Shown piece after piece: positions 1-64,000 of a stretch of DNA of 64,000 bases (position 1 is its first letter; every line of letters starts with the position of its first letter). The DNA is taken from IMG/VR virus record IMGVR_UViG_2724679183_000002, positions 76,933-140,932 of that record. One strand, written 5' to 3'. Source of the DNA: a virus (Duplodnaviria; Caudoviricetes). The notes below the pieces were generated by a model that was not told the origin of the DNA, ran no database searches, and saw only the letters and a program-made list of their open reading frames with translations. The position numbers and the translations under genes are program-made.

Positions 1-203
1 ACGACAATAGGAATTCACTCTGATTGAAAAAACTGTACACGCATAGGATCAGAGTTGCACAGGAAAGAATTATTTTTGTTGCCTTAAGCAAAAAATCACT
101 CCTTAAACACTTGAACATATTGATGTTTACTGTATCATGTTTTTCTCTCTGTTTCGAGAGGCAATTGGATCAAGAAGTATTTTACGGGAGGTAGGCGAGC
201 GTT

Positions 204-428
204 ATGATTAAGGTTTACACCATTGGACATGAGATACCCGAGAAAGTTAAATCGTATATCGATGAATGGAATTATTGGTTTTGGATTGCTGTTGCTAATA
301 CTCCTAAGAAAAATCGAGACGCCAAATTTTTAATTGATCAAATTCAACCTGATGAAGATAAAGAGAATGTTTACAGAACTGATGATGGTATTGAGGTATA
401 TGTTAGCTATATGATGCCTGTGAAATAA
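204..428 (+). CDS. hypothetical phage protein
   Basis: 74 aa ORF with GGGAGG RBS. Confidence 0.6.
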   Translation: MIKVYTIGHEIPEKVKSYIDEWNYWFWIAVANTPKKNRDAKFLIDQIQPDEDKENVYRTDDGIEVYVSYMMPVK

Positions 429-448
429 CCAAATAAAAAAGAGCATAA

Positions 449-631
449 TTAAATGCTCTTCTTCATACCACACCTACGACACTCACGCAAAAATACACCA
501 CTTTTCACTGAACTCTTGAACAGAGTGTAATCACAGTTGTCACAGCGACCATACTTAACATCAGGGTACTCCTTATAATCGTAAACAATAGAAACATCGT
601 ACCCATTTGTCTCAAAATCTTTCTCTTCCAT
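449..631 (-). CDS. small Zn-ribbon protein (CxxC...CxxC)
   Basis: CDNC/CRRC motifs, AGGTG RBS. Confidence 0.7.
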   Translation of the reverse strand: MEEKDFETNGYDVSIVYDYKEYPDVKYGRCDNCDYTLFKSSVKSGVFLRECRRCGMKKSI

Positions 632-701
632 TAAATTTCACCTACACAAAGTATTTAACACTACTATAATACCAGACGATGTATATAAGGAGGGTTTTAA
701 T

Positions 702-953
702 TTGATTGGAATAGCATATTTCTTAATACTCTGGCTGGGTGTTGGCTTTCTAACAGGATTTAAGGCCTTATTCGTTGATCAAGTTTACGAGGAAGAATTT
801 AAACAGGAACTTATTAACTCATTTTCACCAGGTATGGAGTAGAATATGATTGAACTATTCTTTAAAAATAAAATAAATATCATGGTGTTTTACATACTGA
901 TTGGGTTCTTACCTTTAGCAATTAAAATCGTTGGGCTGCTGAAGAGGAGTTAG
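702..953 (+). pseudogene. YopE-like membrane protein with internal TAG at 840-842
   Basis: AGGAGG RBS, TTG start, 83 codons with one in-frame stop, hydrophobic on both sides of the stop. Confidence 0.7.
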
Positions 954-955
954 TT

Positions 956-1171
956 ATGCCGGTTATCGATAGCTTTTTTGTTATTCAATTTGAAAATGAT
1001 GATTACTTCAAGTCATTTAAATTAGACAATAGTGGTTATATAGTATCTCAGGGGCTTCATGGCGCTTCTAAGTTCACTACAATGTCAGAAGCTTTAGTGA
1101 TCTCAAATGAGCTACATACACAGTTTAAAGCCACTTCTGCCATAAGACAAATTGAAGTTATTACTAGATGA
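956..1171 (+). CDS. yopF: YopF-like hypothetical protein
   Basis: 71 aa, SPbeta synteny. Confidence 0.65.
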   Translation: MPVIDSFFVIQFENDDYFKSFKLDNSGYIVSQGLHGASKFTTMSEALVISNELHTQFKATSAIRQIEVITR

Positions 1172-1182
1172 GGAGTGTTCAG

Positions 1183-1314
1183 GTGTATTGGATTGAATGG
1201 ATAGAGAATGGGGAGAAGAAAAGTATCGTTGCTGAGGGTTGGGTTGAATGGGCTTCAATCCTGGAAGACCTTTATCAGCAGCGATTTGAGTATGTAGAAT
1301 GGAAACGGCTTTGA
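1183..1314 (+). CDS. yopG: YopG-like 43 aa protein MYWIEWIENGEKKSIV...
   Basis: GAGGAG RBS, GTG start, translated by hand, synteny. Confidence 0.7.
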   Translation: MYWIEWIENGEKKSIVAEGWVEWASILEDLYQQRFEYVEWKRL

Positions 1315-1315
1315 A

Positions 1316-1332
1316 TAAAATAAGGTGTTTCA
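1316..1332. repeat. junction palindrome, variant with 7-nt spacer
   Basis: TAAAA taaggtg TTTCA just after a stop codon. Confidence 0.5.
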
Positions 1333-1375
1333 ACTTTAAAAAATGGTTTTTGTTTTGCTGTTAGGCTAGAATTAA

Positions 1376-1999
1376 ATGAAAGGCGATGCTATCGTGAATC
1401 AAATAGTTTTAACATTAATAAATATATGGGATTGGTTTCTTTCCAATACAGGAAGTTTAGGAATGTTTGTATTAACAATTTTTATCGCATACTATTCTAA
1501 AAAATCTTCTAAGGCTAGCCTCGAGGCTGCAAAATTGGCTAAATATGAGTATGAAAGTAAAAAGGAACCCGAAATAATAATCTATTTTGAGTTAAATGAG
1601 TTTAATCTGGATTTTAAAATGATGAACATTGGTTATGGTGTAGCGACAAATGTCACTGTCAATTTAGAAGAAAAGAGCGGCACTTTCCAAAAGAGCTATA
1701 TGTACAAAATGAAAAATGGGATTTTTAACACCTGTATTCAGACATTTGCTCCAAATCAAGAAATCAAAGGGATTGCCGCTAGAGTTTCAGATATTAAAAA
1801 TGATGATTCTGAATATCCTGTTTTTACTTGTAATATCACTTATTCCGATATGAATGGAAAACTATATAATAAAAGGTATGACTTTGATTTGAATTATTTG
1901 GGGGGACTAGTTTGGACAGAAAAAGCAACCTTACATAATGTTGCTAATAGTCTAAAAGAAATTAAAGCAGAAATACAAAACCTTCATTCCAAGTCTTAA
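1376..1999 (+). CDS. accessory protein with N-terminal transmembrane helix
   Basis: 207 aa ORF, hydrophobic LGMFVLTIFIAYY segment. Confidence 0.75.
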   Translation: MKGDAIVNQIVLTLINIWDWFLSNTGSLGMFVLTIFIAYYSKKSSKASLEAAKLAKYEYESKKEPEIIIYFELNEFNLDFKMMNIGYGVATNVTVNLEEKSGTFQKSYMYKMKNGIFNTCIQTFAPNQEIKGIAARVSDIKNDDSEYPVFTCNITYSDMNGKLYNKRYDFDLNYLGGLVWTEKATLHNVANSLKEIKAEIQNLHSKS

Positions 2000-2080
2000 A
2001 TTATAATAAGGCTAACGAGAAACTTACGCTAAATTAATTTAAGGAAGATTAAATAAAAATAATTGTATTAAGGAGAAGTT

Positions 2081-2497
2081 ATGAAACAAGTTTACCTACA
2101 CATAAGATGGGAAGACCTTCACGGTGAAATTGGAGTGGATTCTTTTAATCTTTTGAGATTGATTTATTTGAATTTGAGCGAACAAGAATTAATAGAGGCA
2201 ATTAAAGCATTGATATTTATTGAGCGGGAGGATATAGCTGCCAAATTTGATATTCACCTATCTGAGAATAGCCCAGTTTTTAACGAACGGCAATATGTTG
2301 TTTACAAAGGAATTGCGGGAGAAATTAATTATAGAGACATGTTAATTTCATTGGCATCTACATTAGAAATGAGTAATACATTAGACCATGTGCAGAATAT
2401 CATGTCTTTAGCAAAATGTTTAAGAAGTTTTGATAGAGAGATTTTCGACAGATTTGCAAAGGATATCGCAGAAGAGGTGTATTATAGCCTTAAATAA
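2081..2497 (+). CDS. yopJ: YopJ-like protein
   Basis: 138 aa, immediately upstream of aimR as in SPbeta. Confidence 0.7.
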   Translation: MKQVYLHIRWEDLHGEIGVDSFNLLRLIYLNLSEQELIEAIKALIFIEREDIAAKFDIHLSENSPVFNERQYVVYKGIAGEINYRDMLISLASTLEMSNTLDHVQNIMSLAKCLRSFDREIFDRFAKDIAEEVYYSLK

Positions 2498-2544
2498 GGT
2501 TATTTTTGGAGACGCAATGAGGCCTTTTCCTCATTGTGTCTGTT

Positions 2545-2560
2545 TAAAATACGAATTTTA
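2545..2560. repeat. junction palindrome
   Basis: TAAAA tacgaa TTTTA. Confidence 0.7.
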
Positions 2561-2570
2561 ATCATATAAA

Positions 2571-2622
2571 AATAAAAAATAAGTATAAAGTGATTGACTG
2601 AAAATTGTTTGTTCTGTATTAT
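2571..2622 (+). promoter_or_regulatory. aimR sigmaA promoter with upstream AATAAAAAATAAGTAT repeat (SPBRE-like)
   Basis: TTGACT(2594)-N17-TATTAT(2617). Confidence 0.7.
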
Positions 2623-2663
2623 AAGAGTATAAACAACGGTACATATGAAAAGAGGGGAATCGA

Positions 2664-3824
2664 ATGGAGCTTATAAGAATAGCTATGCGAAAAGATTTGG
2701 AAAATGATAAATCTCTCATGAGTAAATGGGCTACGGTAGCTGGTCTTAAAAACCCAAACCCCCTTTACGATTTCTTAAATCATGATGGGAAAACATTTAA
2801 TGAATTCTCTTCTCTTGTTAATATTGTGAAAAGCCAGTACCCTGAACGCGAATACGAGCTAATGAAAGACTATTGTGAGCATCTTGATCCTAATACTAAA
2901 GCAGCAAGAAGCGCATTAGAGTATGCAGATGCGAATAAATACTATGAAATTGAAGACAAATTGATTAGTTCAATGGTTGAAAGTAGCAATAATAAAAGCA
3001 AAGAATATGGAAAGGTATACGAGATACATAGAGAACTAACCCAAGAAAATATTAATGAGTTTGAGGCGACAAAAAGACTCGGAAGATTGAATATTAAAAC
3101 AGCCGAAATGAACAACTTTGCGCGCATTTCTTTGCTATACCATTATCTAGAGTCAGGTAACTTTGCTCCAATGGATAGATTGATAAAACAAGTTGACCTT
3201 TCTGAAGTTAAAGAAAATCTTTTTGTTAAAAACCTATATCAGACCCGAGTTTTTGTTTTACAATCGAACATTAAACTGAATGAGAATAAATTAAGTGAAT
3301 GCAGAGAGTATGCAAAGAAAGCAATTGACAGTACCAATATCCAGAGGTTTCAAGTCTTTAGCTATCTTACTGCTGGTAATTCATTATTATTTACAGACTA
3401 CCACAAAGCTAAAGACTATTTTCTAAAGGGGCTAAGTGCTTCAACTGACAGTAACATCTATCAAAGAATATTGAGACAAGCTCTCTGTTTTTTAAACAAC
3501 GTTTGGGAAAAAGAAAACGATTTTCTAAACACCGATTCTAAGGAGATAATAGATTTACAGGAATACGCACATATGCTTATAAATAAAAAAAATACAGAAA
3601 GAGCAAAAAAAATTCTGGATCAATTAGATCAATTGGAACATAACGATAATGAGTTGGCCATGCATTATTACTTAAAAGGAAAACTCAAAATGGACAAGCA
3701 GTGCTTTTATTCATCAATTGAGTACTTTAAAAAATCAAACGATAAGTTTCTTATCAGATTACCGTTAATAATGTTAAAACAACTGGGAGAGAATGAAAAG
3801 CTTTTAAATCTCTTGGCGTTATAA
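2664..3824 (+). CDS. aimR: arbitrium receptor AimR (HTH + TPR, RRNPP family)
   Basis: 386 aa, N-terminus MELIRIAMRKDLENDKSLMSKWATVAGLKNPNPLYDFL nearly identical to SPbeta AimR as recalled. Confidence 0.97.
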   Translation: MELIRIAMRKDLENDKSLMSKWATVAGLKNPNPLYDFLNHDGKTFNEFSSLVNIVKSQYPEREYELMKDYCEHLDPNTKAARSALEYADANKYYEIEDKLISSMVESSNNKSKEYGKVYEIHRELTQENINEFEATKRLGRLNIKTAEMNNFARISLLYHYLESGNFAPMDRLIKQVDLSEVKENLFVKNLYQTRVFVLQSNIKLNENKLSECREYAKKAIDSTNIQRFQVFSYLTAGNSLLFTDYHKAKDYFLKGLSASTDSNIYQRILRQALCFLNNVWEKENDFLNTDSKEIIDLQEYAHMLINKKNTERAKKILDQLDQLEHNDNELAMHYYLKGKLKMDKQCFYSSIEYFKKSNDKFLIRLPLIMLKQLGENEKLLNLLAL

Positions 3825-3844
3825 ACTTGAAAGGGGGTGAGAAT

Positions 3845-3970
3845 ATGAAAAAAGTTGTTATGGCAGCAATTATTTTAGGAGCACTTTTTGTCTCGTTTGC
3901 AGGAGTAAACACAGCCAGTCAACAAGCTTCTGGTAAATACGAAATAGCAGGAATGCCTCGGGGCGCATAA
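3845..3970 (+). CDS. aimP: arbitrium pro-peptide AimP, mature peptide GMPRGA
   Basis: hand translation MKKVVMAAIILGALFVSFAGVNTASQQASGKYEIAGMPRGA; signal peptide; RBS GAAAGGGGGTG. Confidence 0.97.
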   Translation: MKKVVMAAIILGALFVSFAGVNTASQQASGKYEIAGMPRGA

Positions 3971-3975
3971 AGAAC

Positions 3976-4004
3976 TTGACACATAATTGGGAAAATTATA
4001 TTAT
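3976..4004 (+). promoter_or_regulatory. near-consensus sigmaA promoter just after aimP
   Basis: TTGACA-N17-TATTAT. Confidence 0.65.
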
Positions 4005-4033
4005 TTACTTAATTAAATTAATTTGTGAAATCA

Positions 4034-4068
4034 AAAAGACGTTTGGCTCATTGAGCTAGGCGTCTTTT
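4034..4068 (+). terminator. intrinsic terminator hairpin after aimP
   Basis: AAAAGACGTTTGGCTCA-T-TGAGCTAGGCGTCTTTT. Confidence 0.8.
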
Positions 4069-4082
4069 GTGCTTTAAAGTTC

Positions 4083-4119
4083 ACCACGAGATTAGTTCAA
4101 TTTCGCATAACTAAGGGAA
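4083..4119. promoter_or_regulatory. putative degenerate AimR operator (aimX region)
   Basis: ACCACG-N25-AGGGAA, aligns over 37 bp with the SPbeta ATCACT-N25-AGTGAT operator as recalled. Confidence 0.45.
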
Positions 4120-4242
4120 AATCGTCTAATTAAGGTAACTGGTGTACTTACATAACTCTAAAACCACTATCAATAATTAAATACTGAAACAGCACATTCG
4201 AAAAAAGATTAAAAAGAATGTGCTATTTGTCGTTAAAACATC

Positions 4243-4303
4243 TTTACTTATTACGTTCAATGCATTAAAATGAATTTAGAAATCAAAAAGAAAAAATAAG
4301 TAT
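4243..4303 (+). promoter_or_regulatory. sro/yopM operon promoter with downstream SPBRE-like repeat
   Basis: TTTACT-N17-TAAAAT; AAAAAATAAGTAT at 4291-4303; AGCACATTC/GAATGTGCT inverted repeat at 4191-4224. Confidence 0.55.
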
Positions 4304-4322
4304 TGTTTTAGGGGGAGGAATT

Positions 4323-4523
4323 ATGTCAGCTATAAAGTATTTACAAAGCAGCATGACATTACATAAAACCATATATCAGAATAAGTTTGAAAATATTGCT
4401 CGTAACGATTTTTTTGCAAACGAAAAGAATTCAGAAAAAGAAAAAATAAAGAGAGGAGAATTCATCAGGAAGGAAATGACTAAAGGCTATTTGAAATTAT
4501 TGAGTGCGTGTAAGGAGGGCTAG
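4323..4523 (+). CDS. yopM: YopM/SroA lysis-lysogeny protein
   Basis: 66 aa, first gene of the operon after aimP. Confidence 0.75.
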   Translation: MSAIKYLQSSMTLHKTIYQNKFENIARNDFFANEKNSEKEKIKRGEFIRKEMTKGYLKLLSACKEG

Positions 4524-4528
4524 TACCC

Positions 4529-4861
4529 ATGCAAGTAGTGGACTTAAATGCTACTAAAAAGAAAGTAAACAGTACTAAGAGCATTGACGAAAACTTTACT
4601 AATATGGTTGTCGAAACATACCTGAATAGCATATTGGACATAAGAAAAATCATACTTAATGCAAAGACTCAAAATGACCTATTTAATGCCAAAATGGAAG
4701 TGAAAGCGTTGCTCCAGGATATAGATCGTATTCTCAGAGGTGGTGACGTGCTGTCTAGAAACACCGAATGCAATCCCCATTATGCTTCGCTAATAACTTT
4801 TATGAAACACTTAAAAGCACATATCTCAATTGAATTTGAGCAGTTTATTTATAAACCGTAG
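4529..4861 (+). CDS. yopN: YopN/SroB lysogeny-promoting protein
   Basis: 110 aa helical protein, synteny. Confidence 0.7.
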   Translation: MQVVDLNATKKKVNSTKSIDENFTNMVVETYLNSILDIRKIILNAKTQNDLFNAKMEVKALLQDIDRILRGGDVLSRNTECNPHYASLITFMKHLKAHISIEFEQFIYKP

Positions 4862-4916
4862 CTCTAAAGGCGGGCATTTATCCTTATTATACATATGGCT
4901 TTGTAAGGAGGATTCT

Positions 4917-5138
4917 ATGTCAAAGCGAATTAAAAAGCTGATGGAAGAACGCAACATCACAATAGAACAGATTGCAAAAGAAACAATGATTAATATTGAA
5001 AAACTCAAGAAAATCATTAATGAACCGCATGAGGGAGATGTAACTTCCGTTAAGCTGATCGCTTTGGTGCTGGATGTCTCCATTGATGATCTAATTTATG
5101 ATAACGATTTTAAACGGGAAGGAGGAAAGGAACAATGA
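4917..5138 (+). CDS. yopO: YopO/SroC XRE-family HTH regulator
   Basis: AAGGAGG RBS before ATG 4917; HTH_XRE pattern IKKLMEERNITIEQIAKET. Confidence 0.85.
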   Translation: MSKRIKKLMEERNITIEQIAKETMINIEKLKKIINEPHEGDVTSVKLIALVLDVSIDDLIYDNDFKREGGKEQ

Positions 5139-6217
5139 GTGCAGAAATTAAACCTATTAAGGAATATAAAGTGTTTGATGACATTATGTCGTTTCTCTAT
5201 AGCAAGGACATAGCCAGTAGCTCTGGGAACTCAAAGTATCAAACCAAGGACGCGCCTATGGTTTCTAATACACGAAAAAATTATACAGGTGATATAAAGC
5301 AATTTTTCAGGATCTTAAAAGAAAAAGAAATCGAATATTTGTCTGAAAGTGATTTAACGATTACTAAAAGCGATCTGACAGGGTTTATTAAGTATCTTCA
5401 AAGTAAAGGGCTTGTAAACAAAACCATTAAAAGAAAATTAGCATCCCTAAAAATGCTTTATAAGTACCTTAGCTACGATTACAAAGAATTTATTGACTTA
5501 AGTGTTTTTGATTCTGTTGGAAAGTTGAAAACAGTTGAAAAAAACTGGGGAAGAACTAATAAAGAAGAAGCCGATCTTATCGCAGAAGACATGTATATTA
5601 ACGAACGCCAAAAACCATTACTCAAAAAGCTTTGTGTGAAGGCAGCAGCAAGAACTTCTTTTCGTCTTAGTGCGTTATTAAGAATTAGATGGAGTGATTT
5701 TGAAATTGATTCAGCGACCGAGCATTATGTGGTTTCTGTTTTAGACAAGGGATCCAAAGTGGTGTCAACGGGAATCAATAAATCTTTTTATGAAGAGCTT
5801 TTAGAACTAAAGAATAAAAATACAGTCGACACAGATTATGTTTTTAAAGGGCTTTCTGAGCAATCACTTAGACATTCTTTAAAACGTTCTAAAGAAAGGC
5901 TGGGTATTCCGCCAGAGAGGGACTTGAAATTTCACTCTTTTAAGGGAGTGGGTATTGACTATGTTTATGAACACACTGGGCACGACATATTAGCTGCAAG
6001 AGAACAAGGAAATCATAGCAGTGTATCAACCACAGAACGCTATATGAGCAAAAGAAATGATATATCTAAAACTGCTGGTGTTATTATGGACGAGGAAATT
6101 GAAATAAACAAGCTTTATGAAGCTAAGAAAGAAGATTTTGTTTCTTTTTTTGAAAAAGCAGAGCCGGCTATACTGAATAAATTCATTAAATTCCTATCGG
6201 AATCTAATGGGTTCTAA
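5135..6217 (+). CDS. yopP: YopP/SroD tyrosine recombinase-family protein
   Basis: FRLSAL, DKG, HSFK, GNH...RY motifs. Confidence 0.9.
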   Translation: MSAEIKPIKEYKVFDDIMSFLYSKDIASSSGNSKYQTKDAPMVSNTRKNYTGDIKQFFRILKEKEIEYLSESDLTITKSDLTGFIKYLQSKGLVNKTIKRKLASLKMLYKYLSYDYKEFIDLSVFDSVGKLKTVEKNWGRTNKEEADLIAEDMYINERQKPLLKKLCVKAAARTSFRLSALLRIRWSDFEIDSATEHYVVSVLDKGSKVVSTGINKSFYEELLELKNKNTVDTDYVFKGLSEQSLRHSLKRSKERLGIPPERDLKFHSFKGVGIDYVYEHTGHDILAAREQGNHSSVSTTERYMSKRNDISKTAGVIMDEEIEINKLYEAKKEDFVSFFEKAEPAILNKFIKFLSESNGF

Positions 6218-6307
6218 TTTTAATGATTATTATTTATTTTTCTCTTGATAATAAAGTTGCCCTTTGGTAACTTTATTTTAGCGACATAATATGAGGTGAT
6301 ACAAATA

Positions 6308-7699
6308 ATGACGGTGATATTTGACCAAGCTGCAAATGAGAAATTGCTCAGCGAAATGAGAGATGTGTTCTCTAGAAAAAAACATATTCGCTCTTTTATA
6401 AATGATGTCCATACAGTTATGGCTGAGTTTAAAATATCTCCTGGCTCAACACAAAAAATAATTAATGAATTAGAAAAACCTGAGTTAGACCTTTCGAAAG
6501 AATATATGTACTTCTTAGCTAAATGTCTATTCAAGATTCTTGAATCAGAGAGGTTTAATCCTGCTAATTATTTTACAGAAGCAGATATGCAAGAAATTGA
6601 AACGCTTTGGGAAGGCGAAGTAGAAGAAGAAATTAAATTTCCTTACACTTTTAAAAATGCCGTTAAATACTCAGAAAGTAACTTAACGTTCCAAATTACG
6701 GCTGAAGATCTTTATCGCCTATTTGAAAACAAACTTCTTCATTATAATCCAAATGCACAAAGAACAAATAAAACCAAGAAGCTTGAAGGAACTGATATTG
6801 AAATACCTGTACCAGAGTTAAACAAAAAATCGGTGGAAGAAATAAAAGAGCTTTTTAAAGACGGCAAGTTGATTAGCTCAATGTTTACTTTTAATGCACG
6901 TGTAGGAAGTGCAGATGAAGGAATTGAGTTAATATATGACGAAGAAAGTATGTCTTTAACTATAACAGAAGGTACGATATTGGATGTATTGGATGGGTAT
7001 CATAGGCTTATAGGGATAACTGCTGCAATTAGGCAACATCCTGAGCTCAAGCACTTACTAAAACGTGTGTTTAAAGTGGATATTTACAACTACACTCAAA
7101 AGCAGGCGAGAGAGCATTTTGGACAACAGAACACTATAAACCCTGTGAAAAAGTCCAAGGTTGCTGAGATGAGTCAACATCACTTTTCAAATAAGATTGT
7201 TAAGTTTATTCAAGACAACAGTCTTATTGGTGATTACATTAAGACCAACGGTGATTGGATTAACCGGGGCCAAAACCAGTTAATTACCTTTTCCGATTTC
7301 AAGAAAGCAATTGAACGTAGCTATTACAAAAAGGATTTTAGTAATCAAGCGGATATCTTGAAAACAGGAAGGTATTTAAGTGCATTTTTTGATGCAATAG
7401 CCAATATTTATATTGATGAATTTTTAGGAAGTATTGCAGATGAACGTAAGCGGTCTCTTGTAAACAGCAATTTGTTCTTTAACGGGTATGTTCTCTTAGC
7501 GAAACGATTCCAGGAGTTAAATGTTTCAATTGATGACTTAGAAAATAAAGTAAAAGAAGTACTAAAACCAATTGATTTTGGAAAAGACAACGAGCTGTGG
7601 AAGGAACTTGGGATTATTGATAATAACGGTAATCCGAAAGCTCCTCAAAAGATATGTGACTTCTTCAGAGATATAGAGATAGAACAGCAATTTAATTAG
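6308..7699 (+). CDS. yopQ: YopQ/SroE, DndB/ParB-like (DGxHR) repressor
   Basis: VLDGYHRL motif, synteny. Confidence 0.85.
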   Translation: MTVIFDQAANEKLLSEMRDVFSRKKHIRSFINDVHTVMAEFKISPGSTQKIINELEKPELDLSKEYMYFLAKCLFKILESERFNPANYFTEADMQEIETLWEGEVEEEIKFPYTFKNAVKYSESNLTFQITAEDLYRLFENKLLHYNPNAQRTNKTKKLEGTDIEIPVPELNKKSVEEIKELFKDGKLISSMFTFNARVGSADEGIELIYDEESMSLTITEGTILDVLDGYHRLIGITAAIRQHPELKHLLKRVFKVDIYNYTQKQAREHFGQQNTINPVKKSKVAEMSQHHFSNKIVKFIQDNSLIGDYIKTNGDWINRGQNQLITFSDFKKAIERSYYKKDFSNQADILKTGRYLSAFFDAIANIYIDEFLGSIADERKRSLVNSNLFFNGYVLLAKRFQELNVSIDDLENKVKEVLKPIDFGKDNELWKELGIIDNNGNPKAPQKICDFFRDIEIEQQFN

Positions 7700-7707
7700 C
7701 TTAGGAG

Positions 7708-8697
7708 ATGTTTGATGCAATGTTCAATAGTGATATTAAGGAAAAGTATTTGGATTCTGTTACAGAAGCAGTAGCCCATCAATTAAGGCCTCTATTCTCA
7801 AAATCAGAGATAACAGAAAATCTTTATAAAAAAGATATTTATGACTTCACTTCAGTGCAGATTTTAGAATTAATACGATCATTCGACCAAACAACAATTG
7901 GGAGTGTAAAAAGAACATTATCATTATTGTCAACGTATATCGATTGGGCAACATCTTATAATTTGAGCAAAGGTGCTGTTAACTTAGCGAGAACGATATC
8001 GAACGATGAGCTTTATGAGTGCCTAGGTGATAAAAAATTATACATCTCATTTAGTGAACTGGAAGACATGCAAGACAAATTACTCAATTATCAATCGAAA
8101 GCAGTGCTCAGATGTTTATTTGAGGGTATATCAGGCATGGCTCATTCTGAACTACTTAGTCTTTCAAGGCAACAAATAGAAGAAGCAATGCTAAACGGCA
8201 ACGTACTGACACTACATGACATAAAGAATGGAGATCGAAAGTTAAAAGTGAGTAGCGACTGTCTTATTATTGCTTTAAATGCTTCGAAAGAAAGTACGTA
8301 CCAATTAAAAAATGGAAGAGCCGAAGGACGAGCAAAAGAAGTTTCTTTAGTGGACAATGACTTTGTAATTAAAACTAAAAAAACCAGAGGTAAAAATGAA
8401 GGTCAAGCAGGTAGACATATAATAACGAACTTAATAACAGATATCTCTGAGTTCTTTAAAATAAACTTCCTGACACCTAATACAATTGTAAGATCAGGAC
8501 ATCTTTATCGTGCATATCAGCTTTATAAAGAACGAGGTGTTATTGATAACGCTGTTAGATACCAAATCATTGATGAATTTAATTTGAACGTAAATAGAGT
8601 CAGGGCTGTTTACAGCATGAAAGATTACATTAATGAAGAAGAGATAAAAAAGCTCTATGCAGAAGAATTAGGCTTGAAAGATGAAGAATTAATTTAA
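7708..8697 (+). CDS. yopR: YopR/MrpR/SroF master repressor, integrase fold
   Basis: 329 aa integrase-like protein lacking the canonical catalytic R/H, last gene of the operon. Confidence 0.85.
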   Translation: MFDAMFNSDIKEKYLDSVTEAVAHQLRPLFSKSEITENLYKKDIYDFTSVQILELIRSFDQTTIGSVKRTLSLLSTYIDWATSYNLSKGAVNLARTISNDELYECLGDKKLYISFSELEDMQDKLLNYQSKAVLRCLFEGISGMAHSELLSLSRQQIEEAMLNGNVLTLHDIKNGDRKLKVSSDCLIIALNASKESTYQLKNGRAEGRAKEVSLVDNDFVIKTKKTRGKNEGQAGRHIITNLITDISEFFKINFLTPNTIVRSGHLYRAYQLYKERGVIDNAVRYQIIDEFNLNVNRVRAVYSMKDYINEEEIKKLYAEELGLKDEELI

Positions 8698-8709
8698 ATA
8701 AGTATTCGC

Positions 8710-8740
8710 CACCCAGCAAAAATAAACTGGGTGTTTTTTC
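8710..8740 (+). terminator. terminator after yopR
   Basis: CACCCAG...CTGGGTG followed by a T run. Confidence 0.75.
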
Positions 8741-8923
8741 TCGCTTTAAAAACAAAATATAAGCACATTAATAATAGTCGTTTAAAAAATTTTGATATTC
8801 GACAAAAATAGACATAATAAGTCAAAATAAGTTCTTTCCACCACTAGCAACATGTAGTAAAATAGTTGTGTAAACCATACGGTTTACTCAGGAGGAGACC
8901 AAGACATTTGTCTTAGTCGAAAT

Positions 8924-9148
8924 TCAATGCCTTTCAACCTTGAATTCATAGAGGTCTTCCACATTACAATCTAATGCATCAGCGATTCTTATTGCTGTTC
9001 TAATTGTCATCTCGACTTTTTTCATCCGGTTATAATCGCTTAGTTGTTGCTTCTTTATTCCAGTTATTTCAGCAAGTTCATTGATTGTAATGTCTTTCTT
9101 TCTACAAAGTTCAGGTATCAAGCATTGCCCGATCTCAACTTTAATCAT
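8924..9148 (-). CDS. yopS: YopS XRE-family HTH regulator
   Basis: 74 aa HTH, AGGAGG RBS. Confidence 0.85.
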   Translation of the reverse strand: MIKVEIGQCLIPELCRKKDITINELAEITGIKKQQLSDYNRMKKVEMTIRTAIRIADALDCNVEDLYEFKVERH

Positions 9149-9270
9149 TATCGGACATCCTCCTGCTAGTTCTGTTATGGAAAGACATAATACATATCAT
9201 ACCATACGATGACTTCAAATAACCACTAGCGTTACACTCACAATAAATGTATAATGTTAATAAACAAAAC

Positions 9271-9284
9271 AGAACGCTTGTTCC
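9271..9284. promoter_or_regulatory. LexA/DinR SOS box upstream of yopT
   Basis: aGAAC-gctt-GTTCc downstream of TATAAT at 9250. Confidence 0.75.
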
Positions 9285-9324
9285 CTTGTAAGGTTGTCAA
9301 AGAGAAAAAACATAGTATAGGAGA

Positions 9325-9546
9325 ATGAGGATGGCAGGTTATTTGAACAATGTATCATTAAATCTTGAAATAGTACTTAAAAACACAGCAAAAAATGAAG
9401 AGGTATCTCAAACTATTGCCGAAAGACTTTGTGAAAAATTAATGGTTACCAGGGAAGTAACTTTTTTGCAAGCAGATGGCACTGTTGAAAAATTTAAATT
9501 GAATGACATTGATTATGAGATATCTAATACTGAAGAAATACTTTAA
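9325..9546 (+). CDS. yopT: YopT family protein
   Basis: MAGYLNNVSLNLEIVLKN, synteny. Confidence 0.8.
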   Translation: MRMAGYLNNVSLNLEIVLKNTAKNEEVSQTIAERLCEKLMVTREVTFLQADGTVEKFKLNDIDYEISNTEEIL

Positions 9547-9600
9547 ATAAAATAAATAGGAAGACTCCATTGAACCACAGCACGAATTATTGCAGCGTAG

Positions 9601-9819
9601 TTGGAGCTTGTAGGTGAACACGTGAAATTATTTGTTGATCTTCAGGATTACAACACCATTAATCTCAAACTAACTAAAAAGGTTTTAACATCTGAACAGT
9701 ACCAATTCCTTTTGAACTTTAATGGAAAACAAGTAGACATTACGGTTTCAATAACGCCAGAAAATCTGGTGAAAATAAGAGATCATATCAATGAAATAAT
9801 ATTTAAATTTGCCGAATAA
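9601..9819 (+). CDS. hypothetical protein
   Basis: ORF, start uncertain. Confidence 0.55.
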   Translation: MELVGEHVKLFVDLQDYNTINLKLTKKVLTSEQYQFLLNFNGKQVDITVSITPENLVKIRDHINEIIFKFAE

Positions 9820-9937
9820 AAATCAAATTCGATCATTTGGAAAAAATATGATCGAATTTGATTGACAAAAACAATTTTGTGGGTTACCTTATAGTTAAAT
9901 ATAAAAAATAAGCATAAGGAGGATCGTAGATAAAGCG

Positions 9938-10117
9938 ATGTTGCTTGATGAAAAGCTGAATAAATTAAAAGGCGCATATGACACACTCCTCATTCATAAG
10001 AGTAAAAATGAAATGAGAAGAGTTGTAGGATTGTTTCACTCAATAATTGATTATGCGTATGAAGGCATGTACATAGCTGAGGCACAAATCGACCAAGAAG
10101 GAGAGGCAAATGATTAG
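9938..10117 (+). CDS. 59 aa hypothetical protein MLLDEKLNKLK...
   Basis: AAGGAGG RBS, hand translation. Confidence 0.6.
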   Translation: MLLDEKLNKLKGAYDTLLIHKSKNEMRRVVGLFHSIIDYAYEGMYIAEAQIDQEGEAND

Positions 10118-10352
10118 TATAAAAAGTCCTAAGATTAATACAATTACACTAACTGACTCTAACAAAGCAAGTTTAGTTAGAAGAATTATAGAAAAAGAGA
10201 AACTCGGTTATGAATGCACTCATCCAATAACAGAGAAGTTCTTTGAGTTTGTTGCTACCGGTTCTGCTAAAAGGGGTAGCAAATACCGAAGGGAATACAT
10301 AGGGTATACAAAATTTTTCACCAAAATGAAACTTATTAAAAATAAAATATAA
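10110..10352 (+). CDS. hypothetical protein
   Basis: 80 aa ORF with RBS. Confidence 0.6.
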   Translation: MISIKSPKINTITLTDSNKASLVRRIIEKEKLGYECTHPITEKFFEFVATGSAKRGSKYRREYIGYTKFFTKMKLIKNKI

Positions 10353-10357
10353 GTATG

Positions 10358-10373
10358 TAAAATGTAAGTTTTA
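10358..10373. repeat. junction palindrome
   Basis: TAAAA tgtaag TTTTA. Confidence 0.7.
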
Positions 10374-10422
10374 TCAAGATTGAAATAGGCCGGCAGGCGA
10401 TAGTGAGGAGTGAAGTATTATT

Positions 10423-10659
10423 ATGAAGAATTTATGTTGTGAAACGTGTGGGTTGGATACCCATGAAAATACAACGCCTATCTTTGAAAAGCCTTTAAGA
10501 TTTGCTTTTCGATCAGATATCAAGCAGTTAGAACAAAATACTGACGACCATAGAAAACAAGAAAATATCTGTTTAGACTGTTTCACTGCTGAATTGCAAC
10601 AGGTTAGCAAGGATTGTAAAACACGGTGCAAATTTAAATCAAAGGAGAGCGGACAATGA
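10423..10659 (+). CDS. small Cys-rich hypothetical protein
   Basis: CETC/CLDC motifs, GAGGAG RBS. Confidence 0.65.
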   Translation: MKNLCCETCGLDTHENTTPIFEKPLRFAFRSDIKQLEQNTDDHRKQENICLDCFTAELQQVSKDCKTRCKFKSKESGQ

Positions 10660-11324
10660 ATCTACAAAAAATGTTCGAAATGCAAAAGGTGCTGGATGAT
10701 CGGATCATCAAAGAAAAGGGGCTTGAGGGGCGGGACTTGCTGCCGAACCTCATTCTTGCTCTACAGGTGGAGCTGGCCGAGTGTGCGAATGAATGGCGCG
10801 GCTTTAAGCATTGGAGTGATGACCGGGAGCCGCGTACGAAAATAGAGCATTTTTGTCCAACATGTGATGGCACTGGCGATGAAAATCATGATATTAATTT
10901 GCAATATCTCGAAGAAGGGCATGCAGTTGAACCATATTCCGAATGCCAAGACTGCAACGGCTCTGGGAAGTTAGGTGAAACAAATCCTCTACTTGAGGAA
11001 TACGTTGACTGCCTGCACTTTATTTTGAGTATTGGGAATCACATCAATTATAAAATCGTCTCTACAAAAGAATTACAAGCGTTCTTTTGTGAAATTAATC
11101 TGACGGAACAATTCGCCTCATTATTTGAGGAAATCGTATATATGGCACAAGCAACGAGAGGTCATTCTCCAGCGGAACAAGCGTTAGCAAAGTATAGGTA
11201 TGTATCTCTATTTCAAATATTCATAGGCTTGGGAGTAATGCTCGATTTTACCACTGAACAAATCGAAGCCGCCTACATGGAGAAAAACGCCGTCAATCAT
11301 CAGCGGCAGCAGGAGGGGTATTGA
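10656..11324 (+). CDS. dimeric (all-alpha) dUTPase with Zn-finger insertion
   Basis: Q-LD, ALQVELAECANEWRGFKHW, LLEEYVDCLHF, KNAVNHQRQ motifs; CPTCDGTG/CQDCNGSG insert. Confidence 0.88.
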   Translation: MNLQKMFEMQKVLDDRIIKEKGLEGRDLLPNLILALQVELAECANEWRGFKHWSDDREPRTKIEHFCPTCDGTGDENHDINLQYLEEGHAVEPYSECQDCNGSGKLGETNPLLEEYVDCLHFILSIGNHINYKIVSTKELQAFFCEINLTEQFASLFEEIVYMAQATRGHSPAEQALAKYRYVSLFQIFIGLGVMLDFTTEQIEAAYMEKNAVNHQRQQEGY

Positions 11325-11707
11325 TGGAGAAATTTGATCTTAAATTAATCGGCGGACAGCTGGTAATTGATATGGGACAAACAGCAGATGACAGATTCAA
11401 GCATATAGGTTATAACGGCCAGCCTGCTATTTATGATTTTGATGAAATCTGTGTACCAATTATCGGCACAGTGGAGTTAAGCGATGAGCAAATAAAGAAG
11501 ATTGGGCTTGCTTATACAAACGGTGATAAATGTGATTACTGTGAAGAATACACGGACAAGGTGCGGCCCTCTCCTTTTATGGCCGATGCGGGTGCTTCAA
11601 TGTGTAAAGAGTGTTGGGACGGAACAAAAGAAGAATATGCCACATCCACCGATGAGCATATTGGGGATTTTGAGGATTACCCACACTGGAAGGAGGGCGC
11701 GGAATGA
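11321..11707 (+). CDS. hypothetical Zn-binding protein
   Basis: CDYC/CKEC motifs. Confidence 0.65.
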   Translation: MMEKFDLKLIGGQLVIDMGQTADDRFKHIGYNGQPAIYDFDEICVPIIGTVELSDEQIKKIGLAYTNGDKCDYCEEYTDKVRPSPFMADAGASMCKECWDGTKEEYATSTDEHIGDFEDYPHWKEGAE

Positions 11708-11901
11708 GAAGTCCAACAGAGAAACAATTGGGATTAATTCGAAACATGGAGCAATATATAAGTGCAAGATTCACCGGTAATACAATAAGAGAAGCAAGCG
11801 AATTTATTACAAATCATATGGATGAATACCAAGAAGAGAAAGAAATGGCCGATGAATCAAAGGTTTTATATGATGATGTTTACTATGAAGAAAGCTGGTA
11901 A
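11704..11901 (+). CDS. hypothetical protein (PTEKQ motif)
   Basis: overlapping ATGA junction, RBS. Confidence 0.6.
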   Translation: MRSPTEKQLGLIRNMEQYISARFTGNTIREASEFITNHMDEYQEEKEMADESKVLYDDVYYEESW

Positions 11902-11928
11902 CCTTGCCTGAAGCATAGAGAATCTAAA

Positions 11929-11944
11929 TAAAAGATGCATTTTA
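11929..11944. repeat. junction palindrome, left of SEFIR gene
   Basis: tctaaa TAAAA gatgca TTTTA aagag. Confidence 0.75.
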
Positions 11945-12019
11945 AAGAGATACCTTGTTTGGAGGAATAAAACCATATAAACTTTAGTAGAGACAATTAA
12001 ATACAAGGGAGAAAAATAT

Positions 12020-13441
12020 ATGAATAAAAAAGCCATAAAAAGACCAAAAGTGTTTATATCATATTGTTGGACTTCTGAACAACATGAAGAATGGGTTTTA
12101 GATCTAGCAATACGATTGTCTGAGGGGGATGGCATAGAGGTTATACTTGATAAGTGGGATTTAAAAGAAGGACAAGATAAATATGCATTCATGGAGAGTA
12201 TGGTTACTTCTAAAGAAATAGATAGGGTATTAATCATTTGTGATTCTGGATATCAAAATAAAGCTGATAATAGGACAGGTGGAGTAGGGGATGAAACTCA
12301 AATAATTACCCCGAATGTTTATTCGGATACAAAACAAGAAAAGTTTATTCCTATTATTGCAGAACGAGATGAAAAAGGAAATGCTTTCATTCCTGCTTAC
12401 GTTAAGAATAGAATTTATATTGAACTATCTAATGAAGAAACTTTTGAAGAAAATTATGAAAAATTGATTAGAAATATAATGAAAGCACCAAAGTATAAAA
12501 AACCACCTCTGGGTGAACTACCATTATATTTATTTGATGAAGAAATAAACCACTTTAAAACTAAAAACATTATTAGAAAAATGAGAAACGCTCTTGAAAA
12601 AAATCCTTCAAGGATTAGTTTCCTTTCAGAAGAATTTATTGAAGCATTTGTTGAATCTTTAAAAGGGTTACAAATTCAAAATGAAAAAATTGAAAATAAT
12701 CAAATCGACGATTTAATTAAAGAAGGAATTGATAAGTCATTGCCATTAAAAGATGACTTTATAAATTATTTAAAAGTACTAATTGAGGCAGACAAGGTTG
12801 ATTCGGATGCTTTGGCAGAGCTCTTTGAAAGAATATATGTTTTCACAGAAATACAAAAAGGAATGGATCATTGTCATCCGGAACAATTTGATCACTTTAA
12901 GTTTATACTTCATGAAATCGTTATATACACCTTCACTCTACTGTTCAAGTATAAAATGTACAGCATTATTGCTGACCTATTAGATATGGAATACAATTTG
13001 TCATTTAGGGGAAGTTCTGAAAACTTAACTGCATTCAGATTTTATATAACATCTCTAGATAAAAGAAACAAGAAGCTTAAATTGAATAGGGTAAGTTATC
13101 ATTCTGAATTATTGATGCAAAGATCGAACGACTTAAGAGACGAATTGATAGTAGCTGATGTCTTGCTTTTTCATTTACTAAGAATGAGAAGTGTAAACTT
13201 TGATTGGTTTCCAATCACATATATCCATAATCTTTTTCATTTAAACATTAAGTTTTTAAGTAAATTAAAGTCTGAAAAGTTTGCCCGAAAAAATTTAAGC
13301 GTATTTGGTGTTGACACTATTGAAGAATTAAAAAATAAGATTAAGAACTTTGGAAGGCCTGTATCATTTCAATCAACTTTTGACAGTGCTCCTATTCCAA
13401 GTCAATTTATAAAACCAGAAGATATTGCAACCAAGCCATAA
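12020..13441 (+). CDS. SEFIR/TIR-domain protein, probable anti-phage defence
   Basis: PKVFISYCW...WVLDLA.RL..DGIEVILDKWDLKEGQD...GGVGDE..II is typical of bacterial SEFIR. Confidence 0.88.
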   Translation: MNKKAIKRPKVFISYCWTSEQHEEWVLDLAIRLSEGDGIEVILDKWDLKEGQDKYAFMESMVTSKEIDRVLIICDSGYQNKADNRTGGVGDETQIITPNVYSDTKQEKFIPIIAERDEKGNAFIPAYVKNRIYIELSNEETFEENYEKLIRNIMKAPKYKKPPLGELPLYLFDEEINHFKTKNIIRKMRNALEKNPSRISFLSEEFIEAFVESLKGLQIQNEKIENNQIDDLIKEGIDKSLPLKDDFINYLKVLIEADKVDSDALAELFERIYVFTEIQKGMDHCHPEQFDHFKFILHEIVIYTFTLLFKYKMYSIIADLLDMEYNLSFRGSSENLTAFRFYITSLDKRNKKLKLNRVSYHSELLMQRSNDLRDELIVADVLLFHLLRMRSVNFDWFPITYIHNLFHLNIKFLSKLKSEKFARKNLSVFGVDTIEELKNKIKNFGRPVSFQSTFDSAPIPSQFIKPEDIATKP

Positions 13442-13448
13442 TAGAATA

Positions 13449-13482
13449 AAGGCGTCAATACATATCAATATAATGACGCCTT
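13449..13482 (+). terminator. terminator after SEFIR gene
   Basis: AAGGCGTCA...TGACGCCTT. Confidence 0.7.
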
Positions 13483-13500
13483 AAATATTTTTATATTTAA

Positions 13501-13516
13501 TAAAAGGATTATTTCA
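13501..13516. repeat. junction palindrome, right of SEFIR gene
   Basis: TAAAA ggatta TTTCA. Confidence 0.7.
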
Positions 13517-13537
13517 TCCGGAAGGGAAGAGAGCAAA

Positions 13538-13723
13538 GTGAATTGGTTGGACAATTATATTCAAAATAACGAAACCGGTTATCTAGTTGGATCTGATGAA
13601 GAACTGTGGGTTGATATGAAAAACGGCTATGTTAGAAGCGCAACAGGTACAAAAGAGCCAGTAGGTTTAATCGAAATAACAAAGAATGAATTTATTAAAA
13701 AGTTAGTTGAAAGGGTGTCGTAG
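13538..13723 (+). CDS. hypothetical protein
   Basis: 61 aa ORF with RBS. Confidence 0.55.
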   Translation: MNWLDNYIQNNETGYLVGSDEELWVDMKNGYVRSATGTKEPVGLIEITKNEFIKKLVERVS

Positions 13724-13725
13724 GT

Positions 13726-13902
13726 ATAGGCTACATTAAACACATAATTAAAACAGCCTGGTTTAACTTGGTTTGGTTTAAATGGCATCTTGGAGCTGAC
13801 ATAAGCGTATTTGACGGCTGCGGGTGGAATACATATAAATATCTAAAGGATAAAAATAAAATAAGCGGAGGTTATGTAAGTGCTAAAGACGAATCTGCAT
13901 AG
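13726..13902 (+). CDS. 58 aa Trp-rich protein with ATA start
   Basis: GAAAGGGTG RBS, fills the gap exactly. Confidence 0.5.
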   Translation: MGYIKHIIKTAWFNLVWFKWHLGADISVFDGCGWNTYKYLKDKNKISGGYVSAKDESA

Positions 13903-14095
13903 CAACCACGTTGATGAGATTATTGGAGAATATTACGCTGCTAAAGGATATTCAGTCCAGAGCATTGAACGTCAGGAAAATGGACAGCTGATTGTTGTTA
14001 CGGAGCGAGTAGCAGAAGAGCAGGAACCAGCAAAAGTTGATTTAGCATTTGATTTCATACATAAAAGACCGCACAGAAAAAAATATCTTGCTTAA
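13880..14095 (+). CDS. hypothetical protein
   Basis: GGAGG RBS, GTG start. Confidence 0.65.
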   Translation: MLKTNLHSNHVDEIIGEYYAAKGYSVQSIERQENGQLIVVTERVAEEQEPAKVDLAFDFIHKRPHRKKYLA

Positions 14096-14109
14096 AAGGA
14101 GATATAAAA

Positions 14110-14265
14110 ATGGACAGAATGAAAGAGCTTATTAGGAAAAATCTGAGCTTGAAGAAGATGTTAGAAGCTAACGAAAAAGAGATACTTGAGGAAAAACGTA
14201 AAATAAGAATTCGAAAAATTTCACGAAAGTTAGTCGAAAGACAGCAAGAAAAAGCATTAGTCTAA
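14110..14265 (+). CDS. 51 aa coiled-coil protein
   Basis: AAGGAG RBS, hand translation. Confidence 0.55.
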   Translation: MDRMKELIRKNLSLKKMLEANEKEILEEKRKIRIRKISRKLVERQQEKALV

Positions 14266-14266
14266 A

Positions 14267-14282
14267 TGAAATCGTGATTTTA
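14267..14282. repeat. junction palindrome
   Basis: tctaaa TGAAA tcgtga TTTTA aatag. Confidence 0.75.
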
Positions 14283-14306
14283 AATAGATTAGGAGGAAAA
14301 AAGATT

Positions 14307-14717
14307 ATGAAATCAATTCAAGAAATTATTGCACAAGAGCCAGTATTTTTAAATGATTGGAGCAATAAAGAGGAAGTTTTATCTGATTTTGATGGTGAAC
14401 AATGGAATTATTGCAGTGACAAAAAAGTTGACAGAGATGTAAATATCCTCTTCGCATCATACGGGCATGCAAATTATAGCGGAAACGCTTGGGTGCTTTT
14501 TGAAAAAGACGGAGAGTTATACGAAGTAAATGGGAGTCATTGCTCTTGTTACGGATTAGAAGGTCAATATTCGCCAGAAGTTGTAGTATTGTCCGAATTG
14601 GAAAACAGACTTGTAAATGGGACGTTTGGAGAAGATGACTGGTCGGATAATAATTTCAAAAAAGAATTGTGTCACTTCTTAGATGTTGGATTTAAATTAA
14701 ACAGAGAAGAATTTTAA
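14307..14717 (+). CDS. phage protein with GSHCSCYGLE motif
   Basis: AGGAGG RBS; only gene between two junction palindromes. Confidence 0.75.
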   Translation: MKSIQEIIAQEPVFLNDWSNKEEVLSDFDGEQWNYCSDKKVDRDVNILFASYGHANYSGNAWVLFEKDGELYEVNGSHCSCYGLEGQYSPEVVVLSELENRLVNGTFGEDDWSDNNFKKELCHFLDVGFKLNREEF

Positions 14718-14718
14718 A

Positions 14719-14734
14719 TAAAAGATAGTTTTTA
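14719..14734. repeat. junction palindrome
   Basis: TAAAA gatagt TTTTA. Confidence 0.75.
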
Positions 14735-14756
14735 ATCAGTTATAGGAGGAAATTGA

Positions 14757-15254
14757 ATGGACATAAACATAAACATTAAACGGTTATCACCAGATGTCGT
14801 GATTCCCAAATATGGACACGTCCTCGACGCAGGCTTCGATCTAGTAGCGTCAGAGGATGTAATTATCGAACCGGGTGAAACGAAGTTAGTTCCGACTGGA
14901 CTCGCCCTCGATATCCCATATGGATACATTCTCGAAATTAGGCCACACTCAGGAATTACGTTAAAAACGAGGTTGCGCGTTCAGCTTGGCATGGTCGATT
15001 CCGTCTATAACGGAGAAATCGGTGTAATCGTCGATAATATCTGGCGAGAAGAATGCGGATCAACGCCAAGATTGTGTATTCTAAATGGAAAGACAGAGTA
15101 TCTTGACGGTATTTATTATCCGAAATTCACATACCTGATCCGCAAAGGTGATCGTATCGCCCAAGGCGTAATCAAGCCAATTGAGTATGCTGTGTTTACG
15201 GAAGCTGCTGCACTTGGCGATAGCGATCGAGGTACGAGTCAATTTAAAGTCTGA
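14757..15254 (+). CDS. trimeric-type dUTPase, degenerate (motif II PHSG, motif V truncated)
   Basis: DAGFDL, VPTGL, VDS.Y.GEI, GDRIAQ present; RG.GGFGSTG lost. Confidence 0.75.
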   Translation: MDININIKRLSPDVVIPKYGHVLDAGFDLVASEDVIIEPGETKLVPTGLALDIPYGYILEIRPHSGITLKTRLRVQLGMVDSVYNGEIGVIVDNIWREECGSTPRLCILNGKTEYLDGIYYPKFTYLIRKGDRIAQGVIKPIEYAVFTEAAALGDSDRGTSQFKV

Positions 15255-15396
15255 ATCGACGTTTTTCCTCAAAGTAATCGGGATACTTATTCTGTTTAGA
15301 TTTTGATTTGTATACAAAGCAGATTACAGCAGCTAGGATATAGTCCATGACTTTATCAAAAGTCCAATTTGCGAACAAATCCAGAAGAAATTTCAT
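15244..15396 (-). CDS. 50 aa single-TM protein MKFLLDLFANWTFDKVMDY... (YoqT-like)
   Basis: GGAGGTG RBS, hand translation. Confidence 0.7.
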   Translation of the reverse strand: MKFLLDLFANWTFDKVMDYILAAVICFVYKSKSKQNKYPDYFEEKRRFRL

Positions 15397-15536
15397 TAGA
15401 TTTCACCTCCGAGACAAAACTGTCCAGTCTCTTTTATATGGCATGCGTATGACATGCCTTCATTAATAAAGAGTGAAATGTAATATGAAAATCTAAAAAG
15501 AATTGAAAAAAACATAAAAAAATAGAGGCGGTATAA

Positions 15537-16319
15537 ATGACTAAAATTAACGAAAAGATTCATGTGCTAACCGACGAAAGTTTAGGCAGAATCAAACGCG
15601 AATATGTAGAGGTCGATAGGAAGGCAGATGTGGGAGATCGAGTTGTTGCAGATGGAGACTATCGGGAGGTCGTAGCCATTTCTTCGAGGCGTGGCATTTG
15701 TTTAGACGGAGATATATGTCTAGGAATTCCCCATTCTTACCGTACTCTTGAACCGACCAGCATTGTCCACATTGACGGTGAGCGCTATAAAATGGTCGAC
15801 CGAAAGGCAAAAGTAGGCGAGAAAGTAATCATTACCGAGAGAGTAGATTTTTATATGGACGACATGACTGTTGGAAAAGTATATGAAGTTATAAATATTA
15901 GTGGAGAAGAAGATGTTGAGGTAATGGATGACACCGAGGAAAAAGCGACTGCATCGAAGAGCGGTTATCTAAGCCTCGTCTCACTGACTAAAGAAAATAA
16001 GCACCAAAAACCTAAAGCAAAGACAAGAGGATACAAAGAAGTCAAAAATCTTATACATCATGAATTAAGTATCACGAGGCAAGATATTCAAGAAATGATT
16101 AATGTTGCAGTAATAAATGAAATCAAGAAAATGTCCGAGGCAGGAGAGTTTTATAAAATAGCAAGCTCAAAAATTGACTCGATTATTAAAGATGGATTCA
16201 GTGACAGAGGGAATTTGCTATATGGATTTAAGGAGAGGGTGTCACAAACAATTTCTGATGAGGTAGGAAAACGTATCGCCAATAATTTAAACATAAATGT
16301 GGAATTGAAAAATCAATAA
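15537..16319 (+). CDS. phage protein with tandem VDRKAxVG (SH3-like) repeats
   Basis: EVDRKADVGDRV / MVDRKAKVGEKV. Confidence 0.7.
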   Translation: MTKINEKIHVLTDESLGRIKREYVEVDRKADVGDRVVADGDYREVVAISSRRGICLDGDICLGIPHSYRTLEPTSIVHIDGERYKMVDRKAKVGEKVIITERVDFYMDDMTVGKVYEVINISGEEDVEVMDDTEEKATASKSGYLSLVSLTKENKHQKPKAKTRGYKEVKNLIHHELSITRQDIQEMINVAVINEIKKMSEAGEFYKIASSKIDSIIKDGFSDRGNLLYGFKERVSQTISDEVGKRIANNLNINVELKNQ

Positions 16320-16332
16320 AATAGTTATTTTA
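16317..16332. repeat. junction palindrome overlapping the stop codon
   Basis: TAAAA tagtta TTTTA. Confidence 0.75.
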
Positions 16333-16764
16333 TTGAAAGGGGCAATGAAAGTGCCTAATCAAAAGCAAATAAAACGCATGAATGATATTAATGACCTGAT
16401 AAAGCTTATTGCAAGTATAGACAGATGTACTTTCTACTGTAAGTCAAAGGATCGAATAGCGTATTTCAGATTTAGAACAAAGTTGTTTTTCGTTGATGAT
16501 TACACAGGGGAAGACGTTTATCCATATGAATTAGGATACGGTCGTGCAAACGGCTTTTCACATGGAGGGAACATGTGGCAACTGGTCAACAGCTTTAGAA
16601 ATTTCATCATAACAGGGAAATGCGGCGAGCTGAGGGATTATAAAGAAATATGGGCTTACAGTTATGAAGGGTGTACGAAAATCCGTCAGAAGGCAAAAGA
16701 AATAGGATTTATAGAGACTGTCGATTATCCTTATAGCTTCGATGAATGGATGAAAACTAATTGA
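16333..16764 (+). CDS. hypothetical phage protein (GFSHGG motif)
   Basis: ORF; probable start ATG 16345. Confidence 0.7.
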   Translation: MKGAMKVPNQKQIKRMNDINDLIKLIASIDRCTFYCKSKDRIAYFRFRTKLFFVDDYTGEDVYPYELGYGRANGFSHGGNMWQLVNSFRNFIITGKCGELRDYKEIWAYSYEGCTKIRQKAKEIGFIETVDYPYSFDEWMKTN

Positions 16765-16829
16765 TCCATGTACAAAATTTTCATTAGATATTTAATGGCT
16801 TGGCGCTAAGGAGTTATGTAGCGGAGAGG

Positions 16830-17642
16830 TTAGACTCTCCAGGATTCGAAGGAAGGTATGCGGAGTTTACCGTGTTTCGTCTTAAATCTGTGCTTCACAT
16901 TACATAAGATGGGCTCTATAAATACATAATCGTCAGTTTCAGACCTTAATTGTTTCATAGAATGGAACTTACTGCGTTCTGCATTCGGCATGAATTCCAT
17001 AAATCCAGCTGCAGTTCCATCGGGGTAAGACAGAAGGAATTTTATATCCTTTTTGGTGTAGCCAGTTATAAGTACATCTGTGTAATCGTAATTGATTACT
17101 TTCAGCCAGTTATGTGAACGCTTATTTATTTCATAAGGGGAGTTAGCTTTCTTTAATACGATTCCTTCAAGATTCTTTTCTTTGACCAGATTAAAGTAAG
17201 CTAATCCGTTTCCGTGTATGCCTTCAATAACAAAAACATTGAGATGGTCAATATTAAGGTCTAGAAGTATGTTTTTACGCTCAGTGAGGGGCTTGTGAGA
17301 GATTGATTGTCCATCCCTATAGATAACGTCAAAGACACAGTAAACGACCTTGTGAGCCGATTTATTAGACATAAAGCGTTCCATTACAGCTTCAAAGTCA
17401 GGAGAACCGCCTGGCGCAGCCACAATGATTTCACCATCAAGCACTGTTCCATTAGGAATATCTATATCTAAGAGCTCTGGGAACTTGCTTGTTACTTCGT
17501 TGTTGTGACGAGTGTAAAGCTTAATCTGATTATCAAATTTAGAAAGAATCAAACGGATTCCATCAAATTTCAGCTCGGTAATATAACTATCGTCATCAAA
17601 TGGTTCTTTGATTGAATGCAATAACATTGGCGATACAAACAA
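16830..17642 (-). CDS. ligB: ATP-dependent DNA ligase
   Basis: ELKFDGIR, LDGEI, EGIVLK, WLKV motifs. Confidence 0.95.
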   Translation of the reverse strand: MFVSPMLLHSIKEPFDDDSYITELKFDGIRLILSKFDNQIKLYTRHNNEVTSKFPELLDIDIPNGTVLDGEIIVAAPGGSPDFEAVMERFMSNKSAHKVVYCVFDVIYRDGQSISHKPLTERKNILLDLNIDHLNVFVIEGIHGNGLAYFNLVKEKNLEGIVLKKANSPYEINKRSHNWLKVINYDYTDVLITGYTKKDIKFLLSYPDGTAAGFMEFMPNAERSKFHSMKQLRSETDDYVFIEPILCNVKHRFKTKHGKLRIPSFESWRV

Positions 17643-17711
17643 AATATCACCTCCTACTTAGAACATAATAGCTAAGCGAAGGTGAGATATAAAGCAAAAT
17701 GACTGTGGTAC

Positions 17712-18386
17712 TTAATGGGATTCTATAAGCTCCGGTGAGTTGTTTTTAGGCGAGTTAACTAAGGATGAAACTTGATAAGCTTCCATGTCGTTGGGATCGT
17801 ATGGTAGCAGTAAGCTTTGTAGATAATCAGGATCAGTATTTTTAGGATTTAACCATTCCTTTTCGTTGTCATGCGTTAAGATAACAGGCATTCGATCATG
17901 TATGTCCTTCATAAGCTCATTGGGTTTTGTAGTAATAATTGTGCAGGTGTATAGTGGATTGCCTTCTGGTGTGTTCCACTTTTCATATAAGCCTGCAAAA
18001 GCAAAGAGATTGGATGATTTAAGCTTAATCCGCATGGGAATCTTAGTCTTTGGATCAAGACGTTTCCATTCATAAAAACTGTCAGCCGGTATGATACAAC
18101 GTTTGCTGACAAGCGGCTTTCTGAAGCTGGGTTTCTCGGCCAATGTTTCAGCACGGGCATTAATCATTTTATAGCCGATCTTTTCATCCTTAGCCCAGGG
18201 AGGAATAAGACCCCATCTAAGCTTACCCAGACGGTTGTTTGATCCATCATTAATGATTGTCAGGATATTTTGTGAAGGGGCAATGTTATAACTTGGATGG
18301 TATTCGTCTTCGGACAAAAATTGATCTATATTAAACTGTTCGATGATGTCATCAAACTCAGAAAATAAAGTGAACCTGCCACACAT
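17712..18386 (-). CDS. yoqW: SRAP/HMCES abasic-site protection protein
   Basis: MCGRF N-terminus, WGLIP, NARAET, FYEW, HDRMP. Confidence 0.95.
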   Translation of the reverse strand: MCGRFTLFSEFDDIIEQFNIDQFLSEDEYHPSYNIAPSQNILTIINDGSNNRLGKLRWGLIPPWAKDEKIGYKMINARAETLAEKPSFRKPLVSKRCIIPADSFYEWKRLDPKTKIPMRIKLKSSNLFAFAGLYEKWNTPEGNPLYTCTIITTKPNELMKDIHDRMPVILTHDNEKEWLNPKNTDPDYLQSLLLPYDPNDMEAYQVSSLVNSPKNNSPELIESH

Positions 18387-18456
18387 GTTCATCATCCTTT
18401 AGGGTTTTTGAATATTGTACAGGCTTGATACACGAAAATCAAAAAGGAGGAATGTG

Positions 18457-18672
18457 ATGCAGCAAACAGTTGAGGTTAAAGAAGTTGAAGTGTTGATTAG
18501 AGGGATATGGACAAAGAAGAAGTTCACGGATATCCAAAAGGGACAAACCTTTAAGATTGAGGAGAACGGAAGAGCAAAGAAATACATAGCAAGAACAGAT
18601 CCTTATTGGGATGAGATGTATGAAACCTACATAATTGATTTATTGGATAAAAATAAAATAAGTATAGGGTGA
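18457..18672 (+). CDS. yoqX: YoqX-like protein
   Basis: AGGAGG RBS, synteny. Confidence 0.65.
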
Positions 18673-19004
18673 TGTTTCTGAATTTATTGAGAGATGCCCG
18701 GATATTAAGAAGAGAACTTCTTCCTGGAGCTTTAGCATTCGTGGGCATGAACTTGTTTGTATACTTTCTATTCGGTGGTTTAACAGCTACAGACTATCAG
18801 ATCATGGTAACACGAAGGACAGCAATGGTTATTGTAAGTATTGGAATACCATGTTGTTTTGTTCTAAAGTACTTGATCGTTTGGAGACCGTTAATCCGAA
18901 AGGCAATGGAAGAGTTAAAGGAAGAAGATCAGAATGTACGTATACTCAAGAAATATGAATTTCTAAGAAGGAAATTTGATAAAACAGAGATTTTATCAGG
19001 ATAA
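18669..19004 (+). CDS. two-TM membrane protein
   Basis: two hydrophobic segments. Confidence 0.65.
18980..18995. repeat. junction palindrome, left of gad1
   Basis: ttga TAAAA cagaga TTTTA tcag. Confidence 0.75.
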
Positions 19005-19029
19005 AAATAAAATGAAAAGGGGATTTTTA

Positions 19030-19917
19030 ATGAAGCTTATTGGTATTAAAACAAATAACTGTTTTCTGGTGTCTGACAATATTCAAGGCGATAGCTATTT
19101 TTACAGTCAACTAGATAATTTGCTTTTCGATGGGAAACGAGCAGCTAAAACGTATAAGTCTGACTGGTTCAAGCTAGATAAGGAACCAAGTGTTATTGAG
19201 AAGCAAATGCCAGCTCAAGAAATCAATCATAGATATGAATTAAAAGAAGGGTTCCAGGAAACTGACTTAACTCCAAAAGTAATTGATGTCTCTTACATAG
19301 ATGAAGAAAGCGAATACTACGAAGTAAAAGGTCTATATGATTTGAAATTTGAAGAAGTCCCACAGCAGAATGAAAAGATTGAGTTTGAAATGAATGTAAT
19401 TGAAGAATTTGACGGAGAACTTAAGTTGAAAAGTCATAATTTCAACTTGAAATATAACTTGCTGGATAGAATTCAAACGCATCCAATGCTTCTTGAAACA
19501 AAGCCGTGTTACCTGTCTCAAGAAGAAAGCTATAAAATTATCAGAAACCATATTAAAGCAAATATTAACCCTAAATTTGCAAGAATCACAAGTGATTATG
19601 ATTTCTGTTTAACTGTGGTCAAAGTTTTGGAACTCTACAAACCTTATGAGTATGTTGTTGATATTAATGCAATGTACAAACGGAGAAAGCCTAAGCTTGA
19701 GAAAAGATTTCAGACAAAGCGGGAAGTTGAAATTTACAATGTTGCACCTAAAGCTTATCAGAACTACTCAATTGTAGAGCCATTTAGTGGAAATGACGTT
19801 GAAGATCTAAAGAGTAACATTAAGAAGTTTTTAGATGATTTGATGGCTAAAATCAACGAGCCATTAGTCGAATGTAAATGTTGCAAAGGAAGAGGGGTTA
19901 TTTTAAATGAAAATTAA
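19030..19917 (+). CDS. gad1: Gabija anti-defence protein Gad1
   Basis: 295 aa MKLIGIKT..., SDYDFCL and C-terminal CKCCKGRG match phi3T Gad1 as recalled. Confidence 0.88.
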   Translation: MKLIGIKTNNCFLVSDNIQGDSYFYSQLDNLLFDGKRAAKTYKSDWFKLDKEPSVIEKQMPAQEINHRYELKEGFQETDLTPKVIDVSYIDEESEYYEVKGLYDLKFEEVPQQNEKIEFEMNVIEEFDGELKLKSHNFNLKYNLLDRIQTHPMLLETKPCYLSQEESYKIIRNHIKANINPKFARITSDYDFCLTVVKVLELYKPYEYVVDINAMYKRRKPKLEKRFQTKREVEIYNVAPKAYQNYSIVEPFSGNDVEDLKSNIKKFLDDLMAKINEPLVECKCCKGRGVILNEN

Positions 19918-20179
19918 ATTGGATAAAGACTACATGATAAATCAATTGGAACTGCCGGAATCCTCAATCCTAGAAGAAATCACTGGCATTTCTAGGTGGA
20001 GCGTTAACTATAGAATTGTGTTCCCATATCAAGGTCGCTTTTATGAAACTTTTTATAGCAGGGGAGCAACTGAAATCCAAGATGAGAGCCCTTGGGAATA
20101 TGATGATCAAGTGGAATGTTATGAAGTTGAATTAAAAGAGGTAAAGGTTAAGAAATGGGCACGGAAAGAATCTAAATAA
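19907..20179 (+). CDS. 90 aa protein coupled to gad1
   Basis: overlaps the gad1 3' end; SRWS...GATEIQDESPWE. Confidence 0.75.
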   Translation: MKIKLDKDYMINQLELPESSILEEITGISRWSVNYRIVFPYQGRFYETFYSRGATEIQDESPWEYDDQVECYEVELKEVKVKKWARKESK

Positions 20180-20192
20180 AAACGATATTTTA
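20177..20192. repeat. junction palindrome overlapping the stop codon
   Basis: tctaaa TAAAA acgata TTTTA. Confidence 0.75.
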
Positions 20193-20205
20193 CGGAAAGA
20201 GGTTT

Positions 20206-20343
20206 ATGAAAATGTCTAATTACTTCTGCAATAAATGTAAAAAAGTCTGTGCAAAAGAGGAGGTTGATTTAATAGAAGATGCATGGGAAGGCGATTGGCA
20301 GGAAGTGCATTCAACATGCGGCGAAAAAGTGACTTGGTTTTAA
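20206..20343 (+). CDS. 45 aa Zn-ribbon protein
   Basis: CNKC...HSTCG, GAAAGAGG RBS; only gene between two palindromes. Confidence 0.6.
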   Translation: MKMSNYFCNKCKKVCAKEEVDLIEDAWEGDWQEVHSTCGEKVTWF

Positions 20344-20377
20344 AATGGGAAGGTGTAAAGCATTGGCTGCAGCTGAA

Positions 20378-20393
20378 TAAAAGTAATTTTTTA
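20378..20393. repeat. junction palindrome
   Basis: ctgaa TAAAA gtaatt TTTTA. Confidence 0.75.
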
Positions 20394-20463
20394 TTTAAAG
20401 GAGGTGATAACAATGTAATTCATATGATTCTTTAAAAGTGAAATATAAGAAAGTGGGTGTTAT

Positions 20464-20823
20464 ATGTTTAGAGCTATAGAGTTAAAGAGGGAAAATTATT
20501 CTCACTGCATACTAATTCAATCACAAGAGTCCCTCCACAGTATGAAAGTTGATTTGGAAACGTTTGCTACAAAAGAAAATATAGGAGGGAAAGTATTACT
20601 TGATACTTTGTTTCATTCGGAAAATACATAGGATCGTTTTTATGAGATAGAAATGGAACATGGAAAATTTAATTGGTCGACGTTGAAGGCTGTGACTGTT
20701 GATAAACAAAGTGAAATTAGAAAAGAAGTTGGGAAATTTCTTATGAATAATCCTTGGTTAGTCGAATCATCTACTTTGACTAATATCCAAAAACGGTTGT
20801 TGAGTAAAGGAATAGGAATATAA
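20464..20823 (+). pseudogene. RnlB/LsoB-like antitoxin with in-frame TAG at 20629-20631
   Basis: GKVLLDTLFHSENT*DRFYE...STLTNIQKRLL resembles the RnlB family pattern G.VL.DLL.SNG...RF...S.L...Q. Confidence 0.6.
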
Positions 20824-20841
20824 AAAAGGAGTGATTATTAA

Positions 20842-21666
20842 TTGTTGAGGATTAAAAACAGAATAGAGGAACTGTTAAAAAAGATTAAAGGAGCAGAGTG
20901 GGTCAGCTTTGGGCGGCGTTCCCAACTCTGCATGCGTCGTATCGCTACGAAGCCATCTAAGTATAACACAGTTAAGAAGACTTTTCCAATCTTGGTGACT
21001 GCTTTGGCTTCTTTCCTGAATCCAATAAGCATTTTAGCAGCAGACAAGTATAGGAACTTTGAAGAGCTTAAAGCGAATGAATCACCGTTCAACTTAAGCA
21101 TGTTCTCAAAAGAACAAGGGACTGATGTATTGATTCTTGCTCCCCATGGAGGTGGTATAGAAGGGGGAACAAGTGAGCTTGCAAAGGAATTAAGCGAATC
21201 TTACTCTACGTATCTGTTTGAAGCATTAAAGACTCCTGGAGCATTCGATTTGCATTTAACCAGTACGAATTTTGATGAACCACAAGCACTTGAGATGTTG
21301 AAGGAACATGAGTTCACACTATCACTTCATGGCTACGCTAGTAATGAGGAACATGTTTTAGTTGGCGGCACAGATCGAGACAAAGCTGAAGCGATAACAA
21401 ATTCTTTAAATAATGCCGGTTACTCTGCAGAGCTACTTGATGAGGGGACAAGGTTATCTGGTAGTAGCCCGAATAATATTGCCAATAAAAATAAAACAGG
21501 AAAGAGTATTCAACTTGAATTGAGCACTGGACTGCGAAAATCAATGTTTAACACATTTTCTCTAAAAGGGCGCTCAGGCACAAGAAATGAGACCTTTTAT
21601 AACTTCATTGACACTCTGTCACGGTTTCTCAATGAAAATGTAGAAGGGAAGGGTTTGACAACATGA
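20842..21666 (+). CDS. pghZ: poly-gamma-glutamate hydrolase (YoqZ/PghZ)
   Basis: APHGGGIEGGTSELA, HLTSTNFDEP, SLHG, QLELS motifs. Confidence 0.92.
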   Translation: MLRIKNRIEELLKKIKGAEWVSFGRRSQLCMRRIATKPSKYNTVKKTFPILVTALASFLNPISILAADKYRNFEELKANESPFNLSMFSKEQGTDVLILAPHGGGIEGGTSELAKELSESYSTYLFEALKTPGAFDLHLTSTNFDEPQALEMLKEHEFTLSLHGYASNEEHVLVGGTDRDKAEAITNSLNNAGYSAELLDEGTRLSGSSPNNIANKNKTGKSIQLELSTGLRKSMFNTFSLKGRSGTRNETFYNFIDTLSRFLNENVEGKGLTT

Positions 21667-23405
21667 ACATGCAACAGCCCTTATACTATTTTGTTGATGC
21701 TCTGGATTGGGGAATTGATGATAAAGGGTCAAATGCAATTGAAACAACAGAGGGCTTTAATAGAGCTTTAGAGTACGCTAGTTCCAATTCATTTTTTAGA
21801 GTTTACGTTCCAAAAGGTAAGTATTTAATCGATGCAGTTAATACAACAAAACGATTGCCTGAATTTGGCGGTGGAATATATGTTCCATCAAATATTGAGC
21901 TGATATTACATCCAGAAGCGGTATTTCACGTGTTGCCCAATGATTATCAGGGATACTCCTGCTTTTATGTTGGTCAAGCGAGTAACGTTACAATTCGTGG
22001 GGGACAAATCATCGGAGATCGTTATGAGCACGATTATTCAAAAATTAATTCAACACAGGAAACTCATGAATGGGGATATGGAATACATATTCACGGAAGC
22101 AAAAACGTGTTAATAGAAAATGTAAGCATCTCAGACTGTATTGGCGATAACATTTGGATTGCTGCGTATGGAATGATGAATACGTCAGGCACATATACAC
22201 CTTCGAGAAATGTAACTGTAAGAAAGTGTACGTTAAAAAGAGGTAGGAGAAATAACCTTGCTACCAATGGATGTGAAGGGTTTCTTGTAGATGACTGTGA
22301 TATTGAGGAAGCGGGAGGGGATACAATTGGGCCACAACTAGGAATTGATTTAGAAGGCTTTGGTGAAAAAGGAATTAAGTATGATCACCCGTACAAATTA
22401 ACTGTACGAAACTGTAGGTTTAAAAACAATGGACGCGGTTCGATTACTGCACATACAAGCGGTAAGGTAATCATTGATGGAAACTACTGCGACAATGTAA
22501 TTTCGTATGGTTACAGTACGGATGTTAGCATCAAAAACAACAAGATTATTAATGAGGGCTCAGTTAAGACATACGGAATTGATTCGGTGGGGGTTTCAAC
22601 TACTGAGTCAGGAAATAGAGTACAAATTGATGGCAATACGGTAAGCGGATTTGAAGTAGGTATTTGTGCAAGAGGAAAAGGCGTAACGATATCAAATAAT
22701 ACCTTGGAAAGAATAAAAGCATGTCCTATTTCAACACATCAGGCAGAGGACGTATTAATCACAGATAACAGAATGGAAAACAGCGATTGTATTCAAGTTC
22801 AGGTTCGGAACTCAAATGATGTAAGGGTTGTGAATAACAAGGGAAAAGGAACAACCACAGCATACGCTTCAAAGATAATGGATTCTACCCGAGTCAGTCT
22901 CATTAATAATGAGTTTGTTAATGTATATGGAGGAGTTTATTGCGAAAGGTCTCAGTCAGTTCGTTTAAAGGGGAATGACTTAATATTAAGCGGGAGTGGA
23001 CACGGCATCTTTTGGGATAAGGACTCTTCCGTCTCATTGCATCGAAATGAAATTCATGAACCTAAAAACGTTGCAATTAAAGGCACTCCTGAGAAGTACA
23101 GCTGTCAGATTAGTGAGAATCAGATTTATTTTTGTAAGTCATTAATCGCTATTCACCTGGTCGGTGGTTCAGAACACATACTAAAGGATAATGAGATCAT
23201 GTTTAATCGTTCGTCAGACCAGGGATATGGAGTTTATTTGGAAAATACGAACAAAGCACGACTGGTAAGGAATGATGTGCATGGGATTGGAGGCAAGTTA
23301 CTATCTCATCCTTATTGCACAGAAAAAGCAAAGAATACAACCTTAATTCATAACACTTACAATAGTGGCACGTTAAAGACTGCAGAAGGAGACACTATAG
23401 TTTAG
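21663..23405 (+). CDS. yorA: YorA right-handed beta-helix (pectin lyase-like) protein
   Basis: parallel beta-helix repeats, synteny with yoqZ. Confidence 0.88.
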   Translation: MNMQQPLYYFVDALDWGIDDKGSNAIETTEGFNRALEYASSNSFFRVYVPKGKYLIDAVNTTKRLPEFGGGIYVPSNIELILHPEAVFHVLPNDYQGYSCFYVGQASNVTIRGGQIIGDRYEHDYSKINSTQETHEWGYGIHIHGSKNVLIENVSISDCIGDNIWIAAYGMMNTSGTYTPSRNVTVRKCTLKRGRRNNLATNGCEGFLVDDCDIEEAGGDTIGPQLGIDLEGFGEKGIKYDHPYKLTVRNCRFKNNGRGSITAHTSGKVIIDGNYCDNVISYGYSTDVSIKNNKIINEGSVKTYGIDSVGVSTTESGNRVQIDGNTVSGFEVGICARGKGVTISNNTLERIKACPISTHQAEDVLITDNRMENSDCIQVQVRNSNDVRVVNNKGKGTTTAYASKIMDSTRVSLINNEFVNVYGGVYCERSQSVRLKGNDLILSGSGHGIFWDKDSSVSLHRNEIHEPKNVAIKGTPEKYSCQISENQIYFCKSLIAIHLVGGSEHILKDNEIMFNRSSDQGYGVYLENTNKARLVRNDVHGIGGKLLSHPYCTEKAKNTTLIHNTYNSGTLKTAEGDTIV

Positions 23406-23406
23406 A

Positions 23407-23422
23407 TGAAATTGTAATTTTA
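23407..23422. repeat. junction palindrome
   Basis: taga TGAAA ttgtaa TTTTA acaag. Confidence 0.75.
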
Positions 23423-23443
23423 ACAAGATTGGGAGATGGATTT

Positions 23444-23821
23444 ATGGCCAATATTTTAAGCAAAGAACAGGATGAAGCAATCCGGTATTTCAAGAACAAG
23501 CTGAACATATCTGAAAAATTGTACATATCCTTAATTAATTTTGAACTGCTTAGAGATAAGCATTATGAATTTGCGGAAAGGTTATATGAGCTTTATAAGG
23601 CAGACCCTTATCTGTATATTAGAGCGCTTAAAGAAGGTTATGTGGTTGATCAGCCAATTGAATTTAATGAAGCAATTGTGCGGTTCTATGATGGTGAAGA
23701 TCTTGCTGTGATCCATATGACCACGGGGAAGAGATACAATGTAAATGTGAAAATGAAAAAGCTCCCTGATGGTTTTACGTTGCAGACAATGAACATGTGG
23801 TCTTGGAGTGAGGTTATTTAA
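23444..23821 (+). CDS. yorC: YorC-like protein
   Basis: 125 aa, synteny. Confidence 0.65.
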   Translation: MANILSKEQDEAIRYFKNKLNISEKLYISLINFELLRDKHYEFAERLYELYKADPYLYIRALKEGYVVDQPIEFNEAIVRFYDGEDLAVIHMTTGKRYNVNVKMKKLPDGFTLQTMNMWSWSEVI

Positions 23822-23888
23822 TCGTTTCATTATAATTGCAGGGTTTCGATAATTATCTGAAGCCTTGCAATTCCTCAACAAATATTAA

Positions 23889-23942
23889 AAATAAAAAATA
23901 AGTATAAAAACACTAGACGAATATAAAAAATAAGTATATAAT
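23889..23942 (+). promoter_or_regulatory. replication-operon promoter with two SPBRE-like repeats
   Basis: TAGACG(23914)-aatataaaaaataagta-TATAAT, plus a second AATAAAAAATAAGTAT upstream. Confidence 0.8.
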
Positions 23943-23973
23943 GAAATCAAGTTAAAGGAAAGGAGGCGCAGAC

Positions 23974-24336
23974 ATGTCGGTACTGGGAATTACTGAAAAA
24001 GCTCTGGATCAATATCGGAAGACGGTCAAATATAATCACGCCACCACACCGGATCAAGTGTTATTAAAAATGATTCGAAATGTAACTCTTGTAAAAGAAA
24101 CACATCCTAGTCGAGTGAAGAAACGTTTGTTTTACACAGAGTATGCATACGGCAATTTAGTCATTAAGGTTAACAGAAAGAAACAGGTCTTTAAAATTTT
24201 CAATAAGAAAGACCAAGAAGATGAGCAAGTGAATTGGAAATTTCCTAAAAGGAGATATATAGAGCTAAATAAAGAACTCGGGATAAAAGATTGCAAGTTT
24301 AGCAAAAATACATATTCAAAGAAAAAACGATCATAA
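23974..24336 (+). CDS. yorE: YorE-like protein
   Basis: 120 aa, AGGAGG RBS, synteny. Confidence 0.7.
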   Translation: MSVLGITEKALDQYRKTVKYNHATTPDQVLLKMIRNVTLVKETHPSRVKKRLFYTEYAYGNLVIKVNRKKQVFKIFNKKDQEDEQVNWKFPKRRYIELNKELGIKDCKFSKNTYSKKKRS

Positions 24337-24363
24337 AAATAAAAATAGAGGATGATTTGTTGG

Positions 24364-25701
24364 ATGGCGAAGAAAAAAGATGAAATTAAAATTAACAAAA
24401 AACACGGTGGTAAAGAGTTTACCAATAGTTTCAGGTTTATTGGATTAGTGAAGCCGGTTAGAAAAAAAGACCCTGAAACAGACAGTTGGTATGATGTTGA
24501 AATTTATCAAACGACTGTAACACAGACTAAAAAAAATCGGAGAGTACTTCAATTTAGTATCGAAACTGCGCCTTATAATGAACTAAAAGTTGAGCTTTCT
24601 GGAATGGAACGTGATTTAGCTTATGCATATAGTTCTAAACATAAAAAAACAGTAGCAGTGCCGTGGGCAGATCGAAACGATAAAACAAAACTTCCTGATG
24701 AAACGTATCACGTGATTGCACCAGAATGGGATATGGCTGAACAATTTGCAAAAATCGTAAAGCCTGGTATGTGGGTAGAAGTTCAAGGACAGTACGAATT
24801 TGATACTTTTGAAAACGACAACGGAGAAGAAATCAAACTAGTAAAACGAATTATTAATAGAGTTTATCCTTTGAAAAATGGAGAAGTTGAAGTTAAAGAT
24901 GTCGAAGACGGAGTCCAGTTTAAAGTGTATGACTCAGATCAAGAGGGAATCCGGCTCGGTAGTGGAAAAGCGAAAGAAGGTGTGGCGAAAATTAAGGTAG
25001 GGTGGTTAGATCCTTCTGGAGGAGACCTATTTATCACTAAAGTTACGGACGACGGTGAGGGGGAACGTTTTAAAGTAAGTTACACTGACGGAGTTGTAGA
25101 GACGGACAAGATTAAGGTGTCAAATAATATTCAAAGTGAAGTAAGAGTACCAGAAGCAAACGGTAAATACAGTTATGTGCCTTATGTAAGAGACTTCGGG
25201 TCTGAAGATTTTAACGAATATAATAAATTTGAAATGCAGCTAGGGATTAAGAGTACATACCAAGACGAAGAAACAAAAGACACTAAGGTGAATGGAGTTT
25301 ATCTTGATTACGGTAAAGAACGAAGTGTTCCAAAAGATGTTGATTTGGTTGTCTATTATAAGGAGCCAGAAGAAGGAAAAAAATCAATCGCGGATGCTTT
25401 TGGCGGTTTAGAGAGAGGTGCTTTTCTGGTTGTTGAAGGAATCGACAATAATAGAGCGCAATTTACACAAGTCGAAGTTAAGGAGTCCGAGGATGAAAAT
25501 CCTTTTGAAGATGTAGGGGAAAAAGTGACTTCCTTTGAGACCGTTTCTACGGGGACACGTAAGGGTTTAGAAATCCTCAAATACATTGTTGGTACTTATA
25601 AATGTGGACTATTGACAGAAGAAGAAATTTCAAATGAGAATACGTCGAATGAAGATCCATTCGCAGAAGTTGTTATCAGCGATGATGATCTGCCTTTCTA
25701 A
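24364..25701 (+). CDS. putative ssDNA-binding protein (YorF-like)
   Basis: acidic DDDLPF C-terminus, position before the AAA ATPase. Confidence 0.7.
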   Translation: MAKKKDEIKINKKHGGKEFTNSFRFIGLVKPVRKKDPETDSWYDVEIYQTTVTQTKKNRRVLQFSIETAPYNELKVELSGMERDLAYAYSSKHKKTVAVPWADRNDKTKLPDETYHVIAPEWDMAEQFAKIVKPGMWVEVQGQYEFDTFENDNGEEIKLVKRIINRVYPLKNGEVEVKDVEDGVQFKVYDSDQEGIRLGSGKAKEGVAKIKVGWLDPSGGDLFITKVTDDGEGERFKVSYTDGVVETDKIKVSNNIQSEVRVPEANGKYSYVPYVRDFGSEDFNEYNKFEMQLGIKSTYQDEETKDTKVNGVYLDYGKERSVPKDVDLVVYYKEPEEGKKSIADAFGGLERGAFLVVEGIDNNRAQFTQVEVKESEDENPFEDVGEKVTSFETVSTGTRKGLEILKYIVGTYKCGLLTEEEISNENTSNEDPFAEVVISDDDLPF

Positions 25702-25747
25702 AAAAACAAAATTAGACTATTAAAATTTTAATAAAGGGAGAGATTAG

Positions 25748-26911
25748 ATGAGCTTTCGAAAAAAAACCAAAAATAACACGCCTAAAGTTGAACTGCAATC
25801 AATCATGACACTTGTAGCAGGAGGATATAAAACGGGTAAGACAAGACTTTGGAAAGAAGTAACTGAGATGCATTACTCAAATCCTGAAGAAGCTCTACTA
25901 TTGTCCTTTGAAGACGGGTATGAAACTTGGCAGCTGGACAACATTCTCCCTCTACATGAGGAAGGTACGGACAAAAACCTTTGGAAGGTATGGGAATACT
26001 TCAAAAAAGTTGTGGTGCCTGAATTGGTTCAAGAGGCAAAAACAGGGAGAATCGTGAAGCTTATTGGAGTTGATACAGCAGATAGAGCTATTGATGCTTG
26101 TACAGCATGGATTTTGAATGATAGAAAAAGGCTTTATGGGAAAACATTCGAATCCCTTCAAGATATTTCTGAATCGACTAACGGTAAAGAAAATGGTTGG
26201 ACAGCTCTTTATGAGGAACTTAAAAAGCCTTTTGATACATTGAAAAATGCAGGTTATGGATTAATGTTTCTTGCATGGACAAAAGAAAAAGAAACAACTC
26301 TTTATGATGGAATGAAGTACAACTCCATTCAACTTATGATGCCTAACTCAGGAAGAAAAGTCTTCGAATCACAGGCAAGTCTTATCTGCTGCTTACATAA
26401 CGAAGTTTCTGTATTGGATAAACAAGGTAATGAACTTGATGACAATATTAAAGATAAAAAAGGTCGGGATAAAGCAAGTAACTTCCATGACACAAAAGTA
26501 ATGATGTACTTCAGACCTTCTGAGTATGTTGAAATTGCTGGAGGACGGTATACTGAATTGCCAGAAAAGGTTGAGTACAGTGCTGAAAACTTCTTGAAAA
26601 CCTTCGAGAACGCTGTACTCGGACAAATTACAAAGACTGACCGAACTGTTCAGGAGATTAAAAAAGAGGAAGAGTTACTTAGAGAGGAGAAGGTGCAGGA
26701 AGCTGCTGAAAAGGCTGAAAGTGATCCTCAGACTTATTTGGACGAAATCACTTCTTTAGTAGCCAGTCAAACACCGGCAGTAAAGCATCAATTAGCTGAT
26801 GCTTATGCAGAAAAGTTTGGCGGGCAAAAGAATTATAAGCAATTAAGTTCAGTAGAAGATCTTAAAGAAGCCTTAAATATCACTAAAGAAATACTGAAGG
26901 TAGCTAACTAG
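25748..26911 (+). CDS. yorG: YorG-like AAA ATPase (Sak4-type)
   Basis: Walker A GGYKTGKT, Walker B IGVDT. Confidence 0.8.
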   Translation: MSFRKKTKNNTPKVELQSIMTLVAGGYKTGKTRLWKEVTEMHYSNPEEALLLSFEDGYETWQLDNILPLHEEGTDKNLWKVWEYFKKVVVPELVQEAKTGRIVKLIGVDTADRAIDACTAWILNDRKRLYGKTFESLQDISESTNGKENGWTALYEELKKPFDTLKNAGYGLMFLAWTKEKETTLYDGMKYNSIQLMMPNSGRKVFESQASLICCLHNEVSVLDKQGNELDDNIKDKKGRDKASNFHDTKVMMYFRPSEYVEIAGGRYTELPEKVEYSAENFLKTFENAVLGQITKTDRTVQEIKKEEELLREEKVQEAAEKAESDPQTYLDEITSLVASQTPAVKHQLADAYAEKFGGQKNYKQLSSVEDLKEALNITKEILKVAN

Positions 26912-26951
26912 GGGAGAGGTTTCTCTCCCTATTTAATAAAGGAGAACGCCT

Positions 26952-27563
26952 ATGAAAGAGGTAAAATGCCAGTGGTGTGGATCAAAAGGGGCTAAAAAAG
27001 AAATGTCCTGTGAAGCAAAACCGACTGGGAAACTCAATAAGAATGGATCCCAAAAATATATCAGGAAATATTTTCATGACGATTGCTTTGAAGCATATAA
27101 GCAAGATAAGAAATTTAAAGAAAATGAAGCAGCAGAGTTTGATGAACTTTACAATTATTTATTAGATTTACATAGATTAGAGCGTTTAGACTCCCGCATG
27201 ATTGAACGAATTCAGGATTTAAGGAACGGTACAGTTAAATACCAAAATCAAAAGGTTAAAAGGTATAAAGAGGGTGTTCCATTTAGAAAAATTTTAGATG
27301 CATATAAATTCTCTGAACAGCAGTTACGTAATGTCCACAACTATAAAACGCTTGAATCAAGTTGGCAGGAGTTTACTTATTTCCTGAGTATCGTAATCAG
27401 TAATATGAATGAGATGAAAGAAACGAACAGGCGTAGCAAGCAACAAGATGTTATCCGTACAAACATCATTAACAAACAAATTCAAGTGCAAAGTGAAATC
27501 GATATTAAAATTAAACCTAAAAACATAAGAAAAGATGAATTAGATATCTCAAGTTTTTTATAG
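26952..27563 (+). CDS. yorH: YorH-like Zn-finger protein, possible helicase loader
   Basis: CQWC...HDDC, directly before the helicase. Confidence 0.65.
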   Translation: MKEVKCQWCGSKGAKKEMSCEAKPTGKLNKNGSQKYIRKYFHDDCFEAYKQDKKFKENEAAEFDELYNYLLDLHRLERLDSRMIERIQDLRNGTVKYQNQKVKRYKEGVPFRKILDAYKFSEQQLRNVHNYKTLESSWQEFTYFLSIVISNMNEMKETNRRSKQQDVIRTNIINKQIQVQSEIDIKIKPKNIRKDELDISSFL

Positions 27564-27572
27564 GAGAGTGCC

Positions 27573-29084
27573 ATGAAGAAACGAAATTACATAGATGAAT
27601 TTGTTGAACCCTCATACATTCATGAATCTCTTTTCGTTGGGTATTTGTGGTCTAACCCAATGCTGTATCAAAGATATAGAACACATAAGATTACAAAAGA
27701 AACATTTACTGAGCCAATATGGTATTTCTATTTCACAGTTGGATCGCAGATGTTTGAAAACGGGATCAGAGATTTTGACGACAAAACCGTTTATTCATTC
27801 TTAGTATCAAGGCCTAAAGAAAAAAATAAAAAGAGCTATTTAGATGCTTACAATGACTTTGGTGGCTATGAATCAGTTGAAGAACTTATGAATGAATGTA
27901 AGACGGATAGTCAGAATGAAGAATATCATTTTAATGAAATTCAAAAATATGAAAGCTTAAGAAAATTACAAGATGCTTCATTGATTGATACTTCAGATGA
28001 GAAGTTAATTGAAAAGCTTACGATTATGACGCTTAAACAGTTGCAGTTGTATATGCAGTATAAGCATAAGGAAACATTCGCACACATCAACTCTGGTGAT
28101 GTTATCGAACATGATCTCGTGGACGGGCTCAATGAGACAATTGAAGATCTTGATTCAGGTGAGTCTATGGGATCTCCTTTACATGATTCGCCTCGATTAA
28201 ATAGGAAAATTAAAGGTTGGAAAGATGGCTCTCTTTACTATTTAGTACTCTCCTCTGGTGTAGGGAAAAGCTCAATTGCGATGGAAAAGTTTATATTGAG
28301 CCTTTTCGAAAACCAAGAGAAGGCAATTCTGGCCATAAACGAGGAAAGTGTAAAGAAGTGGCGTTCATTACTTCTTGCAACGATCTCATCTAAGATTCTA
28401 AAAAAGCCGATCAACAGAGAAAAGTTATATGAAGGTAATTTTAAGCAAGAAATGCTAAATAAATTAAATGCAGCAAAAGATTGGGCTTGGGAGCGTGGTC
28501 AGGGGTTAATTAAAACACTTGAATTAAAAAAGTATCGAGTAGAAGACATTTTGAGTCGAGTTGAGCTTTATAGACCCAAAGGTTATAACAAGCTTATCAT
28601 TGACACCTTTAAGCCCGATCGATCACAAAAAGATATGGCTCGGTGGGAAGCTTTTTCAAACTCAGCACAAGAATTGCATGATTTGATCAAGGAAGACAAC
28701 CAGAATGTCGGCACTTTAGCAACAGTGCAGCTGAAGTTAGGCAAAGAAACAAGATTCTTGGACTTAGATTCGACGGGAAAGAGTATGGAGATAAACGAAG
28801 TAGCTGCTGTTGTAATGATGGGAAGGTTACTTTTCGCAGACGAGTACACAGGTTCTAAAACCAGATATGAATTAAAGCCGTATAACTATAAAAAGGATGA
28901 GTTGGGGAACTGGTATGAAGAAGAATACGTGTTAGATCCTAAAAAGACTTATTTAGTCCTTTTTCTAGCCAAGAACCGTTTCGGAAGTGAAGAAGAGCAG
29001 ATTATTTATGAAGTAAATTACAGTATTAACTCTTTCGAAGAAGTTGCTTATGTAAAGGTTCCAAGACTTGGAGGAGCATTCTAA
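27573..29084 (+). CDS. yorI: DnaB-like replicative helicase
   Basis: SGVGKSS, IIDT, KNRFG motifs. Confidence 0.92.
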   Translation: MKKRNYIDEFVEPSYIHESLFVGYLWSNPMLYQRYRTHKITKETFTEPIWYFYFTVGSQMFENGIRDFDDKTVYSFLVSRPKEKNKKSYLDAYNDFGGYESVEELMNECKTDSQNEEYHFNEIQKYESLRKLQDASLIDTSDEKLIEKLTIMTLKQLQLYMQYKHKETFAHINSGDVIEHDLVDGLNETIEDLDSGESMGSPLHDSPRLNRKIKGWKDGSLYYLVLSSGVGKSSIAMEKFILSLFENQEKAILAINEESVKKWRSLLLATISSKILKKPINREKLYEGNFKQEMLNKLNAAKDWAWERGQGLIKTLELKKYRVEDILSRVELYRPKGYNKLIIDTFKPDRSQKDMARWEAFSNSAQELHDLIKEDNQNVGTLATVQLKLGKETRFLDLDSTGKSMEINEVAAVVMMGRLLFADEYTGSKTRYELKPYNYKKDELGNWYEEEYVLDPKKTYLVLFLAKNRFGSEEEQIIYEVNYSINSFEEVAYVKVPRLGGAF

Positions 29085-29098
29085 GAAGGTGGCGATAA

Positions 29099-30160
29099 AT
29101 GTCCGATCTACAAACCATTAGAGAAAGAATTTATAGAGAAGAAAAAATTCAAGAAGTATTAGAAGCACTTGGCTGTTGGGCAATTAACACTGAACAAGGA
29201 GGTAAATTGTTTGTTGCAGGACTTCCTAACGGTGATAACGAGCGGAGTGTACAGGTCAAAAACACCTCCTCTTTAACTTCAAATATCAGAAGTAAGGGGA
29301 TTACAGGATCAATCTTTGATGTTATATCTTACATACTTTATGAGGCTATAACTGAGGAAGAGAAAAAAGCATGCCTTTCCAAGAGCAAATTTTGGCTATG
29401 TAATGAACTTCAATACTTAGAGTACATAGATGAATTTTATAAATTAACTGCAGAAAAAGAAAAACCACAACCAAATAAATGGTTACATAAGCTTCAGAAA
29501 AAACGAAATAAAGAAGATCGACAAGCAGTTGAGAACACAATACTATCAGAAAGTGTTTTAGATCAATACGGGAATATTCCGTATAAAGGTTGGTATGATG
29601 ATGGACTGTCATTAAGCACACAAAAGCTTTTTGGTATAGGGATTGATGTAAGATCTGAGCGGGCTACTTTTCCAGTACATAATAGAGATGGTCAATTAAT
29701 TGGGGTTAAAGGGCGTTATATCGGAAAAGACGAAGTTATAAAAGATAAATATAAGTATATATACATACAACCGTGTAATAAGTCAATTGAGTTTTACAAT
29801 TTACATAGAGCTCTACCTCATATAAAAAGCTTAAACGAGGCAATAATTGTTGAAGGCGCTAAAACAACGTGGTTTTTGACCCAATGGGGATATAAAAATT
29901 GTATTTCCATAGAGGGAGACAGTATGTCTGATGAGCAAATAAGAATACTTAAAGAATTAGGGATTGGAATTAAATTTGTTTTTGCCTATGACAAAGACAA
30001 AGATCCCAAGTTCATTGTAAATGAAGTATCAAGGCTTACAGGCAGAATACGTTATGGAATTTATGATAAGGAAAATCTTTTATCTGATAAAGACTCACCG
30101 ACAGATAAAGGATACAAGGTTTGGGCTTCCTTATATGAAAATAAATATAAAGTAAACTGA
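29099..30160 (+). CDS. yorJ: DNA primase (TOPRIM)
   Basis: RATFP, KGR, IVEG, YDKD motifs. Confidence 0.88.
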   Translation: MSDLQTIRERIYREEKIQEVLEALGCWAINTEQGGKLFVAGLPNGDNERSVQVKNTSSLTSNIRSKGITGSIFDVISYILYEAITEEEKKACLSKSKFWLCNELQYLEYIDEFYKLTAEKEKPQPNKWLHKLQKKRNKEDRQAVENTILSESVLDQYGNIPYKGWYDDGLSLSTQKLFGIGIDVRSERATFPVHNRDGQLIGVKGRYIGKDEVIKDKYKYIYIQPCNKSIEFYNLHRALPHIKSLNEAIIVEGAKTTWFLTQWGYKNCISIEGDSMSDEQIRILKELGIGIKFVFAYDKDKDPKFIVNEVSRLTGRIRYGIYDKENLLSDKDSPTDKGYKVWASLYENKYKVN

Positions 30161-30171
30161 TTGGGGGAGAG

Positions 30172-31863
30172 TTGTTGATTTATAAACTTATAGGGGAGAA
30201 CGATTATAAATATCCTATTAATACAATAATTAAAAATAGAAATATTGATGATGACATATTCTTCAATTTAAATAAATCGGTTATAAATCACTATTCATTG
30301 TTAAATAACATGGATAAAGGAATTGATTGCTTATTAAGACACATTAAATCGAAGAACAATATTTTTATCCAGGTTGATTCAGATTGCGATGGCTACTTAT
30401 CAAGTGCAATTCTCATTAATTACTTAAATCAAGTATTTCCTGATCTCGAAGTAAAGTGGAGGCTTCATGATAAAAAAGATCATGGAGCTTCACTAGAAAC
30501 AATACCAGAAGACACACATTTATTAATTATTCCTGATGCCGGGAGTAATCAATACGAATTACATGAAGAGTTAAAAGAGCGGGGAATAGACACATTGGTA
30601 CTTGATCATCACGAATGTGAAAAGGAATCGAACTTTGCAATCGTTATTAACAACCAGCTTTCAAGCAATTACCAAAACAAAAGATTTTCTGGTGTAGGCA
30701 TTGTTTATAAATTCTGCAAAGCTTTAGATGACAAATTAGGGTTAGACGTTGCAGACGATTCCTTAGATTTAGTCGCTATTGGGAATATCGGCGATGTAAT
30801 GGATTTAAGAGAACCAGAAACACGCTATTATGTGAAGAAGGGGTTAAAACAAATAAAAAACCCACTAATTCAGGAAATCGTGGATAGGCAATCATTTTTC
30901 TTAGATGGAAATATTAATATACACTTTACGGGGTTCTCCATTGTCCCATTCATAAATGCAGCTATACGCTACGCAACAATGGAAGAAAAGACAGACATGA
31001 TGAAGGCTTTGTTGGGGAGTCAAGAAGTTGTTTATTATCCAAGAAAGAAGATATACGAACCTATTGTAAAGTCAGTTGCCAGAAGAATTGCTAATACGAA
31101 GAATAGGCAGAAAAAATCACTTGAAAAACCAGTTAAAGCTTTAATTGAACAGGTTTATGAAGAAAATAAAACAAATGATAAAGTTATAGTGTTAGATGTT
31201 ACTGGTGAATTAAATTCCTCTTTTACAGGACTTGTAGCTACCCAATTAGCAAAGAAGTTTAAGCGGCCTGTTATCTTAGGAAGGAAAACAAAGGAAGGGA
31301 AATTTGGAGGGTCTGCAAGGGGATATGAGAAATGTGGAGTCAAAGACTTTAAACAAGTATTAACTGACTCAGAACTATTTAACTTTTGTCAAGGACATGC
31401 GAATGCATTTGGATTTGAAATAGAACCTGAACGCTTCGGTGACCTAAGCACTCAACTAAACAGTTTGATAGACGCAGAGGTTTTATTAGAGGATGTTCAT
31501 GAAGTAGACTTTATTATTCCAGCCTCAGAGATGGATACTTCTATAATTAAATCTATACATAAACATAGAGATGATTGGGGATCGACTCTTGAGGAACCTT
31601 TAATAGCAATTGAAGGTATACAAATAAACAGATCAGATGTGAACGTGTATAAAAATAGAACGTCCACGTTTGTTATTAATGTTGGAGATTATAAACTTAC
31701 CAAACCGTATTACAAAGGTGATTTTGATGAATTGTTTGATAATGGAGATGAAACATTTTATTTGAACGTTGTAGGCAAATGTAAGGTTAATAAATATGAA
31801 AATAAATCAGCTCCTACAGTTGAGATTGTAGATATTGAGATAACAGACAGCTTTTTATTTTAA
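30172..31863 (+). CDS. yorK: RecJ-like DHH ssDNA exonuclease
   Basis: DSDCDG, DHH, GSARG, GHANAFG motifs. Confidence 0.93.
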   Translation: MLIYKLIGENDYKYPINTIIKNRNIDDDIFFNLNKSVINHYSLLNNMDKGIDCLLRHIKSKNNIFIQVDSDCDGYLSSAILINYLNQVFPDLEVKWRLHDKKDHGASLETIPEDTHLLIIPDAGSNQYELHEELKERGIDTLVLDHHECEKESNFAIVINNQLSSNYQNKRFSGVGIVYKFCKALDDKLGLDVADDSLDLVAIGNIGDVMDLREPETRYYVKKGLKQIKNPLIQEIVDRQSFFLDGNINIHFTGFSIVPFINAAIRYATMEEKTDMMKALLGSQEVVYYPRKKIYEPIVKSVARRIANTKNRQKKSLEKPVKALIEQVYEENKTNDKVIVLDVTGELNSSFTGLVATQLAKKFKRPVILGRKTKEGKFGGSARGYEKCGVKDFKQVLTDSELFNFCQGHANAFGFEIEPERFGDLSTQLNSLIDAEVLLEDVHEVDFIIPASEMDTSIIKSIHKHRDDWGSTLEEPLIAIEGIQINRSDVNVYKNRTSTFVINVGDYKLTKPYYKGDFDELFDNGDETFYLNVVGKCKVNKYENKSAPTVEIVDIEITDSFLF

Positions 31864-31880
31864 GGAAATGAGGTGATGCG

Positions 31881-33683
31881 GTGATTATAAAACCCAAGTT
31901 AGAAACAGAAGTCACAGAAAAATATGAGAAGCACTGGGTAGAGGATTTTGAGCAAATAGAGTGTTTATTTCTCAAGGATAGCCCCAAATTATGTGTGCTT
32001 GATTCGGAGACAACTGGATTACACATAATTAAGGATCGTCCGTTTATGTGGGTTTTTAGTTGGTTGCTACCCAGGGATAAAAGAACAGCGCAATTAAAGG
32101 GGCGGAGTTTTGCATTTAATTCTGATAAGGACATGTTATTAAAAGTAATTAATCTTACTAAGAGATGCATGATGACTGTAGGCCATAACGTAAAATATGA
32201 TCTACACATGCTAATTAACGGAGGAGTTAACGAAGAGATTGTGTATGGCTTGAGAAACATTGTCGATACTATGGGGCTATGCAGGTTAAGTTTCGATGCT
32301 GTTTCTGCAAGAGATGGTGGCGATGTATTAGGACTAAAAAAAGTTTCGGAGAAGTACATTGATCCAAGGGCAGCTGAATTTGAAAAAGAGGTAAAAAAAG
32401 AGCTTAGAAAAATAAATGATGAGAAACGAAACGTTTTAAAGGAATTGTTAAAGCCTTATAAGGGTTGGGGACTAGGAAAAATTAAGGAAGCATATAAAGT
32501 TAAGAAGCGTAATGAAATGGATTACTTTACTACAGAGAAAAAACAACGTTGGCTAAAGGTTCCTGAAGAGATTGAGAAGGTCTATTTTAAGTGGATGGAA
32601 GAGAATCCATTTGCTGATTATTCTGAGGTAGACAGAAATGTGATGATGGAATATGTGCACGGTGATGGTATATATACCTTAGAGTTAGTTGAGCTTACTT
32701 ACCCGACAGTTCTGAAAAGAAAACAAAAGTCAATTCTTGAACAAGAGAATAAACTGATTATTGAATTATTGAAGATGGAACGTGTGGGTTTGAAGGTAGA
32801 TATGAAATATTTAAATATTTGTTTTCAAAAGTGTGAAGATGAGATACAGAAACTTTATGAAGAATTATGGAGCATTGTTGGAGACCATTTCACTGTTTCT
32901 CAAGGTACGGTCATTGCTGATTATTTTGAAAGAAAATTGGGCGAACGCCCAGAAACCACAGATAAATCATTTCTAAAGAAACATAAAGATGACCGTGTTT
33001 CACAATTGATTACCAGACTTAGACGACTTGAAAAGTGGCAGTCCACCTATATCTCTAGAATTATTGAAGTTGCCCAGTACGATGACCATTTTTATACTCA
33101 GTATGGGCAGTTTAACACGGTATCTGGAAGGCTTGGCTCTGATGCACAACAATTCCCAAAGGAAAGAATCCTAACTGAAGAAGGAGAACTTTATGAGAAG
33201 AAATATGGAGAAGGGAAAGCACCTATAGAATACGAAATTTTCTCTCCAAGACGTGCTTTTATAGTGGAGGGAGGAAATTATAATAAGATTGCTTATTTTG
33301 ACTTATCCCAAATTGAATTGAGGGCACAGGCAAATTACACGGTGCTTTTAAAGAGACCTGATTTAAATTTATGCCGAGCGTATATGCCGTTTAAATGCAC
33401 CCATTACATAACTGGAGAAGAGTATCAATTTGATACCAAAGAAGAAAGGGCAAGGTGGTCAGAAAAGCAAGACAACGGAAACTCTGTGTGGTTATTGGAG
33501 AATGGAGAAAGTTGGACACCTACAGACGTACACAGTGAAACTTCGCATAATACATTAATTGCTTTAGCATTTAAATGCGTTGAGAAGTACAAGCAATACG
33601 AACATGATAAAGAGTCGCCAGTTGACGAAAAATCGTTCAAAAAGTTTTGGAGATACATAGGGAAGATGTTTAATTTCATGCGT
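31881..33683 (+). CDS. polA: family A DNA polymerase, exon 1 (3'-5' exonuclease plus motif A)
   Basis: DSETTG, HNVKYD, TVSGRL, DLSQIELR; ends at ...GKMFNFMR. Confidence 0.92.
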
Positions 33684-34553
33684 TATCGAGTAGCGCATAT
33701 AAAACCACTCTAATTCATGGGAAGCCCTAACGTAAAGTCGAGGGTAATCATGAGCGAAGCCCATTTGGGAACGTGCAACGACTAGCCGAAAGGCGTACAC
33801 TGCAAGCGATCGGTAGTGGAAACGGGTGGATTGCTAAGGGAATACTTAAAAAGGAGAGATGCTATGGCGAGAGCAAACAGATGGACAATTAATGAGTCAA
33901 ATGAATTAATAAAGTTATGGGGTCAAAATGATGTAGAGAAAATTTCAGAGTTGATGGGTAGACATAGATTAACTATTCTACAAAAGGCAAGAGAGCTCGG
34001 ATTACGAAAAGCCAGGTCTAAAAAGTGGTCTGAAGGGGAATTAAGCTTTCTAAAAGAGAATTACGATTCTAAGCATTCATGTTCAAGAATAGCTACCAAA
34101 TTAAAAAGAACTGAACGATCTGTTTATACAATGGCTGAGAGATTAGGGCTAAAAGTTACTTGGGATTATAGAAGGATCGATAAAGATGGATACATTGAAA
34201 TAATACTTGGTAGCTCAAAGAAAACTAAAGAACATCGGATGGTTTATGAAAAAGAAACAGGAATAAAACAAAAACCTTCTGATCACATTCATCACTTAGA
34301 TGAAGATAAGAAAAATAATAAAATAGAAAATCTAATTTTATTGAACCCATCTAATCATAATCGACTCCATTTCTTAATAAATAAGAATGACTTAAAAGGG
34401 TTACGAGAATTTACCGAAGTCCTCCAAGAACATGATAAAAGAAAATATTTAAAATGGTTAGAATCCCTTAGCAATGTGATATAGTCTGACCTCATGGGAA
34501 ACCATGAGCTGCATAAGCGGTATCGAAGTAGCGACTCGATATGAACATAAGTG
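33684..34553 (+). ncRNA. group I intron in polA (870 nt)
   Basis: exon ends in U with P1 atgcgU/Gcgcat; intron ends in G; P7 GACTA/TAGTC; splicing restores motif B KMFNFMR|NYGG. Confidence 0.92.
33864..34484 (+). CDS. intron-encoded HNH homing endonuclease with two N-terminal Myb/HTH-like repeats
   Basis: EHRMV, HIHHLDEDKKNN..ENL...H...H; AAGGAG RBS; located in the P8 loop. Confidence 0.85.
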   Translation: MARANRWTINESNELIKLWGQNDVEKISELMGRHRLTILQKARELGLRKARSKKWSEGELSFLKENYDSKHSCSRIATKLKRTERSVYTMAERLGLKVTWDYRRIDKDGYIEIILGSSKKTKEHRMVYEKETGIKQKPSDHIHHLDEDKKNNKIENLILLNPSNHNRLHFLINKNDLKGLREFTEVLQEHDKRKYLKWLESLSNVI

Positions 34554-35042
34554 AACTATGGCGGCGGTGCCAAAAAAGCTTCAGAGGCTCTTGAAGTTTC
34601 TATGGAGATTGCTAATGCATTGGTATCGGGGTGGTCAAATACATTTCCTGAAGTATCTCATTATCAGAAACAGGTTGCTAGTAAAGTGCAAAGCAATAAC
34701 TACGCTACGAATATGTATGGAAGGGTTTATTTCCTCACAAATACCGATAAAGCATATAAGGTTGGAAATTATCTTGTTCAAGGTTCTTGTGCCGATATGT
34801 TAAAAGGCTATTTAATTAGGATTGGAGAATTCTTAAAGACAAATAACTGTAAGACGCAACCTTTAGCCAATATTCACGATGAGCTGCAGTTTTTAGTGCA
34901 TGACGGAGAAGAATGGATATTTCCTCATATTAAAAGGATTATGGAAGATGTGGAGTGGATGCAAGTGCCCGTTGTGGTTGATTTAGAGATAACAGAAACT
35001 ACGTGGGCTGATAAAAAAGAAATAGAAATACAAGCATCATAA
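34554..35042 (+). CDS. polA: family A DNA polymerase, exon 2 (spliced product 763 aa)
   Basis: NYGGG, NYLVQGSCAD, IHDEL motif C. Confidence 0.92.
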   Translation, partial: NYGGGAKKASEALEVSMEIANALVSGWSNTFPEVSHYQKQVASKVQSNNYATNMYGRVYFLTNTDKAYKVGNYLVQGSCADMLKGYLIRIGEFLKTNNCKTQPLANIHDELQFLVHDGEEWIFPHIKRIMEDVEWMQVPVVVDLEITETTWADKKEIEIQAS

Positions 35043-35055
35043 ATAATATTCGGAA

Positions 35056-35802
35056 GTGATGAAAATTTTCAAAAAACTTATAGACAAATATAAAAAATAT
35101 GTATATTATAATATTACAAATATAACCCTTGTTGCAAGTATTACTCTCTTATTAGCTGGGGCTGTTCTCAGTATTAAAAATTTTAATAGGGAGGACGAAG
35201 AAAGCGTTAAGGCTCCTGTAAAATGGTCATTTTATAAGAATCAAAAAGAAGCGATTGTTGAGAAATTCACACATGGACAGGAAAGAAAGTTTGAACTCCC
35301 TAGGCTGAAAAGCAACCTAGAAAAGCGTGAAGAGAGTCAAAAAAAGTTTATCTATGAAAAGATTGAGTATCCTAAGGTGCAAAAGTCAAAAAAGCCACAG
35401 AGATTAATTTATTCAAATACAAAAAATAAGCATTATAAAAAGGGGAGGAGAAGTACAGTACAAAAAGAAAAGGCTCAGGGTTACTCAAAATCCTTAAATG
35501 TTGTAGCAACTGCATATACTGCCTTTTGTTCAACTGGTTGTATTGGTAAAACTAAGACAGGCTATGACGTAACAAGTACCTCATCCTACAGAGGAAAAAG
35601 GATTATCGCTGTTGATCCAAATATTATACCTTTGTATTCATTGGTTGAAGTAAGGTACAAAGGCGGTAGCTTTCAAGCGTATGCTATTGATACTGGGGGC
35701 GATATAAAAAGTAACCGAATCGATATTCTAATGAACACAAAAAGTGAAGCAAAATTATTTGGCAGACAGCAAGTGAATATCAGAATACTTGAAAATAACT
35801 AG
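35056..35802 (+). CDS. yorM: YorM-like membrane-anchored 3D-domain protein
   Basis: TM helix; ATAY, IAVDP, DTGG.I...RID 3D motifs. Confidence 0.88.
   Translation: MMKIFKKLIDKYKKYVYYNITNITLVASITLLLAGAVLSIKNFNREDEESVKAPVKWSFYKNQKEAIVEKFTHGQERKFELPRLKSNLEKREESQKKFIYEKIEYPKVQKSKKPQRLIYSNTKNKHYKKGRRSTVQKEKAQGYSKSLNVVATAYTAFCSTGCIGKTKTGYDVTSTSSYRGKRIIAVDPNIIPLYSLVEVRYKGGSFQAYAIDTGGDIKSNRIDILMNTKSEAKLFGRQQVNIRILENN
35081..35109 (+). promoter_or_regulatory. SPBRE-like promoter inside the yorM coding sequence
   Basis: TAGACA-aatataaaaaatatgta-TATTAT. Confidence 0.55.
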
Positions 35803-35900
35803 AAAAAATGTGGTGAATACGACCAATTGACAAAATGCTATTAACATTTTGAAAACACGAACGATGCAATACATACATAGACAATTATTACATAGAGAGA

Positions 35901-36089
35901 GTGATTTGGATGATCATATTAGATCAGGAAGTCTTTGTGAAATCAACTGGTGAACCTGGTATTGTTGTAGCCATTTATCCTGAAACAAACAGTATCGAAC
36001 TTTGCTATTATGATGGTACATATGATGAGAGAAGAATGGACGATATTCTAGGAGGTGACCAGCTAGTGGCTTCCTATAATAAAAAATAA
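35901..36089 (+). CDS. small SH3-like hypothetical protein
   Basis: ORF, synteny. Confidence 0.55.
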   Translation: MIWMIILDQEVFVKSTGEPGIVVAIYPETNSIELCYYDGTYDERRMDDILGGDQLVASYNKK

Positions 36090-36097
36090 AATATAAG

Positions 36098-36307
36098 GTG
36101 ATTATGATGGAAAATAATATTAAGATTGAAGTGTCGTTTACTGATGAATTCGATCAGGCTTCAAGAATGCAAAAATCGTTTGATTCAGACACTTTAGATG
36201 AGCATTGTGATGGCTGTTTGGGACTGCTTTTAGATGAATTTAAGAAGTTTTTATATATTATGGGACATAACGAGAAAGAGATCAGTAGAATTCAACTGAA
36301 AGATTAA
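36098..36307 (+). CDS. hypothetical protein
   Basis: ORF with AAGGTG RBS. Confidence 0.6.
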   Translation: MIMMENNIKIEVSFTDEFDQASRMQKSFDSDTLDEHCDGCLGLLLDEFKKFLYIMGHNEKEISRIQLKD

Positions 36308-36335
36308 TTTTTTGCAAAGGAAAGGAGGTGATTGA

Positions 36336-36539
36336 TTGCCAAAGTTTTGGTCATATCCATTAGGTCTAAAAGTCATCATCAATGAGAATGCAAAGAAAGC
36401 TTGTCCTAGTCATGTTGGACGGGAAGGGAAAATTATTGAGTTGCTTCAGTCTGCTACATATGATTACGCGGTCAGTGATGAAACAGGTGATATCACATTC
36501 TTCAAGGAACATGAGTTAAATCCGGCTAAAGGAGGTTAA
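36336..36539 (+). CDS. yorP: YorP family protein
   Basis: MPKFWSYPLGLKVIINENAKKACP. Confidence 0.8.
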   Translation: MPKFWSYPLGLKVIINENAKKACPSHVGREGKIIELLQSATYDYAVSDETGDITFFKEHELNPAKGG

Positions 36540-36543
36540 TTGT

Positions 36544-36702
36544 ATGTTTAAAAAGGGAGAGAAGGTGACTGTTGGCTTCACAGAAGAGGTTGGAGTTGTT
36601 GCGCAAGTTGATAAGGGTTATGAGCAATTAGAAGTCGAGTATCCAGATGGCTCATTTAAAGTAATTGGCTTCAACAATGTAAGAAGGGTGGAAGATAAAT
36701 GA
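36544..36702 (+). CDS. YorQ-like 52 aa protein
   Basis: AGGAGG RBS, hand translation. Confidence 0.65.
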   Translation: MFKKGEKVTVGFTEEVGVVAQVDKGYEQLEVEYPDGSFKVIGFNNVRRVEDK

Positions 36703-37196
36703 CCAGGATTATTTTAGAAGGTGCTGACTGCTGCTACAAATCAACAGTGGCAGATAAACTCAGCAAAGAACTGGGTTATCCGGTAATAAAGGGATCCAGC
36801 TTTGAATTGGCCACGAGCGGAAATGAGAAGCTGTTCGATCACTTTAACAGGCTGGCTGATGAGGACAATATAATTATTGATCGATACATATATTCAAACT
36901 TGGTTTATGCGAGGAAATTCAAGGATTATTCAATCTTAACAGAAGATCAGCAAAGGGCGATCGAGAAGAAGATTAGACATAAAGCCAAGGTAATTTACTT
37001 ACATGCTGATCCAGAGGTAATTAAGCAGCGTTTACGTGAACGTGGTGACGAATACATAGAAGGAAAAGATATTGATACGATTTTAGAGTTATACAGAGAA
37101 GTAATTTGCAATGCTGGTTTGCATACTTATTCATGGGATACAGGACAATGGGATAGTGATGAGATTGCTCAGGGTATTGTTTATTTATTGGAGTAG
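36699..37196 (+). CDS. yorR: nucleotide monophosphate kinase-like protein
   Basis: EGADCCYKST P-loop, IIDR. Confidence 0.85.
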   Translation: MTRIILEGADCCYKSTVADKLSKELGYPVIKGSSFELATSGNEKLFDHFNRLADEDNIIIDRYIYSNLVYARKFKDYSILTEDQQRAIEKKIRHKAKVIYLHADPEVIKQRLRERGDEYIEGKDIDTILELYREVICNAGLHTYSWDTGQWDSDEIAQGIVYLLE

Positions 37197-37205
37197 GGGG
37201 ATTTA

Positions 37206-37724
37206 ATGATTAAAGTAATTGCAATTGACATGGATCAGGTTTTGGCAGACTTACTAAGTGATTGGGTATCTTACATAAACACACACGATGATCCTTTGCT
37301 GAATGAGGAAGACATATTGTGTTGGAATATTAAAAAATATGTAAATACCAAAAACAATGTTTATAGACATTTGGATTACGATCTATTTAGAAACCTTAAT
37401 GTCATAGAAGGTAGCCAAAGAGTTGTTAAAGAGCTTATGAAGAAGTATGAAGTGTATGTAGTCACAACAGCCACAAATCATCCTGAGTCTTTAAAAGCAA
37501 AGCTAGAATGGCTGGCAGAGCATTTTCCGTTTATCTCGCATAGTAATGTTGTACTATGTGGCAATAAAAACATAATTAAAGCAGACATAATGATTGATGA
37601 CGGAATACATAACTTAGAAACATTTGATGGGATAAAGATACTATTCGACGCACCCCATAACAGGAATGAAGACAGATTTATTCGTGTAAGAGATTGGGAA
37701 GAGATCGAACAAAAATTACTTTAA
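37206..37724 (+). CDS. yorS: 5'(3')-deoxyribonucleotidase (HAD)
   Basis: IAIDMDQVLAD, IDD motifs. Confidence 0.9.
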   Translation: MIKVIAIDMDQVLADLLSDWVSYINTHDDPLLNEEDILCWNIKKYVNTKNNVYRHLDYDLFRNLNVIEGSQRVVKELMKKYEVYVVTTATNHPESLKAKLEWLAEHFPFISHSNVVLCGNKNIIKADIMIDDGIHNLETFDGIKILFDAPHNRNEDRFIRVRDWEEIEQKLL

Positions 37725-37737
37725 AATATCTCTTTTA
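37722..37737. repeat. junction palindrome overlapping the yorS stop codon
   Basis: TAAAA tatctc TTTTA. Confidence 0.75.
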
Positions 37738-37763
37738 AAAGAATAAAATTAAATTAAATCGAG

Positions 37764-37991
37764 GTGGATTCGATGGGGAACTATCCAGAAAGCTTGAAAA
37801 AAGAAACAGAGAAAATAAAACAAGAAGTAAGAAGCGGAAAGTTTACCGAAGAAAAAATAAGAGAGATTGCTAAATCTGCAGTTGAATATTTGCGGTCTGA
37901 AGAAAAAAGTCACGTATATTGTGCAAAAGTTGCTGGAGCAATGGCTGATAACTTAAATGAATTCTTCAAACCTTATCTAAACGGGGAATAA
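37764..37991 (+). CDS. hypothetical protein
   Basis: ORF with GAGGTG RBS. Confidence 0.6.
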   Translation: MDSMGNYPESLKKETEKIKQEVRSGKFTEEKIREIAKSAVEYLRSEEKSHVYCAKVAGAMADNLNEFFKPYLNGE

Positions 37992-38028
37992 TACAACAGG
38001 ATAAAAAGAAAGGATAAAGGGATGTTTA

Positions 38029-38256
38029 TTGAAAAGGTACTATGTTAGATGTAAAGATCACAAAGGCGAAAACGCTTCTTTGGTAATTGAAGCAACGTCT
38101 GCAGAAGAGGCTAGACGAAAGGTATTAGATATACATAAAGTGAAAGTTGTCTATAACGTAAGCCTTGAAGAAGGTATGGCGGGAAATTATCTTCAGAGAA
38201 AACATTCACCGTACATAAAGAATGACAATGGTAAAGCTATATTCATATTCTCGTAG
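38029..38256 (+). CDS. YorX-like protein
   Basis: 75 aa, synteny. Confidence 0.6.
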   Translation: MKRYYVRCKDHKGENASLVIEATSAEEARRKVLDIHKVKVVYNVSLEEGMAGNYLQRKHSPYIKNDNGKAIFIFS

Positions 38257-38268
38257 GAGGTAGTAGCT

Positions 38269-38451
38269 ATCAAAGAAATCAGAAATGATTTGATCGGCAA
38301 TGACATTGATAATATTGAATCATTGCTAGACAGGTTATATGTCTATTTGGAGAACAATATCCGGTATGAGGATAAACGCGTATGGGACACAACAGAGAAG
38401 ACACTATTACAAGTATTTGTAGCCTTAAAAAATATTAAAGAAATGCAATAA
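38269..38451 (+). CDS. 60 aa YorY-like protein with ATC start
   Basis: AGGAGGT RBS 7 nt upstream, fills the gap. Confidence 0.55.
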   Translation: MKEIRNDLIGNDIDNIESLLDRLYVYLENNIRYEDKRVWDTTEKTLLQVFVALKNIKEMQ

Positions 38452-38457
38452 AAACAG

Positions 38458-38486
38458 TAGACAAAAATAAAAAATAAGTATAAAAT
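38458..38486 (+). promoter_or_regulatory. SPBRE-like promoter
   Basis: TAGACA-aaaataaaaaataagta-TAAAAT. Confidence 0.8.
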
Positions 38487-38518
38487 AAAATCAAATAAGA
38501 AGGGCGAGGAGAGGATAA

Positions 38519-38725
38519 ATGAATCGTGTATGTGATATCTGTAAGGAATACATAGAAGGCCAAATCATATGCCTCAGAGTAAGTGACTTGAAGACTTATG
38601 TAGACTTCAATTGTTGCAATGATTGCGCTCAAGAACAATCAAAACGTATTAAGAATGAATGCAGTGAAATGACCGTTTCAAAAACTTTGGAACACTTAAA
38701 TTTAAAAAGTGAAATAAGAGCATAA
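38519..38725 (+). CDS. YorZ-like Zn-binding protein
   Basis: CDIC/CNDC motifs. Confidence 0.65.
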   Translation: MNRVCDICKEYIEGQIICLRVSDLKTYVDFNCCNDCAQEQSKRIKNECSEMTVSKTLEHLNLKSEIRA

Positions 38726-38738
38726 AATATTCCTTTTA
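38723..38738. repeat. junction palindrome overlapping the stop codon
   Basis: TAAAA tattcc TTTTA tctag. Confidence 0.75.
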
Positions 38739-38838
38739 TCTAGAATTATTTTTCAAATGTAAAAAACGCCATAAAACTTCTATGGCGTCTGACCAAAAAT
38801 GGAGGTAATACTAACATGGCGTTTGATAAGGAGAGGTT

Positions 38839-38919
38839 TTAATAGCCACCAAAGAAAGATGTTCCAACGATGACTAGTAAGATAAACAGCACCACAATTA
38901 ATGCGAAGGAGCCGCCCAT
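38839..38919 (-). CDS. yosA: YjcZ/YosA-family small sporulation membrane peptide (26 aa)
   Basis: MGGSFALIVVLFILLVIVGTSFFGGY, GGAGGTG RBS. Confidence 0.85.
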   Translation of the reverse strand: MGGSFALIVVLFILLVIVGTSFFGGY

Positions 38920-39169
38920 ATACTCACCTCCCTTAAAAGAGGATAGTACATGATATGCTGAATGAGCAAATTCGAGAGGGATGCTAGTCTAGTTGATCTT
39001 AAAATGATTGTTTAGCCTTGGAAATAGTAACTTTTAATGGTTTTAGATTAGGGAGCCAGCCTGGAAGTATAGCTCCAATCAGAGCTAAATTATATATATC
39101 TGTTGATTATAATTTCCCGGGCAAGCGCAGTATACGACAAATCAAAACAAATAATGAGGAGAAATAAAT

Positions 39170-39373
39170 ATGAAAAACGAAAAATGGGTAGTTGAGGTCT
39201 ATGCAGGAGAGCAATACGTTGGAAAAATGTCTTTGCCGAATACAAAAGTGGAAGTTTTTGATCACAGGGAACAAGCAATTACTGAGGCACAGAAACTGAA
39301 GGCAAAAGGCAGCATAGGAATCTGGTGTAAAGTAGTGCCGCATATGGAGGAGCTTGATGCAACTAGCCATTAA
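39170..39373 (+). CDS. hypothetical protein
   Basis: GAGGAG RBS. Confidence 0.6.
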   Translation: MKNEKWVVEVYAGEQYVGKMSLPNTKVEVFDHREQAITEAQKLKAKGSIGIWCKVVPHMEELDATSH

Positions 39374-39533
39374 TATTCTTGAGCTTGTAGGACTTCTGTT
39401 AATTGGATTTGTATCAATAGATACATATGGATCGAAAAGGAGACTAAAACCTCAAATTGCTTTAGGGTTGCTGTTTGTGGCAGGAATACTATTCGTAAGT
39501 GGAGCAATCTTATTGATTCTCAACAATATCTAA
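39357..39533 (+). CDS. 58 aa two-TM protein
   Basis: GGAGG RBS, hand translation. Confidence 0.6.
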   Translation: MQLAINILELVGLLLIGFVSIDTYGSKRRLKPQIALGLLFVAGILFVSGAILLILNNI

Positions 39534-39534
39534 A

Positions 39535-39550
39535 TGAAATTCAATTTTTA
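39535..39550. repeat. junction palindrome
   Basis: tctaaa TGAAA ttcaat TTTTA. Confidence 0.75.
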
Positions 39551-39564
39551 TATGGAAACGAGGA

Positions 39565-40023
39565 ATGAACATGAAGCTCAAAAAAGCAGATTGGACTATT
39601 GTCCAAGAAGCGGAAGAACAAGGCTTAATGGTTGGTATGACGGGACTTATTGAAAGAAAGCGAACTGATTTAAACAATGAATTGAGTGATTATTTTAGAA
39701 AGCAACTTCCCGCCTATACTGGTAGTTTTGATGAAAATGAAGGGGAAGAAATCCTGTATTCAATTAACGAATACATAACAGAAAACAATATTGATATGTA
39801 CCCTTTAGACTTTCCAATTACAGATGGAACAGACGTTCATTTGATTCCTATAACCGAAAATATTCAATTGAAAGTAATTGTGGCAGATGAATATCATGGT
39901 GGTGGTGACTATTCAAAATATGTTATGGCAGATTTCTTCTTGATCAATGACAAGGCAACTACGAAAGACGTTGCCGTACTAATTGATTTTGTTAAAAAAC
40001 ATCTTTTGCAAGGGAGTAAATAA
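39565..40023 (+). CDS. hypothetical protein
   Basis: 152 aa ORF. Confidence 0.7.
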   Translation: MNMKLKKADWTIVQEAEEQGLMVGMTGLIERKRTDLNNELSDYFRKQLPAYTGSFDENEGEEILYSINEYITENNIDMYPLDFPITDGTDVHLIPITENIQLKVIVADEYHGGGDYSKYVMADFFLINDKATTKDVAVLIDFVKKHLLQGSK

Positions 40024-40148
40024 TATATGAAAGAAAAGTTGAGTTTAGCAGTTAACTTTATCGAGAACAATAGAGATGAAATGGGAAATAAAAAATCGCT
40101 GGATATGCTTTTGAAAGCTTTGAAGAAAATCATCAACGAGGGAGAAAA

Positions 40149-40469
40149 ATGAGGTTTCACATACTTGAAGAGAAACAAATGAGGGATATCGGTTTTACTG
40201 ACCATGTGAAATCAAAATGGTACTTCGTAAAGACAATTCAGCCTAACATAACCTTTAATTTAACAATAAATAAAAACAGTCTCAAAGGTGAAATTGACGT
40301 ATTAGATGAAAGATACTTGCAACCGTATGACTATCAGTACTATATGAATGTTTATACAAGGAAAAAGCTTGAATTTCCACACGTTACACATGAAAAAGTG
40401 CAAGAGCTCATGGCTAGCTTTATTGAAAAAGGCATCATTACAGAATATACAATGGGGAGCTACATTTAA
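40149..40469 (+). CDS. hypothetical protein (QPYDYQ motif)
   Basis: 106 aa ORF with RBS. Confidence 0.7.
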   Translation: MRFHILEEKQMRDIGFTDHVKSKWYFVKTIQPNITFNLTINKNSLKGEIDVLDERYLQPYDYQYYMNVYTRKKLEFPHVTHEKVQELMASFIEKGIITEYTMGSYI

Positions 40470-40481
40470 GGAGGTGAATAA

Positions 40482-40907
40482 GTGGGAAGACACAAAGCAA
40501 AGTTTGAAGGATTGGTAATGAAAGAAAGTTATTACGCTCACCGTGCACCAGGTACAGATAGGTGGATTACTCATCCAGTGACCAAAGTTTGTCGTACTGA
40601 ATCAATCTTTGAGGGGCATATAGATATTGAGCCTATAGAAATTGGAGGTAAAGTTTATATCCCTGGACTTAATGAATATGTCATAGTGACTGACAGGCAA
40701 CGAAACATACATAACGAATGGACATATCAAACTGACAGAGTGATTAAGACAATTGTAGATGAAAAAAGCTTGAAGGAATCCGAGGAACTCAATGAGGAGC
40801 ACCATGTATCTTTAAAGCAAAATCCTCATAATAGGTCTTGGTGCAACAGACTCCGAAACATTTTCCAAGAAACGAAAAATAAAATAATAGAAAGGAGTAA
40901 GGGGTGA
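40482..40907 (+). CDS. hypothetical protein
   Basis: AAGGAGGTG RBS. Confidence 0.7.
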   Translation: MGRHKAKFEGLVMKESYYAHRAPGTDRWITHPVTKVCRTESIFEGHIDIEPIEIGGKVYIPGLNEYVIVTDRQRNIHNEWTYQTDRVIKTIVDEKSLKESEELNEEHHVSLKQNPHNRSWCNRLRNIFQETKNKIIERSKG

Positions 40908-41186
40908 TTGGCTAAACTTTTAATAGAATATGAAGGTGCCTTCGAGCTTACAGAAAATGTATGCGGAAATAAAATAATGTCTGGTACGACTTTAGTGCGA
41001 GACTTAGGGGATTTTATTACTTATGACTTAGTACTCAATGAGAAACCTAAGGTCAATATTAAAAGGGTTAATGATAAAGGGGAAATTATTCAAGAAATAA
41101 GTGGAGTGAAATTGTCAATTTCCGAAAACGAAAATAAGCAAAAAATTTTAGAAAACTTAACAACCTTGCTAAAAAAATCACTTTAA
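40908..41186 (+). CDS. hypothetical protein
   Basis: 92 aa ORF. Confidence 0.65.
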   Translation: MAKLLIEYEGAFELTENVCGNKIMSGTTLVRDLGDFITYDLVLNEKPKVNIKRVNDKGEIIQEISGVKLSISENENKQKILENLTTLLKKSL

Positions 41187-41199
41187 AAGTTTTATTTTA
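41184..41199. repeat. junction palindrome overlapping the stop codon
   Basis: TAAAA gtttta TTTTA. Confidence 0.7.
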
Positions 41200-41223
41200 T
41201 ATAAACAGAAGAGGAGTTTTAAT

Positions 41224-41550
41224 ATGACAAACGTTAACATTACCTTTTATACGGAAAAGGTAAATAAATATCTGGCAAATGAGTATGGATTAATAACAGA
41301 GGTAGACGCAGAAGCTAAAGAAGAAAATGGTGAACTTGTTCTTTTTAGAGTTTCTGAAACGGATTTAGAAAAATTAGAAGACCATCTGGAGAGCGGTAAA
41401 CGGGTCATTCTTAAACTTAAAGACGATAATGAATATGAAAAATGGTTCAAACTAGATGATATAAAATTAAAGTCCTTAGATTTAATCAACTGTAAAGCGT
41501 TCTTGAAACTAGAAGAAATCTTGGAATTACAAATTGAAATAAAAGGATGA
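41224..41550 (+). CDS. hypothetical protein, only gene between two palindromes
   Basis: GAGGAG RBS; its stop codon lies in the palindrome spacer. Confidence 0.7.
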   Translation: MTNVNITFYTEKVNKYLANEYGLITEVDAEAKEENGELVLFRVSETDLEKLEDHLESGKRVILKLKDDNEYEKWFKLDDIKLKSLDLINCKAFLKLEEILELQIEIKG

Positions 41551-41555
41551 TTTTA
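41540..41555. repeat. junction palindrome
   Basis: TAAAA ggatga TTTTA agtag. Confidence 0.75.
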
Positions 41556-41580
41556 AGTAGACAGAAAGGAAGAGATTGCC

Positions 41581-41772
41581 TTGGCATATGAAGAAAACAG
41601 TGGCAAACTGATTAATCCTACAATTAACGATGTCATTAAGGTATTACAAGAGTAGCTTGAATTTAACGGGGATACTCCTTTTAGATGCATAATTGAAGGA
41701 GAAGACACTGAAAATGAAATTCAGGTGGACTTTTATAAAAATGCTTTATTGTTTCACTTAGAGGAAGCTTAA
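41581..41772 (+). pseudogene. small ORF with in-frame TAG at 41653
   Basis: 63 codons with one internal stop, fills the gap. Confidence 0.5.
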
Positions 41773-41787
41773 ATAAGGAGGAAAGGG

Positions 41788-42166
41788 ATGTACTTTATAA
41801 CAGAACCGAATAACCTTATTGGTAAAGAAATTGGGTTCATTCATGCAAACCAATTCTGTGATCATACTACAATTGTAACCAAAGACGGTGGAGTGTTGAT
41901 TGTAAAACAGGTTTTCGACTTAGACGAAGGGCAAACAAACACCATTGTATTTAATGAATATCGGGCAAAAAAAGAGCTGTATGAGAACAAATACGCTAAA
42001 CACGAACTTAATAAACTTAAAATCATTACGAAAAAAAGACTGGGCTGATTATGAACTGCAGCTTAAAAAAGCTGAAGAAGCTCGTCAAATTGAATACCAG
42101 AAGAAAAAAGAAGAGCGGGAAAGATTAGAATATGAACGACTAAAACTGAAATTTGAGGGGCAATAA
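41788..42166 (+). pseudogene. frameshifted gene (A7 run at 42031-42037)
   Basis: removing one A joins ...KIITKK to DWADYELQ... Confidence 0.65.
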
Positions 42167-42172
42167 ATTCAA

Positions 42173-42385
42173 ATGGATACATACGAAGTAGTTGGTTGCT
42201 GGTTTAGACATTATAAAGGCGGTCTGTATAAGGTTATTGGAGAGGTCATTCACACTGAAACAGAAGAAAAGCTGGTTACATATGAAGACCAAGACGGTGT
42301 TCTTTGGGCAAGACCTAAAGAAATGTTCTTTGGAAATGTGGCTATTGATGGTAAAGAGATTAAGAGATTCACAAAAATAAAATAA
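42173..42385 (+). CDS. DUF1653 family protein
   Basis: RHYKGGLY.V....HTETEE.LV.Y.....WARP..MF. Confidence 0.85.
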   Translation: MDTYEVVGCWFRHYKGGLYKVIGEVIHTETEEKLVTYEDQDGVLWARPKEMFFGNVAIDGKEIKRFTKIK

Positions 42386-42399
42386 AAGGGTGATGAAAC

Positions 42400-42759
42400 C
42401 TGGAGTATATTAAGCATGGTAAATACGTAAAGGGATACATCGACTATAATTTGCACTTTGATTCAAACGATGAAGAAAGTAGTTATATTGAACAAAGAAT
42501 ATTCAATAATTCAAATGAGCTGTTTGAACATATGCAACCGAGTTTCTTAGAAGAGCTTAAAGATGCGCATGGTGCTAATGATATTGAGGTCTTTGGTGTT
42601 ACGTTTATAGCCGAAGAAAAGGGGATTGAATCAGTAATTACTATGTATGATACAAGCTCACAATTTAGAGTCTCAACCGAGTTAGATGTTAGTGATTTAG
42701 ACAGTGAATATAAGCAAACATTACAAAACATTAAAAGCATTGTAGATAAAAAACTGTAA
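42400..42759 (+). CDS. hypothetical protein, probable CTG start
   Basis: AAGGGTGA RBS before an in-frame CTG. Confidence 0.55.
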   Translation: MEYIKHGKYVKGYIDYNLHFDSNDEESSYIEQRIFNNSNELFEHMQPSFLEELKDAHGANDIEVFGVTFIAEEKGIESVITMYDTSSQFRVSTELDVSDLDSEYKQTLQNIKSIVDKKL

Positions 42760-42774
42760 GAGTAAAGGGAAAGG

Positions 42775-43140
42775 ATGATGAAAATGGACATTAGAGAGTT
42801 TATTGCTGAGCAGAGAAAAGACGAAAAATTCTTGGGTTTGAGATCAAAATTAAGGGAACTAATTGAACACAGAAGACTAGGACTTGTTGAAATGCTTGGT
42901 CATAAAATCGATAGCCTGAATCAAGAGCAACTTATGGAATTCAAACATAAATTCAGTGAATTAACTGCATTTAAAGAAAAGGTGAGCAATGATCCTTTCA
43001 GCATTAGCCTGGATGAACTTGGCGAACTCCTATGTTTCCAAAAAAATAAGGAAGGTAGATACAAAACTCTGGAAGATGTTCTGAGTAAAACGATTGATCC
43101 ATACATTGATAAACCAAAACAGACCACATTTATTTATTAA
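42775..43140 (+). CDS. hypothetical protein
   Basis: 121 aa ORF. Confidence 0.65.
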   Translation: MMKMDIREFIAEQRKDEKFLGLRSKLRELIEHRRLGLVEMLGHKIDSLNQEQLMEFKHKFSELTAFKEKVSNDPFSISLDELGELLCFQKNKEGRYKTLEDVLSKTIDPYIDKPKQTTFIY

Positions 43141-43150
43141 TATTTCTAGA

Positions 43151-43166
43151 TAAAATCACAGTTTCA
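43151..43166. repeat. junction palindrome
   Basis: tctaga TAAAA tcacag TTTCA tagaa. Confidence 0.75.
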
Positions 43167-43184
43167 TAGAAAGGGGAAGTTCAA

Positions 43185-43334
43185 TTGAGCGCAGCAAGAA
43201 AGTGGAGAGATCTAAGAAGCAAATTAATTGGATATAAGGCCTTCGGTAAGTTCAGTGATGTTGTTATTGACCATATTCTCAATGATATGGATGAGTTAGA
43301 CGTAAGACATGAAAAAGATAAAAACAAAAAATAA
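43185..43334 (+). CDS. 49 aa protein MSAARKWRDLRSK...
   Basis: AAGGGG RBS, TTG start. Confidence 0.55.
   Translation: MSAARKWRDLRSKLIGYKAFGKFSDVVIDHILNDMDELDVRHEKDKNKK
43223..43259. promoter_or_regulatory. putative AimR operator upstream of yosL
   Basis: ATTAAT-N25-AGTGAT; spacer resembles the SPbeta operator as recalled. Confidence 0.5.
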
Positions 43335-43352
43335 AGAAAAGGGAGTTGTGGA

Positions 43353-43703
43353 ATGGGAGCTGCTAAACAGTTATACGTTAAGCGCAGTCACTTTGTAACC
43401 TTGGATGAAGCAAAAGAAAATACGCAAGTACATATGAAGAATGGCGGTTCTTACACTGCTTTAAAAGGAGAACTGATTGCAACCAACCTAGAAGGGGATC
43501 AAATGGTTATCACACAAGAGCAGAAGGATAATTATATCCCAGTACCAATGACCGAGCTATCAGATTATAAAGCTCAAATGGCTAAAGGCTATGCTGAGAT
43601 GGCTGAGATTAATTTAGAAATGTCTGAAGCATTCCGCCATGCTGAAAATGAAGCAGAAACAACTACGAACAGCTTAGTTAACGGAGCATATAAAGAATTT
43701 TGA
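43353..43703 (+). CDS. yosL: YosL, MazE-mimic (MazF inhibitor)
   Basis: C-terminus MAKGYAEMAEINLEMSEAFRHAENEAETT resembles B. subtilis MazE MRRGYMEMAKINLNISSEAHFAECEAETT. Confidence 0.85.
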   Translation: MGAAKQLYVKRSHFVTLDEAKENTQVHMKNGGSYTALKGELIATNLEGDQMVITQEQKDNYIPVPMTELSDYKAQMAKGYAEMAEINLEMSEAFRHAENEAETTTNSLVNGAYKEF

Positions 43704-44065
43704 TTATTACATATGAAAGCAAGACAGGTAACGTGAAAAGATTTGCTCAAGCAGTACAAAGGAAGTTAAACTTCGACACCATTGAAATTACAGATGGCTT
43801 AATTGTCGAGGAAGAATTCATACATATTACATATACGATAGGCTTTGGGGAAGTGCCTGAAAAGACTTTGAATTTCATTAATAAGAATAAAAATAAAATA
43901 AAGGGAGTTGCTGTGAGTGGAAACAAAGTTTGGGGTGATAACTATGGTTTAGCTGGAGACAAGCTTTCAACAATGTTCCAAGTACCATTGTTATTAAAGT
44001 TTGAACTAAGTGGAACAAAACAAGACGTGCAGAAGATTACTCAGGAGGTACAACTTATTGACTAA
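43700..44065 (+). CDS. nrdI: NrdI flavodoxin
   Basis: SKTGNVKRF, SGNKVWG, KFELSG. Confidence 0.95.
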   Translation: MIITYESKTGNVKRFAQAVQRKLNFDTIEITDGLIVEEEFIHITYTIGFGEVPEKTLNFINKNKNKIKGVAVSGNKVWGDNYGLAGDKLSTMFQVPLLLKFELSGTKQDVQKITQEVQLID

Positions 44066-44777
44066 CAGTATTCCAAAGTGGATCAGGCTTAATAATGAGA
44101 TCGTTATTCAGAAAGATGGGAAGTTTCAATTCGAGAAGGATAGGGAGGCAGTACACAGTTACTTTGTTGATTACATTAATCAAAACACCGTCTTTTTCCA
44201 TGACTTAAAAGAGAAGCTGGACTATTTAATTAAAAATGATTATTACGAAGAAGAATTTTTAAACGAATATACATTTGAGCAGATTAAATCAATTTATAAA
44301 ATTGCTTACAGTTACAAATTTAGATTCCCTTCCTTCATGAGTGCCTTTAAGTTCTACAATGATTATGCATTGAAGACAAACGACAAAACAAAGATTCTGG
44401 AAAGGTATGAGGATCGTGTCTCAATTGTAGCCTTATATTGTGCAGATGGTGATTTTGAGAAAGCAGTTCAGAATGTACACACGATGATGAAACAAGAGTA
44501 CCAACCAGCTACACCTACTTTCCTTAATGCAGGCCGTAAGCGACGAGGAGAAATGGTTAGCTGCTTCCTACTCGAAGTAGGAGACAGTTTGAATGATATT
44601 TCACGCGCAATTGACATTTCAATGCAGCTGTCTAAATTAGGCGGTGGTGTTGCATTAAATCTAAACAAGTTAAGAGCCAAAGGCGAAGCGATTAAAGACG
44701 TAGAGAATGCAACTAAAGGTGTCGTAGGCGTTATGAAGCTATTGGATAATGCTTTTAGATATGCAGACCAAATGGGT
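44058..44777 (+). CDS. nrdE: class Ib ribonucleotide reductase alpha subunit, exon 1
   Basis: PATPTFLNAG, SCFL; AGGAGG RBS with TTG start; ends YADQMG. Confidence 0.95.
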
Positions 44778-45024
44778 TGATTTGGCCCCTTTCGTCAGTA
44801 ATGGCGATCGAAAACCTCTTTAATTCATGGGAACTCCTACAGGGACAATCATGAGCGAAGCCCATTTGGGAACGTGCAACGACTAGCCGAAAGGCGTACA
44901 CTGCAAGCGATCGGTAGTGGAAACGGGAGGCATCCTACAGGGATGAAGATATAGTCTAACCTTCATGGCAACATGAAGCAGTCATAAGGCGGGGCGTGCT
45001 TAGCGAACATGTCTGAATGGTCTG
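44778..45024 (+). ncRNA. group I intron in nrdE (247 nt, no ORF)
   Basis: exon ends in U, intron ends in G, P7 GACTA/TAGTC; splicing restores DQMG|QRQGSGA. Confidence 0.93.
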
Positions 45025-46404
45025 CAAAGACAGGGATCAGGAGCTGCTTATCTCAGTGTTTTTCACCCAGACATTGTCGACTTCTTAGATGTCAAAAAAA
45101 TAAGTGCTGATGAAGATGTCCGGGTTAAAACATTGTCTATTGGTGTAGTTGTTCCTGATAAATTTATTGAATTGGCAAGAGAAGATAAGGACTTCTACAT
45201 GTTCTATCCTCATTCTGTTTACAAAGAATACGGACAGTATCTTGATGAGATGAACATTAATGAAATGTATGACGAGCTTGTTGAAAACCCTAGAGTTAGA
45301 AAAGCGAAAGGAAATGCTCGAAAGCTGTTTCAGCAATTAGCAATTCTAAGAAGCGAATCAGGCTATCCGTATATTATGTTTGCTGACAATGTAAATAAAG
45401 TACATCCAAATGAACATATTTCAAAAGTGAAATTTTCTAACCTCTGTAGCGAGGTACTCCAATCTTCACAAGTATCAGTTTATACGGATTACAATCAGGA
45501 AGATGAAATCGGATTAGATATCTCATGTAATCTTGGATCGATGAACATTGCAAATGTAATGAGTAATCAATCAATTGCTTCCACAGTAAAGACAGCTATT
45601 GATTCCCTAACAACTGTGACAAGAAAAACAAACATTGTAAATGCACCAGCTGTTGCGAGAGCAAATATGTTAATGAGATCAATTGGGCTAGGACAGATGA
45701 ACCTTCATGGTTTTTTGGCTCAAAATAAAATTTCTTATGAAAGTGAAGAAGCTAAGGATTTTGTAAATACATACTTTATGATGGTTAACTTCTACTCCCT
45801 CCAACGTTCAATGGAAATTGCGAGAGAAACAGGGGAGACATACTACAAGTTTGATGGATCAACTTACAAATCAGGCGAGTATTTCGATAAGTACGTGACA
45901 AATGATTATAGCCCTCAGTATGAAAAGGTTAAAAAGCTGTTTGGAGATCAACATATTCCTAACATTGAAGATTGGAAGAAGCTTAAAGAAGATGTGATGA
46001 AATATGGCTTGTATCATTCTTATAGACAGGCTGTAGCTCCAACTGGAAGCATCTCATATGTTCAATCATCCACTGCAGGTGTAATGCCGATTATGGAGAG
46101 AATTGAGGAACGTACATACGGAAACAGCAAAACATATTATCCAATGCCAGGCTTATCAGCTCAGAATTGGTTCTTTTATAAGGAAGCGTACGACATGGAC
46201 ATGTTTAAAGTTGTTGATCTTATTGCAACAATTCAGCAGCACGTCGACCAAGGGATTTCATTCACGCTCTTCTTGAAGGACACGATGACAACGAGAGACC
46301 TAAACAGAATTGACTTATATGCGCATCACAGAGGCATAAAAACACTGTACTATGCCCGGACGAAGGATACAGGTCAGGAAGGTTGCTTGTCCTGCGTTGT
46401 TTAA
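45025..46404 (+). CDS. nrdE: NrdE exon 2 (spliced product 699 aa, no intein)
   Basis: SNLCSE contiguous, SCNLGS, APTGS, C-terminal CLSC. Confidence 0.95.
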   Translation, partial: QRQGSGAAYLSVFHPDIVDFLDVKKISADEDVRVKTLSIGVVVPDKFIELAREDKDFYMFYPHSVYKEYGQYLDEMNINEMYDELVENPRVRKAKGNARKLFQQLAILRSESGYPYIMFADNVNKVHPNEHISKVKFSNLCSEVLQSSQVSVYTDYNQEDEIGLDISCNLGSMNIANVMSNQSIASTVKTAIDSLTTVTRKTNIVNAPAVARANMLMRSIGLGQMNLHGFLAQNKISYESEEAKDFVNTYFMMVNFYSLQRSMEIARETGETYYKFDGSTYKSGEYFDKYVTNDYSPQYEKVKKLFGDQHIPNIEDWKKLKEDVMKYGLYHSYRQAVAPTGSISYVQSSTAGVMPIMERIEERTYGNSKTYYPMPGLSAQNWFFYKEAYDMDMFKVVDLIATIQQHVDQGISFTLFLKDTMTTRDLNRIDLYAHHRGIKTLYYARTKDTGQEGCLSCVV

Positions 46405-46423
46405 ACGAAGAGGAGGCGGAGAA

Positions 46424-46726
46424 ATGAAGTTTTATTATGAATTCAGAGAAAACGAATATTACGCGTTGGTTGTTGTAAGTGTTGAGGATAACGATCTTTA
46501 TACAAAATCGCACGTAAAAGCGGCAGAACTTTATTTAGAGTGCGTTGGAGGCGAGAGTGTAGCCGGAATTTTAGAAGAGGCTCATCCAATCTTGATAACC
46601 GAAGAGCTTGCATTTTTACGCGTTGCTCAGGATAAAAGCGCTCATGATATCTGCGTAGGGGACTTACTGAAGCAGTTTCAAGCATCAACAGACGTAGTTC
46701 TGCTAATTGATGGTTCGCTACTTTAA
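46424..46726 (+). CDS. 100 aa hypothetical protein between nrdE and nrdF
   Basis: GAGGAGG RBS before ATG 46424. Confidence 0.7.
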   Translation: MKFYYEFRENEYYALVVVSVEDNDLYTKSHVKAAELYLECVGGESVAGILEEAHPILITEELAFLRVAQDKSAHDICVGDLLKQFQASTDVVLLIDGSLL

Positions 46727-46744
46727 ATAAGGGAGGACAAATAA

Positions 46745-47343
46745 TTGACAAAAATTTATGACGCAGCAAACTGGTCAAAGCATGAAGATGATTTCACCCA
46801 AATGTTTTACAACCAAAATGTGAAGCAGTTCTGGCTTCCGGAAGAGATCGCATTAAACGGCGATCTCCTCACTTGGAAATACTTAGGAAAAAATGAGCAG
46901 GACACGTACATGAAGGTGCTTGCCGGCCTGACGCTGCTTGATACAGAGCAGGGAAACACGGGCATGCCGATTGTGGCCGAACATGTAGAAGGCCACCAGC
47001 GCAAAGCTGTGCTTAATTTTATGGCGATGATGGAAAACGCGGTGCATGCAAAGTCATACTCGAATATCTTTCTAACATTAGCCCCGACTGAAACAATCAA
47101 TGAAGTCTTCGAATGGGTTAAAAACAATAAGTTTCTGCAAAAGAAAGCAAGAACAATTGTTTCAATCTATAGATCAATTGAGAAAAACGATGACATTTCA
47201 TTATTTAAAGCAATGGTTGCATCTGTGTTTCTGGAGAGCTTCTTGTTTTACTCAGGGTTTTACTATCCACTCTACTTTTATGGACAAGGAAAGCTCATGC
47301 AAAGTGGTGAAATCATCAACTTGATTATACGTGATGAAGCCAT
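46745..47343 (+). CDS. nrdF: class Ib ribonucleotide reductase beta subunit, exon 1
   Basis: FWLPEE, LDTEQ, VHAKSY, FYSGF, IIRDEA. Confidence 0.95.
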
Positions 47344-48327
47344 TAAGTGCTAGTGGCATTTAGCAGTAATGTTAAATGAAAACCTATCTAAAAAGGGGAA
47401 GTCTTATTTGATAAGATAATCCTTTGCTAAATTCTAATCATCATTTAATTATATTTTTAGGAGTGTTGCCTTGTATTATGTCTATATGATAATGAATAAG
47501 CAAAATAAGAAGATTTATATCGGTTTAACAAAAAACGTTAACAACGCTGACGATAGATTTAAACAGCATATGCGCTATTTAAAGGGGAACTACCATCATA
47601 ATCATAAAATGCAAAGAGACTTTAATTTGCATAAATGCTCGGATATTTACACACATCGCTTATTATGCAAATGTTCTAGCATCAAACTTGCTGAAAATAT
47701 GGAGAGGTTTTTCATTTCATTTTATAACAGTAAATATTGTGGATTTAATCTAAATGATGGAGGACTCTCTAATAGAGGTTACAAGCAATCTGATTATGCA
47801 AAAAAGGTTGCAAGTGAAGTTCACTCTAAGCTAATTGGTGAAAAGAATCCTTTCTTTGGAAGACGTCATTCTGAGAAAACGAAAATGATCATTTCTAAAA
47901 AGAATAAAGGAAGAAACAAAGGTATCCCTAAGAGCGATAGTCATATAAAGAAAATGATTGAAAATCATGCTAGAGCAAAAAAAGTCTTTGTTAGCGGTCA
48001 AATTTACAGCAGTTGTTCGCAAGCTCAATTACATACAGGTATAGATAGAAAGAAAATATCAAAGCTTGCAACAGATGATTCAGTAACAAACATATACTTT
48101 GTAAAATAAAAATGAATGATGATTAGATAAATGCTCAACGACTATTCCATTGGCGGTGGAATTCCGCAACAGAAGTAGGGCGCAAGTGATTGGCGTGGGT
48201 GAAAACCCCTTAAATCGAAACGGTAGGAATCCTAAATTAGGATTGTGATATAGTCTGCTCTGCATGGTGACATGTAGCTGTGGTTAGTCCACGCTTTAAG
48301 TATAGCGAACTTAAAGGAACATCAAGG
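47344..48327 (+). ncRNA. group I intron in nrdF (984 nt)
   Basis: P1 gccaU/Guggc, terminal G; splicing gives AT|A and DEAIHGVY, 329 aa product. Confidence 0.9.
47471..48109 (+). CDS. intron-encoded GIY-YIG homing endonuclease with NUMOD3-type repeats
   Basis: YVY...IYIGLT, RF..H, E..FI, GFN; GEKNPFFGRRHSEKTK. Confidence 0.88.
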   Translation: MYYVYMIMNKQNKKIYIGLTKNVNNADDRFKQHMRYLKGNYHHNHKMQRDFNLHKCSDIYTHRLLCKCSSIKLAENMERFFISFYNSKYCGFNLNDGGLSNRGYKQSDYAKKVASEVHSKLIGEKNPFFGRRHSEKTKMIISKKNKGRNKGIPKSDSHIKKMIENHARAKKVFVSGQIYSSCSQAQLHTGIDRKKISKLATDDSVTNIYFVK

Positions 48328-48718
48328 ACACGGCGTTTACATCGGTTTATTAGCTCAGGAGGTTTATAAAAATCAAACACCAGAGAAGCAAAAAGAACTG
48401 TATGTATGGGCTTTAAGCTTGCTGCAGGAGCTTTATGAAAATGAATTAGAGTATACAGAAGATGTTTATGATCAGGTCGGCTTAGCTACAGATGTAAAGA
48501 AATTCATCAGATACAACGCAAATAAAGCTTTAAATAACCTGGGATTTGATCATCTGTTTGGGGAAGAGGATGTTAATCCGATTGTTATTAATGGGCTGAG
48601 TACTAAGACCAAGTCCTTTGATTTCTTTTCATTAAAGGGGAATGGATACAAAAAAGCAACTGTTGAGCCATTAAAGGATTCTGATTTCATTTTCGATAAC
48701 AAAGGAGCTATTTCATGA
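48328..48718 (+). CDS. nrdF: NrdF exon 2
   Basis: [21 protein letters not shown]. Confidence 0.93.
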
Positions 48719-48957
48719 AACTAATTAAATTAGAGCAACCGAATTGTAACCCCTGCAAAATGGTATCCAATTACTTAAATCAGGCAGGAGTTGAATATGA
48801 GACAGTTGATGTTACACAGAATCCTGATGTAGGGGCGCAATTTGAGGTGATGGGAGTGCCAGTAACTATCTTACTTAATGAGCAAGGGGAGGAAATAAAA
48901 CGAAGTATTGGTTTTAAACCTGAAGAACTTGATGAGTTGTTAAAGGAATTACAATAA
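48715..48957 (+). CDS. yosR: thioredoxin/NrdH-like redoxin
   Basis: CNPC motif, GVP. Confidence 0.9.
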
Positions 48958-48971
48958 AAGGAGGGCTAAGC

Positions 48972-49148
48972 ATATTCGGTTGGAGTTTTAACGGGCTTTT
49001 ATGGCGGAAGTACATTTTGTTGTTAATTTTTTTAGTTACTATAATACCCTTATTGGTATTTGATTGGATAACCTTTTTTAAGATAAAGCATATAGACAGG
49101 ATTATTCAACGGTATTCAGATTGGGCAGTATATTTAATTTTTGGATAG
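48972..49148 (+). CDS. 58 aa membrane protein with ATA start
   Basis: AAGGAGG RBS, fills the gap, hydrophobic. Confidence 0.5.
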   Translation: MFGWSFNGLLWRKYILLLIFLVTIIPLLVFDWITFFKIKHIDRIIQRYSDWAVYLIFG

Positions 49149-49188
49149 AAGATGTTTTACATATTAAAAACAAAAGGAGCTAATACAT

Positions 49189-49623
49189 ATGACAATGCAA
49201 ATTAAAATTAAATACGCAGATGAAACACAAACCAGAATTAGCAAAATTGAACAGGGTGATTGGATTGATCTACGGGTAGCTGAAGATGTAACAATTAAAA
49301 AAGATGAGTTCAAACTTATTCCGCTAGGAGTTGCGATGGAGCTACCAGAAGGCTATGAAGCCCATGTTTTGCCGCGTTCAAGTACATTCAAAAACTTTGG
49401 CATCATTGAAACAAACTCAATGGGAGTTATTGATGAATCATATAAAGGAGACAATGATTTCTGGTTCTTTCCTGCTTATGCATTACGTGATACAGAAGTT
49501 AAAAAAGGGGAGCGTATCTGTCAGTTCAGAATCATGAAGAAGATGCCAGCAGTTGAATTGATTGAGGTAGATCATCTAGGCAACGATAACCGAGGTGGTC
49601 ACGGATCGACTGGAACTAAGTAA
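49189..49623 (+). CDS. yosS: trimeric dUTPase (YosS), intact
   Basis: [28 protein letters not shown]. Confidence 0.95.
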
Positions 49624-50132
49624 TACAAGCCCTGGCTTTGATCTTGATGTGAAACTGTCCAGTGAAGGGTCACAGCCAGGGTACAACTTAAAATACTCGA
49701 AAATTTTAACAAATATACCTGCAAAGGACTTGCTTGATGAAAAAAAGATTACGTAAAAAGGCGTGGAAGACAGGGAATACGAAACATGGTGAATTCATGT
49801 TTAATGTAGTTGATAAAGTAAGTGCAGATGGCAATGTGTATTATCCAAAAGGACACTATCATGTTGACAGGAAAGGGGATATGTACAAGTTTAAAATTTA
49901 GAAAAAAGCGAAATTGTGATGGCTAAAGTTGACAAAGAACTTAAGGATATCAAAGAAATCATTTTTCGGTTACTTTGCTTTTTTGAAGGTTTACTTAGTT
50001 CATGGATGACTGCACCCCATAAAAGCATGGATGCTAAAATGATAATACTCATATCTAACGATACTCCTTTACTTGTTTTTTTAAAACTTTACCACATATA
50101 GGATAGAGATGTCGATGAAATGAACATCTCTA

Positions 50133-50148
50133 TAAAAGAAGACTTTTA
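50133..50148. repeat. junction palindrome
   Basis: ctcta TAAAA gaagac TTTTA tctaa. Confidence 0.75.
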
Positions 50149-50175
50149 TCTAAAACAATAAGGAGGAAAAAGATC

Positions 50176-50376
50176 ATAAACAATAACAGTTATAAAGATT
50201 TGCAAGCAAAATATGACGACATGCTCTTCAGGAATGGTCTGTGTTTAGGATTTATTCAAAAACATGGGCTTGAAGATGTGTTTTTGGAGCATATGAAACA
50301 AGTTGCAGCTTATGAAGAAGACCAAAGGTATAGAGTTGCAGCAGTTAATTTTTTGAGTTTATTAGAATCAAATTAA
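50176..50376 (+). CDS. 66 aa protein with ATA (or ATC 50173) start
   Basis: AGGAGG RBS, fills the gap. Confidence 0.5.
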   Translation: MNNNSYKDLQAKYDDMLFRNGLCLGFIQKHGLEDVFLEHMKQVAAYEEDQRYRVAAVNFLSLLESN

Positions 50377-50395
50377 AACAAAAAGGGGTAAAAAT

Positions 50396-50662
50396 ATGGA
50401 GAATACTTATCGTTATTATAAATTAAACAAAGAACTACAGGCTGTAAAAGTTGTCTCTGGATTGCTTCCCAAAGAAAGCGAAGCTTATAGAGAACTGATT
50501 AAAATTGAAATTGGAATTTTAGAGGAAAAGAGAGATATTCTTAATGGCAAAGAAAAAATGAACAAACTGGATCAGGAACAAACAACAGACCTGGGAAGAC
50601 AGCTAACAGATAAGTTCGCTGAAGTTTTAGAAATTGTTGAAAGGATTAGCCATCATGGATAA
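50396..50662 (+). CDS. hypothetical protein
   Basis: 88 aa ORF with RBS. Confidence 0.65.
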   Translation: MENTYRYYKLNKELQAVKVVSGLLPKESEAYRELIKIEIGILEEKRDILNGKEKMNKLDQEQTTDLGRQLTDKFAEVLEIVERISHHG

Positions 50663-50954
50663 ACACATAGAGAAAATAAAAGCTCATCTAAAAGGAATAA
50701 ACGACCTTCAACAGGGTCTCAAACTTTTCAATGAAGATGAAGAAGAATATATAAGCTTATTAGCTAAGATTCAGGAGCAGTTTTATTTTATATCCGACGA
50801 AGCAATGGAGGTCTTTAAAGAACTAACATTACAAATAAGAAATACAGGTCAGAAAAGAATTAAACGGGGAATTGATCAGCTGCCTCACACAATCAAAGAA
50901 AGTGTAAGTGAAGAAATCAAAAACATGAAGAGAGCCGGAGAGTTGTTTGATTAG
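50655..50954 (+). CDS. hypothetical helical protein
   Basis: overlapping start. Confidence 0.65.
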   Translation: MDKHIEKIKAHLKGINDLQQGLKLFNEDEEEYISLLAKIQEQFYFISDEAMEVFKELTLQIRNTGQKRIKRGIDQLPHTIKESVSEEIKNMKRAGELFD

Positions 50955-51000
50955 TTATAATTATTTATAGAATAAAAATAAAATAAGGAGATGTATTAGG

Positions 51001-51411
51001 ATTACATACTTTACGTTATTACTTGCAGCATACTTATTTGCACTAAACATTAATGAAATTAGATTAACTACACGAGGAGAACAGAACGTATACGCTAAAG
51101 TTACGCATATGCTTTCTAACACATCTTATAAAGAACTGAAGAAAAATAAGAACTTAGTGTATGGAATTACATTGTTCAAGGGGATTTCGTTCATTATCCC
51201 CTTGGCTACTATTGGATTGATTGCGCATGGTAACTTGCTAATGTTAGCTTGGACAGCTTTTGCTTTAATTTATACCGGTTTAACAATGTTTAAAATTCTC
51301 GATGTTTTGGACGGTGACTCAAACAATAAGCAAAACAAGTTCGTATACATGCTTTTTGTTTGCGGCAATATTGTCTTCGTGGTTAACTTTATTATCAGTT
51401 GGTTTCAATAA
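51001..51411 (+). CDS. multi-TM membrane protein, probable ATT start
   Basis: AAGGAGATG RBS; reading frame open from 51001. Confidence 0.6.
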   Translation: MTYFTLLLAAYLFALNINEIRLTTRGEQNVYAKVTHMLSNTSYKELKKNKNLVYGITLFKGISFIIPLATIGLIAHGNLLMLAWTAFALIYTGLTMFKILDVLDGDSNNKQNKFVYMLFVCGNIVFVVNFIISWFQ

Positions 51412-51425
51412 AGGAGAATAGAAAT

Positions 51426-52265
51426 ATGACTCAGTTTGATAGGCAATACAACACAATCATAAATGACATTATTAATAATGGGGCATCAGACGAAGAATTC
51501 GATGTCAGAACCAAATGGGATACTGATGGAACACCAGCACATACATTAAGTATAATCAGTAAGCAAATGCGCTTTGATAATACAGAAGTGCCAATATTAA
51601 CGACTAAGAAAGTTGCTTGGAAAACGGCAATTAAAGAATTGCTTTGGATTTGGCAACTTAAATCCAATGATGTAAGCGAATTAAACAAAATGGGTGTACA
51701 TATTTGGGATCAATGGAAACGAGAAGACGACACAATCGGCAATGCATATGGATATCAGCTTAGTAAGAAGAACAGGATTTTAAACGGTGAAAAAGTTGAC
51801 CAGGTTGATTATCTTCTCCATCAGTTGAAAAACAACCCATCTTCACGCAGACATATTACCATGCTATGGAATCCAGATGAATTAGACTCAATGGCCTTAA
51901 CGCCTTGTGTATACGAGACTCAATGGTATGTTAAACACGGTAAGCTCCACTTAGAGGTAAGAGCACGGAGTAATGATATGGCTTTGGGAAATCCTTTTAA
52001 TGTGTTTCAGTACAATGTTTTGCAGCGTATGATTGCGCAAGTTACTGGATATGAGCTAGGTGAGTACGTCTTTAATATTGGCGACTGTCATGTGTACACA
52101 CGTCATATAGACAATTTGAAAATCCAAATGGACAGAGAGCAATACGAAGCACCTGAGCTATGGATTAATCCAGATGTAAAGGACTTTTATGATTTCACAA
52201 TTGATGATTTCAAGTTGATTAATTATAAACATGGAGACAAGCTTTACTTTGAGGTAGCAGTATAA
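51426..52265 (+). CDS. thyA: thymidylate synthase (ThyP3/ThyA type, 279 aa)
   Basis: LTTKK, ELLW, SRRH, LTPCV, RSND, PFN, GDCHVY. Confidence 0.97.
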   Translation: MTQFDRQYNTIINDIINNGASDEEFDVRTKWDTDGTPAHTLSIISKQMRFDNTEVPILTTKKVAWKTAIKELLWIWQLKSNDVSELNKMGVHIWDQWKREDDTIGNAYGYQLSKKNRILNGEKVDQVDYLLHQLKNNPSSRRHITMLWNPDELDSMALTPCVYETQWYVKHGKLHLEVRARSNDMALGNPFNVFQYNVLQRMIAQVTGYELGEYVFNIGDCHVYTRHIDNLKIQMDREQYEAPELWINPDVKDFYDFTIDDFKLINYKHGDKLYFEVAV

Positions 52266-52783
52266 TGCTATCTCTAATTGGTTGCTGCGACAAATCGCTG
52301 GCCATTGGATATCAGAATAAGTTACTTTATCATATACCAGATGACATGAAACGTTTTAAAGAACTCACTACAGGGAAGCTTTGCATTCAAGGCAGACTTA
52401 CATATGAATCGATAGTAAACATTACAGGAAAGCCGTTGCAGAACCGAAGGAATATCATACTAACTAAAAATAGGGCATTCAAACCTGATCATTCTTCATT
52501 CGTTTACCATTCCATTGAAGATGTGTTAAAGCTGATACGAGGTCAATTGGATACAAATGAAGAAGTGATGGTCATTGGCGGTGGTGCTATATACGAGGCA
52601 TTCTTACCACATGCTGATAAGGTTTATTTAACGATTGTTGATTCAGTTGCTGAGAAGGCAGATTCGTATTTTCCAAGGTTAAGTGATGATTGGAGGGTAG
52701 TTGAAAAAGACCACAGGGAAGCAGATACAACGAATGGGCGGGATTATTCGTTTATTATTTATGAAAATATCAAAAATATATAG
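52265..52783 (+). CDS. dfrA: dihydrofolate reductase
   Basis: IG..NKL..HIPDDMKRFK..T, GRLT, PL.NR, IGGG.IY. Confidence 0.93.
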   Translation: MLSLIGCCDKSLAIGYQNKLLYHIPDDMKRFKELTTGKLCIQGRLTYESIVNITGKPLQNRRNIILTKNRAFKPDHSSFVYHSIEDVLKLIRGQLDTNEEVMVIGGGAIYEAFLPHADKVYLTIVDSVAEKADSYFPRLSDDWRVVEKDHREADTTNGRDYSFIIYENIKNI

Positions 52784-52809
52784 ACAAAAATAAAAAATAA
52801 GTATATTAT
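52781..52809 (+). promoter_or_regulatory. SPBRE-like promoter
   Basis: TAGACA-aaaataaaaaataagta-TATTAT; second repeat at 52852-52869. Confidence 0.8.
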
Positions 52810-52881
52810 TAATTTATATAAAGGGTTGACAACAGGTTATTACAAGAGAAGAAAATAAAATATAAGTATGGTGGTGATTGA

Positions 52882-53229
52882 TTGCAACAAAAAGAGCAAG
52901 AGTTATTGTCACGGAAAGAGCAGCTTGAAGTTGATGTTTTAGAAAAGGAAGCAGACTTACTCAGACTGGAAGTGGAACAAGAAGAATTTAATCTCCGCAA
53001 AATTGGGGAGATCGGAGTACTTAAAGATTTTCTTTTATACATAAAGAAATACAGAGCAATGTTTACTGTGCAGCAAGCAGAAGATTTTAGAAATATGGAT
53101 AGGCGAATGAAAGAAATCGTTAAAGTCCAGGATGGACAAGTAATGATTGATGAAGAAGCTTTAGAGGGGTTTATTAATGAAATTGAGAATCAATTTAAAT
53201 TAACTGAAGATGGAGATGATAAGCAATGA
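52882..53229 (+). CDS. YosX-like coiled-coil protein
   Basis: 115 aa, synteny. Confidence 0.65.
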   Translation: MQQKEQELLSRKEQLEVDVLEKEADLLRLEVEQEEFNLRKIGEIGVLKDFLLYIKKYRAMFTVQQAEDFRNMDRRMKEIVKVQDGQVMIDEEALEGFINEIENQFKLTEDGDDKQ

Positions 53230-53592
53230 AAAATGTAAAACAAATACGTCGTAAAGCTCAGCGATATGCTTGCTAAGTGTTTGCCTGCTTTGAACGAAAG
53301 TTTAACAGATTACAGCGAGATATCTAAAGAAATATGGGATATACACACATCATTATCAGTATGAGAGAGGTAGATACGGATTGGAATGGCTTTGGTGGAT
53401 ATGGGGGATACAGCTACTATTTCTTACTGTTTATACGTTGTTGAATATATTAAGAAACTAGGGAGGGGCTAAAGTGAGCAGAAAAGACGACATTATTGAG
53501 GGCATTAGGCAAATTAACGTAGAGATCAATGATCTTCATGAAGAAATACGTGATTTAGAAAACGAATTAAAATTGTTAGAGGAGGATGAATA

Positions 53593-53952
53593 ATGAAACC
53601 GACAATCACGAAAGAACAGGCAGAGGCTCTTGAAGAACTCCGATTAAGATTGAGCGATGAAGGAATATTACTATCATACACAAATGATAGCTTAAGAGTT
53701 GGTGATAATAAAAGCGGGTGCTTATATAACCTTGATTTACTAACATTATCTGCTGCGTTAATTAACGGTTATGAAACCGAAGCGACACCGGAGGAAAAAC
53801 TACGGGAGTATTACGATGGTATAAAAAGATCACGGGATGAGAGGCACCTAGCGGGGGATATTGAAGGTAAACGCCATAATGTCGGAGTATTAACCGGAAT
53901 AAGCAACACGCTCTACATTCTCGGAATCAAAATCGAAGGAGTGAACGCTTGA
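53593..53952 (+). CDS. hypothetical phage protein (ALINGY motif)
   Basis: GGAGG RBS. Confidence 0.7.
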   Translation: MKPTITKEQAEALEELRLRLSDEGILLSYTNDSLRVGDNKSGCLYNLDLLTLSAALINGYETEATPEEKLREYYDGIKRSRDERHLAGDIEGKRHNVGVLTGISNTLYILGIKIEGVNA

Positions 53953-54082
53953 TGAGACGACCAACGGAAGCAGAGCTCGGCGTAGCAATCGATAAGCTCC
54001 GAACGGGCGTACCAGAGGAACTTTATCACCACGTATGGACACTGATTTACGAAATTGATGCATTGCGGGAGGAGGTAGGGAA

Positions 54083-54460
54083 ATGTCCAGAAAACTAACG
54101 AAAGAACATCTCGAAGCGATTCGCCAGCGTGCAGAAGTGGCGACAAAAGGATTTTGGAATGCTGAAGCTCATGAATGTCCTGGAAATGAGAATCTGAGAT
54201 ATTGGGTAGTCACACATTGGGATGGTTTAGCAGCTACGGTAACTAAAGAGGATGCTGAATTCATAGCAAACGCTCGTCAAGATATTCCTGCGCTACTCGA
54301 TCACATTACGTCGCTTGATCGAAAATTGCATGAAGCAACGTTAATTATTAATCGAGTCAAGGATACACTTAGCGGAATACGGCACGGTACAGGATACGAA
54401 GTATACGAAGATGTTTATCGATTCATTTACGGAAAGAATGACGAAGATGACAAACTATGA
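54083..54460 (+). CDS. Ead/Ea22-like phage protein
   Basis: AIRQRAE.AT.G.W ... DAEFIANARQDIPALLD. Confidence 0.75.
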   Translation: MSRKLTKEHLEAIRQRAEVATKGFWNAEAHECPGNENLRYWVVTHWDGLAATVTKEDAEFIANARQDIPALLDHITSLDRKLHEATLIINRVKDTLSGIRHGTGYEVYEDVYRFIYGKNDEDDKL

Positions 54461-54491
54461 GCCAGTTGCGCGTAGATTGACTTAATTCTTA

Positions 54492-54507
54492 TGAAATCTG
54501 TATTTTA
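54492..54507. repeat. junction palindrome
   Basis: TGAAA tctgta TTTTA. Confidence 0.7.
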
Positions 54508-54531
54508 TAAAAAAACTGGTCATTAGACCAG

Positions 54532-55212
54532 TTAAACACACTTATACCGACTCATTAATGTTAAGTTGAAAACTTGTTCAGAAGATAACCCCATGCTTAA
54601 GGCTTTGTGCATATCTTCAGTTTCACGATGCAACGAATAGAAGAACATATCAACCTTATCAAAAAACATTCTGTCGAGATAATTTTCATCAAATAAATGA
54701 GCAACGATAGTATCAGAATTTTCAATTTCTGTTTTTGCTTTTAATCTTTTATTTCCGTCAACGCATAACAGAGGGATTGGCGTACCATAAAATCTAACAA
54801 GGAAAGGCAATCTGGTATCGTTAACTTTTGATGTAATAAGTGGTGCAGAGGAATTGAAATGAATTAAATCCAAACTGAAAATATCTTTTTCTATGTTTTC
54901 ATGTGTTGCAAGATATTTCATTTTTTCCACATCAAATTTATAAATATAGCTACCTACTGGTGAATCAAATGTAAAATCAAACATCTCGTAAGTCTCAATA
55001 TATTCAGAGCTTTTTAGAGGATTAATGACTTCGTCTATATTTGATTTAAGAAGCTCGTCTTCTTTTATTAGCGTGTCGATCCAAAAATTTTTCCACTCCT
55101 TAAAGAAGGGGAGTGAACCTAAAGCATATTTGAAAACGTCTTGGTTCAAATATTTATCAAATGGGAATGAATAGTATTCACTTGGTGAAGTAGCTGTAAA
55201 AGAAATCGGCAA
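54532..55212 (-). CDS. counter-oriented accessory protein (VDGNKRL, ParB-like motif)
   Basis: GGAGG RBS and its own TGnTATAAT promoter element near 55240. Confidence 0.7.
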   Translation of the reverse strand: MPISFTATSPSEYYSFPFDKYLNQDVFKYALGSLPFFKEWKNFWIDTLIKEDELLKSNIDEVINPLKSSEYIETYEMFDFTFDSPVGSYIYKFDVEKMKYLATHENIEKDIFSLDLIHFNSSAPLITSKVNDTRLPFLVRFYGTPIPLLCVDGNKRLKAKTEIENSDTIVAHLFDENYLDRMFFDKVDMFFYSLHRETEDMHKALSMGLSSEQVFNLTLMSRYKCV

Positions 55213-55272
55213 AATATAACCTCCAACCTTTTTTACTCAATTATACCAGTAAATGAGGTTGAATGAAATAAA

Positions 55273-55491
55273 TTAATGAAATTGACCATTCATGCTTTGT
55301 TGAGCCAGACGAACCAAACGTTTAGTAATTTCTCCACCTACTGATCCGTTTGCTCGGCTAGTTGTCTCAGCGCCCAATTGAACACCAAATTCAGAAGCAA
55401 TCTCATATTTCATTTGTTCAATTGCTGAAGCAGCTTGAGGTACAACTAACTCATTATTATTGTTTGATCTTGATCTGTTTTGTTGAGCCAT
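55273..55491 (-). CDS. sspC: alpha/beta-type small acid-soluble spore protein
   Basis: [31 protein letters not shown]. Confidence 0.97.
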
Positions 55492-55535
55492 ACGATCATC
55501 TCCTAAAGTAATATGTAAACAAGCTTGTTCGATCA

Positions 55536-55564
55536 TATTATGGAGAGGTTTTCTAAGATTATGC
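55536..55564 (-). promoter_or_regulatory. sigmaG-type promoter of sspC
   Basis: GCATA-N17-CATAATA on the minus strand. Confidence 0.7.
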
Positions 55565-55653
55565 ATTTTAATTTGAAAAAGAGGTGATTTAAATGACTAT
55601 TGGACGTGGAGGATGATTTAGCACGCACTTAAAAAGAGCATAAGGGGGATAAA

Positions 55654-56481
55654 ATGAAAATCGACTACGTTTCAGATCTCCATATTAACCATTGGATTCC
55701 TTGGAACAATAGCCAAATCAAATGGGAAAGGCGAACAAGGGAGATTGTTAGAAGGTTAATATCGAATGGAAATGGAGAGGTATTAATCATTGCCGGTGAC
55801 TTTACTGAGTGGAATCAACAAACGCTGTGGGTTCTTGATGAAGTAGCCAAGCAATATGAGAAGGTTTACTTTACATATGGAAATCATGATCTTTATTTAC
55901 TCAGTAAGAATCAGCAACGAAAATACTCAGATTCATTAGGAAGGTTGAATGATCTAATTCAGAAGGCTGCAGACATCAAGAATGTCACTCCATTGATAAA
56001 GTCAACGGATACATACAAAGGGAAGGTATTTGCTGGAGATGTCATGTGGTATCTTCCTAAAGGAAATGAAGGATGGGATTTCTTCAAAGGTGTCTCTAAT
56101 GATTCAAACTATATCAGTCTTAATGGATACAGCAAAGAAGATGGAGTAAGAGCGATGTGGAAAGAATCAATGGACTGGTATGACACACTTGAAAACTCTC
56201 ACATTGATGTATTTGTCTCACATGTCCCACCTGTTCACAATCCATATTCACCATTTGAGCCTAACAGCTGCTATATGGTCGATTTGCCATTCATTAATGC
56301 TGAACATTGGATTTGTGGACACGATCATTTACAAGCTGAGTTTTATATAGAAGGAACGAGCTTTCACATGAACTGCATTGGGTATCCGTATGACTATGAT
56401 ATGTACCCAAGAGTAAATGAGATACCAGGCAATGAAGCTGATACGTATAAAACTTTTGAATTGAAGACATTTGAAATTTGA
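55654..56481 (+). CDS. yotB: metallophosphoesterase YotB
   Basis: SDLH, AGD, GNHD, SH.PP, GH.H motifs. Confidence 0.92.
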
Positions 56482-56490
56482 GGTGAAACT

Positions 56491-56712
56491 GTGAAGAAAA
56501 AATCAGATGATGTGTGGACAGTCGTGTATAAAGATCATGATGAAGAACCAAGGGCTTATTCATATTATTCCAAAATAGATGCAGAGACTGCAAAACTGAC
56601 GATTGAAAAATCAAATGGTACTCAGTTAGTCAATGAAAAAGAAGAAGTAGTTGGGCATATTCATTTAGACTGGGTGTATTTAATCCAAGGAAGGTTATTT
56701 AAAACTGACTGA
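56491..56712 (+). CDS. hypothetical protein
   Basis: GAGGTG RBS. Confidence 0.65.
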   Translation: MKKKSDDVWTVVYKDHDEEPRAYSYYSKIDAETAKLTIEKSNGTQLVNEKEEVVGHIHLDWVYLIQGRLFKTD

Positions 56713-56722
56713 CAGAAGAAAA

Positions 56723-56738
56723 TAAAATTCTAATTTTA
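56723..56738. repeat. junction palindrome
   Basis: TAAAA ttctaa TTTTA taaag. Confidence 0.75.
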
Positions 56739-56757
56739 TAAAGAAAAGGTGAAGTAA

Positions 56758-56937
56758 ATGAGTTGGGGAATATCGCCTAAGGCAACGAATAAAGAGAAAT
56801 TGAAGGCTGAAATGGCTGATTACTTAAATGGTTTAAATTCAACAGGAGCAATAGGTTATGAAGTATATAGTGAATCATTTGATGTCTCTATGAAATTACT
56901 TGACAAAATGTATGAGCTAGGAAAATCCGAAAAATAA
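56758..56937 (+). CDS. 59 aa protein, only gene between two palindromes
   Basis: AAGGTG RBS, hand translation MSWGISPKATNK... Confidence 0.6.
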   Translation: MSWGISPKATNKEKLKAEMADYLNGLNSTGAIGYEVYSESFDVSMKLLDKMYELGKSEK

Positions 56938-56941
56938 TTGA

Positions 56942-56957
56942 TAAAATGTTGATTTGA
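56942..56957. repeat. junction palindrome variant
   Basis: ttga TAAAA tgttga TTTGA ttcaa. Confidence 0.6.
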
Positions 56958-56979
56958 TTCAAAAAAGGGAGGGGATGAC

Positions 56980-57336
56980 ATGATTCTTAAATGGGCTGAA
57001 AAAAGAGAGAAGGATAAGATGATGGATGACTTAGGTACATTCATCGACAATCTAATCAATGAAAGGGATTCCCTTGCAGACAAGGTAAGAAACTTCAGCA
57101 AAGATGAGGAAATCGCTAAATTGTTAAAAGAAAACGAGAATCTTAGAATTAACAGCCTTCATACTTTATCAGAAAAAGAAAGAGATGAAGCAGATGCTTT
57201 TAGGGATGAACATTGGGAAAAATGTAAAGGTAACATGGCTTATCTTTTGACAGGAGCAAGTATGGGTACAGCTATAGAGGTTATTTGCTCCAAATGTAAA
57301 ACCCAAAAAGACATCACAGACATTAGCGTGTGGTAA
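56980..57336 (+). CDS. coiled-coil/Zn-ribbon hypothetical protein
   Basis: H..KC ... CSKC. Confidence 0.7.
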   Translation: MILKWAEKREKDKMMDDLGTFIDNLINERDSLADKVRNFSKDEEIAKLLKENENLRINSLHTLSEKERDEADAFRDEHWEKCKGNMAYLLTGASMGTAIEVICSKCKTQKDITDISVW

Positions 57337-57714
57337 ACAAGATGGCGAAAAGTGATTCAAAGGAGATATACCGTTGACTATATATGAAAAAATAATGAAT
57401 CATCCGGAAAGCAAAAAGGCAGCGTTAATCAAGTTTGGCTTTGGGCAATTGTCACCGTTTAAGTTGAAAAATGGTTTAAGTCATATAATCCGCCCAAATA
57501 CTACGAATTTAGAAGAGCAGCTAACAGCAATAAGGTTACTGACTTACATACTCAAGTAATGACTAAGGAGCAAAGGACACACCTGTTAAATCTAGAAGAG
57601 GTCTTTAATGATGAAAAGTCTAGAAAGGCAGTATTAAAATTAGCAGAACAATACACCAAGTTGAAAAAGGGGTGACTGACTGTCATTGAAAAGCATGATT
57701 CTTGGAGGGATTAA

Positions 57715-58137
57715 ATGAATAGTGCAAACTCGGCAACATGGTTTGATTTGGACTTCGAGACTAAACCAGACAATGACATTGATGAAGCCCTATTGCGATT
57801 ATTTGATCTCATGAAGAAGAGTCTTCACATTTATTTCAATATTGAAAACTCTTTTGATATTCATGAGTTTTTAAATAACGCTACAGCAAAGAACGTTGAT
57901 AATTCTTTCATTGAATGGATTAGGGGAAAGGGCATCCCAAGATTAAAGAAAATTGACTTTAAAAACGTACCAAGCAATGATCAATTTCTTGCAATGATTG
58001 AATACGATGAACACTGTCTTAAATGTGAGATGGATTTTAAAGAACCGATTGAGGTAAGAAGTTGCATAATTACGATCATTAATAGTATTCAAGAATATAT
58101 TAATATTTGCAAACAGTTAATCAAAGGAGTGTTTTAG
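57715..58137 (+). CDS. hypothetical protein
   Basis: GGAGG RBS. Confidence 0.65.
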   Translation: MNSANSATWFDLDFETKPDNDIDEALLRLFDLMKKSLHIYFNIENSFDIHEFLNNATAKNVDNSFIEWIRGKGIPRLKKIDFKNVPSNDQFLAMIEYDEHCLKCEMDFKEPIEVRSCIITIINSIQEYINICKQLIKGVF

Positions 58138-58685
58138 TGGTGAAAACAGAATTTAATTTTAATGATGTATTAGAAAATTACAAGCGAAGAGATGAGGAAC
58201 GAAAAGAATTCATCATTCACAAAGGCTACACTGCTATCGAAGAGATCATTAAAGAAGTTAATAAAAGAGGATCGCTAAATGAAGCAGTTATTTATTATGG
58301 AACACCTAAACCACAGCTAAGTTTCTCGGACGTTGAATTAGGTTACATGCTTACTTCAATGATGGAATATGCGACAAATCATGTAGGAAATCCAGTAGAT
58401 GAGGAATGTGAATTTGAAAATAAACTGGCTTACTTTGAGTATAAGGACGAGATAATTCAGATTTTTGAAGTATATGGGCAAGGTACTGAAAGCTGGTTTT
58501 CGAAACCAGGTGACGAAACAATTGATAAATTGAATAACTCAGCTTACGGAGTGTATTTGATCCAGTTTGATGATTTCATTAATAGCACTAAAAATAAAGA
58601 AAATGAGAGTAACAAGCTTTCTTTAAGTAGCTCGATCCTAAATGACATTACCGGTGGATACACAGTCGAAAGGGGCTCTATTTAG
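58137..58685 (+). CDS. hypothetical protein (YGQGT motif)
   Basis: AAGGAG RBS, GTG start. Confidence 0.65.
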   Translation: MVKTEFNFNDVLENYKRRDEERKEFIIHKGYTAIEEIIKEVNKRGSLNEAVIYYGTPKPQLSFSDVELGYMLTSMMEYATNHVGNPVDEECEFENKLAYFEYKDEIIQIFEVYGQGTESWFSKPGDETIDKLNNSAYGVYLIQFDDFINSTKNKENESNKLSLSSSILNDITGGYTVERGSI

Positions 58686-59003
58686 ATGATTGTTACAGCT
58701 TGGATTTTATTAGTTGTATTTGGGCTAGTGGTGTTGGCGAATTTAGATTCCCGAGGGGAGATTAAATTTGCAGTTTATATTGGTGTATTAAAATTTGTTT
58801 CAGTATTCATTGTAGCTATAGCTGCAGGAGTAATTTGGGGAGGGTTGTTTCAATGAAAAATGTTAAACATGATCTTTCAGAAGAAACAGGTAGTGACTCA
58901 AATTCAAATGTCAAATGGGTTAAGTCGATAAAAATGAATCAACAAGAAGAACTTTATGAAATGACTAATTTATGAACCAGTGGAATTAAGTAAATAAACT
59001 GCA

Positions 59004-59019
59004 TAAAATCGGTCTTTTA
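59004..59019. repeat. junction palindrome
   Basis: ctgca TAAAA tcggtc TTTTA aagg. Confidence 0.75.
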
Positions 59020-59185
59020 AAGGAATCAAATTTAAAGGGATTAGGATGAATGTGACCAGCATCCACCCTAATCAATGGAGCTCACAGTGTTCTATTTCAT
59101 TGTATTCCAATCGGAATAATATTACAAGAATAAAAAAAAAGAAACCCTATGGGCTTTCGGATGTGAAATTAAGGAGGTAAGTAAA

Positions 59186-59371
59186 ATATCTGAGGATCAT
59201 AAGGACATTCATATACTGTACAACAAAATGGACAGACAGATGAGAACCATTAAAGAAGCCATAGAGAACAAAGATTATGAAAGAGCACACCGAAACCTAC
59301 TCAACCTTTCAGATAATAATGAAGAATTGATGCAGGAAATCAGGTGGACAAAGAAAGGGATTAAGATTTAA
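59186..59371 (+). CDS. 61 aa YotK-like protein with ATA start
   Basis: AAGGAGGT RBS 7 nt upstream. Confidence 0.55.
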   Translation: MSEDHKDIHILYNKMDRQMRTIKEAIENKDYERAHRNLLNLSDNNEELMQEIRWTKKGIKI

Positions 59372-59600
59372 CTATTCTTCTTTCTTTATGATTCCATTCA
59401 TACAGTTCTTCAATTGAACACCCAATGGCATCAGCAAAGGTCATACCTGTAGCTAGGTTCATATTTGCTTTAACTCCACTTACATAATCATTAATACGTT
59501 GTCTTGGATATCCTGTGCGATTAACCAAGTCGTCAATCGAAACATTATATTCAAACATTAATTCATTTAATCGTGGGCTTATTGGTTTCCACTGCTTCAT
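59361..59600 (-). CDS. yotL: YotL XRE-family HTH regulator
   Basis: RLNELM...SIDDLVNRTG...IGCSIEELY. Confidence 0.8.
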   Translation of the reverse strand: MKQWKPISPRLNELMFEYNVSIDDLVNRTGYPRQRINDYVSGVKANMNLATGMTFADAIGCSIEELYEWNHKERRIVKS

Positions 59601-59686
59601 TAGATACACTTCTTTCAATGTTAATTCAACATACAACAGTTTACCAAAGCTAGATTTTCATTTCAATAATTTAGGAGAGTGATTGA

Positions 59687-60286
59687 TTGGCAGCACCAAA
59701 TCAGGGGAAGGTTTTTGAAGCAAATATTCAACAGTCGGCAAAAGACCAGGGATTGTTCTTTTACAGAATTAAGGATGTTAATCCAATGGCATTGAAAAGA
59801 GGTTTTGGTGTTACAAAGAATAACTATGATTGTTTTCTTCATGCTCAGGGACATCTGTTCCCATTGGAACTTAAATCAATAAAAGCTAAGTCCATTCCTT
59901 TAGCAGAGAGCATGATTAAAGCAAATCAAATAAAGCATCTGAAGCAAGCAACAAAATTCAATAACGTCATTCCTGGTTTCTTGTTTCAGTTTAGAGAGCC
60001 TGAAAATAAAGTTTATTTCATACATATTGATGATTTCCTTACATATAAGAACATAGCTGAACATCAGTTACCACATACATATAAGAGTAAAGTCAATAAA
60101 GCCAGCATCCCAATTGCCATTTGTGAAGAGATTGGAACAGAAGTTCGCTGGATGAAGAAAAAAGTTAACTATACATATTATTTGAATAAGCTTTGCGATG
60201 ATTTGATTAAAAAATCCAAGGAATTGGACAACCCTTATAAATCATACATTGATGTCAAGTCATCAATAGGGGTGGTACATCAATGA
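59687..60286 (+). CDS. yotM: RecU-like Holliday junction resolvase
   Basis: GKVFE, YDC, LELKS, NQIKHL (PD-(D/E)xK pattern). Confidence 0.85.
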   Translation: MAAPNQGKVFEANIQQSAKDQGLFFYRIKDVNPMALKRGFGVTKNNYDCFLHAQGHLFPLELKSIKAKSIPLAESMIKANQIKHLKQATKFNNVIPGFLFQFREPENKVYFIHIDDFLTYKNIAEHQLPHTYKSKVNKASIPIAICEEIGTEVRWMKKKVNYTYYLNKLCDDLIKKSKELDNPYKSYIDVKSSIGVVHQ

Positions 60287-60429
60287 GCAAACGAAGAGAA
60301 TTCCCAGAGAACTACAAAGTAACAACTGAAATAACAGAGGAGGTGAAAAAGTGGGTTGAAGAAGTAATGAGTAGCAAAGAGTTTTATGACTTCGCAGCCA
60401 TGTTAATGTACAAGTACAAAAAAGTGTGA
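60283..60429 (+). CDS. 48 aa putative recombination directionality factor (SprB position)
   Basis: overlaps the yotM stop and precedes the integrase; function inferred from position only. Confidence 0.5.
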   Translation: MSKRREFPENYKVTTEITEEVKKWVEEVMSSKEFYDFAAMLMYKYKKV

Positions 60430-60435
60430 GTGCTC

Positions 60436-60463
60436 AGTATACCGTCACATTTGATGGTATACT
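60436..60463. promoter_or_regulatory. inverted repeat overlapping an extended -10 upstream of the integrase
   Basis: AGTATACCGTCA-CATT-TGATGGTATACT. Confidence 0.55.
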
Positions 60464-60514
60464 TCTTAACATATACAGACATAAAAGATAAAGCAATTAG
60501 GGGGAAGATAGCCA

Positions 60515-62209
60515 TTGCTTATATTAAAAGGAGATCAAAGGTTAACCACTGAGCAGATAATGACCCTTATTGGGAAAGTAAATGCTCTAATCTACGCAAG
60601 GGTGTCTACGACTGATCAAGCTAAAAAAGGATTCTCAATTGAATCTCAGTTGGAAAGGTGTAAAGAAAGAGCATTATCTAAATTTGGCTATAAGGAAAGT
60701 GAGTTGGTGGCGTTAATTGAACCAGGAGGAATGGGGGATGATCCTAATAGACCTGCTCTAAACCATGCGCTTTATTTATTAGAAAAAGGTTTAGGTAAGA
60801 AATTTTTAGTCCTTCATCCAGACCGATTAACAAGGGACAATACATTACAGGGAGTTGTCTCACGAAGAATTTGGGGAATGGGTGTGGATCTTGAATTTAT
60901 TGAATTTGAAGTAGACCCTAACAATCCTGAATCGATGTTGATGTACAACATTCAAGGTTCAATTGCGCAATATAATAAGGCAAAAATACTTGCTAATTCA
61001 AAACGGGGACGGCTGACCAAAGCAAAAAAAGGCGAATTTCCTTCATTTAAAAGGTTGTACGGCTACAAGTTTAATACAGTAACAGACCTTCCTGAGTACA
61101 ATGAAGAGGAAAAAGAAATATTGTTAGAGATGAAGGATATGTTACTTAGTAAAAAAATGTCCTCTAATGAAATTGCTAAAGAGCTTTCAAGAAGGGGAGT
61201 TGCAGCACCGAATGGAAAAACGTGGTTCCAGTCTACTGTAAGTAGAATGCTACAAAACGAAGATTACACCGGAGATTTTTATTACGGAAAGTCAAAAGTG
61301 GTTCAGTTAAACGGAAAGAAAAAACAAATTTCAACTCCAGAAGAAGAATGGATCTTAATCAAAATACCTCCAATATGGGATCATGATACACGAGATCAAA
61401 TAATTAAACAATTGAAAGCGAATTTTAAAGGAAGAAGTCGGTCAACAAGAGACTATTTATTAAAAGGGAAAGCAAGATGTGGGCGCTGTGGAGGCGCTTG
61501 TGGTTCAGGCATTACATCAAAAACTAAATCAGGGGTTTATAAATATTATTCCTGTCGAAATAAAAATGCAAAAGCATATCAAAATGGCAGAGAAATATAC
61601 AAATGCCAAGGGAAGAACTGGAGAGTTGACATTGTTGACGATGCTTTTTGGAAATGGTTCAAAAAACTTATAAAGAACCCACAAAAATTCTTGGAGCAGT
61701 TCTTGGAGGAAACCTCCAATGAGAAAAGCATTGAGGAGATAAAAAACAAGGTAGCTCGCTTAGAAAAACAACTTGAAGACATTGATTCTGAAATGGCTAA
61801 TTATGTAATTCTTTTCGGCAAAGGGAAAATTAAAGAAAGCATGTTCGATGAGTTAACAAAACCATTAGAGTTGAATAAAGAGCACCTCGAAAATGAATTG
61901 GATATACTCCAGTCGCAATTAAACACAAATAAGAAAGCCGAGGATAAAAACCAAAAAACAATAGAGTACATGAGCTCGTTTGCTGAAATGGTTGACAAAG
62001 ATTTATCAATGGCAGAGAAAAGGCAGTTTCTTGATTTCTTTATTGAAAAAGTCACGTTGTATGATGACGATCATATGGAGGTTGTATGGAGAAGCTCTTC
62101 GCTAAATGATGAAAACAATCAATCTGTGGATTTCAATAAGGCTGATCGGGGAGCTGAGTCTGATAATCAACATAAAAGATTAAACCATCTTCAAGCATAT
62201 GGAAGATAA
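60515..62209 (+). CDS. large serine recombinase (prophage integrase)
   Basis: YARVST..Q, RPAL, DRLTR, recombinase domain, Zn ribbon CGRCG...YYSC, coiled coil. Confidence 0.96.
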   Translation: MLILKGDQRLTTEQIMTLIGKVNALIYARVSTTDQAKKGFSIESQLERCKERALSKFGYKESELVALIEPGGMGDDPNRPALNHALYLLEKGLGKKFLVLHPDRLTRDNTLQGVVSRRIWGMGVDLEFIEFEVDPNNPESMLMYNIQGSIAQYNKAKILANSKRGRLTKAKKGEFPSFKRLYGYKFNTVTDLPEYNEEEKEILLEMKDMLLSKKMSSNEIAKELSRRGVAAPNGKTWFQSTVSRMLQNEDYTGDFYYGKSKVVQLNGKKKQISTPEEEWILIKIPPIWDHDTRDQIIKQLKANFKGRSRSTRDYLLKGKARCGRCGGACGSGITSKTKSGVYKYYSCRNKNAKAYQNGREIYKCQGKNWRVDIVDDAFWKWFKKLIKNPQKFLEQFLEETSNEKSIEEIKNKVARLEKQLEDIDSEMANYVILFGKGKIKESMFDELTKPLELNKEHLENELDILQSQLNTNKKAEDKNQKTIEYMSSFAEMVDKDLSMAEKRQFLDFFIEKVTLYDDDHMEVVWRSSSLNDENNQSVDFNKADRGAESDNQHKRLNHLQAYGR

Positions 62210-62210
62210 G
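62181..62210. other. attR prophage/host junction within spoVK
   Basis: host-like frame ...KHMEDKQ resumes at about 62191; ATCTTC/GAAGAT inverted repeat. Confidence 0.75.
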
Positions 62211-62609
62211 CAGCATGAATTTATTCTCATCCTTGCGGGATATTCGAGAGAAATGACGCATTTTCTCTCATTAAACCCAGGCCTGCAATCGCGCTTTCCC
62301 ATCAGTATCGACTTTCCGGATTACACGGTTACCCAGCTGATGGATATTGCAAAGCGCATGATTTTGGAACGGGAATACCAATTAAGCCAGGAAGCCGAAT
62401 GGAAATTGAAAGATTACTTAATGACAGTGAAAAGCACAACAAGTCCCATTAAATTCAGCAACGGCCGTTTTGTCAGAAATGTGATTGAAAAATCAATCCG
62501 CGCTCAGGCGATGAGACTTTTAATGGGAGACCAATACTTAAAGAGCGATCTGATGACAATTAAAAGCCAGGATTTATTCATAAAAGACGAAATGGCGGGC
62601 ATCGAATAA
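62191..62609 (+). pseudogene. spoVK: 3' part of spoVK (AAA ATPase), split by the prophage
   Basis: MEDKQHEFILILAGYSREM..FLSLNPGLQSRF...FSNGRFVRN. Confidence 0.93.
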
Positions 62610-62640
62610 CCTCTCAACCTGCTTGAGAGGTCTTTTTTTT
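62608..62640 (+). terminator. spoVK terminator
   Basis: ACCTCTCAA...TTGAGAGGT followed by a T run. Confidence 0.85.
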
Positions 62641-62737
62641 ATATCTCTCTTTAAAACCCGCCGGATGTGTGGTATACGCCCTGCGGGTTTGGTATGATAG
62701 TACTACTGCCCAATACGACACAGAAAGGAACATCCAT

Positions 62738-64000
62738 TTGAACGAACAGGAAGTAAAAAAGGAAACGGTCATATTGGTCGGCTGCCAGCTGCCGCACATG
62801 ACGGACGAGCATTTTGACCATTCGATGGACGAGCTTGCTTCACTTACGAAAACAGCTGACGGAACGGTGCTGACACGGATTACGCAAAAGCGAAACAGAG
62901 CGGATGCGGCTACATATATAGGCAAAGGGAAGGTAGAAGAGCTGAAGGCGTTATGTGAAGAGCTTGAAGCGAATCTGATCATTTTTAATGATGAGCTGTC
63001 ACCGAGCCAGCTCAAATCACTGGCGACTGCGATTGACGCAAAAATTATTGACCGCACGCAGCTCATTTTGGATATATTCGCAAAAAGGGCAAAAACACGG
63101 GAAGGAAAGCTTCAGATCGAATTAGCGCAGCTTCAGTATGCGCTTCCGAGGCTGAGCGGCCAAGGGATTAATCTCTCCAGACAAGGAGGGGGAATCGGAA
63201 CGAGGGGGCCGGGGGAAACAAAGCTTGAAACTGACCGGCGCCATATCAGAAACCGCATTCACGAAATTAACGTGCAGCTGTCAACGGTCATTCGCCACAG
63301 AAGCCGTTATCGGGAAAGACGGAAGAAAAACGGTGTGCTTCAGGCAGCGCTTGTCGGTTATACCAACGCGGGCAAATCAACGTGGTTTAATCGATTAACA
63401 AGCTCTGACAGCTACGAGGAAGATCTGCTGTTTGCGACGCTTGATCCGATGACAAGAAAAATGTCGCTTCCGAGCGGCTACAGCGTGCTGTTATCCGATA
63501 CGGTCGGGTTTATTCAAGACCTGCCGACGACTTTAATTGCCGCTTTCCGGTCTACACTGGAGGAAGTAAAAGAAGCAGACTTAATCATCCATGTGATTGA
63601 TTCCTCGAATGAGGATTACGCCGGACACGAAAATACCGTTCTCCGTCTTTTGAAAGAGCTTGAAGCAGATGACATTCCGGTTTTAACCGCCTATAACAAA
63701 CGGGACGAAACACACCCGGACTTTATTCCGACTTCAGGAAACGAGCACATTATGATCAGCGCCAGAATAGAAGGCGACGAAGCGAAATTAAAAGCGGAAA
63801 TCGAAGCCTATTTGCGCCGGGAGCTCCTGACGCCGTATGAGGCCCATGTGCCGGCTGCAGAAGGCAGGCTGATCTCGCGAATCAAATCAGAGACCATGAT
63901 CGACAGCCTTTATTTTAATGAAGAAAGTGAGCGCTACGAGATCTCCGGATGCGTTCAAGAAGAACAAAGCATACTCGGTGAGCTGAAGAAATTCATGTAA
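62738..64000 (+). CDS. hflX: GTPase HflX (YnbA)
   Basis: [30 protein letters not shown]; TTG start with GAAAGG RBS. Confidence 0.97.

What the first reader, a model, noticed from the sequence alone, without database searches (positions are those of the whole stretch)
1316..59019. Recombination-site-like palindrome at accessory gene junctions: a possible phage gene-cassette system
Seen in sequence: TRAAA-N6-TTTYA at 2545, 10358, 11929, 13501, 14267, 14719, 16317, 18980, 20177, 20378, 23407, 37722, 38723, 39535, 41184, 41540, 43151, 50133, 54492, 56723 and 59004 (21 copies), with variants at 1316, 2054, 39000 and 56942. All sit at a gene boundary, often overlapping the upstream stop codon and just before the next RBS. 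The 6-nt spacers all differ. Symmetry extends outward: consensus YTnnW-TRAAA-N6-TTTYA-WnnRR, with a purine four bases right of the core in every copy and CT often at the mirror position. That gives arms of about 10-11 bp. By eye I saw none inside the sro operon, the replication block (24-37 kb) or nrdIEF. Several adjacent pairs enclose exactly one gene (SEFIR, 14307, 20206, 41224, 56758) or one coupled unit (gad1 plus partner). A rough hand estimate from base composition gives only a few chance copies in 64 kb, with no junction bias. Established: 11-6-11 geometry is that of Xer/dif and other tyrosine-recombinase sites; pdif modules and Tn916-type integrases tolerate variable spacers. Inference: these sites let SPbeta-like phages insert, excise and swap single-gene modules (defence, anti-defence, metabolism), functionally like an integron but without attC hairpins. 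Alternative: they are operators for the integrase-fold Sro proteins or RNA-processing signals.
Basis: partly seen in the sequence, partly recalled or inferred. Interest (0 to 1): 0.92.

Follow-up and report, generated by a model that had tools for sequence, protein, structure and literature searches.

The report
Barcoded palindromes bounding swappable phage genes
A short palindrome repeated at gene boundaries of this Bacillus SPbeta-like phage is real, is not the known repressor site, and marks fixed, individually 'barcoded' junctions at which related phages have swapped genes such as defence and anti-defence genes.

Summary
TRAAA-N6-TTTYA occurs 24 times in the window against 2.9 expected. 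In junction DNA alone it occurs 20 times against 0.7 expected; inside genes it is at chance, 3 against 1.95. It is a 28-bp dyad (TYTnnA-TAAAA-N6-TTTTA-WnnARA) with no hairpin covariation.

It is not SPBRE, the MrpR/SroF operator, not a YonO promoter, and not a promoter-terminator cassette.

New here: each site has its own 6-nt spacer. These 'barcodes' recur in the same order in SPBc2, phi3T, Goe12 and about 30 viral contigs, while the DNA on both sides is often unrelated. Slots bounded by the same two barcodes hold unrelated genes: 12 cassette types in 28 phages for one slot, and Gad1 or other contents in another.

Best reading (about 0.45): in-register module exchange at heterospecific Xer-like sites, possibly by the orphan Xer-like recombinase YopP/SroD. 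Main rival (about 0.3): a regulator's binding sites that serve secondarily as crossover points.

Other first readers of this scan noted the same palindrome in overlapping windows of this genome. I found no description in print; two key papers could not be read.

The parts
2545..2560 (.). Palindrome, spacer tacgaa. Lies between a terminator-like hairpin and aimR, and is followed 7 nt later by this phage's SPBRE-type box. The spacer drifts in relatives (ttggaa in SPBc2, taggaa in Goe12).
10358..10373 (.). Palindrome, spacer tgtaag, 5 nt after the stop of ORF 10110-10352. Same barcode in SPBc2, Goe12 and phi3T, with unrelated flanks.
11929..11944 (.). Palindrome, spacer gatgca; left border of the SEFIR/TIR gene slot. 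Same barcode in SPBc2, Goe12 and phi3T, where the next gene is yoqD (S, P) or a 732-aa ORF (G).
13501..13516 (.). Palindrome (TAAAA..TTTCA), spacer ggatta; right border of the SEFIR/TIR gene. No same-barcode site in the three reference phages.
14267..14282 (.). Palindrome (TGAAA..), spacer tcgtga, 1 nt after the upstream stop; left border of single gene 14307-14717. No counterpart in S, G or P.
14719..14734 (.). Palindrome, spacer gatagt, 1 nt after the stop of 14307-14717, with a dUTPase gene 22 nt downstream. Same barcode in S, G and P, with other neighbours.
16317..16332 (.). Palindrome, spacer tagtta. The TAA of the left arm is the stop codon of 15537-16319. Relatives carry tattta (5 of 6) before the same downstream gene family.
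18980..18995 (.). Palindrome, spacer cagaga; left border of the Gad1 unit. Same barcode in viral loci L122, L137, L154, L169 and L171 (caggaa in L123).
20177..20192 (.). Palindrome, spacer acgata. Its TAA is the stop of the Gad1 partner ORF. Right border of the Gad1 slot and left border of a one-gene slot. Same barcode in S, G and viral loci.
20378..20393 (.). Palindrome, spacer gtaatt; right border of the one-gene slot (43-aa ORF here, yoqY of 131 aa in S and G; unrelated DNA).
23407..23422 (.). Palindrome (TGAAA..), spacer ttgtaa, 1 nt after the stop of 21663-23405. Viral loci carry ttgtag or ctgtag at the matching distance.
35219..35234 (.). Exact copy inside ORF 35059-35802 (yorM-like), spacer tggtca. 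SPBc2/phi3T (aagtca) and Goe12 (gagtca) have a copy at the matching place in the gene order, beside the same gene family. Status uncertain: coding conservation could explain it.
37722..37737 (.). Palindrome, spacer tatctc; its TAA is the stop of 37206-37724. Same barcode and left flank as in phi3T, but the downstream gene (family f64) is the one that follows [tttgtc] in S, G and P, so the methylase slots are absent here.
38665..38680 (.). Exact copy inside ORF 38519-38725 (TGAAA..TTTCA), consistent with the chance expectation for gene interiors.
38723..38738 (.). Palindrome, spacer tattcc; its TAA is the stop of 38519-38725. Same barcode in S, G, P and about 20 viral loci.
39535..39550 (.). 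Palindrome (TGAAA..), spacer ttcaat. Same barcode in S, G, P and most SPbeta-like viral loci (ttcaaa in a divergent subgroup).
41184..41199 (.). Palindrome, spacer gtttta; left border of the hypervariable one-gene slot.
41540..41555 (.). Palindrome, spacer ggatga; right border of the hypervariable slot, overlapping the end of ORF 41224-41550. Metagenome contigs break homology at its last base.
43151..43166 (.). Palindrome (..TTTCA), spacer tcacag. Same barcode downstream of [ggatga] in 14 listed viral loci. A metagenome contig resumes homology 1 nt before it.
50133..50148 (.). Palindrome, spacer gaagac. S, G and P carry gaatac (5 of 6); the right flank is homologous to that of the Goe12 copy.
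50506..50521 (.). Exact copy inside ORF 50396-50662, consistent with chance.
54492..54507 (.). Palindrome (TGAAA..), spacer tctgta, between convergent genes and followed by a terminator-like hairpin. Same barcode in Goe12 and phi3T.
56723..56738 (.). Palindrome, spacer ttctaa; left border of gene 56758-56937. Same barcode in S, G and P.
56942..56957 (.). Degenerate copy (right arm TTTGA), spacer tgttga. An exact site with this barcode follows the [ttctaa] slot in Goe12.
59004..59019 (.). Palindrome, spacer tcggtc. Same barcode in S, G and P.
5135..6217 (+). yopP/sroD homologue (360 aa): a Xer-like tyrosine-recombinase-fold protein and candidate binder or catalyst. Catalytic set R177, K205, H267, K270 (Arg-II position), H294, Y303.
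6296..7699 (+). yopQ/sroE homologue (467 aa, DndB-like; PF14072); alternative candidate binder.
7708..8697 (+). mrpR/sroF homologue (329 aa). Its operator is a different element.

Best explanation
The palindromes are fixed junction sites that divide the accessory parts of Spbetavirus genomes into ordered slots. Each site is a 28-bp dyad: two 11-bp arms (TYTnnATAAAA) around a 6-bp spacer that is unique to that site, a 'barcode'.

A dimeric phage protein recognises the arms. When two related genomes are in one cell (a prophage plus a superinfecting phage, or a co-infection), crossovers occur inside the 16-bp cores of sites with the same barcode. Whatever lies between two barcodes is then exchanged in register and gene order is kept. 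[quoted passage not shown]

The most likely catalyst is the orphan Xer-like tyrosine recombinase YopP/SroD, which is encoded in the sro operon and transcribed in lysogens. YomM is a second candidate.

Shown here: enrichment, junction position, dyad symmetry without hairpin covariation, collinear conserved barcodes, unrelated cassettes bounded by the same cores, and reassortment of flanks and cassettes.

Inferred, not shown: that a protein binds the arms, which protein, and that exchange is site-specific catalysis rather than general recombination. I hold the descriptive layer at about 0.9 and the whole mechanism at 0.45.
For: (1) Real and junction-specific: 24 against 2.92; 20 against 0.72 in junction DNA, and chance level inside genes.

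(2) A DNA dyad, not a hairpin. Conserved mirror positions extend to +/-11. Variable mirror positions are complementary no more often than column make-up predicts (for example offsets 2 and 3: 8 and 7 of 21 against 5.5 and 5.7; 10 and 8 of 36 against 10.6 and 10.7). TGAAA and TTTCA vary independently.

(3) Family-wide: 36 copies in SPBc2; 24-31 in the early regions of four genomes.

(4) Barcodes. 54 inter-genome site pairs have identical spacers although both flanks are unalignable; by my rough estimate chance would give about 1-3 of 4309. Eleven window barcodes recur in SPBc2 in the same order. That is 11 of 21 identical at about 75% DNA identity, P = 3e-4.

(5) Slots. [gtttta]-X-[ggatga], [acgata]-X-[gtaatt] and [gatgca]-X-[gtaaaa] hold contents with no blastn hit, and no tblastx hit beyond one 17-aa match (W against S in the first slot, E 2.8e-4). 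In 28 phages the first slot has 12 content clusters, 9 left-flank types and 12 right-flank types in 25 combinations. Between cassette types, identity falls to 20-45% right outside the cores. The Gad1 unit is one of several alternative contents of [cagaga]-X-[acgata].

(6) Independent metagenome contigs. 7 of 26 joint ends lie within 11 nt of a core against 0.69 expected, P = 4e-6; one is at the last base of the [ggatga] core.

(7) Switches inside sites. The left arm is shared but the spacer differs (SPBc2 [ttgaag] against phi3T [agactg]); or the left arm plus spacer are shared but the right arm differs ([gtaaaa]).

(8) Sites avoid core-core junctions: 4 of 91 against 67 of 353.

(9) YopP. Its profile matches XerC-like/XerA/XerD/XerH best (E 1.6e-12 to 1.7e-7). 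R177, K205, H267, H294 and Y303 are invariant down to 24% identity, and the Arg-II position is K or R. YopP is transcribed from the dormant prophage in one array data set (passages read in the preprint 10.1101/2021.11.22.469490).

Against: - No binding, cleavage or recombination was or could be tested.
- Most breakpoints are elsewhere: about a quarter lie within 30 nt of a site centre (for example 10 of 40 for SPBc2 against phi3T).
- Several insertions end at a site on one side only (yoqR-yoqS in SPBc2; a 990-bp insert in phi3T).
- The breakpoint pattern fits any crossover within the 16-bp core equally well, so it does not separate site-specific from homology-driven exchange.
- YopP has Lys where canonical enzymes have Arg-II; by eye YomM does too. 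Activity is therefore uncertain.
- Barcodes are not absolute: ttgtaa/ttgtag/ctgtag, gtaatt/tcaatt, cagaga/caggaa, ttcaat/ttcaaa, and the aimR site drifts.
- Pairing sites by an orthologous neighbour gene gave only 16 pairs, with mixed spacer identity of 0.67-0.89.
- Positional orthologues were partly recognised by their spacers (ascertainment bias), and the 100% spacer identity is by construction.
- Gene families also occur behind different barcodes, which strict same-barcode exchange does not explain.
- A distant YopP relative in a Paenibacillus genome has no such palindromes within 10 kb.
Confidence: 0.45

Rival explanations
1. The palindromes are primarily binding sites of a dimeric phage regulator or silencer. 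Candidates are the ParB/DndB-like second repressor SroE/YopQ, or a catalytically inert YopP. The sites would work as roadblocks or operators placed before many accessory genes. Module exchange at them would be secondary: they are the only conserved islands between divergent cassettes, so relaxed homologous recombination (the phage has a Sak4-like annealing protein) plus selection for intact genes puts crossovers there, as with PeSL cassettes of T4-type phages.
For: - Dyad symmetry and 5-6-5 core geometry suit ordinary dimeric DNA binders as well as recombinases (CRP-type geometry is recalled).
- Position: the site starts at or 1 nt after the upstream stop codon (9 of 24 sites), and the next start lies 12-26 nt downstream of the site (13 of 24).
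- Palindromes sit next to SPBRE boxes at 3 of the 10 MrpR targets (aimR, yorE, yosX).
- SroE is described as a second repressor of unknown mechanism (passage in 10.1101/2025.11.27.690993).
- YopP and YopQ are transcribed in lysogens.
- YopP has Lys at the Arg-II position.
- PeSLs show that regulatory repeats can drive modular shuffling by recombination (abstract of PMC2839356).
- SPBc2 yorG is annotated as a Sak4-like annealing protein.
Against: - A non-contacted spacer should drift, yet 11 of 21 window spacers are identical in SPBc2 at about 75% DNA identity (P = 3e-4), and outer-arm positions vary more than spacers.
- A 16-bp identity is short for homologous exchange, yet double exchanges about 350 bp apart recur (25 combinations in 28 phages).
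- YopP keeps an invariant catalytic Tyr, His, Lys and Arg-I across 24-88% identity, unlike MrpR (MrpR's loss is stated in the abstract of PMC10516654).
- MrpR ChAP-seq gave 10 peaks, not about 36, so the known repressor does not use these sites.
Confidence: 0.3
2. One reading: an integron-like system in which single-gene cassettes are excised as circles and inserted at any such site by a tyrosine recombinase that tolerates variable spacers.
For: - Several adjacent sites enclose exactly one gene.
- One apparent deletion between two different barcodes: the phi3T junction combines the left flank of SPBc2 [ttgaag] with the spacer of [agactg].
- The window joins [tatctc] to the downstream gene family that follows [tttgtc] in S, G and P.
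- PeSL mini-circles are a precedent in T4-type phages (abstract of PMC2839356).
Against: - The barcode is positional and collinear across genomes. Free insertion at any site would scramble it.
- Cassettes carry no site of their own, and the same gene family sits behind different barcodes.
- No attC-like folded structure and no covariation.
- Sites are dispersed over 140 kb rather than arrayed at one platform.
- No back-to-back empty sites were seen among 17 closely spaced pairs in four genomes.
- Circles could not be sought: only assembled contigs were available.
Confidence: 0.08
3. The element acts in RNA, as a weak A-U hairpin or a protein-binding signal in polycistronic mRNA that directs processing or translation of the downstream gene.
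For: - Constant position just upstream of the ribosome-binding site.
- TGAAA..TTTTA (a G-U pair on the plus strand) is commoner than TAAAA..TTTCA (5 against 2 junction sites).
Against: - No covariation at variable mirror positions, and independent variation of the two arms.
- Copies occur in both transcription contexts, between convergent genes and beside terminators.
- An RNA signal does not explain reverse-complement symmetry of conserved outer positions, or unique conserved loops.
- No Rfam search was run and no RNA data were available.
Confidence: 0.05
4. The host Xer recombinases (RipX/CodV) rather than a phage protein act on the sites, as proposed for pdif modules.
For: The 11-6-11 geometry. 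dif modules are held to use the host XerCD system (start of the abstract of PMC12907356, seen in the listing).
Against: - The two arms are the same sequence, which suits a homodimer, whereas Xer sites have distinct XerC and XerD arms (recalled).
- I did not compare the sites with the host dif site, and the rest of the host genome was not available (the 'genome' is the phage contig alone).
Confidence: 0.04

Closest known systems
dif modules / pdif sites of Acinetobacter Rep_3 plasmids (abstract of PMC13141974 read; start of the abstract of PMC12907356 seen in the listing)
   Same: Many Xer-type sites in one replicon bound discrete accessory-gene modules. A conserved backbone is associated with varied modules. 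[quoted passage not shown] In both cases the evidence is mainly comparative.
   Different: Here the replicon is a phage. The arms are one symmetric sequence rather than distinct XerC and XerD halves (recalled feature of pdif). The sites form a fixed collinear series of about 25-40 barcodes. A phage-encoded Xer-like protein is available. Contents are defence, anti-defence and nucleotide-metabolism genes. No rearrangement has been seen experimentally.
PeSL (promoter-early stem-loop) cassettes of T4-type phages (abstract of PMC2839356 read; PMC4122927 seen in listing only)
   Same: A short repeated intergenic motif concentrated in variable regions of a large phage genome. Insertions, deletions and replacements between relatives are bounded by the motif.
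   Different: PeSLs are a sigma70-like promoter plus a terminator stem-loop and recombine by homology. The SPbeta palindrome has neither. In 10-24 kb, which holds 10 of the palindromes, 0 of 13 terminator-like hits and only 3 weak promoter-like hits touch one, and promoter-like hits overall are fewer than in shuffles (35 against 50). Each copy carries a unique conserved spacer.
SPBRE, the operator of MrpR/SroF (abstract and passages of PMC10516654; passages of 10.1101/2025.11.27.690993)
   Same: A repeated intergenic element of the same phages. Some copies lie within about 10-30 bp of a palindrome (aimR, yorE, yosX).
   Different: A different sequence. An AATATGTAT-type word occurs in 9 of 10 ChAP-seq targets, whereas the exact palindrome occurs in 3 of 10. 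In this window the box AAAAATAAAAAATAAGTATAAA occurs at 4 places. SPBRE has about 10 copies, sits at promoters, and is a long non-palindromic box read by a monomer.
Integrons (attI/attC with IntI); features recalled, not read here
   Same: A tyrosine-recombinase-type site at the border of promoterless single-gene cassettes that often encode adaptive functions.
   Different: No folded attC, no single platform, no cassette-borne site. Barcodes are positional.
Stoperators of cluster A mycobacteriophages; features recalled (the term was in my search, but no such paper was listed or read)
   Same: Dozens of short repressor-type sites in tiny intergenic gaps throughout a temperate phage genome.
   Different: Stoperators are asymmetric, oriented with transcription and bound by the immunity repressor. 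Here the sites are palindromic and are not the MrpR sites.

Membership tests
SPBRE / MrpR (SroF) operator | Sequence matches the 15-bp motif shared by the MrpR ChAP-seq peaks | tested here: not met
   The word shared by 9 of 10 target upstream regions is AATATGTAT-type. The exact palindrome is present in only 3 of 10. This window's own box (4 copies) is a different sequence. The paper's text prints no sequence, so the motif is my own derivation.
SPBRE / MrpR (SroF) operator | About ten promoter-located copies bound by MrpR; a long non-palindromic box read by a monomer | tested here: not met
   36 palindromes in SPBc2 against 10 peaks. The palindrome is a dyad. The monomeric 24-26 bp read-out is from passages.
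Xer/dif-type tyrosine-recombinase core site | Two inverted arms of about 11 bp around a 6-bp central region | tested here: met
   Conserved positions run from -6 to +21 around TAAAA-N6-TTTTA in 21 window sites and 36 SPBc2 sites.
Xer/dif-type tyrosine-recombinase core site | A cognate Xer-family recombinase with the catalytic set R-K-H-R-H-Y | tested here: inconclusive
   The YopP profile best matches XerC-like 4a8e, XerA, XerD and XerH. R, K, H, H and Y are invariant, but Arg-II is Lys (Arg in 2 of 10 family members).
Xer/dif-type tyrosine-recombinase core site | Binding of the arms and strand exchange at the spacer edges | not testable with these tools
   Needs EMSA, footprinting and in vitro or in vivo recombination.
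dif-module-like system | Accessory modules bounded by sites; same backbone with varied modules; exchange between sites with identical spacers | tested here: met
   Comparative only. The feature itself is from the abstract.
dif-module-like system | Sites with distinct XerC and XerD arms, acted on by host XerCD (recalled) | tested here: not met
   The two arms are the same sequence. The host enzymes were not examined.
Integron | Cassette-borne attC site that folds as a single strand | tested here: not met
   No covariation, and 5-bp A-T arms only. Barcodes are positional, not gene-linked.
Integron | One attI platform with an adjacent integrase and a cassette array | tested here: not met
   40 sites are dispersed over 140.9 kb.
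T4-type PeSL cassette | Strong sigma70-like promoter plus terminator stem-loop | tested here: not met
   In 10-24 kb (10 palindromes), 0 of 13 terminator-like hits and 3 weak (9 of 12) promoter-like hits overlap a palindrome. Promoter-like hits are 35 against 50 in shuffles.
T4-type PeSL cassette | Insertions, deletions and replacements between relatives bounded by the motif | tested here: met
YonO promoter | Start site of YonO-dependent late transcription | tested here: not met
   The paper's passages report one start upstream of yonK for the whole late operon. The palindromes are mostly in the early region.

The most novel reading that the evidence does not exclude
Spbetaviruses carry a natural recombinase-mediated cassette-exchange system. 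An ordered series of about 25-40 heterospecific Xer-like sites, each addressed by its own 6-bp overlap sequence, would be acted on by a phage-encoded tyrosine recombinase (YopP/SroD) made in lysogens. A resident prophage and an incoming relative could then swap defence, anti-defence and metabolic genes slot by slot without losing synteny or deleting their own DNA.
Probability: 0.35. Interest if true: 0.92.

Novelty: new variant of a known kind. Interest (0 to 1): 0.8.

Why it matters
If the sites are dedicated exchange points, they explain how very large temperate phages keep a fixed gene order while rapidly turning over defence and anti-defence genes. Gad1 and a SEFIR/TIR protein both sit in such slots here.

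They would also give the long-orphan integrase-like YopP/SroD a testable function.

There are practical uses whatever the mechanism. The barcodes are exact anchors for mining alternative cassettes: the other contents of the Gad1 slot, and the 12 cassette types of the [gtttta]-[ggatga] slot, are obvious anti-defence candidates. A set of naturally orthogonal short recombination sites would also be a useful tool.

Even under the regulatory rival, about 40 conserved sites for an unidentified protein would be a missing layer of SPbeta gene control.

Tried and rejected
**Explanations rejected**
- SPBRE identity: rejected.
- YonO promoter: rejected.
- Promoter/terminator cassette: rejected.
- Hairpin or RNA structure: no covariation. 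I ran no fold and no Rfam search.
- One-mismatch variants as a class: at chance.

**Searches that led nowhere**
- Empty slots or back-to-back hybrid sites: none among 17 closely spaced site pairs. The ones I opened hold small or degenerate ORFs.
- Co-occurrence of YopP relatives with palindromes outside Spbetavirus. P0008 had no relative in viral contigs. The A1 profile found one locus in genome contigs, Paenibacillus agilis at 31% identity, with no palindromes and no other enriched 5-N-5 repeat. This is uninformative.
- Non-circular pairing of sites by neighbour gene: 16 pairs only, mixed result, confounded by gene mobility.
- Sequencing runs: no RNA holder listed, and all holders are kept as contigs. 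RNA ends, circles and rare junctions could therefore not be examined. Joints of X1, the possible source, were left out of the count. The tool says 4 further joints were not shown.

**Papers**
- Searches for a prior description found none.
- Lazarevic et al. 1999 and Brady et al. 2023, Cell Host Microbe, are not held. Both may bear on the claim of novelty and on SroD/SroE targets.
- Supplements were not opened.

**Not done**
- No structure prediction, complex prediction or atlas search.
- The host dif site was not compared.

**Error of mine**
- In one search I wrote that 38 of 40 sites are at junctions. The count plus one search is 35 of 40.

Full report
**What the window is.** The window is the last 64 kb of a single 140,932-bp contig. 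It is an SPbeta-like Bacillus phage, only 83-88% identical in patches to Goe12, phi3T, SPBc2 and relatives. It encodes AimR (2664-3824), an Xre-type HTH protein, a YopP-like integrase-fold protein (5135-6217), a DndB-like YopQ homologue and an MrpR homologue (PF22823, E 2.5e-110).

**The observation.**
- TRAAA-N6-TTTYA occurs 24 times against 2.92 +/- 1.69 in shuffles.
- All 21 listed copies are there. The three extra copies (35219, 38665, 50506) are the only ones inside genes.
- Shuffling junction DNA alone gives 0.72 +/- 0.89 against 20 observed. Gene interiors hold 3 against 1.95. The enrichment is therefore not a by-product of A+T-rich spacers.
- An unbiased census shows TAAAA-N6-TTTTA (16 perfect copies) far above any other 5-N-5 inverted repeat.
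- Copies with one mismatch are at chance as a class.

**Anatomy.**
- The conserved dyad is TYTnnA-TAAAA-N6-TTTTA-WnnARA, 28 bp in an 11-6-11 layout.
- Variable mirror positions are not complementary above expectation, and G/A and C/T variants of the two arms occur independently. That argues for a DNA site read by a symmetric protein and against a hairpin.
- The site is packed tightly between genes. The TAA of the left arm is the upstream stop codon in 5 cases and lies 1 nt after it in 4. The next start codon follows 12-26 nt after the site in 13 cases.
- In the whole contig there are 40 copies, 35 at junctions, including the minus-strand late region.

**What it is not.**
- It is not SPBRE. MrpR ChAP-seq gave ten peaks at promoters (passages of PMC10516654). 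The word shared by 9 of those 10 SPBc2 regions is AATATGTAT-type, while the exact palindrome occurs in 3 of 10.
- SroF reads a 24-26 bp box as a monomer (passages of the 2025 preprint).
- The window has its own box, AAAAATAAAAAATAAGTATAAA, at 2567, 23886, 38463 and 52786.
- YonO starts the late operon at one site.
- Promoter-like and terminator-like scans do not coincide with the palindromes.

**Conservation and barcodes.**
- SPBc2 has 36 copies. The early regions of the window, SPBc2, Goe12 and phi3T have 24, 29, 31 and 24.
- Comparing all sites between genomes, 54 pairs have the same 6-nt spacer although neither flank aligns.
- Eleven window barcodes recur in SPBc2 in the same order: tgtaag, gatgca, gatagt, acgata, gtaatt, tattcc, ttcaat, gtttta, ggatga, ttctaa, tcggtc.
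- With all 21 junction sites as denominator and 75% per-base identity, 11 identical spacers has P = 3e-4.
- Outer-arm bases differ between genomes where the spacer does not.
- Scanning IMG/VR for one barcoded 16-mer returned 94 stretches, of which 80 were given as loci. Of those, 34 had three or more palindromes, and about 25-30 show the series tattcc-ttcaat-gtttta-ggatga-tcacag at very variable distances.

**Slots.**
- Contents between identical barcode pairs can be wholly unrelated. [gtttta]-X-[ggatga] is 340, 381 or 322 bp. [acgata]-X-[gtaatt] is 185 against 418 bp. [gatgca]-X-[gtaaaa] is 796 bp (yoqD) against 2238 bp. None gives a blastn hit; the only tblastx hit is one 17-aa match between W and S in the first slot, at E 2.8e-4.
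- In 28 phages the first slot has 12 content clusters, 9 left-flank types and 12 right-flank types in 25 combinations.
- Between representatives of the 12 types, identity is 20-45% immediately outside the cores, except at the outer-arm positions. The spacer's 100% there is by construction.
- The slot [cagaga]-X-[acgata] holds the Gad1 unit in the window and two loci, Gad1 plus a 397-aa gene in one locus, and 484, 594 or 867 bp unrelated to Gad1 in three others. Of those three, L154 and L169 share 195 bp at the start and L137 and L169 share 43 bp.
- Contigs of two metagenome runs from one independent study break homology with the window at core edges: 7 of 26 joint ends within 11 nt against 0.69 expected. 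The tool warns that such short-sided joints are weak evidence.

**Breakpoints, for and against.**
- Site-bearing junctions hold a breakpoint in 127 of 273 cases against 273 of 1059. They are almost never flanked by two core genes: 4 of 91 against 67 of 353.
- Only about a quarter of breakpoints are at sites. Several insertions touch a site on one side only.
- Barcodes drift by one or two bases in some lineages.
- The same gene family can follow different barcodes.
- Two junctions show a switch inside the site, either after the left arm or after the spacer. This fits exchange at either spacer edge, but equally a crossover in either arm.

**Candidate proteins.**
- The YopP family (10 sequences, 24-88% identity) keeps R177, K205, H267, H294 and Y303. 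The Arg-II position is K, or R in two members.
- Its profile matches XerC-like, XerA, XerD and XerH best, and the alignment places H-S-F-K on H-x-L-R.
- YomM, in the late region, resembles Cre weakly (E 0.002). By eye it also reads H-L-F-K. It is only distantly related to YopP.
- YopP is transcribed in the dormant prophage in one data set.
- SroE/YopQ is called a second repressor of unknown mechanism.

**Reading.**
- The descriptive conclusion is strong: these are individually barcoded, ordered junction sites at which modules have repeatedly been exchanged.
- The mechanism is inferred. I favour in-register exchange at heterospecific Xer-like sites (0.45). My reasons are the dyad, the 11-6-11 layout, the conserved and unique spacers, the precise core-edge boundaries, and the presence of an orphan Xer-like protein with a preserved active site.
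- The main rival (0.3) is a regulator's binding sites used secondarily as crossover points, as with PeSLs (abstract).
- The integron-like version is unlikely.

**Comparison and novelty.**
- This would be a phage counterpart with symmetric arms, a collinear barcode series and its own recombinase candidate. I class it as a new variant of a known kind.
- Five literature searches found no description. Lazarevic 1999 and Brady 2023 could not be read.
- Other first readers of this scan noted the same palindrome in overlapping windows of this genome. No follow-up of those notes was shown.

Noticed in passing
window 2567-2589, 23886-23908, 38463-38484, 52786-52805: Four copies (20-23 nt identical) of AAAAATAAAAAATAAGTATAAA lie upstream of aimR and of the genes starting near 23974, 38519 and 52882. 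This is probably the phage's own SPBRE-type MrpR/SroF box. The copy at 23886 is followed by the best plus-strand promoter-like match of the scanned region (23914-23942).
   Followed up: partly
window about 10335-10352 and 18997-19012; also next to many sites in SPBc2, Goe12, phi3T and viral loci: A second repeat of the type (A)GAATAAAAATAAAAT(TA) lies directly beside several palindromes, between the site and the ribosome-binding site or just upstream. It is duplicated before each gene in locus L171. Function unknown.
   Followed up: no
window 10656-11317: The dUTPase_2-family gene (222 aa, with a DnaJ-type CXXCXGXG motif), which lies in the [tgtaag]-[gatgca] slot, is 95.7% identical in DNA to a stretch of phage phi105, a 39-kb phage record. 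This suggests recent transfer of a single gene between phage types.
   Followed up: no
G000:C1:34970-35964 (L102), outside the window; SPBc2 yomM 40301-41302: A third tyrosine-recombinase-fold gene (YomM, weakly Cre-like) lies in the late region, with a palindrome (spacer gaggga in both phages) downstream of it. By eye it has the same H-x-F-K box as YopP.
   Followed up: partly
window 12020-13441: A 473-aa SEFIR/TIR-domain protein (PF08357 E 1.5e-19; PF13676 E 2.5e-16) occupies a one-gene slot of a phage. It could be a defence or counter-defence gene.
   Followed up: no
window 14757-15254 and 49189-49623: Two members of one dUTPase-like gene family lie in the same phage, in different slots, in addition to the unrelated dUTPase_2 gene at 10656-11324.
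   Followed up: no
window 6296-7699: The YopQ/SroE homologue matches DndB (PF14072, E 1.1e-13), a family linked to DNA-sulfur modification systems. This may bear on how the 'second repressor' works.
   Followed up: no
SPBc2 record 77856-77871 and 82394-82411 (L002): The two 'palindrome' features annotated in the SPBc2 record near yopM and yopS are different sequences from the element studied here. They are probably operators of the Xre-type regulators.
   Followed up: no
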